Part shown: positions 1 to 64,000 of the stretch, in pieces
Layout of the letters: each line of letters starts with the position of its first letter
Numbering within the stretch: the stretch's first letter is position 1
Assembly: GCF_001194135.2 (NCBI RefSeq)
Contig: NC_068991.1
Span: forward strand, 41,024,334-41,088,333
DNA length: 64,000 nt
Direction of reading: 5' to 3'
From: Octopus bimaculoides
Lineage: Eukaryota
Position numbers and translations under genes: made by a program
The notes under the pieces: model-generated
What the model was told of the DNA's origin: nothing
Database searches by the model: none
What the model saw: only the letters and a program-made list of their open reading frames with translations

Positions 1-1272
1 CACATGAAAGTGTTACAATTACATTCCCTCTACCTCATGTCATGGATACTTCTCTCTCTGTTTTCTTTCACCCTCCCTCTTTTTCAAAATAATAACATTC
101 CTTGCTGCCCACTTTGGTTCAAGCATTGGTTTCTCTTTTCCAAGAATGATAATATTTTTCTCATCTTCAAAGCATCTTGTTGCAAAAGATCAGGAAAGTA
201 GAGAGGAAACTTAGCCGATTGACTCATTTACCAGGTGAGGTGGGGGTGGGTGAATGAGAGTATGAAAAAATGTTACTGGGTTATAATTTTTTTCAATAAA
301 TGGAAGTTTTATTCTAGCAAAGAATTTAGATGCTAGTTTAACTTTTTTTACATAACCTTTNNNNNNNNNNNNNNNNNNNNNNNNNNNNNNNNNNNNNNNN
401 NNNNNNNNNNNNNNNNNNNNNNNNNNNNNNNNNNNNNNNNNNNNNNNNNNNNNNNNNNNNNNNNNNNNNNNNNNNNNNNNNNNNNNNNNNNNNNNNNNNN
501 NNNNNNNNNNNNNNNNNNNNNNNNNNNNNNNNNNNNNNNNNNNNNNNNNNNNNNNNNNNNNNNNNNNNNNNNNNNNNNNNNNNNNNNNNNNNNNNNNNNN
601 NNNNNNNNNNNNNNNNNNNNNNNNNNNNNNNNNNNNNNNNNNNNNNNNNNNNNNNNNNNNNNNNNNNNNNNNNNNNNNNNNNNNNNNNNNNNNNNNNNNN
701 NNNNNNNNNNNNNNNNNNNNNNNNNNNNNNNNNNNNNNNNNNNNNNNNNNNNNNNNNNNNNNNNNNNNNNNNNNNNNNNNNNNNNNNNNNNNNNNNNNNN
801 NNNNNNNNNNNNNNNNNNNNNNNNNNNNNNNNNNNNNNNNNNNNNNNNNNNNNNNNNNNNNNNNNNNNNNNNNNNNNNNNNNNNNNNNNNNNNNNNNNNN
901 NNNNNNNNNNNNNNNNNNNNNNNNNNNNNNNNNNNNNNNNNNNNNNNNNNNNNNNNNNNNNNNNNNNNNNNNNNNNNNNNNNNNNNNNNNNNNNNNNNNN
1001 NNNNNNNNNNNNNNNNNNNNNNNNNNNNNNNNNNNNNNNNNNNNNNNNNNNNNNNNNNNNNNNNNNNNNNNNNNNNNNNNNNNNNNNNNNNNNNNNNNNN
1101 NNNNNNNNNNNNNNNNNNNNNNNNNNNNNNNNNNNNNNNNNNNNNNNNNNNNNNNNNNNNNNNNNNNNNNNNNNNNNNNNNNNNNNNNNNNNNNNNNNNN
1201 NNNNNNNNNNNNNNNNNNNNNNNNNNNNNNNNNNNNNNNNNNNNNNNNNNNNNNNNNNNNNNNNNNNNNNNN

Positions 1273-1416
1273 GGTTCACCACTATCCCCTGCTGGAGCAT
1301 CATGGAGCTTTAGGTGTTTCGCTCAATAAACACTCACAACGCCCGGTCTGGGAATCGAAACTGCAATCCTACGACCACGAGTCCGCTGCCCTAACCACTG
1401 GGCCATTGTGCCTCCA
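1273..1416 (-). mobile_element. tRNA-derived SINE head, truncated by N-run
   Basis: Minus strand reads GTGGAGGCACAATGGCCCAGTGGTTAGGGCAGCGGACTC...GCAGTTTCGATTCCCAGACCGGGCG: Pol III A box (TGGCCCAGTGG) and B box (GTTTCGATTCC), then a non-tRNA body. Confidence 0.75.
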
Positions 1417-1799
1417 CTTTTTGATAGACTATGACTGAAAGACAAGCAGAAAACAATTCTGCTTTACCTTCTTTAACCTGCCACTCTGTTGTTGCATCCC
1501 TCCTTTTCATGCTCCCTTCTCAAAAAGAACAGAATAGGAAAGCAATTAATTCACTGCTTTTCTTGCTAAGCAAACAGGAACTTTCTCTACTTACACTTTG
1601 TGAATGATATCGATTATTTACAATCTATACTAAGAAATGGAGGGACGGGAAGTACAAAAAAGAAATATCATGAGTACAATGAAGATAATAAAAATTAATA
1701 ATTAATTTTATATTACACAAAAATTATTTATCCTGGAAAAAATGTAAGACATGCAGTATATGCATTGCATACATAGATGCTTTGCCTCTGACCAACACC

Positions 1800-2771
1800 G
1801 TTGTTACAGGCAATGAACTTAAGTGCACCTCTAATCAGTTTATGGGGAAGCTGCTGGTGAAGTAACTTTCCTTCCAGCATTTTCCGGTTTGCAATAACTA
1901 GCAATGTGCCTGGGTTGGGAACATCAGTAACACATCACTTCAGATTTTGGTTCTTTCCTATCTCTGACCATGTGCAGATCCCAACACCTAAAGTATGGTC
2001 CCTTAAACGACATTGTGTTGATGTCTGGCAGCTGCTGCAACCTCACTGAGATATGATCGAAGACTCCTGTCATAAAAGCCAGCTTCACAATCTGCTCCAT
2101 CGCCCTATTGGTAAACCCAGCTAACCCACTTAATCTCCTCATCTTGCTTACCTAGTCATCAACTTAGTCACCCATCCATCTCATTCGTCCAAGTTTGCTG
2201 TAGTCTTTAGATTCTCCTTCTGTATATGCACCCTTCAGTTGCTCTTCAATCTTTTTGACTTTCAGTTGATCCACTTCATCTATCTCTAGATACAGATTCA
2301 GGTGCTTCTCTCTAAATAATATGGCATAAGACTAGCCACGTTTTGAATGTTCTGCAACTTTGCCTTGAGTTTCACCTTTTTTATCCAGGCCACTACATCA
2401 CTTTTGCTAACAAATGGTCTCAAAACATCATTACTATTACGTAACTTTGTCACCATCGTTAGTGTTGGCAGTAGAAAGGCAAGAAAGTAAAAGGAAATAT
2501 ATCCCTACAACAGATAAACTGCGAGCCGAAATAGCTTATAGAAGAAACAAAAATAAGAATGCTCAAAGCGAATTCAGAACAGAGTACACAGCTTCACTTC
2601 ACAAGGAACTCGTTAGATATATCTTCAAACGTACACCATCCTGATCCCTACCTAGTAACTATTCTCCCTCTGAAATTCCCTCCACCCATCCGCTCACTTC
2701 AATGTCCTCACGAAGAGGTTGTTAAAAAAAGAGGCTGTCCTGGTCCTGACGTTGCCCTTCACTCCTCCACA
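1800..2771 (-). mobile_element. Degenerate Ty3/Gypsy-like LTR retrotransposon remnant (putative LTR about 2455-2771 plus gag with two zinc knuckles)
   Basis: Broken minus-strand frames give DVVAWIKKVKLKAKLQNIQNVASLMPYYLE...KMRRLSGLAGFTNRAMEQIVKLAFMTGVFDHISVRLQQLPDI, then YFRCWDLHMVRDRKEPKSEVMCY*CSQPRHIASYCK (decayed CCHC knuckles). The upstream segment starts TGT (2771). LTR boundaries are tentative. Confidence 0.65.
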
Positions 2772-2774
2772 GGA

Positions 2775-3245
2775 AAAATTGCATCCCGCCGAAATCAACT
2801 TTGAATTTTACCTTTTAAGGGTCGATAAAATACCTGTCAAGTACTGGGGTTGATGTTATACAATAATTCTCTTCCTTCAAAAATGTTCGTCTTGAGGTGG
2901 ACAGTTGACAGAATCGTTAAAGCGTCAGAAGAAAATACATTGCGCTATTTCTTCTGGCTTTTGATGAGCTAAGTTCTAGTCCCACCAAGGTCAATTTCAC
3001 CTTCCATATCTTCGAGGTCGATAAAATTTTGAGCCCTGGAATAGATGTAATTGACTTCCTCTCGCCTCAAAATTGCTGGTCTTGTATCAAAATTGAAAAG
3101 AGTTAAGTCTGCTGGTTCAGAGTTGACCTGGGGTTAAAAACTAGTTTTTTATCATTTTGAGTAGATGAAAAATAAAGTTGACTCTGGTGGGATTTAAATT
3201 CAAAATCAAGTCCGGTTCAAAATACTGCAATATCCTTTGTATCTT
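2775..3245. mobile_element. Three degenerate copies of the dominant SINE family (two +, one -)
   Basis: Variants of the core GTCGACTTTGCCTTTCATCC...GATAAAATAAGTACCAG at about 2800-2850 and 2985-3030, and reverse-complemented at about 3135-3210. Confidence 0.6.
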
Positions 3246-3431
3246 ATATATTTCTGTTTCAACCTTTGGCGTGTAACATCTGAACATTTTTATAAATCCC
3301 TAAGCAACTCATTGAATCAGGGGAGGTAATTCTAGAAAACTTGTCATGCGCACTTGTCATTTCACCTGATATTGACACGCTGTCAGTGTTTTGATATTTC
3401 TTTCAAGTCGAGAAAATACTTCTTTTCCATT

Positions 3432-3441
3432 ATGACAAACG
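3432..3441 (+). CDS. TMEM167B: Protein kish-B, coding exon 1 (MTN + G)
   Basis: ATGACAAACG followed by donor GTATGT at 3442. Phase 1 joins exon 2 to give MTNVYSFDG, the kish-B N-terminus. Confidence 0.85.
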
Positions 3442-4502
3442 GTATGTTTAGTAAGAAGTATATTCACCTTTTTCTTTTTCGTTATCCAAACAACTTCCTA
3501 TTATATAACAGTTTATCGCAGTCGATAATTTCTGGTTATAGGTCTGCATTAGTAGGACGATTGTAACGTTTGTAGAACCTGAAGTTTTCCTTTTGTTTTT
3601 GTTGTTGTTTTTTAAGCTAATTTCCTTGTTCTTAATTTCTTCATAATACAGTCCACTGAAATGACATTTGGAATCGGTTTTAGTGTGAGTTTATAGGCAC
3701 CTATGTAAACATATCAGTGTATGTAATAATGCTTAAACGTTGAAAGTGTAGGAACTAGTGTAAGTGTAATCATAAATGCTTGTCAGTATGTTTAATGGAA
3801 GTTGTCAACATCTATAGGTGTTTATATATATATATATATGTGTGTGTATATATATGTCAGTGTTCATATTGGTGGAGTGTCGATAGATTGTCAATATTTA
3901 GAGTTACATACCTTTGGCCATAGCTAACGAATTAATCGAACCAACTACAGCTCTTTGAGAGTAAGGAAATTTTTAATATCTATGTGAATTACAAGTGCAT
4001 AAAAACTTTTTGGTGCGTGTCTCTGTTAAGAAAAATTACGGGTGCTTAAATTGTACAAGTTTATAAATATGCAACTCATGTGAAGTTATTGTTTGAGTTT
4101 TGTAAATTAAACGTTTCCTCAGTGGGCGGCTTCAGATTTGAATGTGGGCAAAATTTCACTTGCGGGCAAGAGGTTAGCTCTGCTACAGGTTCTGCACCCC
4201 TGTACTTACGCGCTTGATCTTAAAATCATACCCTGCATGTTAAAAATAAGAAATACACATTGGATAATGTACTCCTAAATACACCATGTTAAAATAAAGC
4301 ACAAGACAGTAAAGGTGCGAATATCTTTGATCTTGGGTCTTCTCGAGTATGGCTGACCTGAGTCTGAACAACAATAGCAAAGTTATTATATAATTTAAGG
4401 CTAAATTTTATATTATAAATAAATTGAATCAGCTTTCGAAGAATTCTCCTTTTGTTTTAGACTTTTTTTATGTGTTGGATTAATTCGTGAAGTTAGATTT
4501 TT

Positions 4503-5500
4503 GGGTCAATATAAAGATCCTCACCCGTTAACGAGAACAAAATCAAAACCAGCATGCTGAGTGTTAACAACTGTAGAAAACGAATATGAAAAAAATTGCG
4601 CAAACGAACCTGGGAATCGGGAGAGGACTTTCGGAAAATTTACAAGATCCAATTTTTCCCTTATAACTTTCAGGAAAATGGATATATATTGATTTTTTTT
4701 TTTACGGAATCCCACGTTTTCGGCTATAGAAAATCCGATTCTGAAAAAATATTGTTTGTAAAATTTCAATTTTTCAAACATTTCTTTTCAAATACCCCAA
4801 CCCCCTCCCAATTCTACGGCCTTGACCTTCAAGTAAGCTATTCACATGCTAGAAATGACAGCCAAATCTCACAAAACTGCGATAACATAATGAAAGAAAT
4901 ATGTAATCAATCTACTCTCCTTTCTGCAAGGATTTCTTTCAGAGTAATTTCCCGCAGTAATATGACAAAGTAATTCATGTGAAATTAAAGTGTTCTTTTT
5001 TCCTTTTTCTTTTCTTTTTTTTTTCTTTTTTTGTTTTGTTTTGAAAGTTACAAAAAATATGAGTGCAGAAATAACAGCAAGCTCTTTTGAAAAAAGAAAA
5101 GTAAAAATAACAAAGAAATACTGTGACAAATTGAAATTAAAGAGAATCATTTGACCAGTGCAAAACATGTGTTTGTGGAACTGAAAATGGTCTTGCTCAT
5201 TTGAGATTTAGCTGTTATTTCTAGCATATGGATAGCCTGCTTGAAGGCCAAGGCCGTAGAATTGGGAGGGGAGGGTGTTGGGTTTTTTTCCCCCCAATAT
5301 GTATCCATTTTCCTGAAAGTTATGAGGGGAAAATCAAATCTTGTGAATTTTCCGAAAGTCCTCTCCCCACCTACCCCCAGGTTCGTTTGCGCAATTTTTT
5401 TCCATACTCCTTTCCTACACAGTTGTTAACACCCAGCAGGCTGGGTTTTTTTGTGTTCTTTTTTTCGTTAACCGGTGCGGATCTTTATATTGGCCGATTT
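4503..5500. repeat. Long imperfect inverted repeat (arms about 4505-4690 and 5297-5497) in TMEM167B intron 1
   Basis: The reverse complement of 4505-4690 aligns with 5297-5497; shared blocks include TATCCATTTTCCTGAAAGTTAT, TTTTCCGAAAGTCCTCTCCC, CAGGTTCGTTTGCGCAATTTTTT and GGATCTTTATATTG. A related fragment lies at about 63750-63830. Confidence 0.85.
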
Positions 5501-7029
5501 TTGCGGGTTGGTCATTAAATATTATTCTGTTTTTACAACTGAAAATAAAAGAAAAATCAAACGATCAAACCATGCTATATATTTAGTGTAAGAAGTGTAT
5601 TACTGAAACATGAATAGTGTCTGTAACGAACGGATTCAATATGACCATTTGAACGGATAATGTCAATTTTCGATAAATGTCAACACGAGCTGTTTATTTT
5701 TAGGTCCCGTCTAAGTAGACCTGTGTTCAATAACATTCCGGATTTGACCATCTGTAATTTTTGTGGACATTACATATTTTAGACTATATTATCCAACGTG
5801 TTTATCCCTTTTCAAGACAGTAGGGTGTATATGGCAGAGATTTAGCTTCTATTTCTAGCAAGTCGAGCGCCCATGTTAGCTCATGCAGATAATTGTAAAG
5901 TAGCTAAGTATCAGGAAACATTGGTGATATATGCAGGAGATATGGCTTCTTAGGTTCGGATACATAATGCTAAGTAACTGTACATACTAGAAGTGTTATG
6001 GATTAGTGGTGGAATCTATTTAGACAGGACCTAAAAGTAAACAACTCATGTTGACATTTATTGAAAATTAACATTATGCATTCAAATACTCATATTGAAC
6101 CCATAAGTAAGGAAAACTAGGGAGCAAGTGATTAGCTCAGATCTTCATAGTGAGCATTTGAAGTTGCATAGCTTAATGATTAGGCTGTTGGTCCCATGTT
6201 TTTAAAGTCATGAGTTTGATTTCCAGACCAGTTGATGAACTGTTCTTAGACAAGAAACTTCATTTCATGTTAATCCAATTCACTCAGCTAAAAAGGAGTT
6301 GCACCTGCTGCAGTGTAGCACCACTGCAGACTTTCAGCCCCAAATCTTGCAAATATAAGATGTTAACAACCCTCAATGACTATGACATACTAGATGACTA
6401 TTAGTATTGAGTCTTGCAGATGAAAGAGCAAGATTGAAACCATATCAACCTCTTCATTTGTTAGCAAGTCTGCAAAAGACATGGGCAATGCTTTTTTTTT
6501 CCTAATAAAAACCATACAAATTTTTTTTTTTAACCATGAAGTGATGTTATATTTCAAACTCATACCAACATTTTTTTAAAAAAGTATAAATTAGAGGAAG
6601 AATAGTAGAACCTATGACCTTTATCAGGATCTCTGAAGGCTGATAGTTGGAAGGGAATAAGTTATCTTCAGACTGGGAAATTGGTTTGAATACTTGGAAC
6701 AGATTGTACTTTGCTAAAGACATCCAAGAACCAGGTGGAAGTGTTAAACTAGATGACAAATTAAATGTACCATCCCAAAATAGATGTAATCCATCTAGCA
6801 TGCTTCTACAGCATTTCCATCTACCAAATTTCGCTAATAGGACAGACACTATTTTGATTCAATGCTCAAAATGCTGTGCAGTGAGATTGAATTTGGAACC
6901 ACTTGGTTGAAAAGTGAAGTTCTCAACCACACAGCCATGATGCTTATTATATCAAATATGATTTACAACAATTATTATCATTGATGGTTACCTCAGCAAA
7001 GTTATTGCAATAATAATAATAATAATCTT

Positions 7030-8060
7030 TTCTACTAAAGCACAAGGACTGAAATTCGGGGGAAGGAGGCTAATTGATTATATTGATCCCAGTGCTCAAC
7101 TGAGATTTATTTCATTGACACTGGAAGAATAAAAGGCGAAGTTGACCTTGGCAGCATTTGAACACAGAAATACTGCCAAGCATTTTGCATGGTGTGTTAA
7201 TGATTCTGCCAGCTCACATCTTTACAATAATAATAATAATAATGGTTTCTTATTTAAGCAACAATTTTGAGGTGAGGAAATTAGTTGATGTCATTGACCC
7301 CACCCAATAGTTGGCTGCTATTTTATTTCACCTGGATGAAAGGCAAAGTTGATCTTGGTGAGTTTTGAACTCAGAACCTAAAAAAAGTTGGAATAAATAC
7401 TGCCTAGACACTCTAATGATTCTGTCAAACTACCAACCTAAAATAATGATTTCTAATTTCAACACAGGCTGACAATTTTTAGGGAATGAGGTTAGTCAAT
7501 TACATCAATCCTAGTACTCAATTCTGGAAGGATGAAAGACAAAGTTGCCTTTGGCGCAATTTCAATGCAGAAGAAATACTGCAATGCATTTTGGATGATA
7601 CTCTAAAGATTTTGTAAGACCATTTCTAAAAATAGGCAAAATGCCTGAAATTTGGGAGAGGAGAATAGTTGATTATATCAACTTGACTGGTACTTTATTT
7701 TTTCAGGATGGACCTGTGTAAAATGCTTAGCATTTCATCTGTCCTTACATTCTGATTTCAAATTCTGCTGTGGTTGACTTTGCCTTTCATTCTTTTGGAG
7801 TCGATAAAATAAGTACCAGTTGAGCACTGGGGTTGATGTAATCAACTTACCCCCACCCCAAAATTGATGGCCTTGTGCCAAAATTTGAAGCCATCATTAT
7901 TATTATTAAGGTGGAGGAATGGCAGAATCATTAGCATGCTGGGCAAAATGTTTAGTGGCATTTCATTCATTACATTCCACTGAGGTCAATGGGGTTAATG
8001 TAATCAACAACCCGCTTTCCCCACAAATTTCAAGCCTTGTGCCTAGAGTAGAAAGAATTA
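7030..8060. mobile_element. Cluster of about six SINE copies (about four on -, then two on +)
   Basis: Reverse core (GGATGAAAGGCAAAGTTGA-like) at about 7130, 7335 and 7530, plus a partial copy at 7630-7700. Forward core TTGACTTTGCCTTTCAT...GATAAAATAAGTACCAG at 7775-7820 and a second forward copy at 7910-8055. Copies are separated by (AAT)n/(ATT)n runs. Confidence 0.8.
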
Positions 8061-8159
8061 TTAGTTTTATTATTATTAAATGAATCATCAATGCAATCCA
8101 CGAGTCTTGCATGAAATGGAATTATAGAATGATTTTTTTTTATTTTCACTGTTTTTCAG

Positions 8160-8291
8160 TTTACTCATTTGATGGTCTGCTGGTGTTTGGACTTTTGGTC
8201 ATTTGTACTTGTGCTTATATGAGCCGAGTCCCTCGTCTAAAGAATTGGTTTCTCTCAGAGAAGAAGGGTGTTTTTGGAATCTTCTATAAAG
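8160..8291 (+). CDS. TMEM167B: Protein kish-B, coding exon 2
   Basis: Acceptor ttttcactgtttttcAG, 132 nt, donor GTTGGT. Encodes (V)[43 protein letters not shown], recognisable as TMEM167B. Confidence 0.95.
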
Positions 8292-9409
8292 GTTGGTGAA
8301 AATGTTATATTTGTTCCAAGCATGATTGTCCTATTATAGTTAATGACTTCACTAAAAAATACATGATCTTTCAGCATTAAAGCATATGTATCTTTATGAT
8401 TCTGAGTTTTACTTTAGACTAGATGAAATAAGTGTCAATGGCACACTGGTATAATTAATTAAATTAACGAGACCTGAGATGAACACCCAGCTAAACAGAG
8501 GTCATCATGAAAATATCTATTGATGAGCTGTGACTTAAAGCAAGGCCTATTTATTTCTTTGAAATTTAGAATATTTTAACATTTTGGGGCTAGATCAGCA
8601 AAACTAGGTACATTGTATTTGAATGTTGTACTCTGTAAAATATATTAAGAAACTAAGACCTGATTTCTAAACTATTTCGTACAGAATTTCAGTGTCACTA
8701 GATATTTTGCAAATTGACTTTTATAATAACTTGCATAGATACTACAGTGAGGCAGCTTAGACATAGGTTGGCCATTTTAATGAAGAGATACCTACATTAG
8801 AAATACTACATTCTATTGTATACAGAAGTGTGCAATAACTACTTATCTTATGGTAAATATTTAAAAATAGGTGAATTGCATCCTTAAATCATCTTTGTTT
8901 GATACAGGAGATGAACTGCCAACTCTTGAGATAATATACTGGCATCCTATCAACTCAGCTGAGGCTCATTTTGCAGTGGTACACTTAGTACAAGGTGACA
9001 TAAATATGGAATGATGCTTCTATTTGTTAGTTTTACTAAGTTACTATTAGGTGCCTAAAACAAACAAGTTTACTAATAATTTACCCTTTGTAATATAAGA
9101 AATTAAGATTCACTCCTCCCCTCTTTTGAAAATTTGAACATGAATTGTTAAAACAAATGTACTTTGTACAGCTGGATTTCCTTTCTACTGTTAACCAGTC
9201 AACAACTCTCACAAGGCAATAGTTACTATTTTTTATCTGAACTACTGTCTCCCAATATTTTCTTTAAAACCACATCTTTCAGTTTCTCAAAAGCTATGGT
9301 GGTCTCACATCAAAATACTTTATTTCCAATCAATTATCAAATAAAATTAAAACATTATTTTTATTTTATTTTAATCAATAAACACACTTGAATCTTAAAC
9401 TAGAGTATC

Positions 9410-9623
9410 TTTTGTTGGCTGAAACCGGCTCTGGCTCTGCGTACAAATGTCTTGTTTTCATAAGTTTTGAATTAAAAGCTTCTACCAAACCTTAGTCACA
9501 ATTTATGTTCCTAACACTAGCTTAATGATAACTAAGTTATTTTACTAAATTCTTTGTTATATTTAAAGTAATTGAAAGAAACACAGAGCATCTCAAAATA
9601 AATACAGTGATGAAATGGTTAAT
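9410..9623 (+). mobile_element. 5'-truncated piggyBac-like MITE
   Basis: Starts GGCTGAAACCGGCTC like the left subterminus of the 42011 element (CCCGGCTGAAGCCAGCT). Ends AAATACAGTGATGAAATGG-TTAA like its right end (AAATATAGTAACGAAAGGG-TTAA). Confidence 0.55.
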
Positions 9624-10784
9624 GAAAGATGAATAAAGTAATACCTCTCACGATACACTAACACATACAAATGCAATAAAGTAGGGTTATGATCTTCAGG
9701 GTTGAGGACTTCTGATCTAAGCTGGATGAAACAAGCAGAATAATGTTTTTAGTTCCAATATACAATAAGCAGTACAGTTACTGTATCTTTAATTTATTGA
9801 AGTACTGCCCACTCAATTGATATAATTTTACTTCAAAAATTTAGCATATAACATTACCTAAACTTTTATACTTGGTATTTTAATTTGAATCATGTTTTTG
9901 TTATTCTGTTTTAAATAGCGAATACTGACCCACTTCTGAATGACACTCTTTTACTAATTTTTCCATGAAAAGATACATTGCACTGTTCTACAAATGCAGA
10001 TACTTGCATGAATTGTTGAAGCAAGTAGAAATGGATATCTCTTTTATGTTAGGTGAACTCTAATAAATATTTTGAGGTTTCTAGTAGATCAGCCAGTACC
10101 AGAGGCAGGTTGTGAACTGTATAGTCCAGAATCTTAAACACTCAACAACTATATTTTAAGTGTAATATATTATGCAAAAAAAAAATATGGTTGTAAGCAT
10201 GAAAGTTTGATCATTATTAGAGTCACTTGTGACCAAGGAAAACCTGTGTGAAACAGTTGTTAAACTCAGCATGTACAGGTATCCTCCTATACATGATGCA
10301 TTGCTGCACACCAGCCATGAAAGATTGCCTGTAATCAATATCAATGTTTGTGTCCAATGATAAGAGAACCAAGACAATGAAATTCTAGTCTGAGGCTGAA
10401 CATTACTTTGCAGTTTGGTGGAATGTGTTCTTCCAAGAAACAAAACAAAATACTTGCAGCTTATTTGAATTGCCCATGAGCAAGCTATTTTAATACCTTA
10501 TTGTGTAAATCTTATGATTGAAGCTTCAAACGATATTGTTACTGTAATGATTTGTACCCCTAGACAAGGTACATAACTTTGTTGGTCTTTGATTTCACAA
10601 ATAATTAGCTGCAGAAAGGTCATTGACATGTAAAAACACAACACGCAACTGTCCAAATTTGTAAAATGTTATCCCCATCTACTAACATAAAAATTTGATT
10701 CTCAAACACTAAATATAAACATAACACAGATTGCCATTTAATTACAATACGTCTCTAACATTTGTTTTTTTTTTTTACTTGCAG

Positions 10785-10867
10785 CATCAGTGATTGGCAT
10801 ACGGCTTCATATACCTGTTGCACTGAGTTGTGTAATGATGGGTATATACATTCTACTTTTGAAGTAA
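10785..10867 (+). CDS. TMEM167B: Protein kish-B, coding exon 3 with stop
   Basis: Acceptor ttttttacttgcAG, phase 1. Encodes (A)SVIGIRLHIPVALSCVMMGIYILLLK*. Assembled protein is 74 aa, as expected for kish-B. Confidence 0.93.
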
Positions 10868-11355
10868 CAGATGCAGATACACACACACACATGCACACAA
10901 ACGGAAAATATTTCTATTTAATTCATTTTATGAAATGGAATGTATACAATCCAAACCAGAATTACTGTCAGCAGATTGTACAGAAGTTTCATAAATCATG
11001 CAAAAACAGATTACAGCCTCTTTGGAATATTAACTAAGACACAAATCAACAATCCAAAATCTGTGATAGTTAAAGGATGGGATCCTTTCAAAACTCACTT
11101 GTTATAGAAATTTTAGATGGGGTTACAGTTGAATATTTATCCTCACTTGTTATATACATGCACACACATATGTAAGGTACAATGGCTGTTTGACTCTTGA
11201 TTGTATGATCACATCTTACAATAACAATTATGTTGATCCAGTTTGCTTGACTGATAAAATAAAGGTTCTGTTTCTATTTATGTTTTACCACCCTACCTTT
11301 GTGAATATAAAAATATTGATGTAAAACAGTATAAATTGATATATATATATATGTA

Positions 11356-11393
<38 letters not shown>

Positions 11394-12154
11394 GCCATTT
11401 TCTTTGCCAAAAAATGTAAAGTGATATTTGGCTATTGTGAATACTAACCACTCAGCTGTGGATTTGGAATGGAACCAGTTGATGGGTCAAGTACCTAGTT
11501 TATGTGGCTGCAGTAACATACAAGCCTTTTGCCTTATCGGCCATAGAATTTATAAAACATGCTATATATATCACCTGTTTCCACCTTAAATATTGTAATA
11601 ATATGGGAGAATATTTGAAAACTAACCTTTAACATTACATTTCAAATAGATTGTATATGGTAATTGTTGTTAGCAGATAATTAACAATTATGTCTAACAG
11701 CTGTATTCTGGCATTTAAAAGTAGTTGCTGCAGCAGAGAAAACTGATGAAACGATTGGCTATGACTATTTTTGATGTGTAGGTTTTATATCAGTGGTGTA
11801 ATCTGCACTGCATAAGAATCTCACATTGTTCTATATCTGAGGGTCCATTTTCCAATATTGAAAATGTCTGGCTTAAAAAAAAAAATCTATATTACTGACC
11901 AATGAATGGTAACTGTACATATATTTTTTTTGTCCTTTATTTTGAAAATTACATATCTATGGAGTAAATAAAAATAAACTTAAAAGACTCAATAAATTCT
12001 TAATTATATATGTGCTATTTAAACAGTGTGTATGTGTATTTTATCATTTGCTATTTCTCTGGATTATTAACAATCTGAAATGTTTGAGTTTGTAAATTTT
12101 AGCTCTTGTATTTTGTTTTAAACTTTAGTTTTCTTCATTATGAATATACCTTAA

Positions 12155-12355
12155 CCCTTTAGCATTCAGATTAATTTATCAAATGTAATGCTTATTTATC
12201 CACATTTTAGAAAATTAACCATGTAGCATTTTGTAGCTTCAAAATTTTGAAAAAGTAGTTTATTTTTAGAATGACATTGTAGGGTATGTGTGAGGGACTG
12301 GATCTGGCCAAGTAGGATATTTGGGCTGGATATATCCAGTTTTAATGCTAAAAGG
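12155..12355 (+). mobile_element. Intact TTAA-flanked MITE (piggyBac-type ends), about 200 bp
   Basis: TTAA|CCCTTTAGCATT ... AATGCTAAAAGG|TTAA: 11/12 TIR match with TTAA on both sides. Related copies lie at 33785-34622 and 38195-39051. Confidence 0.8.
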
Positions 12356-12619
12356 TTAAATATGAATGCTTTATTACATTCTAGTGGCAGCAAAATAATA
12401 ATAAATGTAACTCTTAAAGTATCATCGTTTTATTTGAATCCACTCTTTCCATGTTGGATACAGTCAAATACTCTTATCCATTTTTCAAGTAAGGTATTTT
12501 TATTTTACTGACCTGCACATGATCAAACTGAGCTTCAAGGCATTATTTTTTTATGGCAGAGATAAACATAACATCACTCGTCCAAATAATATCAATTTGA
12601 AAACTAATGTCTGTAACAA

Positions 12620-13312
12620 AAAATACTCCTCCAGTACTGTTCTGACCTCATCTACAGAATAAATAGTAAACAAATGGGGCAATGTCCGGTGAATACGGTG
12701 AGTGGAGTATTGTTTCCCATTCAAACTGCTCAAGCCTTTGGAATGTTATCCTCGCTGTATGTGGCTGAGCATTATCCTAATGGAAGAACATCTTTTGTCT
12801 TGAAACCAAAGATGGTCATTTTTCTTCTAGCGCTGACTTGAATGACCAAATCCAAGCTTCTCTGCTAGTTCCTTAACAGCTACAATGGAATTTTGTTCCA
12901 CCAGGGTTTGCCAGACATCCTTGTTGAGCTCTACAGATCTTCCAGGACAAGGCTCACCTTCTAGGCTGTAGTTTCTGGCTTGGAATTTCTGGAACTGGTT
13001 GAGATTGGCTTACGCTTATTGTCCGATCCCCATATACTGCATTAATATTCTTCGCACTTTCCATTGCATTGTTGCCTTTATTGAACTCATAAAGCAAAAT
13101 ATGCCGAACATACTCCTTTGTCATTTTCATTACAGCTTTGAAAAAATAACTGTTAAAATCGAACTGCACTCTTCAAAACTCGCACTAAGAATAAGGACAA
13201 GGTAAAATTACTACCTGCTTTTATAGCAAGTTAATACAGATAGTTTATCCTGTCCCACTCTGACTTTTAGTTCATGCAATTGAAAAAACCACATTACTTA
13301 TGAGATGACCAA
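12620..13312 (-). mobile_element. Internally deleted mariner transposon, 3'-truncated, inside a Helitron-like element
   Basis: TA|TTGGTCATCTCATAAGTAATG TIR at 13312. Transposase HTH remnant MTKEYVRHILLYEFNKGNNAMESAKNINAVYGDRTIS and C-terminal DEVRTVLEEYF. Same family as 46162-47037 and 57382-58101. Confidence 0.85.
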
Positions 13313-13640
13313 TATATTTAGATAGATGATAAGCAGCTTTCTTTATTATAGTACAGATGTGACGAGTTCAGAAAAACATTACTTTCATTATTCACACAGC
13401 GTCACTTGTAATGCAGCACTTTGTAATTTTGGTTCAAATTGAAAGTGTGAAGCTATTTTCACTTTCTAATGAAACCTGATTGTTGTAGAGCAGTGTCTTT
13501 CAAATAACTAAAGCTGGTTGTTGAGATAATGTAGAAAATATTTAAATGAAAATAAAATTTATTTGGTAGCCGAAAGATTACTGAATCTTTTGATACCCCA
13601 TACATCAAAATCGGAAACTCAGCTTTTGAATGCATAAGGG

Positions 13641-13676
<36 letters not shown>

Positions 13677-13697
13677 TCTCTCTTTTATATATATAGA
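13313..13697 (-). mobile_element. Non-autonomous Helitron-like element, 5' part, followed by the mariner insert
   Basis: Minus strand starts TCTATATATATAAAAGAGAG-(TG)n and is collinear with 45824-46161 and 15048-15424. Confidence 0.7.
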
Positions 13698-14171
13698 CTA
13701 GCAATGCATCCTGGCGTTACCCAGGTTTTATNNNNNNNNNNNNNNNNNNNNNNNNNNNNNNNNNNNNNNNNNNNNNNNNNNNNNNNNNNNNNNNNNNNNN
13801 NNNNNNNNNNNNNNNNNNNNNNNNNNNNNNNNNNNNNNNNNNNNNNNNNNNNNNNNNNNNNNNNNNNNNTTTCTTTAAGAAAAAAGGAAGAAGAAAATTT
13901 TTAAAGATTTGCACTCTCTGTTTTTTACCAAGAAAAAAATTTGGAAATTAAGTAAAAAATGAAGAAATTGGGGTGGAAAGGGAGAAAATTAAAATATGGA
14001 GAACGTGTTTTTGGGGTGAAATCTTAATCTCCTGTATTGAAAACATAAGGATCAGAAGACATTTAAAAAAAAAAATGGGGGGATGGGGCAAATATTACCT
14101 CAGACATGCTAAAAACAACCGGTAAAGGACAGGATTTCTGGGAAAACTTCCTTTTAAGTTTATATCGAAGA
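13698..14171 (-). mobile_element. Second non-autonomous Helitron-like element, abutting the previous one
   Basis: 5' A|TC at 14172|14171. 3' hairpin CCTGGGTAACGCCAGG followed by ATGCATTG-CTAG ending at 13698. Interior partly N. Confidence 0.7.
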
Positions 14172-14911
14172 TCAGGTTTTTAAATATGCTCATCACAAAC
14201 ACATATTACACAATAGAAAAAGGTGATTTCAATTGGATTTGAACTGTAATTTTGCATTAGCACAAAGCAAGAAATAACATAATTCATACAGAAGTGTTTC
14301 CTAGAGTGTGAGTGCCAAAGGAAGTTATTTTATGGCATTCTTTCATTGGAAGCAGTAACATTTTCAACTTGATCATATGATCGTTTGTTAATTCCTGTTA
14401 AAGATTTTTATTTCTTTATATTTTGAAGAGTGCAGAAATTGAAAGAGAGGAGAATGTGAAAAGGCGACATTTGCCTTGAAGTGAGAGCAGAAAGTGAAGG
14501 ATGTGTGTATGTGTATATTAAATGGATGTTTGTGTGTGTGTGTGTGTATGCATGTGCATAAGAGAGAATGTGTGAGTGAAGGTATGTGTTGTCACGTATG
14601 TATCTTTTTGTGTGTATGTGTAAGTGGCACTCACTTGTTCTCTTTGTCTCTGTCTCCCTCTCTCTTTCTCATGCACACACACATGATCTTTCATATACAT
14701 ATGCATACATCTTTTTTTTATGTATGTGTGCATGTGCATGTGAAAGAGAATGAGTGACTATTTCCTCATAACATATAGAGAAATGGATGTCTTGTAATGA
14801 AATTTTTTTGGTTATGGCTTATTTGAATACAATATTTATGCTTACATTTTCATAAATGTTTATCTGAGTAGAATTCTATGCATGCATGAAGCATCAAACG
14901 AAAGTGATACA

Positions 14912-15424
14912 TTAGAAGCAAATTGAAATATTGCCCGAAAATGACCTCAACATTGTGCGACCCAACCTTGTTTCCGATGTTATTTCAGTTGTAAAAAAGA
15001 GTTGTTGTGCCAAAAACATAGTTCATTTGGTAGCCTTTATATATATAGATAGATAATAAGCAGCTTTCTGTATTATAGTACAGATTTGACTAATTTGGAG
15101 AAACATTGCTTTCGTTATTCACATAGCGTCACTCCTGTAATGCAACAATTAGTAATTTTGGTTTAAATTGAAAGTGAGAAACTATTTTCACTTACTAATG
15201 AAACCTGATCATTGTAGAGCAGTGTCTTTCAAATAACTAAAGATGGTTGTTTAGATAACGTAGAAAATATGTAAATGAAAATAAAATTTATTTGGTAGCC
15301 GAAAGATTATTGAATTTTTTGATACCCCAAACGTCAAAATCAGCAACTCAGTTTTTGAATGCATAAGGAGCATACACACACAATCATGCACACACACACA
15401 CACACACTCACTCTTTTATATAGA
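14912..15424 (-). mobile_element. Helitron-like element without the mariner insert (empty-site copy)
   Basis: A|TCTATATAAAAGAG start and ...GGGCAATATTTCAATTTGCTT-CTAA|T end. At the TA run (about 15038-15047) it reads directly on into AAGGCTACCAAATG, where 45824-47164 has the mariner. Confidence 0.75.
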
Positions 15425-15436
15425 TATATATAAATA

Positions 15437-15790
15437 CATCATCATCATCATCATTTAGCATCCATTATCCATGCTGGTATGGGTTGGATGGTTTGACCAG
15501 GACTGGTAAGCTGAGGGGCTGCACAAGACCCTAGTTTGATTTAACATGGTTTCTACAGCTGGATACTCCTAACACCGACCACTCCAAGAGTGTAATAGGT
15601 GCTTTTATGTGACACTGGCATGGATGCTAGTTGCATGACACCAGTATCTGCCATGACTGTGATTTCACTTGGCTTGATGGGTTTTCTTCTCAAGTACAAC
15701 ATATTGCCAAAAGTCTCAGTCGTTTGTGACTGACTTTGCGAGGCCCAGCACATGGAAGGTGCTTTCTACATGCCACAGGCGGGGGTGCTA
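15437..15790 (-). mobile_element. RTE-family non-LTR 3' end with (GAT)n tail
   Basis: CATCATCATCATTTAGCATCC...CCATGCTGGTATGGGTTGGATGGTTTGACC...TTTCTACAGCTGGAT, a motif shared with many copies in the window. Confidence 0.75.
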
Positions 15791-15804
15791 GTTACGCAAC
15801 ACTG

Positions 15805-16030
15805 ACAGAGCTGGCAGAAACGTTAACATGCTGGGTGAAATGCTTAGCGGTATTTTGTCTGCCGCTACATTCTGAGTTCTAATTCCGCCGAGGTCGACTT
15901 TGCCTTTCATCCTTTCGGGGTTGATTAAATAAGTACCAGTTACGCACTGGGGTCAATATAATCGACTTAATCCATTTGGCTGTCCTTGTTTGTCCCCTCT
16001 GTGTGTAGCCCCTTGTGGGTAGTAAGAAAA
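15805..16030 (+). mobile_element. Near-complete SINE of the dominant family
   Basis: tRNA-like head (GAGCTGGCAGAA...TGAGTTCTAATTCCGCC), core GAGGTCGACTTTGCCTTTCATCCTTTCGGGGTTGATTAAATAAGTACCAG, and a body matching the reverse copy at 47880-48110. Confidence 0.8.
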
Positions 16031-16059
16031 TAACACTAACAACAGCCACAACTATGATG

Positions 16060-16915
16060 TCACTTGGCTCAACAGGTCTTCTCAAGCACGGGATATTACC
16101 ATGAGTCATTGCCTCTGTAAGGCTCAATGTTGGAAGATCATGCTTTATCACCTTGTCCTATGTCTTCCTGGGTCTGCCTCTTCCTCAGGTTTCCTCAACC
16201 ATTAGAGTGTAACACTTCTTTACACAGCTGTCCTCATCCATATGCATCACATGACCATACCAACAGTCGTCCCTTTTGCACACCATATCTTATGCCTAAC
16301 TTTTCTCTCAAGACGCTTACACTCTGTCATATATGCACACTGACATTGCACATCCAGCAGAGCATACTAGCTTCATTTCTTTCAAGCCCATGTATGTCCT
16401 TGGCAGTCACAGCCCATGTTTTACTGCTGTGTAACATGGCTGTTCACAAACAGGCATCATACAATCTGCCTTTCACTCCAAGTGAGAGGCCCTTTGCTAC
16501 CAACAGAAGTAAGAGCTCTCTGAACATTGCCCAACCTATTCTTATTCTAGCAGCTACGCTCTCAGAGGATCCACCCCAGCTACTGGTAATGGAAGCTATC
16601 AACTTCTAGTTTTTCCCTCTGGCATTTGATGGAGTCTATTTTCTGTACATTTTTAGTGTTAATTGTATCTGTGCACCTTCCACACACAAAAACTACTTTC
16701 CTTGTTAACCTTCTTCTGATATTGCTGCACCTCTTATGCACCCATAGCTTACACTGAGTACATCTTATGGAATTTCTACCTACATCTTTCCTACAGACTG
16801 AGCAGGGCCATCTACTTTGGGGGATTGGTAATTTGTCTACTTTCCTACTTACTAAGATTTTGGTTTTTGCTAGGTTAACTCTAAAGTCCTTCGATTTTAG
16901 ACCGTGCTTCCACAC
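16060..16915 (-). mobile_element. Degenerate RTE LINE ORF, RT C-terminal region with Cys/His finger
   Basis: WKHGLKSKDFRVNLAKTKILVS...WPCSVCRKDVGRNSIRCTQCKLWVHKRCSNI...FVCGRC, then LEVDSFHY and downstream RTE-like sequence matching 34130-34450 and 51240-51640. Confidence 0.85.
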
Positions 16916-16967
16916 CCTAAACTTTCATGGGACTGTCACATTAAGTTGACAACATACTACCACTTTT

Positions 16968-17003
<36 letters not shown>

Positions 17004-17374
17004 NNNNNNNNNNNNNNNNNNNNNNNNNNNNNNNNNNNNNNNNNNNNNNNNNNNNNNNNNNNNNNNNNNNNNTAGTTGAAAGTTACCACGAGCAAAAGAG
17101 CTTAGGAGTAAAACTTGCAAATATTCAAATTTGTAGAATTTTCTGTATGTTTCCTGATTATGGCGGAATGGACATTAATACAAGTGGATGATGCATACAT
17201 CAAGAAAAAGTGCTAAGAGGTTTTGGTTGTGGCTGCTTCTACCAGTCTTACACCTTGGAAAATGACTTAAGCAGATACAATCAGAGAAACCAAAATATTA
17301 TTTTGTTTTGCAGCATTCTCTAATCTATGCTATGACTAAATAATTATCACAACAATAATAATTATTTCTATGAA

Positions 17375-17800
17375 GCAGAAAGTCAACAATTTTGAGGATA
17401 AAGGGAAAGTTAATTACATCAACCTCAATACTAGATTAGTACAATATTTCATCAACCTGAATGGAAGAAAGGCAAAGTTGACCTAAGCAGGATTTGAACT
17501 CAGAAGAACCAGGAGCAATACTACAAATCATTTTGTCCAATGCTCTAATGATTTTACCTACCCTTCATCATCACAGCAATAATAATAATAAGGGTTTCTA
17601 ATTTTGGTACAAGCTCATAAATTTTGAAGGGAGGGGATTAGTCACTATCATTGACCCCCTGTACTTGACTGGTACTGCATTTTATCAGCTCTGGAGGGAT
17701 GAAAAATAAAGTTGGCCTCAGTGGGATTTGAACTTGGAACATAAAGAGCCAGAACAAATACTTTACAGTATTTGTTCTGACACTAACAATTCTGTCACCT
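17375..17800 (-). mobile_element. Two tandem reverse SINE copies
   Basis: GGAAGAAAGGCAAAGTTGACCTAAGCAGGATTTGAACTCAG (about 17465) and GGGATGAAAAATAAAGTTGGCCTCAGTGGGATTTGAAC (about 17700). Confidence 0.7.
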
Positions 17801-18410
17801 CATCAGTAATGATGATGATGCAGAGTTCTTCTCGCCATTTTAGCCTAGAAATTCCACACAAAATCTATACAACTGAAACATGAGTAATCTGTATTAAGAA
17901 ACTAATCCAATAAGGACTTCCTTTACATTAAATCTATTCATCAACCAGTGTTTGAAATATAATTCTTTTCTCATTAGTAGCTAACCTGAATCCATTATAC
18001 ATATCAATGCGCAAGACTATTGGATTCCTGACAAATACTTTGACTAGAACTGTGAATCAGATGCTAATAATCAAAGACAAGCTTCATGTTAACTAAGCTG
18101 CTTAACATATTCTTAGTTCAGTTTTTTTGATTAGTTTATGATAGAATTTCTAGGTTGGATAATCTAAATGCTAAACCATTTAGTATCAAGTGTTGCAAAA
18201 GATTGAGTATGACATGTTTGTCAAGGTGATGCAAGAAACAAATAATATGACAAAGGGAACTAACATTATTTAGAATACAGAAGTCGGATTAAATTTCAAT
18301 TGGTTTTAATTTACTTCAAAAGTGAGGTTGGAGGTGTTAAAACATAAACTAAAGCTAAAATTTTTTTAGTAGTTTCTGCAGTTTCTATTGTAACATTATA
18401 TATCTCAATA

Positions 18411-19390
18411 TACAGGGTATTTGGACTAAATTTGACGGTTTGCTTAGAAAAGAAGGAAACAATTATCCCATTCAAAAATAAAAGTATATTAAAAAATCAA
18501 AAAAAATATCAACTAGATTATAGCTGAGAGATAACAGTTTACTCAATGTAGTCACTCTCAGCTTCCATCATGGCTTCAAGATGGCTCTGGAACCTGGTGC
18601 ATGCATTTCTCACTGTGCCTCTGGGAAGATCTTCAAATACCTCCTTGATCCTAGCCACCAGCTCAGCCTTCACATTGCTAGAAGAGCAGTTTGTGTTTTT
18701 CTCAACTATGCCACACACATAGTAATCTATGAGATTATAATCAAGGGAATTAGGAGACCAGAAATTGGGCTAGTGAAGTGTATAAATTCTCTGACAACTA
18801 CTTCTGACTCTTTCCAGAGGTATGGTAAGGAACCCAATTCTGCTGCCACACAATATGGTCTTCCAGCAGCAACCCTCTCCAGCCAGAGTTTGACCACAGT
18901 CTCCAAGAGCTTCAAATAGCATCTGAATTGAACTTAGGGCCCTATTCGAAGATGTTAGGCAGCATGACGTCACTGTCACTGGAGACACATTCAAAGACCA
19001 TTGCCTTCCTGCTGGCCATGACTTTGTAGTCTCCATTGCAGTTGTCCATGTCACACCTTACAGCCTTTGCAGTGTTCACAGAGCATTGAGCAGCAGTCAT
19101 GATGTCGACATTTTGATACTTGGTGCAAATCATCAAGATACAGATAAATCTTTTCCTATATTCAGATGACTTCCAGTCCTTTATGTCAGTTAACTTTTTC
19201 TCAACTACAACTTTAATCTTTATTCTTTCCAATGCCATTGACTATTCACCAATACATCAAGCTGTTCCTGAAAAATAGAGACAAAGTAATCCTCATATTT
19301 AGCCCTAACACCTTGTAAGAGGCATTATGGTGGCAGAAGAAATAAGATCTCAGTCTCTTGATTTGTGAATTGAGATGACACACTGAATAC
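18411..19390 (-). mobile_element. Fossil Tc1/mariner-superfamily transposon, maT/DD37D-like
   Basis: Across frameshifts: VFECVSSDSDVMLPNIFE...LKLLETVVKLWLERVAAGRPY-VWQQNWVPYHTSGKSQK*LSEN...FWSPNSLDYNLIDYYVCGIVEKNTN...AELVARIKEVFEDLPRGTVRNACTRFQSHLEAMMEAESDYIE*. Candidate end TA|CAGGGT near 18411; ends are tentative. Confidence 0.75.
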
Positions 19391-22237
19391 TTGGATAAAG
19401 CTGTTAACTCCACTTAAGAAAATTAATAAATAAGTTACTTGGTTATAAAATTAACTTGTTAAATGACAATTGGTTGGTAAAGTAGCTTAGTTTCCTCAAG
19501 GAGGCTATTTAGTCGTGAAACTCTAAATGAACTTATTGTCACTTGGTTTGATACAGTAACTTAGTTTCCTCAGTTTAAATTGTATTGAGAGGAAAATGGT
19601 TGAGAGTAATAGACTCCAGAATATTATAATAAAGCTCATCATTTCATGTCTGTTTTTCTCATGCTGGCTTGAGATGGACAGTTGTTATAGCATTTTGTTT
19701 CATTACTTATTTCAGTCCTTTGTCACCAAGCACAAAGCAACAGAGAAAACTGCCAATCTTTGATACATTTTTCCTTTGCATGGTTTACAGTTAGATGTCC
19801 TTCCTATCAGCAGTCACTTTAGAGTTTGAACTGATAATATTTTCTCAAGCACACTACAGGCAACACTAGACTGCCTGTCTGCAGCAAGACCAGAGTTGCT
19901 TCTATTCTTTATCAGTTTTATTTTGAATTATTGCTTCATTCATCCTTTTTAGGAAACAAGCATGGATTTTACAACTGAATGCCCTTCCATTCACAAACCA
20001 TTTTACAGCATGGACAATGTACAGTTTGTCTTGTTACTGTTCTTGAAAAGTTTTGTGTAACAGGATTAAAAGTTACCCACTAAAATCTAAAATACATGAG
20101 AAAAAAGGCAATAAAAACCAACAAATTACTGATTTACTTGAAATATGTTAATCTTTTTGACATCAACCAGCTTTGATCATCTATGATAGAATCCACATTT
20201 CAGCACAGAATGAACCAAACATCAAAAGGATAGACATAACTGTAGAGAACAGCAAATGCCAGGTCTGTAGCTAGACTTGTGGATCCCACATTGGCCAACA
20301 CAGTCATATGTGGGTCCACACAAGTTAAATCTGGAGAACCATTCTGAACCCTTAAACACTGCTCCTGATGTTGAAGATCTGAACTAAAATCAGCTGTTCA
20401 TATTTTTTTGTTAGCTGATTAATTGCACACAGAGAGAAACTCTGTACAGTAACTGAGTAAATCACCAACTATGAATAAATAATTTTTTACTAACAAATCT
20501 TGACAACACTTTCTTTTGTTTATACATTCAAACATATATGTGCGCACATGTGTATGTGCATGTGTGTGTATGTGTGTGTGTGTATTTATATATATATATA
20601 AATATATATNNNNNNNNNNNNNNNNNNNNNNNNNNNNNNNNNNNNNNNNNNNNNNNNNNNNNNNNNNNNNNNNNNNNNNNNNNNNNNNNNNNNNNNNNNN
20701 NNNNNNNNNNNNNNNNNNNNNNNNNNNNNNNNNNNNNNNNNNNNNNNNNNNNNNNNNNNNNNNNNNNNNNNNNNNNNNNNNNNNNNNNNNNNNNNNNNNN
20801 NNNNNNNNNNNNNNNNNNNNNNNNNNNNNNNNNNNNNNNNNNNNNNNNNNNNNNNNNNNNNNNNNNNNNNNNNNNNNNNNNNNNNNNNNNNNNNNNNNNN
20901 NNNNNNNNNNNNNNNNNNNNNNNNNNNNNNNNNNNNNNNNNNNNNNNNNNNNNNNNNNNNNNNNNNNNNNNNNNNNNNNNNNNNNNNNNNNNNNNNNNNN
21001 NNNNNNNNNNNNNNNNNNNNNNNNNNNNNNNNNNNNNNNNNNNNNNNNNNNNNNNNNNNNNNNNNNNNNNNNNNNNNNNNNNNNNNNNNNNNNNNNNNNN
21101 NNNNNNNNNNNNNNNNTATATATATATATATATGTGTTTGGTGTTTCAACCATTGTGTTTACTAAACTATTTAGTAAATGCAAATTTGATAATTGAATAC
21201 TGAGAGAAAATACTGTTACAGCTGGGTAGCCTTCCTACTATTCAATTGTGAAGTAATAATATTTGTTATTTCATACATAGAAAGATGGAGTAATTCTTTT
21301 TCTCCAAGGATAATATACAATAGTTATAGTAAATTGCTTTGAAATTATAACCATAATGAGGAACATGAAGTGACATCTTACCCTTGACTTCTCTGGATTC
21401 TATTATTTCAAAGGATTTTACTGCAGGAAAACTAAAGATGTTGCTTACAGCTAGATGAGGTTAAGAAGGTTGGATTTTAAGTTGACCTTGATCAATAACA
21501 CTTACAAGATTATTTTAAGTAACAACTGCTTATTAAATAGGAATCCATTATAAAGGTATGTCTAAGTTGTTTGCATTAATAACCTGCTAAAACCCAAAAT
21601 GTGATAAAGGATTTATGCTAAAATGAAAAGGGAAGAATAGTATACTGAGAAGGTAAAAATGTGTATCAGCTTATATTTTTTAGTTAAGATAAAAATCAAT
21701 AAGATCATCTCTGTACATTTGTTGGCTGTCAGTAACTAGGGATAATTTAAAGAACCCATCATTTTTATGTTCACTTTTCCATGCTTGCTTTAGTTAACTG
21801 AAGTTTTCTTTAGACAGATTTTTCTATGGTTAGATGCTCTTCTTGCAATTTGCAACCATATTTTTGATGTTCAACTTTCAAACTTTACCTATTATATATC
21901 CATCATTGATAATATAAGTACTAGGTATGTATTGATTATCAATTAACTGTACCACTATCTTTCTACAAGCATATATCAAGCTCTCAGTGAGTTTGGTTTA
22001 TGATCTAGTTTCAGCTCCTAGTATAACGCCATTTCACTTCACTTTATTTACACTGGGGTTATGGAAATCTACCCATTTGCTCTACCACAACAAATTTAGA
22101 CATATCAATTATTATGCCCTGTAAACATTTTTAAAAAAGCTTTATTACAAATTAATAGTTCGATTCAATTTCATAGGGAGGTAGGATGGTGATAAGCATT
22201 TTGTAATACCTGGCGTGGCAAATATATTTACCCATTA

Positions 22238-22472
22238 CAGTAATCCCTCGACTACTGCAGGTGTTATGTTCCAACCTCACCAACCCCCACCCCCGTGATA
22301 GGTGAAAATCCGCGAAGTAGAAACAGTACTGTACTGCAGACTTTTTAAAATTATTTTTATAATTTGTATATATTTCTTTTATTATAAATGCAAAACAACA
22401 CCATGGAGGAATCGACGTAAGCGTAAATAATAAACCACAATAGGTGAACCGCGATATGGTAAGTGATTACTG
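22238..22472. mobile_element. TA-flanked pogo/Tigger-like MITE
   Basis: TA|CAGTAATCCCTCGACTACTGCAGG ... CCGCGATATGGTAAGTGATTACTG|TA: imperfect TIRs and TA duplication. Confidence 0.75.
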
Positions 22473-22564
22473 TAATCATAAAATGAAAGGTTTTATGTTT
22501 TTGTTAATGAAGTTTACAGGTTGATTGCTATATTTATTGACAATATTTTATATATATTTTATAT

Positions 22565-22790
22565 GGCGAACTGACAGAATTGTTAGCTTGCCAGGCAAAA
22601 GTTCTTAGTGGCATTTTGTCCATCTTTATGTTCTGAGTTCAAATTCCACCAAAGTCAACTTTGCTTTTCATCATTCCAGGATTGATCAAATAAGTACCAG
22701 TTGAACACTGGGGTTGATGTAATAGATTTATCCCCTCCCCAGAAATTGCTGGTCTTGTGCCAAAATTTGGAATCAATACTTTGCATATAT
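22565..22790 (+). mobile_element. SINE, dominant family
   Basis: TGAGTTCAAATTCCACCAAAGTCAACTTTGCTTTTCATC...AAATAAGTACCAGTTGAACACTGGGG. Confidence 0.75.
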
Positions 22791-23319
22791 TTACAATTCA
22801 AAATGGCCATCCTTTGCTTTCAAACTGCCCTTATTTTTTTCTCAAATGAAGTGAATGACTTATGTTTACATAATGGATAAATACATATGTTGCACCCAGT
22901 ATATCTAAAAGATCTCAGGAAAGAAAAACAACACATAGTACAAAGTAACCAATTTCATGCTGTAAAGAAGAAGACCATCCTTCATTAAGAAACAGACATT
23001 AATGAAGCATGATAGATAAAAGTCAACAGAAGTAATAGTGCTTAGGGATGCTTCTCAGTAGAAAACATGTTCTAGTCAACATATTGAATGGGTTTTATCA
23101 AGAATGTTTGGGTTTATTTTATATAGATAAATGTATAAATTGTTGAGAAAGAGCTCCAAAACTCTTTTCTGTTTCTTTCTAACAGTGTACAATTAATTAA
23201 TTAATCAATTACTTTGTACTCCTGTTTGAGTTGTTTTTCATTCTTGAGATCTTTTGTATGGATTAGAATTTACTAATTTATAAAGAGAGTAATTTGTATT
23301 ATAATAAGAAGAGGGTTTA

Positions 23320-23670
23320 TTAATTACATCAAACCCAGCGCCCAACTGGTACTTGATTTTATTGACCCCACAAACTGATGAAAAGAAAAAAAAATGATCT
23401 TGACAGGATTTGAACTCAGAGTGTAAAGAGCTGGAATAAATATGGCAAGTATTTTTACTGATACTCTAGCAATTATCAGCTTTCTCTCTTTAAGAATTGA
23501 TTCTAATTTAGACACAAGATCAGAAATTTTGAGGGGAAGAGGTAAGTGAATACTATCAACATCAGAAGAATGAAAAGCAAAGTTGATTTTAGTGGGATTT
23601 AAATTCTGAATACAAAGAGCCAGAAGAAATACTGCAAGAGATTTTACCAACACTGACAACACTTCCAAGC
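23320..23670 (-). mobile_element. Two tandem reverse SINE copies
   Basis: CAACTGGTACTTGATTTTATTGACCC...GGATTTGAACTCAG (23340-23420) and GAATGAAAAGCAAAGTTGATTTTAGTGGGATTTAAATTCTG (about 23570). Confidence 0.7.
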
Positions 23671-23800
23671 AAGAAGTAACATAGATAAAGAGGAAGCTCT
23701 AAAAATCCAGGTCTACAGCCCAAATCCAGTTCCTAGTTTGCTGCCAATATCCTTGTGGGAAAGATATAAGCATATCCTCCTCCTAAATCACAACTAGTTA

Positions 23801-23841
23801 CATCATCATCATCATCATCATCATCATCGTCGTCGTCATTG

Positions 23842-23881
<40 letters not shown>

Positions 23882-24090
23882 TTAACATTAGGTTTTCATG
23901 CCTGCATGGGTTGGACAGTTTGACCAGAGCTGGCAAGCTAGAGAGCTGCACCAGGTACCAGTCTGATTTGGCCTGATTTCTACTTTGCAATGTATGCTAG
24001 GTGCTTTTAACATGGCATCAACATGAGCACTTTTAAGTGGCACTGAAATGAGTGCTTTTTATGTGGCACTGGCACAGGACTCTTGTAGGC
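23801..24090 (-). mobile_element. RTE 3' end with expanded (CAT)n microsatellite tail (23801-23878)
   Basis: About 25 CAT/CGT units followed by TTTAACATTAGGTTTTCATGCCTGCATGGGTTGGACAGTTTGACCAGAGCTGG. This is the source of the poly-D ORF. Confidence 0.8.
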
Positions 24091-24754
24091 CAGCTCAAAC
24101 TGCATAATTCATATTTGAAGCAGTAGCAGTACCAGCAGTTCTCTGAACATGCATTACAAGTTCAATTATAGTACAATTTAAGCAAGCTTTGCGCAATTAC
24201 AATACTGTTATATTGCCAAGTAATGAAAATTCAGTACAACAGACAAACATAGATTGCAGCTCGACCAACCTCTGTTATGATCAATACACACCATTTTTAT
24301 TTTGAGGAAGGTTTGTGTGTGGGAATCTTATCAGTGTTGATAATTTCATCAGATATTGAATTAAACCTTATAATCCAGATGTCAAGTTACAATGCAGTAT
24401 ATTTCTATAAAATAACCACAAAAAATAATCTCAAAATCCTTATTAATCCACCATCTTAGAAAACACTTTGACTATTTTTTTAATTTTTGTTGTCATTTAT
24501 CCCTAATTAACAACCTTATGATTAAAAAAGCATTACAACCCTGATTATCTTGTCTTTTTTGTTAGACATAAGATGCTTTGGACTACATTATTCAATGTAT
24601 TATTCTTAAAAGTATGCTATTATCAAAATTTAGCTGTTATTTCTATCATGCTACATAACAACATAGATATTACCCAATGTTATAATTCCTGTAGAAATAG
24701 GTAGGGTATTATCCTTGTTAAGACAACAACAAAAAATTCCACTTTTAAAAAGTT

Positions 24755-26240
24755 ATTATCATCATCATTTTGCATCTTCTTTCCATGTTGGCATGGGTTG
24801 GATGGATTATCATGTCTGAGTCATTTCTTATTGGGTAATACTGCTCAACAAACATATCATCCAGCTTTGTTTCTACAACCAGATGTCCTTCCTAATGCCA
24901 ATTAATTTATAGTTTTTGTCTTCTGCAGATGCTCATTTTCTTATGTAGCATCATCTTCCATACATACCCTATGTCTACATCACCACAGCCTCCTTTCTTG
25001 CATAAAACAGCTGATTTTTCTTATATACAGTTTTTCTCTTACCTCGCTCATACCCTTGCGTTAATACACACTAATATTACATATCCATTAAAACATACTG
25101 GTATCATTTCTTTCTAGTCTTTACAAGTCTTATGCATTTAAAGGCTCCATCTTGTTACTATGCAGCATCGGAGTTCTAACACAAGCATCATACAATCTGC
25201 CCTTCTTTCTGGTGGAAAAAGAACTTTGTTACTAACAGCAGAAATATCTCCCTGAACTTTTTCCAACCCATTATCCTGATCAATGTACTTTTTAAACCAA
25301 CTCTCTTGCTAATAATGCCACCTAGATAATGGAAGTTACCTTCTACTTCTAGAGAGCCAACTGGCATTCAAGAGAATCTATTTCCAGCACGCTCCTAGTA
25401 TGCATTGTTCCAAAGTATGTCACATACTAAGCATGCCTTCTCTGTTAACCTACCAACAGTTCTACTACATCTCTCATGTGTCCATAGCTTATACTGGGTA
25501 TGGCATATAGATTCCTTTTCTGCATATCAAAGCCATTTCCCTGATGATACCAAAGGTCCTGTCTTCTTTTCTCACACCTTAGTAATTTCTTAATTCCTCC
25601 ATAGATTCAACCTTAAGAATTAGATTACTAGTTTATAAGAATTTCCATGGATGACTAGCCATCAACTCCTCTGTAATGGCCTGTAAGATTGATGAAGAGA
25701 GGGGAGCTGAGGACCCTCTACCTTGACACTAAATTTATTGTTGATCTTCAGTTTACTTACTGCGCCTTTGTATGGCCTTCACAAGCCTAATTTTCTTCAT
25801 GACCACAAGATTACAGAAAATGGAACCTTGTCAAAAGCCTTCTCCAAATGCTAAGCATGGTGGCTTAATCTTGGTTAAATATTTTTCCTGTTGTTGCCTC
25901 ACTAGGAAGATTGCATTTGTGATTTCTCTTCCAGGCACAAAGCCAAACTGCTCATCTAGGTTATCTCTAACAAATCAATTGTGCTATGATTCCCTCTACG
26001 ACCTTCATATCCTAATCCAACAATTTAGTGCCTTCATAATTTTCTCTCTAAAGCATCTCATTTGCTTTGTAGCAGTTTACAGTGCTAATACTTTGTCAGT
26101 TACTGAGTATGACACCTTCTAGATTGTCCAGGTGATTATCATGTATACATTATTTACATTTGACAGATATTTGTCCTCATCTTGTTTGTTGTTAACACAA
26201 CATTTCGGCTGATATACCCTCCAGCCTTCATCAGGTGTCT
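24755..26240 (-). mobile_element. Old fragmented RTE LINE (3' tail plus RT remnants)
   Basis: CATCATCAT...CCATGTTGGCATGGGTTGGATGG tail, ACAAGCATCATACAATCTGCC block shared with 16450 and 51510, and CTTCACAAGCCTAATTTTCTTC...TCAAAAGCCTTCTCCAAAT (antisense to a DLEKAFD-like RT motif). Confidence 0.65.
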
Positions 26241-26288
26241 TGGGGAAATTTTGAACCTGTGTTCTCATTCCTAAGGCATTTTTCGATG

Positions 26289-26382
26289 TTATTATTATTA
26301 TTATTATTCAGGTCACTGCCTGGAATCGAACTCAGAATCTTTAGGTTAGTAGCCCGCACTCTTAACCACTACGCCATATGCC
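26289..26382 (-). mobile_element. Very short tRNA-derived retroposon with (AAT)n tail
   Basis: GGCATATGGCGTAGTGGTTAAGAGTGCGGGCTACTAACCTAAAGATTCTGAGTTCGATTCCAGGCAGTGACCTG-(AAT)n: A and B boxes present, acceptor stem does not pair, simple-repeat tail. Confidence 0.7.
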
Positions 26383-26682
26383 TGTCAAATGTAAATAATG
26401 TACATAATTCCTCATCTCTTAAATATAGAATTCTATTATCCTGTATGTTTCCTACCTCATCAGATATTTTGAGCACCTCAGCAACTGTCCTTAATGATCC
26501 TTCATTTTACTTAATCAATCACTCTATCTGGTGGTCTGCCGTCAATTTGAATGCTTGTCTTTTTGTAGTGTCAGCATGAGATAGTCCCTCTTTATCCTAT
26601 GCATTTTCTACATTTCAAGTATACTTCCCCCCACTGGAGCTACATAAAAATCACAAACAACTGTGATAATTGGAGACATATG

Positions 26683-26900
26683 GAAGGCAGCAAACTGACA
26701 GAAACTTTGGCATGCCGGGCGAAATGCTTAGCGGTATTTTGCCTGTGTTTAAGTTCTGAGTTCAAATTCTGCCAAGGTCGACTTTGCCTTCCATCCTTTC
26801 AGAGTCGATAAATCAAGTACCAGTTGCATACTGGGGTCCATCTATTCGACTGGCCCCCTCTCCAAAAATTACAGGCCTTGTGCCTAGAGTAGAAAAGAAT
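26683..26900 (+). mobile_element. SINE, dominant family
   Basis: GGCAGCAAACTGACAGAA...TGAGTTCAAATTCTGCCAAGGTCGACTTTGCCTTCCATCCTTTCAGAGTCGATAAATCAAGTACCAG. Confidence 0.8.
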
Positions 26901-27475
26901 TGGAGACACATGGTGCTGAAAACCTGTATAATTTCTTCCCAGTCACTCTTAACTTACCATGTTAGTTCACACAAGGCTTGTATTGTTAACACACAAGACA
27001 AAGAAAATCACAAGAGGTCCTTGTTAGAGACAACTATAAAAATATGGAATCAGCTTTTCTGGCACTGTTGTTTTGCTGAATACAATATTACTATTTTATT
27101 ACTGTGTCCAACTCTTCTAATATGACAACAGATGTTATGATTTTCCTTCTATTAACAAGTGCTGTACAAGAAAATGCAAGCTACTAACAAGATTAGACTG
27201 TAAAATGATTTTATTTAGCATCTAGTTAATGATAGTTCTTTAGAAAAGTAAACAATTCACTTCTCATTTCTTGCCAAGAATCTAATGGCTCTTACTGCAA
27301 CTAATTTTCTCATTGCCAATATTAACCACTATGACAAATATTAATAGAATTAACCCACCATTATTGCTTATGGTCTCAATCAACATTAGCACAGATGGAG
27401 ATACTAAATATTATCAGTAGGTTTTTAACATTTAAGTACAGCACTGGTGTTTACCAACCAATGTAATTGCTAGTA

Positions 27476-28630
27476 TCAGGTTGAGTAAAAAGTAAGCAAC
27501 GTTTTGAACCATGAAGAATTTGTACCAGATTTTTTAATTTTATTTTAACATTTTTTTGCAATTGTATGATAATACAGACATAGACTTGCACAAATGCATC
27601 AGTAAATTAACATTGAATTTTTTTCACCATTGTTACAATCATCTGTTTTTTGGAGATTGGTAACATTTTGGTGATCTGTAGGTGAGTTTGATTTATTATT
27701 GCCTATTGCAAGATTTATTGTTGTTTCCTGTTGGAAAGTTTGCTTAGCGGCTTGTAATATTGTTTTTTTGTTACCCTCCCCCATGGGGGAAGGATTTGTA
27801 TAAACTGTTAATTGTGTTACCTCATTGTAGAGGATCATTTACCTTGTGATAGAGGATAATTTTGTGTACCATTATGGCATCAACTGCTGAAGCAGTTATC
27901 ATGAATTTCGCCAGAAAACTACCTGCAACCATTTGCATGTGACTGGAAAATCAAAAATCTTGATAAATGGGTACCACATGATTTGAATGAAAATCAAAAT
28001 GCACAGATTTGAAATTTGCTCATTGCTTCTCCATAAGCAGACCAAGCCATTTCTCAACTGTATTGTAACTTGCTATGAAAAGTGGATTCTGTACAATAGT
28101 AGTAGTTGGACCAAAATGAAGCACCAAAGACCTTCCCTAAACCCAAGCTCTTCAAAAAGACTATGGTGACTGTTTGGTGATGCACTGGACTCATCCACTA
28201 TAACTACTTAAAACCTGGAAAAAACCATTACTACAGAATATTGCCATGAAATTGCCAAAATGAACAAAAAACTGCCACTCCTCCATCCCAGACTGGTCAA
28301 CAGAAGATGGCCAGTGTTCATGACAATGCTTGACCACACATCTCACTAATGATGCTCCAGAAGTTGGGGGAACTTGGCTACAAAGTTCTTCCCCACCCAG
28401 CTTATTCCCCAGACCTTTCTCCTACCAACTACTACTTTTTCAAGCACCTTGATGGTTTACTATGGATGGAGTTCAAAAATCAAACCGATGCTGAGAGTGC
28501 ATTCAGATTTTTATGTTACCAGAATAAACAAACTTCACTCCTTGGCAAAAATGTGTTGATTTCTGCATTGTCGAAATATATTGTGATGAATTTCATGTTT
28601 CAAAACATCGCTTACTTTTTACTCAGCTAA
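27476..28630 (+). mobile_element. Fossil mariner (second subfamily) with TIRs
   Basis: Left TA|TCAGGTTGAGTAAAAAGTAAGCAACGTTTTG; right end reverse complement TTAGCTGAGTAAAAAGTAAGCGATGTTTTG. Transposase motifs KWVPHDL, IVTCYEKWILYN, HDNA, LPHPAYSPDLSPTNYYFFKHLD with stops and frameshifts. Confidence 0.85.
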
Positions 28631-29405
28631 GTCTATTTATATCACACACACATACCAGACTTTAAACGTTGCCAACACACACAATGAACAATGAAAGACT
28701 TTGCAGAAAAAAATAAATTAACAATTGTTCCCTAAAATAATTTTAAATATTTCAGAGAACTGAATAACTGAAAATGTCTCTACTAGCTTATCAAGAGCTA
28801 CAAAGTAATTAGTAAAAGAAATTTTAATCTTTTCATGTAGATGGCTAACTTTAGAATTTTTCCTCAAAATTTAAGGATTACATGAACACACATTTCTATG
28901 ACACAGGAACTTACAAATTCTATTACATGATATTAATCTATTAAAGGATGAGTCTCTTCTTGGATAGATCCCAGGACAAAGTAGACAGAACCATACAAAA
29001 TTAAATATCTCCTACCTAGTGACACAATGAATATATGAGAATATGAACTCATGACTTCAAAATCTCATCCATTTGACACTTTCACAAACACAGAGTTCTG
29101 TTTATTCTCAGATTCATACTTGGGATATTCCCATGACTACAATGCTGTTTGAGATTTGTAATAGATATTTCCCCCAGATGCAATTAAAAAATGAATAATG
29201 TTTTTTTTCTGCAGATTTTAGAGGTTAATATTTAATCTTATTGCTGATGAAATCGCTAATCTGATTAAATCTAGATAATCTGATCATGATTTGCTTTAAA
29301 AAGACGATTCCGACAGAGAAATGTAAACATTTGATCAGGATTCTTTCATACAGGTCACTACACATTTGTTTCTCCTTGTTCAGTAACAACAAAAAGTTTT
29401 ACATT

Positions 29406-30032
29406 ATGTCACATTTAGAAGAGATTTCAACTGATAAAATCCAATTTTCTGACTTTGTGAAGGAGAAAATAAGAGTTTGGTTTAAAATGATGGATACTAC
29501 AAAAGATGGATTCATGGCTAAAGAAGACTTTGAACTTATAGCTAATCGTTTTGCAGTGCAGTACAATTTGGATGATGACAGAGCACAAGAAATTTATGGA
29601 TGGCTTGTCGATGGGTTTAAAAAGGTTGACAATGAACATAGTGGTGAGGTTATGCCATTGGTGACACAAATGGCTGAAGCAATTAAAAATGGTGCCAAAA
29701 TCTCTGAGGATGAGTATATTGGTGCACTAGGACAACTTATGACAGTTGATCCACTTATAGCTCGGAACAGTCTCAAATCTGCAGTAACATTATTTTTCCA
29801 AATATTTGACTTTGACAAAGATGGCTTTATAACATGTGATGAACTTGAAAAGGGATTGGCTTGTTTTGGATATGACAACAAGGAGATAATTCACAAGGTT
29901 TTTGAATGCATGGTGAAAGATTATGTGGGTAAAATGAGCCAGGATGAATATGTAAATGCATGGCTAGATTTTATATTTGGAGAAGATAAAGACAACCCAT
30001 TTGTGAAGTATTTTGCTCCACATTTGCTTTAA
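29406..30032 (+). CDS. Sarcoplasmic calcium-binding protein (SCP)-like EF-hand protein, 208 aa, intronless CDS
   Basis: Open 627-nt frame. FSDFVKEKIRVWFKMMDTTKDGFMAKEDFELIANRFA follows the annelid/molluscan SCP N-terminal pattern. EF loops DTTKDGFMAKED and DFDKDGFITCDE. Acceptor-like ttctccttgttcAG ending at 29383 suggests a 5'UTR intron, so ATG 29406 is preferred over 29286. AATAAA at 30337. Confidence 0.9.
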   Translation: MSHLEEISTDKIQFSDFVKEKIRVWFKMMDTTKDGFMAKEDFELIANRFAVQYNLDDDRAQEIYGWLVDGFKKVDNEHSGEVMPLVTQMAEAIKNGAKISEDEYIGALGQLMTVDPLIARNSLKSAVTLFFQIFDFDKDGFITCDELEKGLACFGYDNKEIIHKVFECMVKDYVGKMSQDEYVNAWLDFIFGEDKDNPFVKYFAPHLL

Positions 30033-31091
30033 AGAGATATATACAAGGAAGGAAGCTTCAGAACTGATGGAATGTGAGAATTATTTTCTTAACAGAAGAG
30101 AAAGGAAAAAAAATGTAAATCATTACATTAGATTTCATGATTGTTATTTTAATGATAGTGTTTTAATTTTAGTGTTGTATGGTGAAATATCTGTTCATTT
30201 ATTTCAGAGTAACAATTGAGTGTCCCCTCACTCTTTTGTTTTTAATGTATTTTTGTATTTGTATTTTAATCTGGTACAAACACTACTTGCTTAGAAATTC
30301 TTAATACTCATTTGTAATACATATTATTAAAATTAAAATAAACAAATGTTTAAAATGTGTTTAAAATAAAAATAATTGTATTAACTTTAAACACGCATGT
30401 TTGCCTTTTAGAGCCTTCTTTCTTACATCTATTTACACCTTGGTACATATGTATCCAGATAATTTTTTAGATCTTAAACCTTTTCTACTTTTTATTTAAT
30501 GAGCATAAAAAAATTCCCTCAAACCAACAGATTTATTCAGTTTTTAAAGATAACTTAGATGCATGTGATATTTTGTACTAAATGGTTATCATAGGCTATT
30601 TTAACTGTTAAACATAGAACTAATTTCTGGCTAAGGAAAACCATTATGTAAAATATCAGATCCTATTTAATGAAATTATAAAAATTCAAAATTTTATAAA
30701 TTTAATATTAAGAAATCTTTATATACACTATGTTGTTGAATTGCAAATTAAAAAAATATATATATATGTACAATTGACTTGTTCTTTGAGTTATTAATAT
30801 CATTTATATTCAAGATGTTCAGTTATAGATTATCCAGAATCTCAATATGTAGCAATATTGTTTATTTGCATGTACCTCACTCTTAGTTGCTAAGATTAAT
30901 AAATGGATGTGGTTGCACCTCTTACATTCAACAGAAGTTTTTAAATGTTAGCGACATCGTTGAATCCACACAAACTAAATATTTTTATATTATATATAGA
31001 AATTTTAATAAATTTTTGTTTTTGTATTTGGTTTGCAAGATTCTTGATACGAATTCATGTGCTGAAACAAATCTTCTTGTGGTGGTGGTGG

Positions 31092-31339
31092 GTCACTATG
31101 CTAAAAATAATAAACACACACACACAGTGGTTCAATATCACTTCTTTACTTTAAGTCAATTGGTTAATTATTTAACCAGCTAATTGATGTCAATGATGAG
31201 GTTGTGAATAGTAATGAAAGGACTTTGGCAAACCAACACACTGAACAAACAAATGGTAAGTTAGCTGGTTAAATAATTAACCAACTGAACAATAAAGTGA
31301 CACTGAACCAGTGCATGTGTTTATTATTGCTGGTGTGAC
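31092..31339. repeat. Inverted repeat with a perfect 24-bp core enclosing an exon-like loop
   Basis: 31160-31183 TTGGTTAATTATTTAACCAGCTAA is the exact reverse complement of 31261-31284. Imperfect pairing extends out to about 31092 and 31339. Confidence 0.9.
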
Positions 31340-33784
31340 TCTCCCAAGGTACAGCAGTTTTACATTAATGCTTAGAAAAAATGTGCTTCTAAATGGAAAG
31401 CAATCTTAGTGTGTAACCCTGGGTATATGTTTAAAAAATAAGAGATAGAAAGTTTGTTTCATAAACTGGATCATTATAAAAATATTTGGCCTGCTCATTC
31501 TTATGTTGTCAGATTAAACTTTACTTTAATCACTTAATCTCTAGGCTATATTCTACTTGTTTCAGTTTACTTATCTGTCTTATCTGGTTGTCCAACTTAA
31601 CTGATGATAGGTATTGATATTGCATATGTATCTAAAATATATACACTGCACCATGAATATAAACAGTAACAAAGTTACAGAAAATACTGTAATCATCATA
31701 TAACTATATAAAACATGTCAATATATATTCTATAAAGTTATTTACAAAGACAGAAGGTTTGCTTTACCATGCTAGCATGTGTTAGGCAAATATACTACTG
31801 AGGCATTGTTTTACAACTGGAAGTCCTTCTTGTGGATAAACCTTTGTTTTTCAAGTAAAGGATCTTTTATTCTACACTCCTTCAAAGGTGCAAAGACAGT
31901 GAACGATATTTTGACAGAGGAAATAATGTCATCACTTATTCAGTGATTTTTTGGAGAACTGCAAATGAAAACACACACACACAATGGGCTTCATACAGTT
32001 TCCATGAAACAAATTCACCAAGGTTTTGGTCTGCCAGGGATTACAGTATAAGGCAGTTATTCAAGGTGCTATGTAGTGGCACCGAAGAGGAGTGAACTTC
32101 TTAATCACACAGTCACACCTGTAAAAATAAAAAAGTTAAACTATAAATTGTTATCACATTTACTTGTGATAAAAGACAGATCAACTTGGTATAGAGGATG
32201 TGGAGGAAGTTGTCATAATGTATAAGTAGAGCCATGAAGCTCCACCAGTCCTTAGTCTGGGTGACTATGTAGGGACTGAATCAGCAGTTGGTAGGTCATC
32301 ACAGTCACAAACATCAATAGGCTTAACAGCTGCAGCAGAATTGGGACAAATTGGCCTGAAGAAATTAATTAACTTTTAGTTGTTTACCTTGCTGATGCTG
32401 CTTCTGGATAATGAGTTCCTCTAAAGCTCTGAGATGTTGATAATCTTGCTGGACATCAGTTTTTATTGACAAGTCAATATATGAAATGATTAATGACATT
32501 ATGAAGGGATTCTAGTATAATAACAAAGAGTTTGGGTTTCTTAAGCTATGGCTTGTTGTCTCCATCTTCATTGTTTCTGTTGCTATCAACAACTTCATCT
32601 GCTATTTCCTTTTGGTCTCCTGGACCACCTCTGCATCTGGCTAAAGTCAAATTCTGATGTAATCTTCTGCAACATGTCTTACTTGCCCTTTGAACTATAC
32701 AATGAAAATCCCTTGCTTCAAATTCATATTCTATCTTCACACTGTACAAAGTGTTTTTCCAAGCATTTGTATAGTGATGGTTTTGAGTGCATTCCATGAA
32801 GCTGCTAACTTGTGGTTATACTTCTTGTTGTTACTACCACTTCTTTATTCATATATGTTATCCCAAAGTGTCCTCTTCTATCCCCATGAGAGCTTCATTC
32901 AAAAATCTTCATTGGTACCTCTTGCAAGCTACAATTTCTTGATTCATGTAGCTGGATTGTCATGGTTAATATTGAGTTGAAAGAACATATACATTATTTT
33001 ACCCTCATTACTGACAAGTAGCTACCCTCCCAGTTAAACAAATGCAGTGTCCAAAATTAGTAGAATCTTCAGCACATCAGTAGAAAATTTGAGGACATCC
33101 TCCTCATATTTAAGCATCCCAGGAATTAAATGTGGGGAAAGACCAGTCATTAGAGATATACATAATGAATGAACCACAATTTCTTGGAATAATAATAACA
33201 CACAGGTAGCTGGTGCATTGTCTTTCAATGCCACACCACCACAAACTTCAAATGGTGCATAACAAATGCATTCATACAACACAACACCAAAAATCACTCC
33301 TTACATAATTTATAACTAGGTACAGAGGCTTCATTTTGATGTTTTAAGTTAGTCACTACTAAACAAATCATTTACTTTTCTATTGTACATTTGGGAAATT
33401 AGAAGCTCTTTACATTCAATTACATCTTCCTGAATTAGATTTTCATAATTAATGATTTGTTTTCATTAGACATAAGGGATAATTTAATTATGTAATGAAA
33501 TATAATAACTGTTATAATTTAATTATTCATAGGCTGATATATTTCGGAAAATAAAAATCCCTTCTTTAGATTTTGCTAGGAATTGATTGAGTCACTGCTA
33601 GAATTGGTTTTCCAATGGTTACTGATTATTATGTAATAATGTCACTCTCAGCATATTTCTTATTTAATTTATTGACATTTGACAAATGGAAATGTAAACT
33701 CAAAAACCTCAGTGGAATCTGAAACTAAATATTTTAAGGTATTTAATTCAGTATTATATCTCTTAGAACAGACAACAAATTTAA

Positions 33785-34622
33785 CCCTTTAGCATTTAAA
33801 CCTTCTATCATCATCATCATCATCATCATCATCGTTTAACGTCCGCTTTCCATGCTAGCATGGGTTGGACGATTTGACTGAGGACTGGTGAAACCGGATG
33901 GCAACACCAGGCTCCAGTCTGATTTGGCAGAGTTTCTACAGCTGGATGCCCTTCCTAACGCCAACCACTCAGAGAGTGTAGTGGGTGCTTTTACGTGTCA
34001 TCCGCACGAAAACGGCCACGCTCGAAATGGTGTCTTTTATGTGCCACCNNNNNNNNNNNNNNNNNNNNNNNNNNNNNNNNNNNNNNNNNNGGCTTGCCGG
34101 GTCTTCTCACGCACAGCACATTTCCAAAGGTCTCGGTCCGTAGTCATCGCCTCGGTGAGGCCCAATGTACGAAGGTCTTGCCTCACCACCTCAGCCCAGG
34201 TCTTCCTGGGCCTACCTCTTCCACGGGTTCCCTCAACTGTTAGGGTGTGGCACTTTTTCACGCAGCTATCCTCCTCCATTCTTACCACATGTCCATACCA
34301 GCGCAATTGTCTCTCTTGCACGCCACAACTGATGCTTCTAATGTTCAGCTTTTCTCTCAAGATACTTACACTCTGACGGGTATTCACATTGACATTACAC
34401 ATCCAACGGAGCATACTGGCTTCATTCCTTGCGAGCTTACGTATGTCCTCAGCAGTTATCTAGCCCAAATATTCCACCTGTTTTATGTTCAAACTGGCCA
34501 AATCCAGTCTCTCACACCTACTCTACAATGTCCTTCTAAAAATAAACAAACATATCATCAAAATATCAAGCATGATTAATTTAAAACAATGCAACTGGCA
34601 GAGTAATGTAAATGCTAAAGGG
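33785..34622 (-). mobile_element. TTAA MITE (12155 family) interrupted by an RTE fragment at about 33808-34455
   Basis: TTAA|CCCTTTAGCATTTAAACC, then (CAT)n RTE tail and RT C-terminus (LRWMCNVNV...LRWYGHVVRMEEDSCVKKC...RGRGRPRKTW). MITE resumes at CTAGCCCAAATATTCC and ends AATGCTAAAGGG|TCAA. Confidence 0.8.
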
Positions 34623-34770
34623 TCAAATTTCTTCACTCATTTTTTTTTTAATCAGTTGAAAAATATCTGGAAATATAAGGAAAATAAATTGAAAATTTCA
34701 GCCATAATTTTACTTCCAACATTTAATTTCCCATATAAATATTTTTTTGTTTTTTGCACTTAGTTTTGTT

Positions 34771-34776
34771 TTTATT
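34771..34776 (-). terminator. Candidate polyadenylation signal of the bHLH-HMG gene
   Basis: AATAAA on the minus strand about 80 nt after the stop codon at 34855. Confidence 0.4.
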
Positions 34777-34854
34777 AGATTTCAATTCATTTATAACTTT
34801 TAACACATTTGAGTAAGGTCAAATCATAGTGATATACAGATAACTGATCTGTGG

Positions 34855-35002
34855 TCATTCTGCATTGGTGAAGCTAATTTCTTCATCTAATTTATGTTCT
34901 TCAGTAGCTGATGATGGTATATTTTCAAATGAAACTGTTGATTCTGGTGTATTCATTAGAAGAGCATCTTGCATGTTTCGAGCATATTTTTGAGCCTTTT
35001 CT
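34855..35002 (-). CDS. MEIOSIN: MEIOSIN/BHMG1-like gene, coding exon 14 (HMG helix 3, acidic tail, stop)
   Basis: Acceptor gatgtttccAG, phase 2. (K)EKAQKYARNMQDALLMNTPESTVSFENIPSSATEEHKLDEEISFTNAE* completes the HMG box (RPYK-EKAQKY). Confidence 0.85.
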
Positions 35003-37256
35003 CTGGAAACATCATTAAAAGCCACAAAGAGATAAATAACTTGTTAATAAACAGAGATTACAAAAATAATATAATTCTTTGGTAAATTGTAATTTTGTTA
35101 TCAAATTTCACTTGTTATGTAACATATTTGTATAATCTTGAAATTAAATTTTGTTTCTGTTATTTAAACTTTGTATCAACCCAACACTACCTAAAAACTC
35201 TGTGCCTCTACTAATTTAATATACTGTATTGCATAGTCACTTTAATATTATGTATATAAATATCTCAGTTTCTGTCTGGATGATTATTCAGGGAACATTT
35301 ACATGATGTTCATAAAAATGTATTTTAAAATGTATTCGTGAAGGTTAATATTACAACTCTCCTGATCACTCCCTTCCCACCCTTCTGTCTTTGGAAAAAT
35401 CGTGAATTTGGTGTGAACACAATCAGCCAACTTAGACCACAGCTGCTCATTTTCAAACTGGGAACCTCTGCTCAAGTGGTATGAATACTTGCTTAATTTT
35501 CCCCTCCTACTCTTCAAAGTTCTCTGTGTTTCTTTCGCCATGCAGACTTGCCTGTAATCAAGCTTATACTTCTAAAATATCCATTAGTTAAATGGGTGTC
35601 AATATATTTATTAATTGCACTAATAAAAAGTACAATAAAGATCTAACTTTTTTGTCAGTGATATTTTACATAACAACTAGGTATGATTTATCAATATATC
35701 AATAAATTAAATTGAATACAATTTCCTGCTTACTCACTCAGGTAGCAGTTCTGTATCTTTATCAGTTCTTGTTCAGCTGGTCTACTCCTCCTGTATCTTC
35801 ATCATTAACTTTTGTAAGATGTAGGACACTAATATTTATACACACATTACTTAACTTGTTTTGTTACTGTATTTCTAACTAAAATACTATCCTTTAGTTA
35901 AATTTTAAAATAATAGTGAACTTAGCCTGATTTTGTAAAACACTTATAAACTTTCTAAGGCAGCGTTTTGAGCACTACTTAGAAAATGTTAACACACATC
36001 TATGATAGAATTTTGCTTCAAATCTGCTTAAATTACTGATAATTACAGGTAAATGCAGTGAACTGTTAAATGATTTAAATATCATGATATAAAATGAATT
36101 ATTAATCCACTAATCACCACAAATGAATTACAATTCTAGTACAGAAAACTTGTGCACATTTTGAATTGGATCCAAATGAATATAGAACAAATAACATGAA
36201 ACATGAAATACTGAAATTTATCAAAACGTTTAAAAGTTATAAAATGAAATTAATTCACTCACTATAATCTGATTAAGCCCATTTGTCTGATTCAGACACT
36301 GATATGCCTCAAGCCAAAATACTATTAAGTCAAGCAGCAGTAAGTTTAAAACTTATTCCATTTCCACCTAACAGTCTTGTCTTCTGGTTCATTCAAGAGA
36401 AAATGCTGTTTTTGATGTCAATAATATCTACTAACGAACCAAACTGATGAAAGAAATTAACTCTGATGAGTGAGGATAGGCAACACAGCAATAATGAATA
36501 CCCATTTAAGTAAATCACAGACTCAGATCAAATATTAGTGATATCTAATGAAAGATAGTGAGATATAAGTGATTAACAGTTTGAAATAACATGGAAGTAG
36601 GTTGTTCCTTACTGTGTTTTGGGGTAAATAGTAACATACTCACTTTTACTCTTGTGTCAACAAGAAATAATCAGTTATCTTATCAGTCACATGAAAATTT
36701 TGAGTTAAATCAGGACAAAGTAGATTCATCACTTTTAATCTTTGTCTATGGTTACTTTCTTTGAAGAAGAATCTTTCTTGTGTGAACACACATAAGTGTT
36801 CTGACCAAACACTCAATGATGATAACATAGTAATATGCTTACTCACATTGCCATGTTATTTCACTACCCAACATTCCGCCTGAGATGGGTGCTAAAATTT
36901 CACACAACACTAGATTACAGCCATTAGATTACTGGAACAGTATCATACATAGTCAACCTATTTCACTAGCAGATATATCTATATTCATCAACAACATGAA
37001 CACATGTCCAGTACACCACCAACTGTCAAGGAATCACAACCACCCACATGTTCCAAAAGATCTAATTAGTCACAAGTTCATTTGTTGTGATACAATTGAG
37101 AAACCACTTCAAATACCTAATACAAAATGTTAACGCTTAAGTATTTTGTTACTGATAGACACAACAAAAAGAAAACAACATTGACCATCTGAAGCAAACA
37201 CATTTGAAGAGTGATCTGTCACCAAATTCATTATTATTGCTCTGAAAATTACTTAC

Positions 37257-37346
37257 TTATAAGGTCTTTGTTTATCCTCAGACATATTCCTCCAGGTGTG
37301 TCCCATCATTTTACTAATGTGAGAAGTGTGAACACCAGGGTTAGCA
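37257..37346 (-). CDS. MEIOSIN: MEIOSIN/BHMG1-like gene, coding exon 13 (HMG helices 2-3)
   Basis: tattatAG...GTAAGT, 90 nt, phase 2 to 2. (N)ANPGVHTSHISKMMGHTWRNMSEDKQRPY. Confidence 0.92.
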
Positions 37347-38012
37347 CTATAATATATTAAAATACAATATCACAATAAGTAAATTACAAAGCTGGCAGTA
37401 CAACAGCTTTAATAGTCACTGTGTGTGTGTGTGTGTGTGCGTGTGCGTGGTCAAGCTACTAGAAATAACAGCAAAATCTCTCTCAAATGACACAGTTCCT
37501 AGAAAAGGATACGCTGAATAATGTAGATAAAGTACTAGCTTTTTCTGGTCAGCAGCATTCGTTTTAGTTTTCAACTATTTCGGTTCAGATTGCACCAGCT
37601 GTGTTGGTTTGGAACAAGAAACTCTCAGGAGTCAACCATAATATTGAGGTCTTTTAGAGATGCTTTTAAGCTGTCCTCGAACGTTTGCTTTTGCTCTCCC
37701 TCCCCACCTCTAACAAGAACATGTGAATATGTTATTAGTAAGTATCAATCTGACAGCTCAAAATTCTGCAACAGATTAGTTATAATGAGCATGTAATTTC
37801 CAAATAAAAGATAAGTATATAAATAAAAGATAAGTAATACTATAATAATTCTTGGAATTTAGTATTAATTATCATTGTAGGTAAATTAGATAATCCCAAA
37901 GATTAAACAACAAAATATTAGGTTGTTTATTATTAATAAAACAGGAATTAATAATTGAAGATATACAACCCCAAAGGAATGTGTGACAGAACAAGGTCAG
38001 TGATTAGCTTAC

Positions 38013-38082
38013 TTAATAAATTTTCTCCTATTCATCTGACTGAACATCATAAAACCATTCATCCAGGAAACTCGCCGGTGAT
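38013..38082 (-). CDS. MEIOSIN: MEIOSIN/BHMG1-like gene, coding exon 12 (HMG helix 1)
   Basis: aaatAG...GTAAGC, 70 nt, phase 1 to 2. (D)HRRVSWMNGFMMFSQMNRRKFI. Confidence 0.92.
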
Positions 38083-38194
38083 CTATTTTAGGGAGGTATT
38101 CAATTTTATCTGTTTTCATTTTACTTTGAATAAAAATAAAAACAGCTTCAGTTAAACATTCTCATTGCAAACAGTTCACATTTCACAAAGTTAA

Positions 38195-39051
38195 CCATTT
38201 AACATTCAGATTACTCTGTAAAAGTATTTAAAAATTTATTCCATTATATTGCATATATAACATGTATTTGGTCCATATTTAATACAAAATCACATTAAAA
38301 TACAAATCAAAGACTGAAGAAAACACAAACATAAGAGAGGTGAAAAGAAAAGGAAAGAGGAAGAAAGCAAACATCAATTCAACACCAAGTGCCTCAATCG
38401 GTTGTACACCACAAGGTTCAACGGGACCTACTGAAGTAAGCCAATATGCTAATGGCACTACCATGGGCGATGGTGAGGCTAAGACATCGGAACAGCCAAG
38501 CACCCTCATGGGCATCACTTGATGCCACAGTAAGGCGAACTGCCAACGATGACAAGAACTTCGCTGTTAGTGGCCCGGCTCCTCCAAACATCTCAAACAC
38601 CACAGGCCGGAAGAAATGGTTCACTGACAAGATACTTAAGGATTTTGTACCATTCGGCTACAGAAGTAGTGACCCTCCCATTTACTGCAGCATCCAGGTT
38701 GTGGGAGAGTGCAAAAGAGTCACAAACTACAATGTCTTAGATAAGGCACCTACCTCTTACCCAGCAACAAAAGGTAAGACCATCTGTTTTCTTCCCATCA
38801 CTTCAGAATCAAGGGAATATTAACCTGAGTCAGGGCCCACTTAATGATTAAGTTTAGCTCAGTGACAAGCAAAACGACCAGCATTTAGGTGGCAAGGCAA
38901 ACCATGAAGGCCAGTGGAGTAAAATGTAATGCTTATTTACATTGTATTGTATTGTATTAATCTTGCAGCTTCAAGATTTAGACGATGTGATTGTTTATTT
39001 TTAAAATGACATAATAGTGAGGCTAGATCTGGCCAGTTTAATGTTAAAGGA
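38195..39051 (+). mobile_element. TTAA MITE (12155 family) split by a 695-bp retroelement insertion
   Basis: TTAA|CCATTTAACATTCAGATTACTCTGTAAAA, insert, then GTAAAATGTAATGCTTATTT...CTAGATCTGGCCAGTTTAATGTTAAAGGA|TTAA. GTAAAA is duplicated at 38218-38223 and 38919-38924. Confidence 0.8.
38224..38918 (-). mobile_element. 5'-truncated CRE-like non-LTR retrotransposon (restriction-like endonuclease C-terminus)
   Basis: TDGLTFCCWVRGRCLI*DIVVCDSFALSH...SVAEWYKILKY, then after a frameshift HFFRPVVFEMFGGAGPLTAKFLSSLAVRL...AWLFRCLSLTIAHGSAISIL. This fits the RPDG...WD...AE..K..KY...P...E..G...QRLS..I.RGNA pattern recalled for CRE-clade REL domains. Confidence 0.75.
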
Positions 39052-39146
39052 TTAAAGTAATATAAAAAGTATAGTGATAGCTAAAATAGTCAATTTTAAC
39101 TTTATATGAAGTCAGTAATGCAATAATTATTATGCATACATTGTAC

Positions 39147-39190
39147 CTTGTAGGTTTGAGAAAAGTGCATCAATCTTCATTTCAATATAC
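39147..39190 (-). CDS. MEIOSIN: MEIOSIN/BHMG1-like gene, coding exon 11
   Basis: gcatatttAG...GTACAA, 44 nt, phase 2 to 1, which is the phase needed between exons 10 and 12. (R)YIEMKIDALFSNLQ. Confidence 0.7.
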
Positions 39191-40145
39191 CTAAATATGC
39201 AATGTCCCAGCTTGCTAGTCTCTGACAATGTCATGCAAATGTTTGGACTTTCAAACCACTGTCAATACAAGATGGATGCCAAATTGACAAAAATGGTTTT
39301 CTAATAAAAACAATAATGTCCAGGGATTTATATAACTTAATGTTACAAATTTTAAAAAGAAATAAATTATTTCATTTAGATAAATGTTTATAGCCTAGAT
39401 GCCGTCTCTCTTTGTTTCCTGAAACCCATCCAGGTGCAGGAAGGATTCCTCACATTTTAGCACTATTATTATTTTCTATAAAATTTTTAAATATTAGAAA
39501 AATGGAAATATAAGCTGTTGGAAGAGCAACTGAGTATGGTCAGGTACAGTATTATATAAAGGTGGAGAATTGATGCAGTCATTAAAGCATCAGATAGAAT
39601 ATTTTACATTATTTGGTCTTAGTGCAGCAATTTCAAATCTTACTAAGGTCAACTTTGCCTTTCATCCTATTAGGGTAAAAAAATTTTTTTTTTTTTTAAT
39701 TTAAAAAAATTATAATCAAAAGTAGTGGATTGGTGAAACCATAAAAATGTCAAATCAGATGCCTTTCAGTATTTATTCTGGCACTGTGTTCTCAAATAAA
39801 ATCCTGCCATGGCCTACTTGGGTGGTAGAGTTTAACTACTTGCCTGTAATACAGCAAGGGCACTACCTTCCCTCCTGGTTAAAAATGACAAAAAGAAAAA
39901 CAAACCCACTAAGTTTATAATCATGATTGCATATATGCACATAGCTACTGTTATTATTGAGTAGCTAATTATAACAAGAACAGACATAGAGGGACAACAG
40001 AGGGATTACAGGAAATGCTACTAAGCCAACCATAGGTTCTCTAAATAGGTATAGTTCTAGTTCTCATGATAAACAACAATCTGAATATAATGATGTAAAA
40101 TATAATTCTTTAAAAAAAAAAGCTAAAAATGAAATAAGATCAAAC

Positions 40146-40257
40146 CTTTCACAACTGTCAAATGGTTCCTTATCACTAGATGCCCGATCCATCTTCTGAC
40201 GTCGTATATTGGCCACTTCATGAAACTTCCATTCATAGGATTCAAACTGATCGTCAT
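40146..40257 (-). CDS. MEIOSIN: MEIOSIN/BHMG1-like gene, coding exon 10
   Basis: ttatcacAG...GTTTGA, 112 nt, phase 1 to 2. (D)DDQFESYEWKFHEVANIRRQKMDRASSDKEPFDSCE. Confidence 0.75.
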
Positions 40258-41689
40258 CTGTGATAATTTATAACAAAACCTAAGCCCAACAATGACATCT
40301 TCATGTGAAAACAACCATGGGTAATATCAAGAAGTTATTGTGTGTAATATCAGGAAATATGGCAAACATACAATAATAAGAATTTAACTTTTTATCAAAT
40401 TGTCTGGTGCATGTACAAAATGATGAAATGAATACTAATTTTCTAAAGAAAATTATTTATTACCTTAAGGTAAAATTAAATAAAACAAATTTCTCATTTG
40501 TATATTTGCAATAAGTATTTTTCTAAATTTTATCAACACAACTGCATTCTACTCCACTGGAAACCTATCTTTGCAAAATCTGAACTCCTCCTATAACTAC
40601 TTGTCATTTTTACTCCCACCCTCCTCCTCTTCTATCACTATTATTCTTTATATCTTTCACTGTATGTAAATGTGTGGGTATGTGTATAGCAATCCTTTAC
40701 TCATTGCAAGTCACTAAGCCTAGTATGTGCACTCATCCTAAACCTCTTATGTCAACTTTCTCTGTATTTCTCTTTTATGCTCTCTATACAATGTAAAGTG
40801 TAACGTTTTTGGTACTCAGGGTGACTCAAACTTGTTTTAGACAAGCAGCTCCTAGGAACTGCTTGAGGTCTTTTAGAGATGCTTTTAGGCTGTCCTCGAA
40901 CATTTTAATTTGTTCCTCACCTCCACTGGCATACTTTCCATGAAGTATTCACCATAGAGGAATTACTTTGGGATGCAATATTCTGACAGGCCCAGGCCAT
41001 CTCACATGGGCCTTATGCAAGTGGTTTACAAGTATAGGTTGTGTGTATATGTGTACATATAAATTTATATACCATCAGCTTCCTCATAATTTCATGTAAA
41101 CTTCCCATGCTAGCATCAGCTGGACAAGTGTTGAATCAAAACAAGGTCCTGTCATCTTCAACTGCAGAAATCCTCATTATATAACATGAAAAGTCATTAC
41201 TGATGATGTTTTTCATAGATTAGAGAAGGAATGGTAACACTTATAACATTTGCAGAAATGGCAAAACTGGAGAGAAATGTATAGGAAAAAACCACAATTT
41301 ATGGTTTGCTGCAACATATTAAGATATTCCTCAGACACCCAATGATCAGGTGATGTTATCATATTGCAAAATTATTCAGGTTTAGGCATTTACAGTGTCA
41401 TAGGAACCCTATTCAATCAAAGATTAAAATAGGCCCATCAAGTGCTCATGCACTCACTCAATCATTCATCACACTAATTCCACTCTAGTATGCTTATATA
41501 CCCACCCACCTTTTCTGCTCCTCTATCCCATTTCTGTCTCTCATATTCACCTTGACTTCACATCTCTCTCTCTCTCTTTCTAGATAAGGAATCCATGTAT
41601 TAACCACTTAGCAAGACACTTGTTCATGTCCTTTTATCATACTTTCATATCCCTCAGTACCATACCCAACTCAGTCGAGAATACTTCGT

Positions 41690-41880
41690 AACCTCACCAG
41701 TGCTGGTGCCACAATGAAAGCAGCCAGTACACTTTGTGAAGTGGTTGGCATTCAGAAGAGCATACAGTTTGCCACAGCAGACATTGGAGCTCAGTGCAAC
41801 TTTCAGACTTGTCAGTTCATGGTGAACAGTCTAAACCAAGCTAGCATGGAAAAAGGGATCTAAAATGATGATGATGATGA
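41690..41880 (+). mobile_element. RTE 3' end
   Basis: GTGGTTGGCATTCAGAAGAGCAT...GCTAGCATGGAAAAAGGGATCTAAAATGATGATGATGATG. Confidence 0.7.
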
Positions 41881-42010
41881 GCTGTGAGAAGGTAGATATA
41901 TGGGCCATCCAGTTTTAAAAGACACTAAGACAAAGTCATTATTTAACAAGGGAGCCTCCATGCTGTTCAACCTGCTAAATATTGCTAAAAGAAGAACCAG
42001 AGAGAATTAA

Positions 42011-43284
42011 CCCTTTTGCTACTAACCCGGCTGAAGCCAGCTGAAAAATTTTTTGGCTCATAAGACCAACCCGGCCGCAAGTACCCATTGTTATTTAAAT
42101 GTGAATTTAAGTACAAATCTTGTAAGTACATTTGTGAAAATATGTGATTTCACTTTGTAAATAGTTGAGTTATAGTATCGGACATTGCTTGACATGATAT
42201 CTGAACTCAGTGAATTTTGGGAGATTTTTTTTCCACATTTTTTCAGCGTCGATTTTTTTTCAACTTTGAAAATGGATAGGAGTTTCATGCTATCAAGCAG
42301 TGATTCCGAATTTAAAGGTTTTTCAATGGAAAATATGGAGATATCGAGAAAAAGAATGAATGAGGTATAAAAGCACGTGGTGTACGAGAATGAATAGGAT
42401 ATTTCTGTATCCGAAACCAAAAGCAGCAATTCTGAAGAAACTGAAAGCGGTGATAGTGACAGCAAAGACTATTTTACATCGGAATGAAGTAAAAACTTTA
42501 AAAATGTTTTTATTAGCAATTTTTCTGAGGAGATATGTTCTATCCAGTCTTTCTTAGGAAGCGAAACCGTTAGACTTTTATTTTTTTCAGTATGCTTGTT
42601 TGAAACGATCACTGCAGAAACAAACTGTTATGCAGAATGTAAACAAACAGTATATGCCAGGAAAGCCCATGAAATGGGGGATCAAAGTTTGGAAAATTTG
42701 TGAAGCAAATACTGGATACTGCTGTGGATTTAGTTTTTATACAGGGAAAATAATGTTAGTCAGCATGGCCTAGGGTATGATGTGGTCTGGAATTTATCAC
42801 TTCCATACCATAACCAGGGCCGTATATTATTTTTTAACCGATTTTTTAGTTTGGTCAAACTTGCGGTGGATTTAAGTGGATTCCAGTATTTCAGTTTATT
42901 TCACATTTACGGTACACCTGTTGTGCATTAAATTCAACTGATAATCTAATGATGTGCACAATTCTTCTATATCAAAATTTTGTTGCACACCCAATTGAAT
43001 ATTAGCTGATGATTTATTTTCTATGGTGATGTTTAAACAAAATTTTAATATTTTTACCTTTTGCTCAGTTTACCTGGATTTACTTGTAATTAGTCACTTT
43101 GAGACAAAAGTTAGGCAATAGAATTGATTAAGAACCCTTTCTTTAATTATGTTCCAAATATCACATTAATATGTTGATAAGTAAAAAAGTTACAGTAGTT
43201 TAATGAAACTAGTCTTAATTCATGATTATTTTAGAATTTAATTGAAACTCATGAGGGGTGGTCAGAAATATAGTAACGAAAGGG
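42011..43284 (+). mobile_element. Internally deleted piggyBac transposon fossil
   Basis: TTAA|CCCTTTTGCTACTA ... TAGTAACGAAAGGG|TTAA (12/14 TIR). Remnants LFETITAETNCYAE and YMPGKPMKWGIKVWKICEANTGYCCGFSFYTGK match the piggyBac YMP.KP.K.GIK motif. Confidence 0.88.
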
Positions 43285-43743
43285 TTAAGAAACACTATTG
43301 CTAGGATTATGGGATACAACTATTATGATGATGATAATTTCTTAAATACTAGTAAGGAAGAAGTACAGTTAATACATTAACCCCATTTTTCTCTTACTTG
43401 TTTTATCAATCCAATAGGTATGAAATATGAAGCAGATTCTAGAATATAAAGTACCACAAAACAATTGGTTTAGTCTGAACTATCGCTTTGGTTATGGCAC
43501 ACATCAGAAACCAATATTTAAAGAAAGATAATTTCTAACTCTGACACTAAGCCACACATTTTGAGGGAGAGTAGTAGTTAATTTAATCGACCTGTACTTG
43601 ACTAGTATTTACTTTATTACTTCAGGGTCAATAAAAATTTGGAGAGAAACAGTCAACTGAACCAGTCTTGGTATACGAGGAACTCCATGAGAATGAAAGG
43701 CAAAATAATAATAAAGATGATAAATCTTTGAATAAAATCTAAC

Positions 43744-44035
43744 CTTTTTTAACAATGGCACTCCTTAACTGCCTTTGTAAACTATATTTCAATGGTTGCC
43801 CACAATCATCTGGTGAATATCTATCAGGGTAATCACAGTTTGCTTGATTTATTAATACTGTCTCTTTGAATGAACTGAGATCACTAGGGTTTGAAAGCAT
43901 GGTTGGTTGATTGGTAACTTTCATAAAACTGACAGGAGACACAGTGTTAGGAGAGACAAATTTGAGCACCTCTGCAGGTTCTTCAGATGCTTCAAACTTT
44001 TGCTCTTCTTGAACTCCTTTAAAATTTTCCAAGAT
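43744..44035 (-). CDS. MEIOSIN: MEIOSIN/BHMG1-like gene, coding exon 9
   Basis: ttttctaaatgcAG...GTTAGA, 292 nt, phase 0 to 1. ILENFKGVQEEQKFEASEEPAEV...LRSAIVKK (97 codons). Confidence 0.8.
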
Positions 44036-44544
44036 CTGCATTTAGAAAATACATAAAAATCATTCAGAAATGTGAACATCACTTAATTTTAAGATTATAG
44101 AAGCTGAAACCCTCATCTGTGCAGAAAAAGAAATTTATATACAAGGTGCAGAATGACTTATTTATTTTTATCAGAATACAAATCTTAATATCACCTTGTA
44201 TCTATTCATTTTTACCAACACTATTCCCAGTGGAAATGGTTTTTATTTAAATTTGTGATAAACTACTGTTCATACAACTGATCCAAATGCCAATGTTCCT
44301 TCTTCACTCACTTGACAGTGCACATATTAATATAGGGCTTCGCAGTAAAAATTTCCTAAATTACTGGTAAATCTCATCAATTAACAGCATTTATTATTGT
44401 TATTGGTTTTAGTTACTTGTGAAGGATGAAGCCCATGCCAATACTGATTGGACAAATTTAATATTTTAGCACAGATGTAATTACAAAATAATTTTTATAA
44501 AGTAGCAAATGAAGTCATCAACAAATATAACGATATGTCATGTA

Positions 44545-44727
44545 AATGGCATGTAAAAAGCACCCATTACACTTTTGGAGTGGTTAGCGTTAGGAAGGGC
44601 ATCTAGCAGTAGAAACCATGCTAAATCAGACTGGAACGTGGTGCAGCTCTCTGGCTTACCAGTTCCAGTCAAACTGACTAATCCATGCCAGTATGGAAAG
44701 TGGATGTTAAATGATGATGATGATGGA
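44545..44727 (+). mobile_element. RTE 3' end
   Basis: GTGGTTAGCGTTAGGAAGGGCATCTAGC...ATGGAAAGTGGATGTTAAATGATGATGATGATG. Confidence 0.75.
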
Positions 44728-44812
44728 AGTTTGCAAAAAAATATTTTAATAAACAAAAGGTAAAAAAAGCAAGCTAAGAAAATCATTCAAATCATTGAAG
44801 ACAAGCAATTAC

Positions 44813-44926
44813 CTGAGGCAACATTGGGTCACCAGTAAGAAGAGCTGGGTGCTTCAGTTTATATTCAGATATCAAACATGGAGTTTGAGTAACTGTAATA
44901 ACCTCGCCAGGAGCAGATTCAGCAAA
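44813..44926 (-). CDS. MEIOSIN: MEIOSIN/BHMG1-like gene, coding exon 8
   Basis: aatttttAG...GTAATT, 114 nt, phase 0 to 0. FAESAPGEVITVTQTPCLISEYKLKHPALLTGDPMLPQ. Confidence 0.75.
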
Positions 44927-45487
44927 CTAAAAATTTTATAGGAAACTGAATAAATAGCATATCAAACTAGTCTTTTTAAAGTGTATTTTAGAAATGTTTT
45001 CCTGTTGTTGATAAAAACAGGTAATTTATATGAAGTTTGCATTAGAAATGTAATGCTGTTGGCAACAGCCACAGACAACCTGACTTTAATTCACTATAAC
45101 ATGAATCTTAAATGAAGACTCCATCCTCTGATGCTCATAACAAGTCCTACAATGTCCTGTCCAGGACCGCCAGAGCTTACTGCCCAATGTTCAAGCCTGT
45201 TCACAATGTCAACGAGGGATACATTATAAAGTTCATCTGTTTACTCTATTTCCATACTGTACTGCTTGATGCTTGAAATTTTCAGCAATGTTATCATGAT
45301 ACTTAAACAAAAACTGAAATAGACAGGGTGGTTCAGAAGTTGTCATATAACAATCTTTTTATACCTTTCATAATCGTGAGTTGTTTATGCATGAACATAG
45401 TGTAATTTTATATACTTGTACTGTTAGTAATATTACGACTATTATAACATTTCCAAGTAATATTAAGACAATTATAACATATCTTAC

Positions 45488-45543
45488 CGTAGGATCATGA
45501 AGTACAACTTTTTGTTCTAAATTTAATTCTGGATTTGTAACTT
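45488..45543 (-). CDS. MEIOSIN: MEIOSIN/BHMG1-like gene, coding exon 7
   Basis: ttttcctctttctatAG...GTAAGA, 56 nt, phase 1 to 0. (E)VTNPELNLEQKVVLHDPT. Confidence 0.8.
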
Positions 45544-45823
45544 CTATAGAAAGAGGAAAATATATTGAGAGACTATTACATAGTTACAGACATATTTTTA
45601 TTTATTATTACGCCCCTCTATACAAAATATTAGAATTATATTAAAGTTAATCATAGCATACTCAAACTATTGTGTAGCAATAGTAGCTGAACAGAAAGTG
45701 TTAGTATCCTGGCTGAAGAATGGTGAATTTGTATTCTATCATTAATGTAATGCTGTGAGCAATATTCTGAATCGCATCAACATAAATAGTAAAAGAGAAG
45801 GTAAGAAAAGAGAGTACGGATTA

Positions 45824-47164
45824 TCTATATATATAAAAGAGAGTGAGTGTGTGTGTGCACGCATGTTCCTTATGAATTTTGAAACTGAGTTGCTGATTTT
45901 GACACATGGGGTATCAAAAGATTCAGTAATCTTTCAGCTACCAAATATATTTTATTTTCATTTACACATTTTCTACATTACCTCAACAACCAGCTTTAGT
46001 TATTTGAAAGACACTGCTCTACAATGACCAGGTTTTATTAGAAAGAGAAAACAGTTTCTCACTTTCAATTTGAACTCTGTGAATAATGAAAATAATGTTT
46101 CTCTGAAATAGTCACATCTGCACTATAATAAAGAAAGCTACTTATCATCTATCTATATATATTGGTCATCCCATAAGTAATGGCTGTTTTTTCAATTGCA
46201 TGAACTAAAAGTCAGAGGGGGACAGGATAAACTACCTGCATCAAGTTGCTATAAAAGCAGGTAGTAATTTTACCTTGTCCTTTTTCTTAATTCAAGTTTT
46301 GAAGAGTGCAGTTCGATTTTAACAGTTATTTTTTCAAAGCTATAATGGAAGTGACAAAGGAGCATATTCGGCATATTTTGCTTTATGAGTTCAATAAAGG
46401 CAACAATGCAACAGAGAGTGTGAGGAATATTAATGCAATATATGGGGATCAGACAATAAGAATAAGCCAGTCTCAACTGTGGTTCCAGAAATTCCAAGTA
46501 GGAAACTACAGCCTAGAAGACAAGCCTCATCCTGGAAGATTTGTAGAGCTTGACAAGGACGTCCTGCAAACTCTGTAACAAAATCCTGTCGTAACTGTTG
46601 AGGAACTAGCAAAGAAGCTTGGATTCGGTCATTCAAGTCAGCACTAGAAGAAAAACGACCATCTTTGGTTTCAAAACAAAAGGTGTTCTTCCATCAGCAT
46701 AATGCTCGGCCACATACAGTGAGGATGACATTCCAAAGGCTGGAGTAGTTCTAATGGGAAACGATGCCCCATCTGATTATCATTTATTCTGCAGTCTTCA
46801 AAATCATTTGGACGGAAAAAATATGAATCCTATAGGCAAGGTCAGAACAGCAGTGGAGGAGTATTTTTTGTCATGAACAAGTGAATTTTGTAAGAAGGAG
46901 CCTTGCAAGTCTACCAGATAAATGGAAGAGTATTGTAGAAAATGAAAGAGAGTATATTTTAGATTCAAAAAGAACTTTATCTTAATTTTGAAAAAGTAAA
47001 AGTATAAAAAAACTGCATTATTTATGGGATGACCCAATACAAAGGCTACCAAATAAGCTATGTTTTTGGCACAACAACTATTTTTTCTTACTAAAATCAC
47101 CTCAGAAAAGAGGTCAGGTCACACAATTTTGAGGTCATTTTTGGGCAATATCCTCACTTGCTAG
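45824..47164 (+). mobile_element. Complete non-autonomous Helitron-like element carrying a mariner derivative
   Basis: A|TCTATATATATAAAAGAG start and GGGCAATATCCTCACTTG-CTAG|T end. The flanks of the mariner match the empty copy at 14912-15424. Confidence 0.75.
46162..47037 (+). mobile_element. Internally deleted mariner with both TIRs and TA duplication
   Basis: TA|TTGGTCATCCCATAAGTAATG ... CATTATTTATGGGATGACCCAA|TA. HTH remnant MEVTKEHIRHILLYEFNKGNNATES..., joined at GGTCATTCAAG|TCAGC to the C-terminal FFHQHNA...DEYFL region. Confidence 0.9.
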
Positions 47165-47267
47165 TCACCTCTGTCCCATCTCTCCTGACACTCTTATGAA
47201 ACTTCCCCTTATCCCCCTGCCCAACACCCTGTCCAATTCTCTGTATCACTTCACTTATATTCACACA

Positions 47268-47406
47268 CTTCAGGAAGGGCATCTAGCCATAGAAACCATG
47301 CCAAAGCAGATAATACAGTTTGACACAGTCTACTGACTTGCAGCTCCTATCAAAATATCTAACCCATGCCAACATGGAAAATGGACATTAAATGATGATG
47401 ATGATG
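47268..47406 (+). mobile_element. RTE 3' end
   Basis: CAGGAAGGGCATCTAGCCATAGAAACC...CATGGAAAATGGACATTAAATGATGATGATGATG. Confidence 0.7.
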
Positions 47407-47623
47407 AATTGAATGCAAAAGTCAGAATGCTAAATATTTATAAGTAAAAAATCTAAAACACACTAAATAACTTTTATCTAATGACAATAATCCCACCCAC
47501 CTCCACCTCAATAACAGATTTCTTATGTGCCCATATAAAAATGAGACTATAGATTGTTAATTGGATGAATAGTAAATAGTGTAAAGAGTTTCAAAAGACA
47601 AAGAAACAGTCATTAGCACTCAC

Positions 47624-47818
47624 CTGTTTCACAAGTTGGAGTCACAATACTAAAAGTATAGGTACCTACAACCAATCCATCATTGGGAAAGAAAATATTT
47701 AATGTATTGTCATTATCAGTTTCACAGGTGAAGTTGAAATCTGGAGAAAATTGGTTCCTTTCTGTGTCTATTACTGTCGAACAAGGTTTCATGGTGTTGT
47801 TTGAAGTACTTTCTATAT
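47624..47818 (-). CDS. MEIOSIN: MEIOSIN/BHMG1-like gene, coding exon 6
   Basis: gtttcaaggtttcAG...GTGAGT, 195 nt, phase 1 to 1. (D)IESTSNNTMKPCSTVIDTERNQFSPDF...VTPTCET. A second AG 7 nt upstream would be out of phase with exon 5. Confidence 0.78.
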
Positions 47819-47879
47819 CTGAAACCTTGAAACAATATAGAAAATATCCTATTAAAATATTAGTTAAAAATATTTATTT

Positions 47880-48112
47880 CTTTATATCCACAAGGGGCTA
47901 AACATAGAGGGGACAAACAAGGATAGACAAAGGGTTTTTCAGTTGATTCCATCAACCCCAGTGCATAACTGGTACTTATTTAATAGACCCCAAAAGGATG
48001 AAAGGCAAAGTCGATCTTAGTGGAATTTGAACTCAATGTAATGGCAGACAAAATACCGCTAAGCATTTCGCCCGGCGTGCTAATGATTCTGCCAGCTCAC
48101 CGTTAAAAATAT
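47880..48112 (-). mobile_element. Near-complete SINE, dominant family
   Basis: Reverse complement of the 15805-16030 copy (AACTGGTACTTATTTAAT...GGATGAAAGGCAAAGTCGA...CTAAGCATTTCGCCCGGCG). Confidence 0.8.
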
Positions 48113-48219
48113 TGAAAACTAAGGCAACAGTAACAAAAACACAACTTTAAAAGACACTGATATTCTCCCATTATCTATTAGTTTACCATATGTGTTCTGT
48201 CAAAAATAACTGATTTATC

Positions 48220-48370
48220 ATCTAGTATATATATATAAATGATAGTGTGTGTGTGTATATAATGACTAACGTATACATTTCCACAATTCTCAACTGATTT
48301 TCACGAAACTTTACACATACATTACTTATGCCCCAAGGATAGTCATGCACTATAACACTTTGCATAGAGC
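48220..48370 (+). mobile_element. Probable Helitron-like 5' fragment
   Basis: TCTAGTATATATATATAAATG-(TG)n...TTCTCAACTGATTTTCACGAAACTTTACAC resembles the start of the other Helitron-like copies. Confidence 0.4.
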
Positions 48371-49329
48371 TCCTGTGTAAATGGACATAGTTTTTTTTTG
48401 TATGTAGGGTCTTCCATACCTTTTATAAAAGTGAAAGGATTTTGTCCATTTATTTGTTTATTTTGACTGCCTACCTGCAACGATAACACATGTGTTATGT
48501 CTCCAGTAATTTTCTGTAAATAAATGTTTAAAAAATCTTAGCTGTTATTTTTAGCACAAAATGTGGGTGAAGGTAAAGAATATGCACACCTGGTGTTTAG
48601 GGTCAGGATTAGGATTAGGGTTACACTGAAAATGGATGGTGTGTGTATTCTTTATCTCCACCTAACACGTTATGTCTCTGGTAATTTTCTTTCATGTAAA
48701 TAAATATTAATTAAAAAATTTGCCAGCAAAATCTTATAAAATGACAATGTTCAAAAAGATGTACGTGTTTAAGTTATATATGAAAATAAGAGTGAACAAA
48801 ATATGCTTAAAAAACAACTATATTTTGTAGTCCAGATCCATAATCAACTCCCAAAACACTTCAGTAGCTCTACTTTGCATTGCTTGCAAACTTATATGTT
48901 CTATAATCATTTAAGTGCAACAACCTCCACAATAACCAGATTTCAATTTGATTTTCTGTTCCTAGGTTAATCGGAAACATAGATTGCCATGCTACTCATA
49001 AACCTTCTCAGTAGTTCAATCATTTAGTGAAAAAAATACCACTAAAGCAACTTAAAATATCCAAAGGACAGGTGCATTTGCTAGTTCCTTCAATAAACTT
49101 TTAATTTTTGTTAAATTTGAACTAACAGTGGATTTTTAAACTTCAATCCAGGTTTTCCTTCTATTATGTATTACCACTGATATAACCATCATGTATTATC
49201 ACTGATATAATAATTTTGTTTTAAAAATGTTATTTTAGTTTAAGTTAAAACAAAACAAAATATTGTTTATTACATATTTAGCCTCTTGCATTTTGAAACT
49301 GAACTATATATATCTTTTGACTAAAGACA

Positions 49330-49472
49330 CAAGGCTGGAACTTATTTTATAGCCCCCAAAAGAATGAAAGGCAAAGTCAACCTCAACAGAATTTGAACTC
49401 AGAACATAAAGCCAGAAGAAATGCTGCTAAACATTTTGTCTGAATTGCTGAAGATTCTGCCAGCACACTGCC
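49330..49472 (-). mobile_element. SINE fragment
   Basis: GAATGAAAGGCAAAGTCAACCTCAACAGAATTTGAACTCAGAAC. Confidence 0.7.
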
Positions 49473-50662
49473 TTCTAAATTATATAATAACAAGCTTATT
49501 GTATATGGTGCTGAGTTGCACTACAATGAATATTTTCAGTTTAAAACCCATTTTCCCATAATCTGATTACAAGATATATAATAATTATTGCATCAAAATA
49601 TACAATATATAATTTTAGAAACATCCATCCAGCAATGAGAAAAAAATACCCGTCAGTAATTCCCAGTTATGACAGGTGAAGAGTTAATTACTCTTCAAGT
49701 TTAATTGTGCAATTTTATAAACTAAGCCACTTACTAGTGTAGCACCACTCCAACCTGATGCAATCAGTATGTTAGCAACCAACTTTGAAACACCGATAAT
49801 CTTCCTTAATCTTTTTTATAACATTGTTCTTACTAATCTTCTCTACTATTTTTACTTGTTTCAATCACTGCACTGTGGCTGTGCTGTGTACTGTTTATCA
49901 ACTTCAGTACTTTGACTGGTGTTTATTTTATTTAACTTGGTGGGACATAACCAAATAGCACCAAGGTGTTTAGTCTGACATTCTACTGATTTTGCCATCT
50001 CCACATATATGTCTATATATCCAACAGGCTTCATCAACCAAATCTTACCCCAGAAGATTTGGTTGACCCATGGGTATAGCATAAGAAACAGCCCTAAGAT
50101 TCCATACAATGGTGTCAGTCATATGATTGAAAACTGAACTTCTAAACTACATAGCCACTCTTCATTCAACAACCCCTCATAACTTCTTTCTTATGACTGC
50201 AAGATGCAAATATGTACACATCATTTTGAATTCACTTCTCAATGTTATTCAGGATATCTACAAATATACTACTATGAAATTCTTATCATCTCAACACAAG
50301 ATTTGAAATAACTGCAGGAGAAAAAAAAATGTTCCTTACTGGCTTGGAATAGTGAAGTAGCTCTGTTAAACAAAAGCTAGATATATTTTTCATACTCTCA
50401 TTCAACAATTACTTGATACATTTTATTTCATTTATAATTCTACTTCATTGTTCTTTTATCTTTTATTTGTTTCAGTTATTAAATTGCGACCATGCGGGGG
50501 CACTGCCTTGAAGAATTTTTAGCCAAATGAATTGACACCAATACTTTTTAATTTTTAAAGCCTGGTACTTATTCTATTAGTGTCTTTGCTGAACCACTGT
50601 TACAGAGACATAAATAAACCAACAGCAGTTGTCAAGCAGTGGAAGGAGACAAACACACACAC

Positions 50663-51680
50663 ATCATCATCGTTTAGCGTCCGTTTTCTATGCTAGCATG
50701 GGTTGGATGGTTCGACTTGGGTCTGGGAAGCCAGGAGGCTGCACCAGGCTCCAGTCTGATCTGGCAGTGTTTCTATAGATGGTTGCCCTTCGTAACACCA
50801 ACCATTCTGTGAGTGTAGTGGATGCTTTTTACGTGCCACTGGCACAGGGGCCAGAGGAGGCTGGCAGTGGCCACAATCGGTTGGTGCTTTTTACATGCCA
50901 CCAGCACGGAAGCCAGTCAAGGCGGCACTCGCATCAGCCATGTTCATTCTGATGGTGCTTTTTACCTGCCACCAGCACGGGTATCACAACTACAATTTCC
51001 ATTTCATTTTCATTTTGATGTTGATGTACTTGACTCAATAGGTCTCCTCAAGCACAGCAGGTTGCCCTACAATCCAAGGTACTTTTGAATGGGCTGGGAC
51101 TGGTTATGTGAAACTGGTGTAGGATACAGCCGTGAACTCTCTTTATTTGCCGGGTCTTTGCAGTCACAGCATATCTCCAGAGGTCTCGGTCTTTCAGCAT
51201 TGCCTCTGTGAGGTCCAACGTTCGAAGGTCATGCTTCACTACCTCATCCTATGTATTCCTGGGTCTACCCCTACCCCGGATTCCTTCAACTGTCTGGGAG
51301 TGGCACTTCTTCACACAGCTCTCCTCATCCATCCATAGTACATGACCATACCAGTGCAAACGTCTCCCTTGCAAACTGCATACAATGCTTCTTATGTCCA
51401 ACATTTCTCTCAGGGCGCTTACACCTTGTCGTGTGTACACACTGACATTACGCATGTCCTCCGCAGTCACGGCCCATGTTTCACTGCTGTGAAGCATGGC
51501 AGTTCGCACACATGCATCGTACAATCTAGCTTTCACTCTGAGCGAGAGGTCCTTTGTCACCAGTAGGGGTAGAAGTTTTCTAAACTTTGCCCAGGCTATT
51601 CTTATTCTAGTGGTAACACTCTCAGAGCATCCACCCCCACTACTAACTTGGTCACTTAGGTAGCGGAAGCTATCAACTAC
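50663..51680 (-). mobile_element. RTE LINE 3' portion (RT C-terminus, 3'UTR with short internal repeats, (GAT)n tail)
   Basis: TKDLSLRVKARLYDACVRTAMLHSSETWAVTAEDM...LHWYGHVLWMDEESCVKKC...RGRGRPRNT; tail CATCATCATCGTTTAGCGTCCG. Confidence 0.88.
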
Positions 51681-51954
51681 TTCTAGTTCTACACATATAT
51701 ATATAAATATATGACAGGCTTCTTTCAGTTACTGCCTTTCAAATTCACTCACAAGGTTTTGGTTGGCCCAAGGCTACAGCAGAAAGCACTTGCTCAAGGT
51801 GCCATGCAATTGGACTGAACCTGGTACCAAGTGGTTGGGAAGCAAACTTCTTATGACACATCCACACCTGTGCCTATTTAAATAAAACATTTTTTTAATG
51901 CATTCTCTGAAATATTCAAAGTTCTAAAAACTAAGAACTTTTAAAATTGTGATT

Positions 51955-52350
51955 CATCATCATCATCATTGTTTAACGTCTGTTTTCCATGCTGACATGG
52001 GTTGGATGGTTTGACTAGGAACTGGGCAAGCCAGGAGGCTGCACCAGGCTCTAATCTGATTTGGCAAGGTTTCTACAGCTGGATGACCTTCCTAACACCA
52101 ACCACTCCAAGAGTGTAGTGGGTGCTTTTTACCTGCCACAGCACAGGAGCTAGTAGGGTGGCACTGGCATTGGCTACGTTCGGATGGTGCTTTTTACGTG
52201 TCATCGGCACAGAAGCCAATTGGGGCGAGGGGCTGGCATTGACCATGTTCAGCTGGTGCTTTTTACGTGCCACCAGCATGGGGAGCCAGTCAAGTGACAC
52301 TGGCATTGATCCACACATGAATTGTACTTATTGTGTACCACCAGCACGGG
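51955..52350 (-). mobile_element. RTE 3'UTR/tail with repeated GGTGCTTTTTACGTG units
   Basis: (CAT)n-TGTTTAACGTCTGTTTTCCATGCTGACATGGGTTGG, then several GGTGCTTTTTAC(C/G)TG(C/T)CA units. Confidence 0.8.
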
Positions 52351-52789
52351 TGTCAATCAGGTGACACAAACTTATTGGAGTGGTAGAAACAGCACAAATT
52401 TCTAGACTAAGTAACTGATCAATTTCTGGAGGCTGACTTTGCAATTCATCCTCAGAATCAATAAAATAAGTGCTACATTTTTAAGCAACAATGACCTTCT
52501 TCTAGAAATATGTGATGCCATGCTAATGTAAGAAAACATTGTTTCAAGAAATTTAAAATATTACCAAATCACAAGTTGATGAACATTCATTCTTCCACTG
52601 TTCATATGTATCATAACCCCACAAGGCTCTTCTTATATCTGCAATTGTACAATTATGTTGATTAGAACATCATTTGCAAGATATTACATACAAGAAACAA
52701 TAATGCATCTAATTTCTGTGTAGATATAAGAAAAGCAAGAGACATGTAAGGAGCCATACAGTCAGAGTTACATACAAAAAAATAAATAC

Positions 52790-52919
52790 CTTCTCTGCTG
52801 AGTCTGACAGTTAGGAACATTTTGGATAAGTCCACTGTTACTCTGAGCTCTTTGCAAACTTGGTTGATCATCTTCTCCAAGTATACAATATAACAAATGG
52901 CACGTTGCATGGTCACTAC
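52790..52919 (-). CDS. MEIOSIN: MEIOSIN/BHMG1-like gene, coding exon 5 (bHLH helix 2)
   Basis: aattgattttAG...GTATTT, 130 nt, phase 0 to 1. VVTMQRAICYIVYLEKMINQVCKELRVTVDLSKMFLTVRLSRE (K..T...AI.YI..LE helix-2 signature). Confidence 0.9.
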
Positions 52920-53184
52920 CTAAAATCAATTCAATATCATAAATGGGAAATGTTTGTTCAGTTTGGTTATAAAATGTCAAATATTTTAAAAGGACAATTA
53001 CTATGAGATCATACAACAGCTACTGTGTTCCTAAATCTGCTCACTAATGGTTCCTACTAGTAGCACCCATTCCCCTAAAGGAATGGTGAACAATACATTA
53101 ACTTTAAATTCAATTACAGTCACTACATGTATTACATAAGGGTATAAAAGTCGGGGAACACTGTAAGTATCCAAGTGTTTTGGA

Positions 53185-53400
53185 TCATCAAATGTCCACT
53201 TTCCATGCTGGCATGGGTTAGACGGTTTGACTGGAACTGGTAAGCCAGGGAGCTGCACCAGGTTCCAATCTGATTTGGTGTGGCTTCTACAGCTGGATGT
53301 CCTTCTTAATGCCAACTACTCCAAGAGGGTAATGAGTGCTTTTTATGTGCCATTAATGACAACAGCAATGGCCATGACTACGATGTATAGCAAAAAAAGT
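53185..53400 (-). mobile_element. RTE 3' end
   Basis: CCACTTTCCATGCTGGCATGGGTTAGACGGTTTGACTGGAACTGG...CTACAGCTGGATG. Confidence 0.7.
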
Positions 53401-53599
53401 TGCAAAACACTGGTTTAAACAATGCCAAAAATCTGATATCATTTGTGCTTCCTGATTGAGTGGCAGGAAAGGCATCCAGCTGTAAAAAGAATTACTTCAG
53501 TAAAAAAGCCACCACATCCATTCAAGGGAATAAAAGATGTTAAAAAAAAGAGTAAACAATATATCCCTCAGAGAGAGTCTACCAAATATTGAACCAATT

Positions 53600-54176
53600 A
53601 AGGGACTAGCCAATTGATAGCAGCATAATAGATAAGGCAATTAAGGACGTGAAGACAGGGAAAGCCCCTGGGCCCTCAGGAATCACTGCCGAGATTATTA
53701 AAATTTCCAGTGATGTAGGATACAGCTTAGTCACCCATATAGTTAATCAGGTTATTCAGGGAGGCACTATCCCCAATGACTGGTGTAGTAGTATTATAGT
53801 TAGCTGCTATAAGGGTAAAGGTGATGCCTTAGATAGACACAACTACAGAGGTAGACCAAGTCATGAAAGTTACTGAGAGGGTTATAGCTGTCAGTGCAGG
53901 TGCTACTTAAAAGCACCCAGTCTACACCGTAAATTGATTGGTGTTCAGAAGGGCATCCAGCTGTAAAAACCTTACCAAAACTGACTCACCTGTGCTTGTG
54001 TCACATAAAAAGCACCAAGTCCACTCTGCTGAGTGGTTAGTGTTAGGAAGGGCATCCAGCTGTAAAAATCCTGTCAAAACAATCACAGAAGTCTGGTGCA
54101 GGCTTCTGCCTGGCTGGCTTTTGTGAAACCATCCCACCCATGCTAGCATGGAAGGTGGACGTTAAACGATGATGAC
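53600..54176 (+). mobile_element. RTE RT N-terminal fragment followed by RTE 3' ends
   Basis: MKTGKAPGPSGITAEIIK...IPNDWCSSIIVSCYKGKGDALDRHNYRG (RT domain entry), then two AGGAAGGGCATCCAGCTGTAAAAA units and GCATGGAAGGTGGACGTTAAACGATGATG. Confidence 0.85.
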
Positions 54177-54644
54177 TTCTATAAAGCTGCTCTAGAAAGA
54201 AATTATGAGTTATCACCATCATTACCATTTTATCGTCCACTTTTCCCATTGGATTGGTCAGAGAGAATCTATTGAAGTGGATTTTCTACAATTGGATGCC
54301 CATCTTGTCTCCAACCCACACATATTTCCAAGTAAAGTAGTACTACCCCATGGCTAGGCATGCTTTCCCATAAGACTAGAAACAACTACTACACAATATC
54401 AAGTCAAGGAGATACACATACACATGTACAACATGCTTCTTTCAGTTTCCATCTACCAAATTTATTCACAACACTTTGGTCAGTCAGGTGGTAGAGTAGA
54501 AGAAACTTGCCCAAAGTTCCACACAGGGGAAGTGAACCAGAAACTACATGATTGGGGAGTGAACTTCTTAACTACAGTCATGAGTATTATTTTTAAATTT
54601 GTGAATATACAAGAAAAAAAGACAAAAAAATTCATATTCAAAAC

Positions 54645-54729
54645 CTTAGTTCCTTTAGAATATTCTGAATATCCAGGTATTTGTTTATACAATTTATTCA
54701 TTAATTCATTTAAAGTACGGTGACGAACT
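54645..54729 (-). CDS. MEIOSIN: MEIOSIN/BHMG1-like gene, coding exon 4 (bHLH basic end, helix 1, loop)
   Basis: ctctctctttctAG...GTTTTG, 85 nt, phase 2 to 0. (R)VRHRTLNELMNKLYKQIPGYSEYSKGTK. Confidence 0.9.
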
Positions 54730-55551
54730 CTAGAAAGAGAGAGAGAAGAAAAATAAAGCAATATTACGAAATAGAATTTATTTCTTAAATTTTCAACATT
54801 ACAAGGTAATAAATTATTGGTACATTATGAGTGTTTTTGCTTCAATGTTACATTGTACAACTGAATATATCTATAGATTTCAGCCATTTGTTTTATATAC
54901 AGTATTTTCCTAGACAGAAAGAGGTGTTAGCCAGTCTAGTTTCACTCCTTTGTTGGGATTTCATCAGCAACTAAATACGTCTCTAACTGACTAGAGACAC
55001 TGCTTATAAATCCACTATGACTTAGGGCCTTAAGTAAATTAGAAACACTGGTTTGTTTATATAACATTATTGGTAGCAAGTTCAATTAAAAAATAACTGG
55101 TGTACTAACATTAAATCTATATTGTACTATAGAATATATACAGAGATAGATTAAAATGACTACTCTCAACTGTTTATGGTCAAGCCAGAGGCAATGGAGA
55201 CCTCCAGTGTTCTCAGCCACTTGACCATATCCCTACTCACCACTATCAGGGCAGAGATGGCTATTTGCAAGTGTGAGCCCCCATGAGTCAAAGTGACTGT
55301 TCCAGCACATCTCTCTCACCATTGTCCGGGGCAACACCTTTCCCATTTTGTCTGTTGGGACCACAAAGCAGTCTGAATTACAGGAAATCAAAAGGATCTG
55401 AGAATTTCATGGCTTAATTCTTTTTTTCTATTTCTTCTCTCCTTTCTTTTTTCTTTTGGTTCTCATTTAAATATTATTTTTCTTAATAGTAAATATCATG
55501 GTTATGTTAAAATAAAAGCAAACTAAATATAAAAAAAGGAAATAAGAATAC

Positions 55552-55709
55552 CTTTCATTTTCTCTGTGCTTTTGCATCAGTTTCTGTGAAGATTTTTGTG
55601 CTTGTCTTTGTTTTGAATACTGATATTGGACATAATTTGAATGTGCATGTAGCACAACAGGAGACTCGAGGAGTGGGTAATTTCCACGGGGTCTTCGCTT
55701 TTTAGAAGA
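55552..55709 (-). CDS. MEIOSIN: MEIOSIN/BHMG1-like gene, coding exon 3 (NLS-like KKRRPR, basic region start)
   Basis: atgttttctAG...GTATTC, 158 nt, phase 0 to 2. SSKKRRPRGNYPLLESPVV...SQKLMQKHRENE(R). Confidence 0.88.
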
Positions 55710-56222
55710 CTAGAAAACATTTTGAATATAAAATATATAAAATTCTTTATATAAATAGTAATTTGTAAGAAGTTTTTACATTTCTAATTCAAAATAATTT
55801 AATTCTAATTTACTACAATTATTTTTTCAATGAAATAAATACACCAATTCTTTTCACACCAAACAAATCAATGAGGAGAGCCTCTACATGGTCACTTAAC
55901 CTGCTAAAAATAACAGCTAAATTCACACACGCGTTACAATCTTAAGATTTAAAAAATGGACATATTGAATAACATGGCCTTGGGTTTCCTACTTATGGGG
56001 AAAACATAGGATAGTCACAACTGGAATGTTTTTCATCATAGGTATACCCAGAGCTGACCTGCAATGAATCAGTAAGAGATGATAAATGCAGGTAAGCTTT
56101 AATGAGATGTTTTCTTCTGAAGTCATTAATATTTTAATCAAAATGAAACTAAACTTATAAATAATATTTATTTTATCAATTTCACACACATATAAATGTG
56201 AGCATGCAAAAGTGGATGTTTC

Positions 56223-56260
<38 letters not shown>

Positions 56261-56626
56261 CAATTAGAAAATGGAGGATAATATGCTGAACCCAACTACT
56301 TGCAGACAGTGTATCCCGTTGAATTCATTAATTTAATTCATAGCAAAAGTGACAAAAAAAGGAGAAAAAGAAAGAAAGAACCAAAGCACAGGTGTCTATG
56401 GCAGACTATGTTATTTTGCCAACCTGGTTTACATATAGAAGTACAAAGTACATAAGGAGTTAGAGGATGAACAGAAGTTTAATCTTCATCCGATAATCAC
56501 NNNNNNNNNNNNNNNNNNNNNNNNNNNNNNNNNNNNNNNNNNNNNNNNNNNNNNNNNNNNNNNNNNNNNNNNNNNNNNNNNNNNNNNNNNNNNNNNNNNN
56601 NNNNNNNNNNNNNNNNNNNNNNNNNN

Positions 56627-56671
<45 letters not shown>

Positions 56672-57381
56672 GCTTTCGATATTTTCAACCAAGACATTAC
56701 AACTGTATTTGTTCAAATGCTTCAATTATGTATATGTACATATATTTACTCAATTGCTTATATTTATCAATGGCTTCTCCCATTGTTTTGTTGCACTATT
56801 TTCTATCATTAATAGAACTGTTGGCATCTTTGAAAACCTGGATATGCTAGTGAGTTTATAAATCACACGTTTTTCCTAAATATTGCAAGTAACTAATTGC
56901 AAAAATATTTAGATAATATAAAAGACATTTAGCTGAAATAATTCTAATCATTTTCAAAACAATCTACCAAAGTCCCAGCACCAAACAAGAGCAATGCTTT
57001 CTGTAATTTCATCTAGGAACAGAGCAACCAGTGCTTATCAACTGTCATTCATGATAGAGTGACAACTTACAGTACTTTTAATGGGCATTAAAGAGTTGAG
57101 CTAGCTTATAGGGAATTGTGCATATATCATACACATGTGCATGTGAGTTGTTATTCATTTCTTTCATGCTTGCATGAGTTGGATGAATATGCCAAGGTGT
57201 TCATATTCAATATCATTTTCCAGTATGTGTGTGTGGGTCATATGTATATTGTGTGCGCATATGCATTAATTTACACAACTTTCAAATCCTGAGCAAGGTT
57301 CTATAAACAAGTTGCATAGATAATTTTTATTGTGCTTCCTTTTTTTTGTTTTGGCAATATACTGTCACTTATCTTAAAGTG

Positions 57382-58101
57382 TTGGATCATCCTATAAATA
57401 ATGCGGTTTTTTTGACTGCATGAACTAAAAGTCAGAGGGGGACGGGATAATCTACCTGCATCAACTTGTTATAAAAGCAGGTAGTAATTTAATCTTATTC
57501 TCAGCACAACGTTTGAGGAGTGCAGTTCGATTTTAACAGTTATTTCTTCAAAGCTATAATGGAAGTGACAAAGGAGAATATTAGGCATATATTGCTTTAT
57601 GAGTTGAATAAAGACAACAATGCTACAGAAAGTACAAGGAATATTAATGCAGTATATGGCGATTGAACAATAAGCATATAAGTCAGCGCTAGAAGACCAT
57701 CTTTGGTTTCAAGACAAAAGGTGTTCTTCCATCAGGATAATGCTGAGCCACATGCAACAAGGATGACATTCCAAAGGCTGGAACAGTTTGAATGGGAAAC
57801 GATGCACTACCCACCGTGTTCACAGGACATTGCTCCATCTGATTATCATTTATTCCTCAGTCTTCAAAATCATTTGGACAGTAAAAATATGAATTCTGTA
57901 GACAAGGTTAGAACAGTACTGGAGGAGTATTTTTCATTATGGACAAGTAAATTTTGGAAGAGGGGCCTTGCAAGTCTACCAGATAGAGGGAAGAGCATTG
58001 TAAAAAATGAAGGAGAATATATTTTAGATTAAAAAAGAACTTTATCTTAATTCTGAAAAATAAAAGCATAAAAAAACCGCATTATTTATGGGATGACCCA
58101 A
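57382..58101 (+). mobile_element. Free-standing, more deleted mariner of the 46162 family
   Basis: TTGGATCATCCTATAAATAATGCGG ... CCGCATTATTTATGGGATGACCCAA|TA. C-terminal remnant VFFHQDNAEPH...YPPCSQDIAPSDYHLFLSLQNHLD. Confidence 0.9.
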
Positions 58102-58169
58102 TATATATAGTGATGTGATAATTTGTTAACAATTAATGGAACACATTCTAAATCAAGGAATTATTTTAC

Positions 58170-58364
58170 CTTTTTGAAGACATTCTTTTTAAAGTGCCTC
58201 AATTGATTGTTAGAAATACCATTAAACCTCTGTTTCTTAGAGTTAATAATTATCTCTTGTTCCTCAGTGCTGCTAGAACTAATTGCATGGATCTCACTGA
58301 TATATTCTGGAACCTTTTGGTCTTCATGAATGAGATGTGGTTTAGCTTTAAATTCATCAAGGCA
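58170..58364 (-). CDS. MEIOSIN: MEIOSIN/BHMG1-like gene, coding exon 2
   Basis: gtttcatttcAG...GTAAAA, 195 nt, phase 0 to 0. CLDEFKAKPHLIHEDQKVPE...QLRHFKKNVFKK. Confidence 0.75.
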
Positions 58365-58504
58365 CTGAAATGAAACTGAGGAAAGACTAATATCTGAAAT
58401 GAGAAACATTTACAATTATAAGAGCTTGACATAATATACAAATTAGTATGAAAATAATGAAGTTAAATTTAAAGGGAGTAAAAAATGGCTCATAAAAAAT
58501 TAAA

Positions 58505-58765
58505 GTATCGAGATCGTTGCCGGTGCCCCTGGACTGGCTCTTGTGCAGGTGGCACATAAAAGACACCATTTCGAGCGTGGCCATTTTCGTGCGGGTGACA
58601 CGTAAAAGCACCCACTACACTCTCTGAGTGGTTGGCGTTAGGAAGGGCATCCAGCTGTAGAAACTCTGCCAAATTAGATTGGAGCCTGGTGTTGCCATCC
58701 GGTTTCACCACTCCTCAGTCAAATCGTCCGACCCATGCTAGCATGGAAGACGGACGTTAAACGAT
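58505..58765 (+). mobile_element. Young RTE 3' end, very similar to 33830-34048 and 60961-61226
   Basis: GTGGTTGGCGTTAGGAAGGGCATCCAGCTGTAGAAACTCTGCC...GCATGGAAGACGGACGTTAAACGA. Confidence 0.85.
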
Positions 58766-59415
58766 TTTCTGCTATTGACCCAATTGGTTATGTTGCCTTG
58801 AGACACAGGACTAAGGACTCAGTCTCATTGAGCACAAAGTACTCTCCCAAGTCAAGAGGACACTTTCATTTTAAGGATAACTTCTCTAATGCTATTGCTG
58901 CAATAAAATACACCCAGTACACTCAGTAATATAGTTGAGCTGGAAAGGTACAAATAAAAGTGGTTCTCTAAGCTATCTAGGGGATAGTAACTCCAAATAA
59001 GAACTGACTCAAACAATAATGACTTGTCCAACCAATACTAGCATGGAAAGTAAGTGTAATATGACCATAGTGATGATTATCATTATTTATATGGCTAAAA
59101 TATTTGTTAGTCTTGTTGCAGATTGAAACTCAGGGATATATATTCCAAGTTTTCTGCAGTACAGTGCAGGTACTGTTACTGCAGTTTCAAATTTCTTGAA
59201 CTCTCAACAGAATTTGTTTAACTCCATTAGTTGTGATGATGTAAAGATAAAGTTGTTGACTTTACAGAAAATGCTCCCCCACCCCCCACAATGATGTGTG
59301 CTAATTTGTTTACCAGTGTTACTTTGATGACATAATATATAAAGCCAGGGTATTCTTGGACTACAAACTGCCATTTTCACTGACAACTTTCCATTAGTAA
59401 TTCCTTGGCATTTAC

Positions 59416-59514
59416 TTTTGCTGATGTTTCCCCCAACAACTTGATCTTAGTTTGTCTAGGACCATTAGTTTCTATCAACAATTCTTTATTAATTTCATGA
59501 ATTTGTTGACTCAT
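59416..59514 (-). CDS. MEIOSIN: MEIOSIN/BHMG1-like gene, candidate first coding exon
   Basis: Acceptor tttttttttAG at 59518-59519, then TCT-ATG. MSQQIHEINKELLIETNGPRQTKIKLLGETSAK followed by donor GTAAAT, phase 0. The start codon is uncertain. Confidence 0.6.
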
Positions 59515-60612
59515 AGACTAAAAAAAAGGACTTTAATTTGGTGTAAATACATATGATGAGCCTAGTGGTGGTCGAGCATTTTTTAAAAGTTCATTACATG
59601 AACATTTCTATTATCATTATACATTCACTTTCTATACAGGCACGAATTGGACAGATTGTTACTGCTCTTACATGGACGAGAGGACATCGCTCATGTGAGT
59701 TTCACTTCTGACATAACTTCTATGAATGGATGCCCTTCCTAACACCAACTACTTTACAGTATACAGTGTGCATTCTTTTTGTTTGACACCAGGGCTGGAG
59801 AGATTATGTCTTCAAGAAATGCTAAGGGGCTCTAGCTAGACCACTAAAGGTCTTCTCAAACTGACACTTAGAGTTCACTTGGTGCATGTTATTCTAACAT
59901 CAAAGAAGATAGGGTTTAGAAACCAATGGATACCATGAATTGGATAGTGAGATTAAATTTAAAATTACTATTGCTATAACAATAGTCTTTATTTTGAAAT
60001 TCTTATTGCTAACCTATTATCATAGATATCATTCATGAGTAAAACTGAAAGAAGTAAAAATTTGGAAAACTGAACTGAAAACTAAAGTTTGCAAAGTTGA
60101 AAGCAGCATGTTATACTCCAAAATTGTCAAAGTTAGTACAGACATTTTTTTAAAATTAAGTATACTAAAATACAATGAAAGCAACTTATTGTGATCACTC
60201 TGGACAGCCTTTTAGATAACAATATCCAGTTGACACTGCTTTTAGGACTCAACTCACTAATTTTGCTAATAACTTTCTCACAATATTAACCATGATTGTA
60301 ATAAGCAGCTTCTACTGCATATTTGCATTAACAGATAATTTTGCTGCAGAATCAATCTCTGGAGAATATATACAAAATTCCTGAGAGCAAAGCACTGACT
60401 TCTGGAATGCTGAAAATGAAGACTGTCTTTAGAAGATTCTAACTTCAGATATGAAATAGAAGCAGGGCTTGTGTAATAAACATTATCAATGACTTATACT
60501 CAATGTATAAGCTTCATGTATTTGCCAGTAATCTGTGACTTGGTATGGTGGAGAATGCTCTCTCAAAGTGGTGGGTGTTAAAACACCTGAAAAATCAGGT
60601 GAGATAACTTAC

Positions 60613-60720
60613 CTCTAATCCTATCCAGGAGTGATGGACATTGATATTTCGCCATTTTTGTGGCTTATCAACATCACATACTCAAACCGGATCAGAGATG
60701 AATCATATTGCCAGTAGCAT
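60613..60720 (-). other. Candidate upstream (5'UTR) exon containing an ATG
   Basis: Strong donor AGAG|GTAAGT at 60613. CAAAAATGG at 60655 opens MAKYQCPSLLDRIR (phase 1). The 5' boundary is unknown. Confidence 0.35.
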
Positions 60721-60841
60721 GCTAACTGAGTGGGTATGCCCAAACACTGCAGCACTAGTGTAATAAGCATTATCAACCACATATATTTCATGTATATGCT
60801 TCACGTATTGCAAGTTGGCGTGGTGAAGAAGACTCTCTCAA

Positions 60842-60908
60842 AGTGCATATATACATGCATATATATAGTATATATATATAAATATATATACATATATGTA
60901 TGTATGTA

Positions 60909-60960
<52 letters not shown>
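60842..60960. repeat. Compound (TA)n/(TATG)n/(TG)n microsatellite
   Basis: Directly visible. Similar (TA)n tracts lie at 11340-11390, 16968-17003, 56226-56257 and 56627-56668, and several border N-runs. Confidence 0.95.
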
Positions 60961-60961
<1 letters not shown>

Positions 60962-62175
60962 CATCATCATCATCGTTTAACGTCCGCTTTCCATGCTAGC
61001 ATGGGTTGGACGATTTGACTGAGGACTGGTGAACCGGATGGCTGCACCAGGCTCCAATCTGATCTGGCAGAGTTTCTACAGCAGGATGCCCTTCCTAACA
61101 CCAACCACTCCAAGAGTGTAGTGGGTGCTTTTACGTGCCACCGGCACAAGGGCCAGTCAGGTGGTACTGGCAATGGTCACACTCAAAATGGTGTTTTTTA
61201 CGTGCCACCTGCACAGGAGCCAGTCCNNNNNNNNNNNNNNNNNNNNNNNNNNNNNNNNNNNNNNNNNNNNNNNNNNNNNNNNNNNNNNNNNNNNNNNNNN
61301 NNNNNNNNNNNNNNNNNNNNNNNNNNNNNNNNNNNNNNNNNNNNNNNNNNNNNNNNNNNNNNNNNNNNNNNNNNNNNNNNNNNNNNNNNNNNNNNNNNNN
61401 NNNNNNNNNNNNNNNNTATATATATATATATATATATATATATGTCATCATCATCATCATCATTTAATGTCCATTTTCCAGGCTGGCATATCATAGACGG
61501 TTTGACTGAGGTCTGGAGAGCCAGTGGCTGCACCAAGCTCCAATCTGATCTGGAAATATTTCTACAGTTGCATGCCCTTCCTAACGCCAACCACTCTGTG
61601 AGTGTAGCAGGTGCTTTTTACATTCTACTGGCACAGGACCCAGTCAGGCGGGCCTGGCATCGATCACATTCAGATAGTGCTTTTTACATGCCACCTGCAT
61701 GGTTGCCAGTCAGGGAGTAGTGGCATCAGCCACGTTCAGATAGTGCTTTCTACATGCCACCATCACGAGAGCCAGTCAGTGGGTACTGGCATTGGCCACA
61801 TTTGGATGGTACTTCTTACGTATCACCAGCATGGGAGCCAGTCAGGGGGCATTGGCCACAGCTATGATGTTGGTTTTACTTGACGCAGCAGGTCTCCTCA
61901 AGCACATCATATCGCATGACGCATCAGGGGTACTCTTAACTGGGCCAGACATGCATGGTTGCAATTTCACTTTTGTTGCCAGGTCTTCTCAATCACAGCA
62001 TATCTCCAAAGGTTTCAGTCTCTTGTTATTTCCTCTGTGAAGCCCAATGTTCGAAGATTATGCTTCACCACTCATCCAATGTCTTCTTGAGTCTACCACT
62101 TCCACAGATTCCTTCCACATTTAGGGAGTAGCACTTCTTCATGCTACTAGCTTCATTTCTTTTAAGCCCATGAAA
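60961..62175 (-). mobile_element. Two adjacent RTE 3' fragments separated by an N-run and (TA)n
   Basis: Two (CAT)n-TTTAA(C/T)GTCC...CCATG tails (60961, 61445), internal GTGCTTTTTAC units, and an RT C-terminal remnant at about 61980-62170. Confidence 0.85.
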
Positions 62176-62189
62176 AGAAGAAGGCAGAA

Positions 62190-62845
62190 AAGGAGGCCAG
62201 GGCTGTCAAAAATATTAAGACAAACCCTAAAGCCTTCTATAGATATACAAAAGAAGCTGCTTCAGTACGGTACAAAATAGGGCCACTACTTGAAATGGCT
62301 CACGGACTGCAGACCTCCAGAGGATCAGTGAAATACTGAATGTGCAATACAAGAGTGCTTTCACAACTCCACTGGGACACTTGCAAGTAGCTATGCCTGA
62401 GTTCATTGGCTCCACAGATCTACACAGCATAATGGCAATTATTGAGCACCAGCATAGAGGAAACTGATATGATATCAGCCATTTGATGAGATGAGCTCAA
62501 ACTCAGCAACAGGCCCTGACAGATTCCCAGCAATCCTCCTAAAGAAATGCAAAGGAGCTCTAGCTAGACCACTTCAGATTCTCTTTCAGAGCTTCCTCAC
62601 AACAGGGAGACTTCCCCAAAAAGTTAAAGGAAGGCATTATATACCCTATCCATAAGGGAGATAACAGAGCAGACACTAAGAATTATAAACCTCTCTCGCT
62701 AATTTTTCATGTCGGCAAAGTCATGGAGCGCATTGTCATGAAGAAACTAATTGCGTTCCTTGGAGATAATGACTTACTTCCTGAAACCCAGCATGGCTTT
62801 CGCTCAGGCAGAAGCTACCTCACAGTTTTTGCAACACAATGCTAG
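62190..62845 (+). mobile_element. Degenerate CR1/Jockey-group LINE reverse transcriptase fragment
   Basis: IKTNPKAFYRY...SATGPDRFPAILLKKCKGALARPLQILFQSFLTTGRLP...PIHKGDNRADTKNYKPLSL...KVMERIV...QHGFRSGRSYLT. Confidence 0.8.
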
Positions 62846-64000
62846 TGCATATTTCAACTTCACATTTAAGAAAGCCTTCAACTGTTTTATAAATTTAAGC
62901 TTAAGCTTCACCGAGGTTTATTTTTGTTGTTAATTCACGCATTTAATTCTGTTATATGAAATTATTGTGCAATATATGACGACATGTTGTTTATACTCAC
63001 GGACTTGTTGTTTATACCCAAGAAATGGACTTGCTGTTTATACCCAAGTAATGGACAACGCACAGAGTATAGATTATTTCTATAACATCATTCTCTGTTA
63101 GTAAATTTTTTTTCTCACAACAATTCAAAGGAATGTTAAAGATAATTTATTTTAATAACATGAACTGTCAGTATAGAGAATCAAATGAAAAAAAATGTAA
63201 AACAGTGCAAAGTTTTGTAATTAGTGGCAGGGTAAGGGTGAATATTTAAAAGAATTTGCAGCGTGTAAGATGTTTGTAATCAATTCCAGAACAAAGACTG
63301 TTAGTTTCACTGCAACATTTAAATTTCATTTGTGTCTACATATTTTCCTTCTTTGAAGCCACGAAAAACTCTGACAAAAATTCGTGCTGCATCTGTTTTG
63401 TCAGTGAACAAGTTGCGGTTTCAAAGTGACGAAAATATTGAGATTTAAATGTTGCTGTGAAACTAAGTTTTTCTTTTTTCATGTATGTCTTCTTGAATAG
63501 CTTACAAACATCTACACTGCAATTGTTTCTGTTAATACTATTATGCAGAAGACAGAATCAAAGAAATTTTGTGTGCAAATTTTTGTTTACATCTTTATTT
63601 ATAGCATAGATAATTTTTCCTCTGAAATGCCGCCTTCAGCCTCCAGGACACATTGGTCGTCCCCAGGCTATAGTTGAAGACACTTACCCAAGGTGCCATG
63701 TAGTGGTACTGAACCTGGAACTGTGTGGTTGGGAAGAATATTCATTTTTGAGGGAAAAAAATTGGATCGTGTGAATTTTCCCGGCCCTCCTCCCCACATT
63801 CGTCATTTTTTTTTGTTTCATATTCGTTTAGTACACATTATTTTACACCTATTGCATTTGGCGGGGAGGGTTGCTGGGTGTCGAAGTCAGGTTAGTAGAC
63901 CGTGTGAATTATCCGAGTCCGTATCCCCCACCCCGTCACAAAAATTGAAAAAAAAAATAAGGTTAATGTTTACAACTTAACCCGGAAACGAAAATCAGAA

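What the first reader, a model, noticed from the sequence alone, without database searches (positions are those of the whole stretch)
34855..59514. Hidden 14-exon bHLH + HMG-box gene: an invertebrate, probably cephalopod, MEIOSIN/BHMG1-like meiotic-initiator candidate
Seen in sequence: 14 minus-strand exons, all GT-AG and phase-matched, give one stop-free ORF of about 595 aa. It has a bHLH (KHRENERVRHRTLNELMNKLYKQIPGYSEYSKGTKVVTMQRAICYIVYLEKMINQV, exons 3-5), a long S/T/E/P-rich linker, and an HMG box (WMNGFMMFSQMNRRKFINANPGVHTSHISKMMGHTWRNMSEDKQRPYKEKAQKYARNMQ, exons 12-14). Established: bHLH plus C-terminal HMG box in one protein is the architecture of vertebrate MEIOSIN (BHMG1), the STRA8 partner that triggers meiotic entry. 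From memory, its HMG box carries an NGF.MF..MNR motif like the one here. Inference: this is a protostome orthologue, implying the meiotic-entry switch is older than vertebrates. Middle exons 6-11 rest mainly on splice phase.
Basis: partly seen in the sequence, partly recalled or inferred. Interest (0 to 1): 0.88.

Follow-up and report, generated by a model that had tools for sequence, protein, structure and literature searches.

The report
Octopus orthologue of meiosis initiator MEIOSIN
The window holds a real, spliced and transcribed octopus gene for a bHLH plus HMG-box transcription factor that shares its domain order and four exact intron positions with mammalian MEIOSIN, so this gene family predates vertebrates, although its role in octopus meiosis is untested.

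Summary
The gene is real. One 1900-nt RNA contig (run X1) joins 13 minus-strand GT-AG exons from 58393 to 34744. It links the bHLH exons to the HMG exons and crosses the N gap, which is intronic. The ORF is 597 aa in the window, with Pfam HLH and HMG_box hits. It is 100% identical to Octopus bimaculoides A0A0L8IEK8 and 96% to O. sinensis LOC118765447.

It has no RNA support, carries a frameshifting indel in O. sinensis, and the true 7-nt first coding exon maps about 2.3 kb beyond the window end.

The gene is not hidden. It is annotated as uncharacterized, and as BHMG1-1 in Argonauta.

A profile search of 1.84 billion proteins shows one bHLH-HMG family in molluscs, annelid, brachiopod, priapulid, echinoderms, hemichordate and vertebrate MEIOSIN. 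Four introns (two in the bHLH, two in the HMG box) fall in the same alignment column and phase in octopus, oyster, Lingula, Priapulus, sea star and cheetah MEIOSIN. HMG-box identity and an NJ tree alone are weak evidence.

Orthology is well supported. A meiotic role is inference only: transcripts occur in 2 RNA runs of this species, and their tissues are unknown.

The parts
58170..58393 (-). Coding exon 2 (224 nt). Its first 2 nt complete a codon begun in exon 1, which lies outside the window. Encodes the N-terminal region (D)ISLSSVSFQCLDEF...NVFKK.
   Evidence: RNA contig X1 covers 58386-58170. Acceptor ag at 58395-58394, donor gt after 58170. Same acceptor as in the O. sinensis RefSeq model.
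56501..56626 (.). Assembly gap (N run) inside intron 2, flanked by (TA)n microsatellites. It does not touch the coding sequence.
   Evidence: The exon 2 to exon 3 junction is read through, in frame, in RNA contigs of X1 and X2.
55552..55709 (-). Exon 3 (158 nt). Ends in the bHLH basic region (...KHRENE|R, phase-2 intron).
   Evidence: The intron position is shared with cheetah MEIOSIN and four invertebrate phyla.
54645..54729 (-). Exon 4 (85 nt). bHLH basic region end, helix 1 and loop (RVRHRTLNELMNKLYKQIPGYSEYSKGTK|, phase-0 intron).
52790..52919 (-). Exon 5 (130 nt). bHLH helix 2 (VVTMQRAICYIVYLEKMINQVCKEL...).
52565..52638 (-). Exon 6 (74 nt), linker.
47624..47825 (-). Exon 7 (202 nt), linker.
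45488..45543 (-). Exon 8 (56 nt), linker.
44813..44926 (-). Exon 9 (114 nt), linker.
43744..44035 (-). Exon 10 (292 nt), linker rich in S/T/E/P.
   Evidence: Its 31-mers are held by only two RNA runs of this species.
40146..40257 (-). Exon 11 (112 nt). Holds the mollusc-conserved motif ESYEWKFHEVANIRRQK upstream of the HMG box.
38013..38123 (-). Exon 12 (111 nt). Start of the HMG box (KIDHRRVSWMNGFMMFSQMNRRKFI|, phase-2 intron).
37257..37346 (-). Exon 13 (90 nt). Middle of the HMG box (NANPGVHTSHISKMMGHTWRNMSEDKQRPY|, phase-2 intron). This exon is also 90 nt in oyster, Lingula, sea star and cheetah MEIOSIN.
34744..35002 (-). Exon 14. End of the HMG box, C-terminal tail, stop codon at 34857-34855, and 3' UTR reaching at least 34744.
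59416..59514 (-). Rejected: it is intronic sequence with a chance ORF.
   Evidence: No RNA support. Incompatible with the RNA-supported exon 2 start. 90% identity and a frameshifting indel in O. sinensis.

Best explanation
This is the Octopus bimaculoides member of the MEIOSIN/BHMG1 gene family. It is a 14-coding-exon gene, with exons 2-14 in the window and exon 1 beyond base 64000. It is transcribed into one mRNA that encodes a protein of about 600 aa. The protein has an N-terminal bHLH domain, a long fast-evolving linker that is probably disordered, and a C-terminal SOX-type HMG box.

Shown here:
- The exon structure and a single transcript.
- Both domains are present.
- Strong purifying selection acts on the domains.
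- The gene belongs to a bilaterian-wide bHLH-HMG family that includes vertebrate MEIOSIN.
- Four intron positions are shared with mammalian MEIOSIN.

Inferred mechanism. The protein dimerises through the bHLH. Its basic region keeps the H-x3-E-R-x-R pattern of DNA-binding bHLH proteins, unlike the degenerate basic region of vertebrate MEIOSIN. It binds and bends DNA in the minor groove through the HMG box, in which the N-x-F-M wedge residues of SOX boxes are kept. It thereby switches on a gene set in a narrow cell population.

Inferred role, at roughly 45%. By orthology with mouse and zebrafish MEIOSIN, and from its very restricted expression, that population is germ cells at entry into meiosis. 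The factor would act without the vertebrate partner STRA8.
For: - One RNA contig spans exons 2-14 with GT-AG junctions.
- ORF of 597 aa; Pfam HLH E=1.1e-7 and HMG_box E=2.2e-14.
- Identity to O. bimaculoides, O. sinensis and Argonauta proteins, the last named BHMG1-1 by its depositors.
- dN/dS against O. sinensis is 0.03 in the two domains and 0.46 elsewhere.
- A profile search of 1.84e9 proteins finds 14 hits at E<1e-30, all with bHLH plus HMG. Weaker two-domain hits come from echinoderms, a hemichordate and the newt 'meiosis initiator protein'.
- Four introns share the same alignment column and phase in O. sinensis, Magallana, Lingula, Priapulus, Patiria and cheetah MEIOSIN. Introns in the linker are not shared.
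- The same four junctions are present in the window.
- hhalign HMG match: 98.5%, E=2.7e-15. hhalign bHLH match: 87-95%.
- The observed NJ tree puts protostome, ambulacrarian and vertebrate MEIOSIN boxes in one clade, apart from 88 other boxes, mostly SOX-like.
- Two SOX-like genes checked on genomic DNA have no intron in the box.
- Exon 10 is held by only 2 RNA runs of this species. It is absent from two other runs of the same study as X1, and the exons had zero depth in X3, X24 and X17 where laid.
Against: - No tissue label was available for any run, so germline expression is not shown.
- No functional data exist for any invertebrate member.
- Raw HMG-box identity does not separate MEIOSIN (about 41%) from SOX2 (about 41%).
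- Bootstrap for the joint clade is 17-21%.
- The bHLH match to vertebrate MEIOSIN is modest: 17.9 bits with the protostome profile and hhalign 87%. Any bHLH would align to some degree.
- STRA8, the vertebrate partner, was not searched for.
- The AlphaFold model was uninformative, with pLDDT 32.
Confidence: 0.8

Rival explanations
1. The gene has the same ancestry as MEIOSIN but a different job. In octopus it works as a transcription factor in some other restricted context, such as sex differentiation, later gametogenesis, or an embryonic or neural cell type. The meiotic-initiator role would then have arisen only in vertebrates.
For: - Function was not tested here.
- The invertebrate bHLH has a canonical DNA-binding basic region that vertebrate MEIOSIN lacks. 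This suggests a changed mode of action.
- The linkers share no detectable motifs with vertebrates.
Against: - Expression is very restricted, as expected for a germline stage-specific factor.
- Zebrafish and hagfish MEIOSIN keep germline expression even without a bHLH or STRA8 (PMC13637641). This points to an old core role for the HMG part.
Confidence: 0.3
2. The invertebrate gene is the single pre-duplication counterpart of both MEIOSIN and STRA8. Vertebrate STRA8 is also described as having a bHLH and an HMG-like domain. The octopus gene would then be co-orthologous to both rather than a strict MEIOSIN orthologue.
For: PMC13637641 states that STRA8 is predicted to contain a bHLH and an HMG-like domain. 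No STRA8-like protein appeared among the invertebrate hits.
Against: Among vertebrate proteins, only MEIOSIN appeared with both domains in the top 150 hits. No STRA8 sequence was available here to test, so this remains open.
Confidence: 0.15
3. Convergence. A SOX-like HMG gene and a bHLH gene fused independently in the lophotrochozoan line, so the resemblance to MEIOSIN is only architectural.
For: The nearest solved structures by sequence are SOX2 and SRY. UniRef auto-names several members 'Sex-determining region Y protein'.
Against: - Two introns in the bHLH and two in the HMG box are identical in position and phase in six lineages, including mammalian MEIOSIN.
- The SOX hallmark MNAFMVW is replaced by the MEIOSIN-like NGFxMF.
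- Ambulacrarian proteins bridge the two groups.
Confidence: 0.03
4. The model is an artefact: two neighbouring genes, or an untranscribed chance ORF chain.
For: None beyond the unsupported exon 1.
Against: A single 1900-nt RNA contig covers all 13 exons. The ORF is intact in two other cephalopods.
Confidence: 0.01

Closest known systems
Vertebrate MEIOSIN / BHMG1 (mouse Gm4969; 'meiosis initiator protein'), the STRA8 partner that activates meiotic genes
   Same: - N-terminal bHLH, long low-complexity middle, HMG box near the C-terminus.
- HMG signature NGFxMF..(M/L)NR...PG...WR.M...RPY.
- Four intron positions and phases, including the 90-nt middle HMG exon.
   Different: - The octopus basic region is canonical (KHRENERVRHRTLNEL). 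The vertebrate one is degenerate (ERRQRKNHTSKLQEL).
- Only about 41% identity in the HMG box.
- Vertebrate linker motifs (LGLSPSLFTSPG, SSSDEDGD.TWTP) are absent.
- No STRA8 partner is known outside vertebrates.
- Function and expression in octopus are untested.
Unnamed invertebrate bHLH-HMG proteins: Magallana gigas XP_011425869, Pecten LOC117323468, Lottia LOTGIDRAFT_235519, Aplysia LOC101857319, Lingula LOC106162714, Owenia CAH1792961, Priapulus LOC106806471, Patiria LOC119746243, Saccoglossus LOC102804171
   Same: - Same family.
- HMG box nearly invariant across Lophotrochozoa (DxRKTSWMNGFMMFSRLNRxxFIxANPGVHTSHISK).
- bHLH motif HRxNERxRHHxLN...ETKVVMMQRIIxYIxYLE.
- Same introns.
   Different: The cephalopod linker has diverged. 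For example, the SSPTIDSTTD and NKRKQYTPKRSPF motifs of other molluscs are barely recognisable. All of these proteins are annotated 'uncharacterized'.
SOX family (SRY-related HMG box)
   Same: Sequence-specific HMG box type. SOX2 is the best solved-structure match (E=3.4e-10). The N, F and M wedge residues are kept.
   Different: - SOX proteins have no bHLH.
- The SOX hallmark RPMNAFMVW reads SWMNGFMMF here.
- About 41% identity to SOX2 by my count, and under half to SRY in the aligned stretch. This is below the 50% to SRY usually required for SOX, a criterion I recall from memory.
- Two phase-2 introns in the box; the two SOX-like genes checked had none.
STRA8
   Same: A vertebrate germline bHLH factor with an HMG-like region. 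It works with MEIOSIN (PMC13637641).
   Different: It was not compared here because no sequence was available. Its domain order is reported to differ. Its relationship to the invertebrate gene is open.

Membership tests
MEIOSIN/BHMG1 | bHLH and HMG box in one polypeptide, with the bHLH N-terminal to the HMG box | tested here: met
   A single RNA contig joins the exons. Pfam HLH at residues 120-169 and HMG_box at 503-560 of the 597-aa ORF.
MEIOSIN/BHMG1 | HMG box of the MEIOSIN type rather than SOX, TCF or HMGB | tested here: inconclusive
   In favour: the signature NGFxMF/PG/RPY is shared with MEIOSIN and differs from SOX MNAFMVW; hhalign 98.5%; the observed NJ tree gives one clade. Against: bootstrap is only 17-21%, and identity to SOX2 equals that to MEIOSIN (about 41%).
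MEIOSIN/BHMG1 | Gene structure: introns splitting the bHLH (basic region, phase 2; loop/helix 2, phase 0) and the HMG box (two phase-2 introns around a 90-nt exon) | tested here: met
   Identical alignment column and phase in O. sinensis, oyster, Lingula, Priapulus, sea star and cheetah MEIOSIN. The same junctions occur in the window.
MEIOSIN/BHMG1 | bHLH specifically related to the MEIOSIN bHLH | tested here: inconclusive
   hhalign protostome vs vertebrate 87% (E=4e-6); ambulacrarian vs vertebrate 95%; protostome vs ambulacrarian 99.3%. No other bHLH families were included as a contrast. The closest solved bHLH matches are weak: NeuroD1 and MYC.
MEIOSIN/BHMG1 | Expression restricted to germ cells at the mitosis-to-meiosis transition | tested here: inconclusive
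   Only 2 RNA runs of the species hold exon 10 (X1 depth 62, X2 depth about 2), and several others have none. Tissue names are coded, so the gonad cannot be confirmed.
MEIOSIN/BHMG1 | Binds STRA8 and activates meiotic gene promoters; loss blocks meiotic entry | not testable with these tools
   Needs experiments. STRA8 was not searched for in molluscs.
SOX | HMG box with the RPMNAFMVW motif and at least about 50% identity to the SRY box, and no bHLH (criterion from my own knowledge of the SOX nomenclature) | tested here: not met
   The motif reads SWMNGFMMF. About 41% identity to SOX2 over 54 aligned residues. A bHLH is present.

The most novel reading that the evidence does not exclude
The last common ancestor of bilaterians already used a MEIOSIN-type bHLH-HMG factor, with a DNA-binding bHLH and no STRA8, to switch germ cells from mitosis to meiosis. 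The octopus gene still does this. The vertebrate MEIOSIN-STRA8 pair would then be a derived elaboration, and the bHLH-less forms of zebrafish and hagfish would be secondary losses.
Probability: 0.4. Interest if true: 0.85.

Novelty: new member of a known kind. Interest (0 to 1): 0.62.

Why it matters
How animals decide to enter meiosis is well described only in vertebrates (retinoic acid, STRA8, MEIOSIN), and those factors are usually treated as vertebrate inventions. The latest comparative study (Genes Dev 2026, PMC13637641) surveyed vertebrates only. It left open whether the bHLH is ancestral and what the pre-vertebrate state was.

The evidence here shows a MEIOSIN-family gene in cephalopods and across protostomes and ambulacrarians. 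These genes have both domains, a more canonical bHLH, and the same gene structure as the mammalian gene. This has three consequences:
- The ancestor had both domains.
- The bHLH-less MEIOSIN of zebrafish and hagfish reflects secondary loss.
- There are concrete candidate genes for testing meiotic entry in oysters, sea stars, annelids and cephalopods.

The functional claim itself remains to be tested.

Tried and rejected
I used shorter stretches, and loose ends bridged the gap.
- The spliced window protein was not accepted by the representative search. I used the database copies P0001-P0003 instead.
- AlphaFold on the 3-sequence alignment gave pLDDT 32. Only the secondary structure agrees with a bHLH and a 3-helix HMG box, and no fold search was attempted.
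- The third homologous-protein search, with concatenated bHLH+HMG segments, returned one fragment only. Cnidarian, cephalochordate and arthropod members could therefore not be looked for.
- SOX intron controls. P0134's gene range was too long. P0066 came from a transcript assembly. Only P0137 and Nematostella P0119 gave genomic information, and both are intronless.
- The Saccoglossus locus is not on record.
- Literature searches for the locus and accession names of the invertebrate members found nothing. Searches for MEIOSIN with invertebrate, mollusc or metazoan terms found no study of invertebrate orthologues, apart from a sea-anemone preprint that lists 'Meiosin' among meiotic genes without analysis.
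- An alternative start at the in-frame ATG 58409 (MFLISD...) was considered and rejected. No RNA covers 58387-58470, and O. sinensis splices at the same acceptor.
- An ORF-rich stretch at 42468-42094 was considered as a middle exon and rejected, because it is not in the transcript.

Full report
**1. What is in the sequence**

The window is AT-rich and full of repeats. Its protein is 100% identical to a UniProt entry of Octopus bimaculoides, so the window is O. bimaculoides DNA.

The whole model could be checked against RNA. Public run X1 holds one 1900-nt contig (depth 62) that lies on the minus strand in 13 blocks, from 58386 to 34744. Every skipped stretch is CT..AC on the + strand, which is GT..AG for the gene. 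Run X2 shows the same junctions at low depth.

After resolving the 2-3 ambiguous bases at each junction to GT/AG, the exons are:

| Exon | Coordinates |
|---|---|
| 2 | 58393-58170 |
| 3 | 55709-55552 |
| 4 | 54729-54645 |
| 5 | 52919-52790 |
| 6 | 52638-52565 |
| 7 | 47825-47624 |
| 8 | 45543-45488 |
| 9 | 44926-44813 |
| 10 | 44035-43744 |
| 11 | 40257-40146 |
| 12 | 38123-38013 |
| 13 | 37346-37257 |
| 14 | 35002-34744 |

They give one open frame of 597 codons with the stop at 34857-34855. Pfam finds HLH (E=1.1e-7, residues 120-169) and HMG_box (E=2.2e-14, residues 503-560). The bHLH exons and the HMG exons therefore belong to one transcript.

**2. The assembly gap**

The N run 56501-56626 lies in the intron between exons 2 and 3. 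RNA contigs of X1 and X2 end their match at 58170 and continue with the first bases of exon 3, and the frame is kept. The gap does not affect the gene.

**3. Exon 1 is wrong and the gene runs off the window**

- It is not in the RNA contig.
- It would be in phase only with an acceptor at 58365, but 58386-58365 is exonic in the RNA.
- The orthologous O. sinensis stretch is 90% identical, like the introns, and carries a 1-nt indel inside the supposed ORF. The 13 real exons are 97.6% identical.

The O. sinensis RefSeq protein begins ME|D. Its first coding exon is ATGGAAG|gt, 10 kb upstream of exon 2. By synteny this lies about 2.3 kb beyond base 64000. The window therefore holds 13 of the 14 coding exons.

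**4. The gene is already annotated, but not understood**

The protein search found three entries:
- O. bimaculoides A0A0L8IEK8: a 479-aa partial model starting at an internal Met, 100% identity.
- O. sinensis LOC118765447: 'uncharacterized', 601 aa, 96% identity.
- An Argonauta hians entry that its depositors named 'basic helix-loop-helix and HMG box domain-containing 1-1': 68% identity.

'Hidden' is therefore not correct.

**5. The family**

A profile of the three cephalopod proteins was run against 1.84 billion representative proteins. It gave 14 hits below 1e-30 and 42 below 1e-10. Names were recovered for 30 of the hits.

The strong group holds:
- Molluscs: oyster, scallop, limpets, abalone, periwinkle, mussel, pearl oyster, Aplysia, Bulinus, Sinanodonta.
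- The annelid Owenia.
- The brachiopod Lingula.
- The priapulid Priapulus.

A local scan with family-specific bHLH and HMG profiles showed both domains, in the same order, in a weaker set:
- Two crinoids, a brittle star, a sea cucumber and a sea star.
- The hemichordate Saccoglossus.
- The newt 'meiosis initiator protein'.

A search seeded with five vertebrate sequences confirmed that this last group is bona fide MEIOSIN/BHMG1 of mammals, turtles and amphibians. Every invertebrate member is 'uncharacterized' or 'hypothetical' at NCBI.

**6. Is it an orthologue of MEIOSIN?**

*Weak evidence.* The octopus HMG box is about 41% identical both to newt MEIOSIN and to SOX2. SOX-like boxes score about as well as MEIOSIN boxes against the protostome HMG profile. 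In an NJ tree of 121 boxes, the protostome, ambulacrarian and vertebrate MEIOSIN boxes form one clade apart from 88 other boxes (mostly SOX-like) and five reference boxes. Bootstrap support is only 17-21% for that clade and 32-43% for protostome plus vertebrate.

*Better evidence.* The signature NGFxMF replaces the SOX MNAFMVW. The HMG profile-profile match has probability 98.5% and E=2.7e-15. The bHLH matches form a chain: 99.3% protostome to ambulacrarian, 95% ambulacrarian to vertebrate, and 87% protostome to vertebrate.

*Decisive evidence: gene structure.* I mapped the exons of six proteins onto their genomic loci and aligned the six full-length proteins blindly. Exactly four introns fall in the same column with the same phase in all six. 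The six are O. sinensis, Magallana, Lingula, Priapulus, Patiria and cheetah MEIOSIN. The four positions are:
- In the bHLH basic region (..E|R.., phase 2).
- At the loop/helix-2 border (..TK|, phase 0).
- In the HMG box after ..(F/Y)(I/R/E)| (phase 2).
- In the HMG box after ..(P/Q/L)Y| (phase 2).

The HMG exon between the last two is 90 nt in five species and 93 nt in Priapulus. Introns in the linkers are not shared, so the coincidence is not a trivial product of the alignment.

The window has the same four junctions. Two SOX-like genes that could be read on genomic DNA, one of them from Nematostella, have no intron in the box. I recall that the SOX groups with an HMG intron have a single one at other positions, but that was not tested here.

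Shared introns in both domains, the same domain order, and a graded series of intermediates make independent fusion very unlikely. I conclude that the octopus gene is an orthologue, or a pre-duplication pro-orthologue, of MEIOSIN.

**7. Selection and likely mode of action**

Against O. sinensis, dN/dS is 0.03 in the two domains and 0.46 in the rest, with 0.29 overall. This is the pattern of a transcription factor with two constrained DNA/protein-binding modules and a fast-evolving linker.

The basic region (KHRENERVRHR) keeps the His/Glu/Arg pattern of DNA-binding bHLH proteins and is nearly invariant in invertebrates. The vertebrate MEIOSIN basic region is degenerate. The HMG box keeps the Asn-x-Phe-Met wedge of SOX boxes, and its closest solved structures are SOX2 and SRY.

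Inference: the protein is a dimeric factor that reads DNA through both modules. In vertebrates the bHLH has become mainly a STRA8-docking surface (PMC13637641).

**8. Expression**

The 31-mers of exon 10 are held by only two RNA runs of this species, X1 (depth 62) and X2 (about 2). They are absent from two other runs of the same study as X1. X3, X24 and the raw-read run X17 gave no depth on the exons where laid. Runs of a sister species hold the orthologue in a few samples.

Expression is therefore narrow, as expected for a stage-specific germline gene. However, run and sample names are coded, and I could not establish the tissue.

**9. Literature**

The 2026 Genes & Development paper on MEIOSIN evolution covers vertebrates only. 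It identifies bHLH-less orthologues in zebrafish and hagfish, and states that more distant species were not analysed. A 2025 sea-anemone preprint lists 'Meiosin' among meiotic genes lost in deep-sea lineages, without analysis. Searches for MEIOSIN with mollusc, invertebrate or metazoan terms, and for the locus names of the invertebrate members, found no study of them.

**10. Verdict**

- The interpretation as a cephalopod MEIOSIN/BHMG1-family orthologue is supported, chiefly by conserved gene structure.
- The claim that the meiotic-entry switch itself predates vertebrates is a reasonable but untested inference.
- The gene is not new to databases, but its family assignment and the bilaterian-wide conservation of MEIOSIN with an intact bHLH appear not to have been described.
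- This gives direct candidates for experiments on meiotic entry outside vertebrates.

Noticed in passing
window 58500-58770 (also 54040-54200, 53060-53260, 51880-52270, 47900-48100, 49300-49420, 44500-44750): Copies of a short interspersed repeat (core ...CGTTTAACGTCCG.CTTCCATGCTAGCATGGGT...). Word depth in RNA runs is enormous, up to about 5e5, far above any exon of the gene. The reads show many variant letters and internal joints, consistent with many dispersed transcribed copies.
   Followed up: no
window 57400-58100 (+ strand ORF 57703-58032) and 46250-47100: Two decayed mariner-type transposase remnants inside introns (VFFHQDNAEPHATR...DIAPSDYHLFLSLQNHL). The first sits next to the assembly gap and accounts for most of the extra length of intron 2 compared with O. 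sinensis.
   Followed up: partly
window 34040-34459 and 51252-51728 (minus-strand ORFs): Two copies of a retrotransposon-like ORF tail (…SETWAVTAEDMR…LRWYGHV.RM.E.SCVKKC…GRGRPRKTW…). Pfam finds no family for the copy tested. One copy abuts the gap at 34049-34090.
   Followed up: partly
window 29286-30032 (+): Intronless ORF for a 208-aa EF-hand protein (from MSHLEEISTDK...; Pfam EF-hand_7 E=6.7e-12). It is the downstream neighbour of the gene and is also annotated in O. sinensis (L001 50708-51334).
   Followed up: partly
L001 19163-41293 (O. sinensis): The O. sinensis annotation has a 110-aa gene model with no Pfam hit on the opposite strand, spanning 22 kb inside the MEIOSIN-like gene. It could be a repeat-derived or antisense model.
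   Followed up: no
L001 1-286 (O. sinensis), upstream of the gene: The upstream neighbour in O. sinensis is a translation initiation factor IF-2-type GTPase gene. Neither neighbour matches, from memory, the human BHMG1 neighbourhood (DMWD, RSPH6A, SYMPK), so microsynteny with vertebrates is not evident.
   Followed up: no
window exon 3, 55552-55709: O. sinensis has one extra codon here (KQRQQAQK versus KQRQAQK). This is the only length difference between the two species in the 13 exons.
   Followed up: yes
Proteins P0036-P0038, P0051, P0057 (Capitella), P0034 (Mactra): Several database entries carry only the family-type bHLH, or only the HMG part. These are probably split or truncated gene models of the same family in annelids and bivalves.
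   Followed up: no
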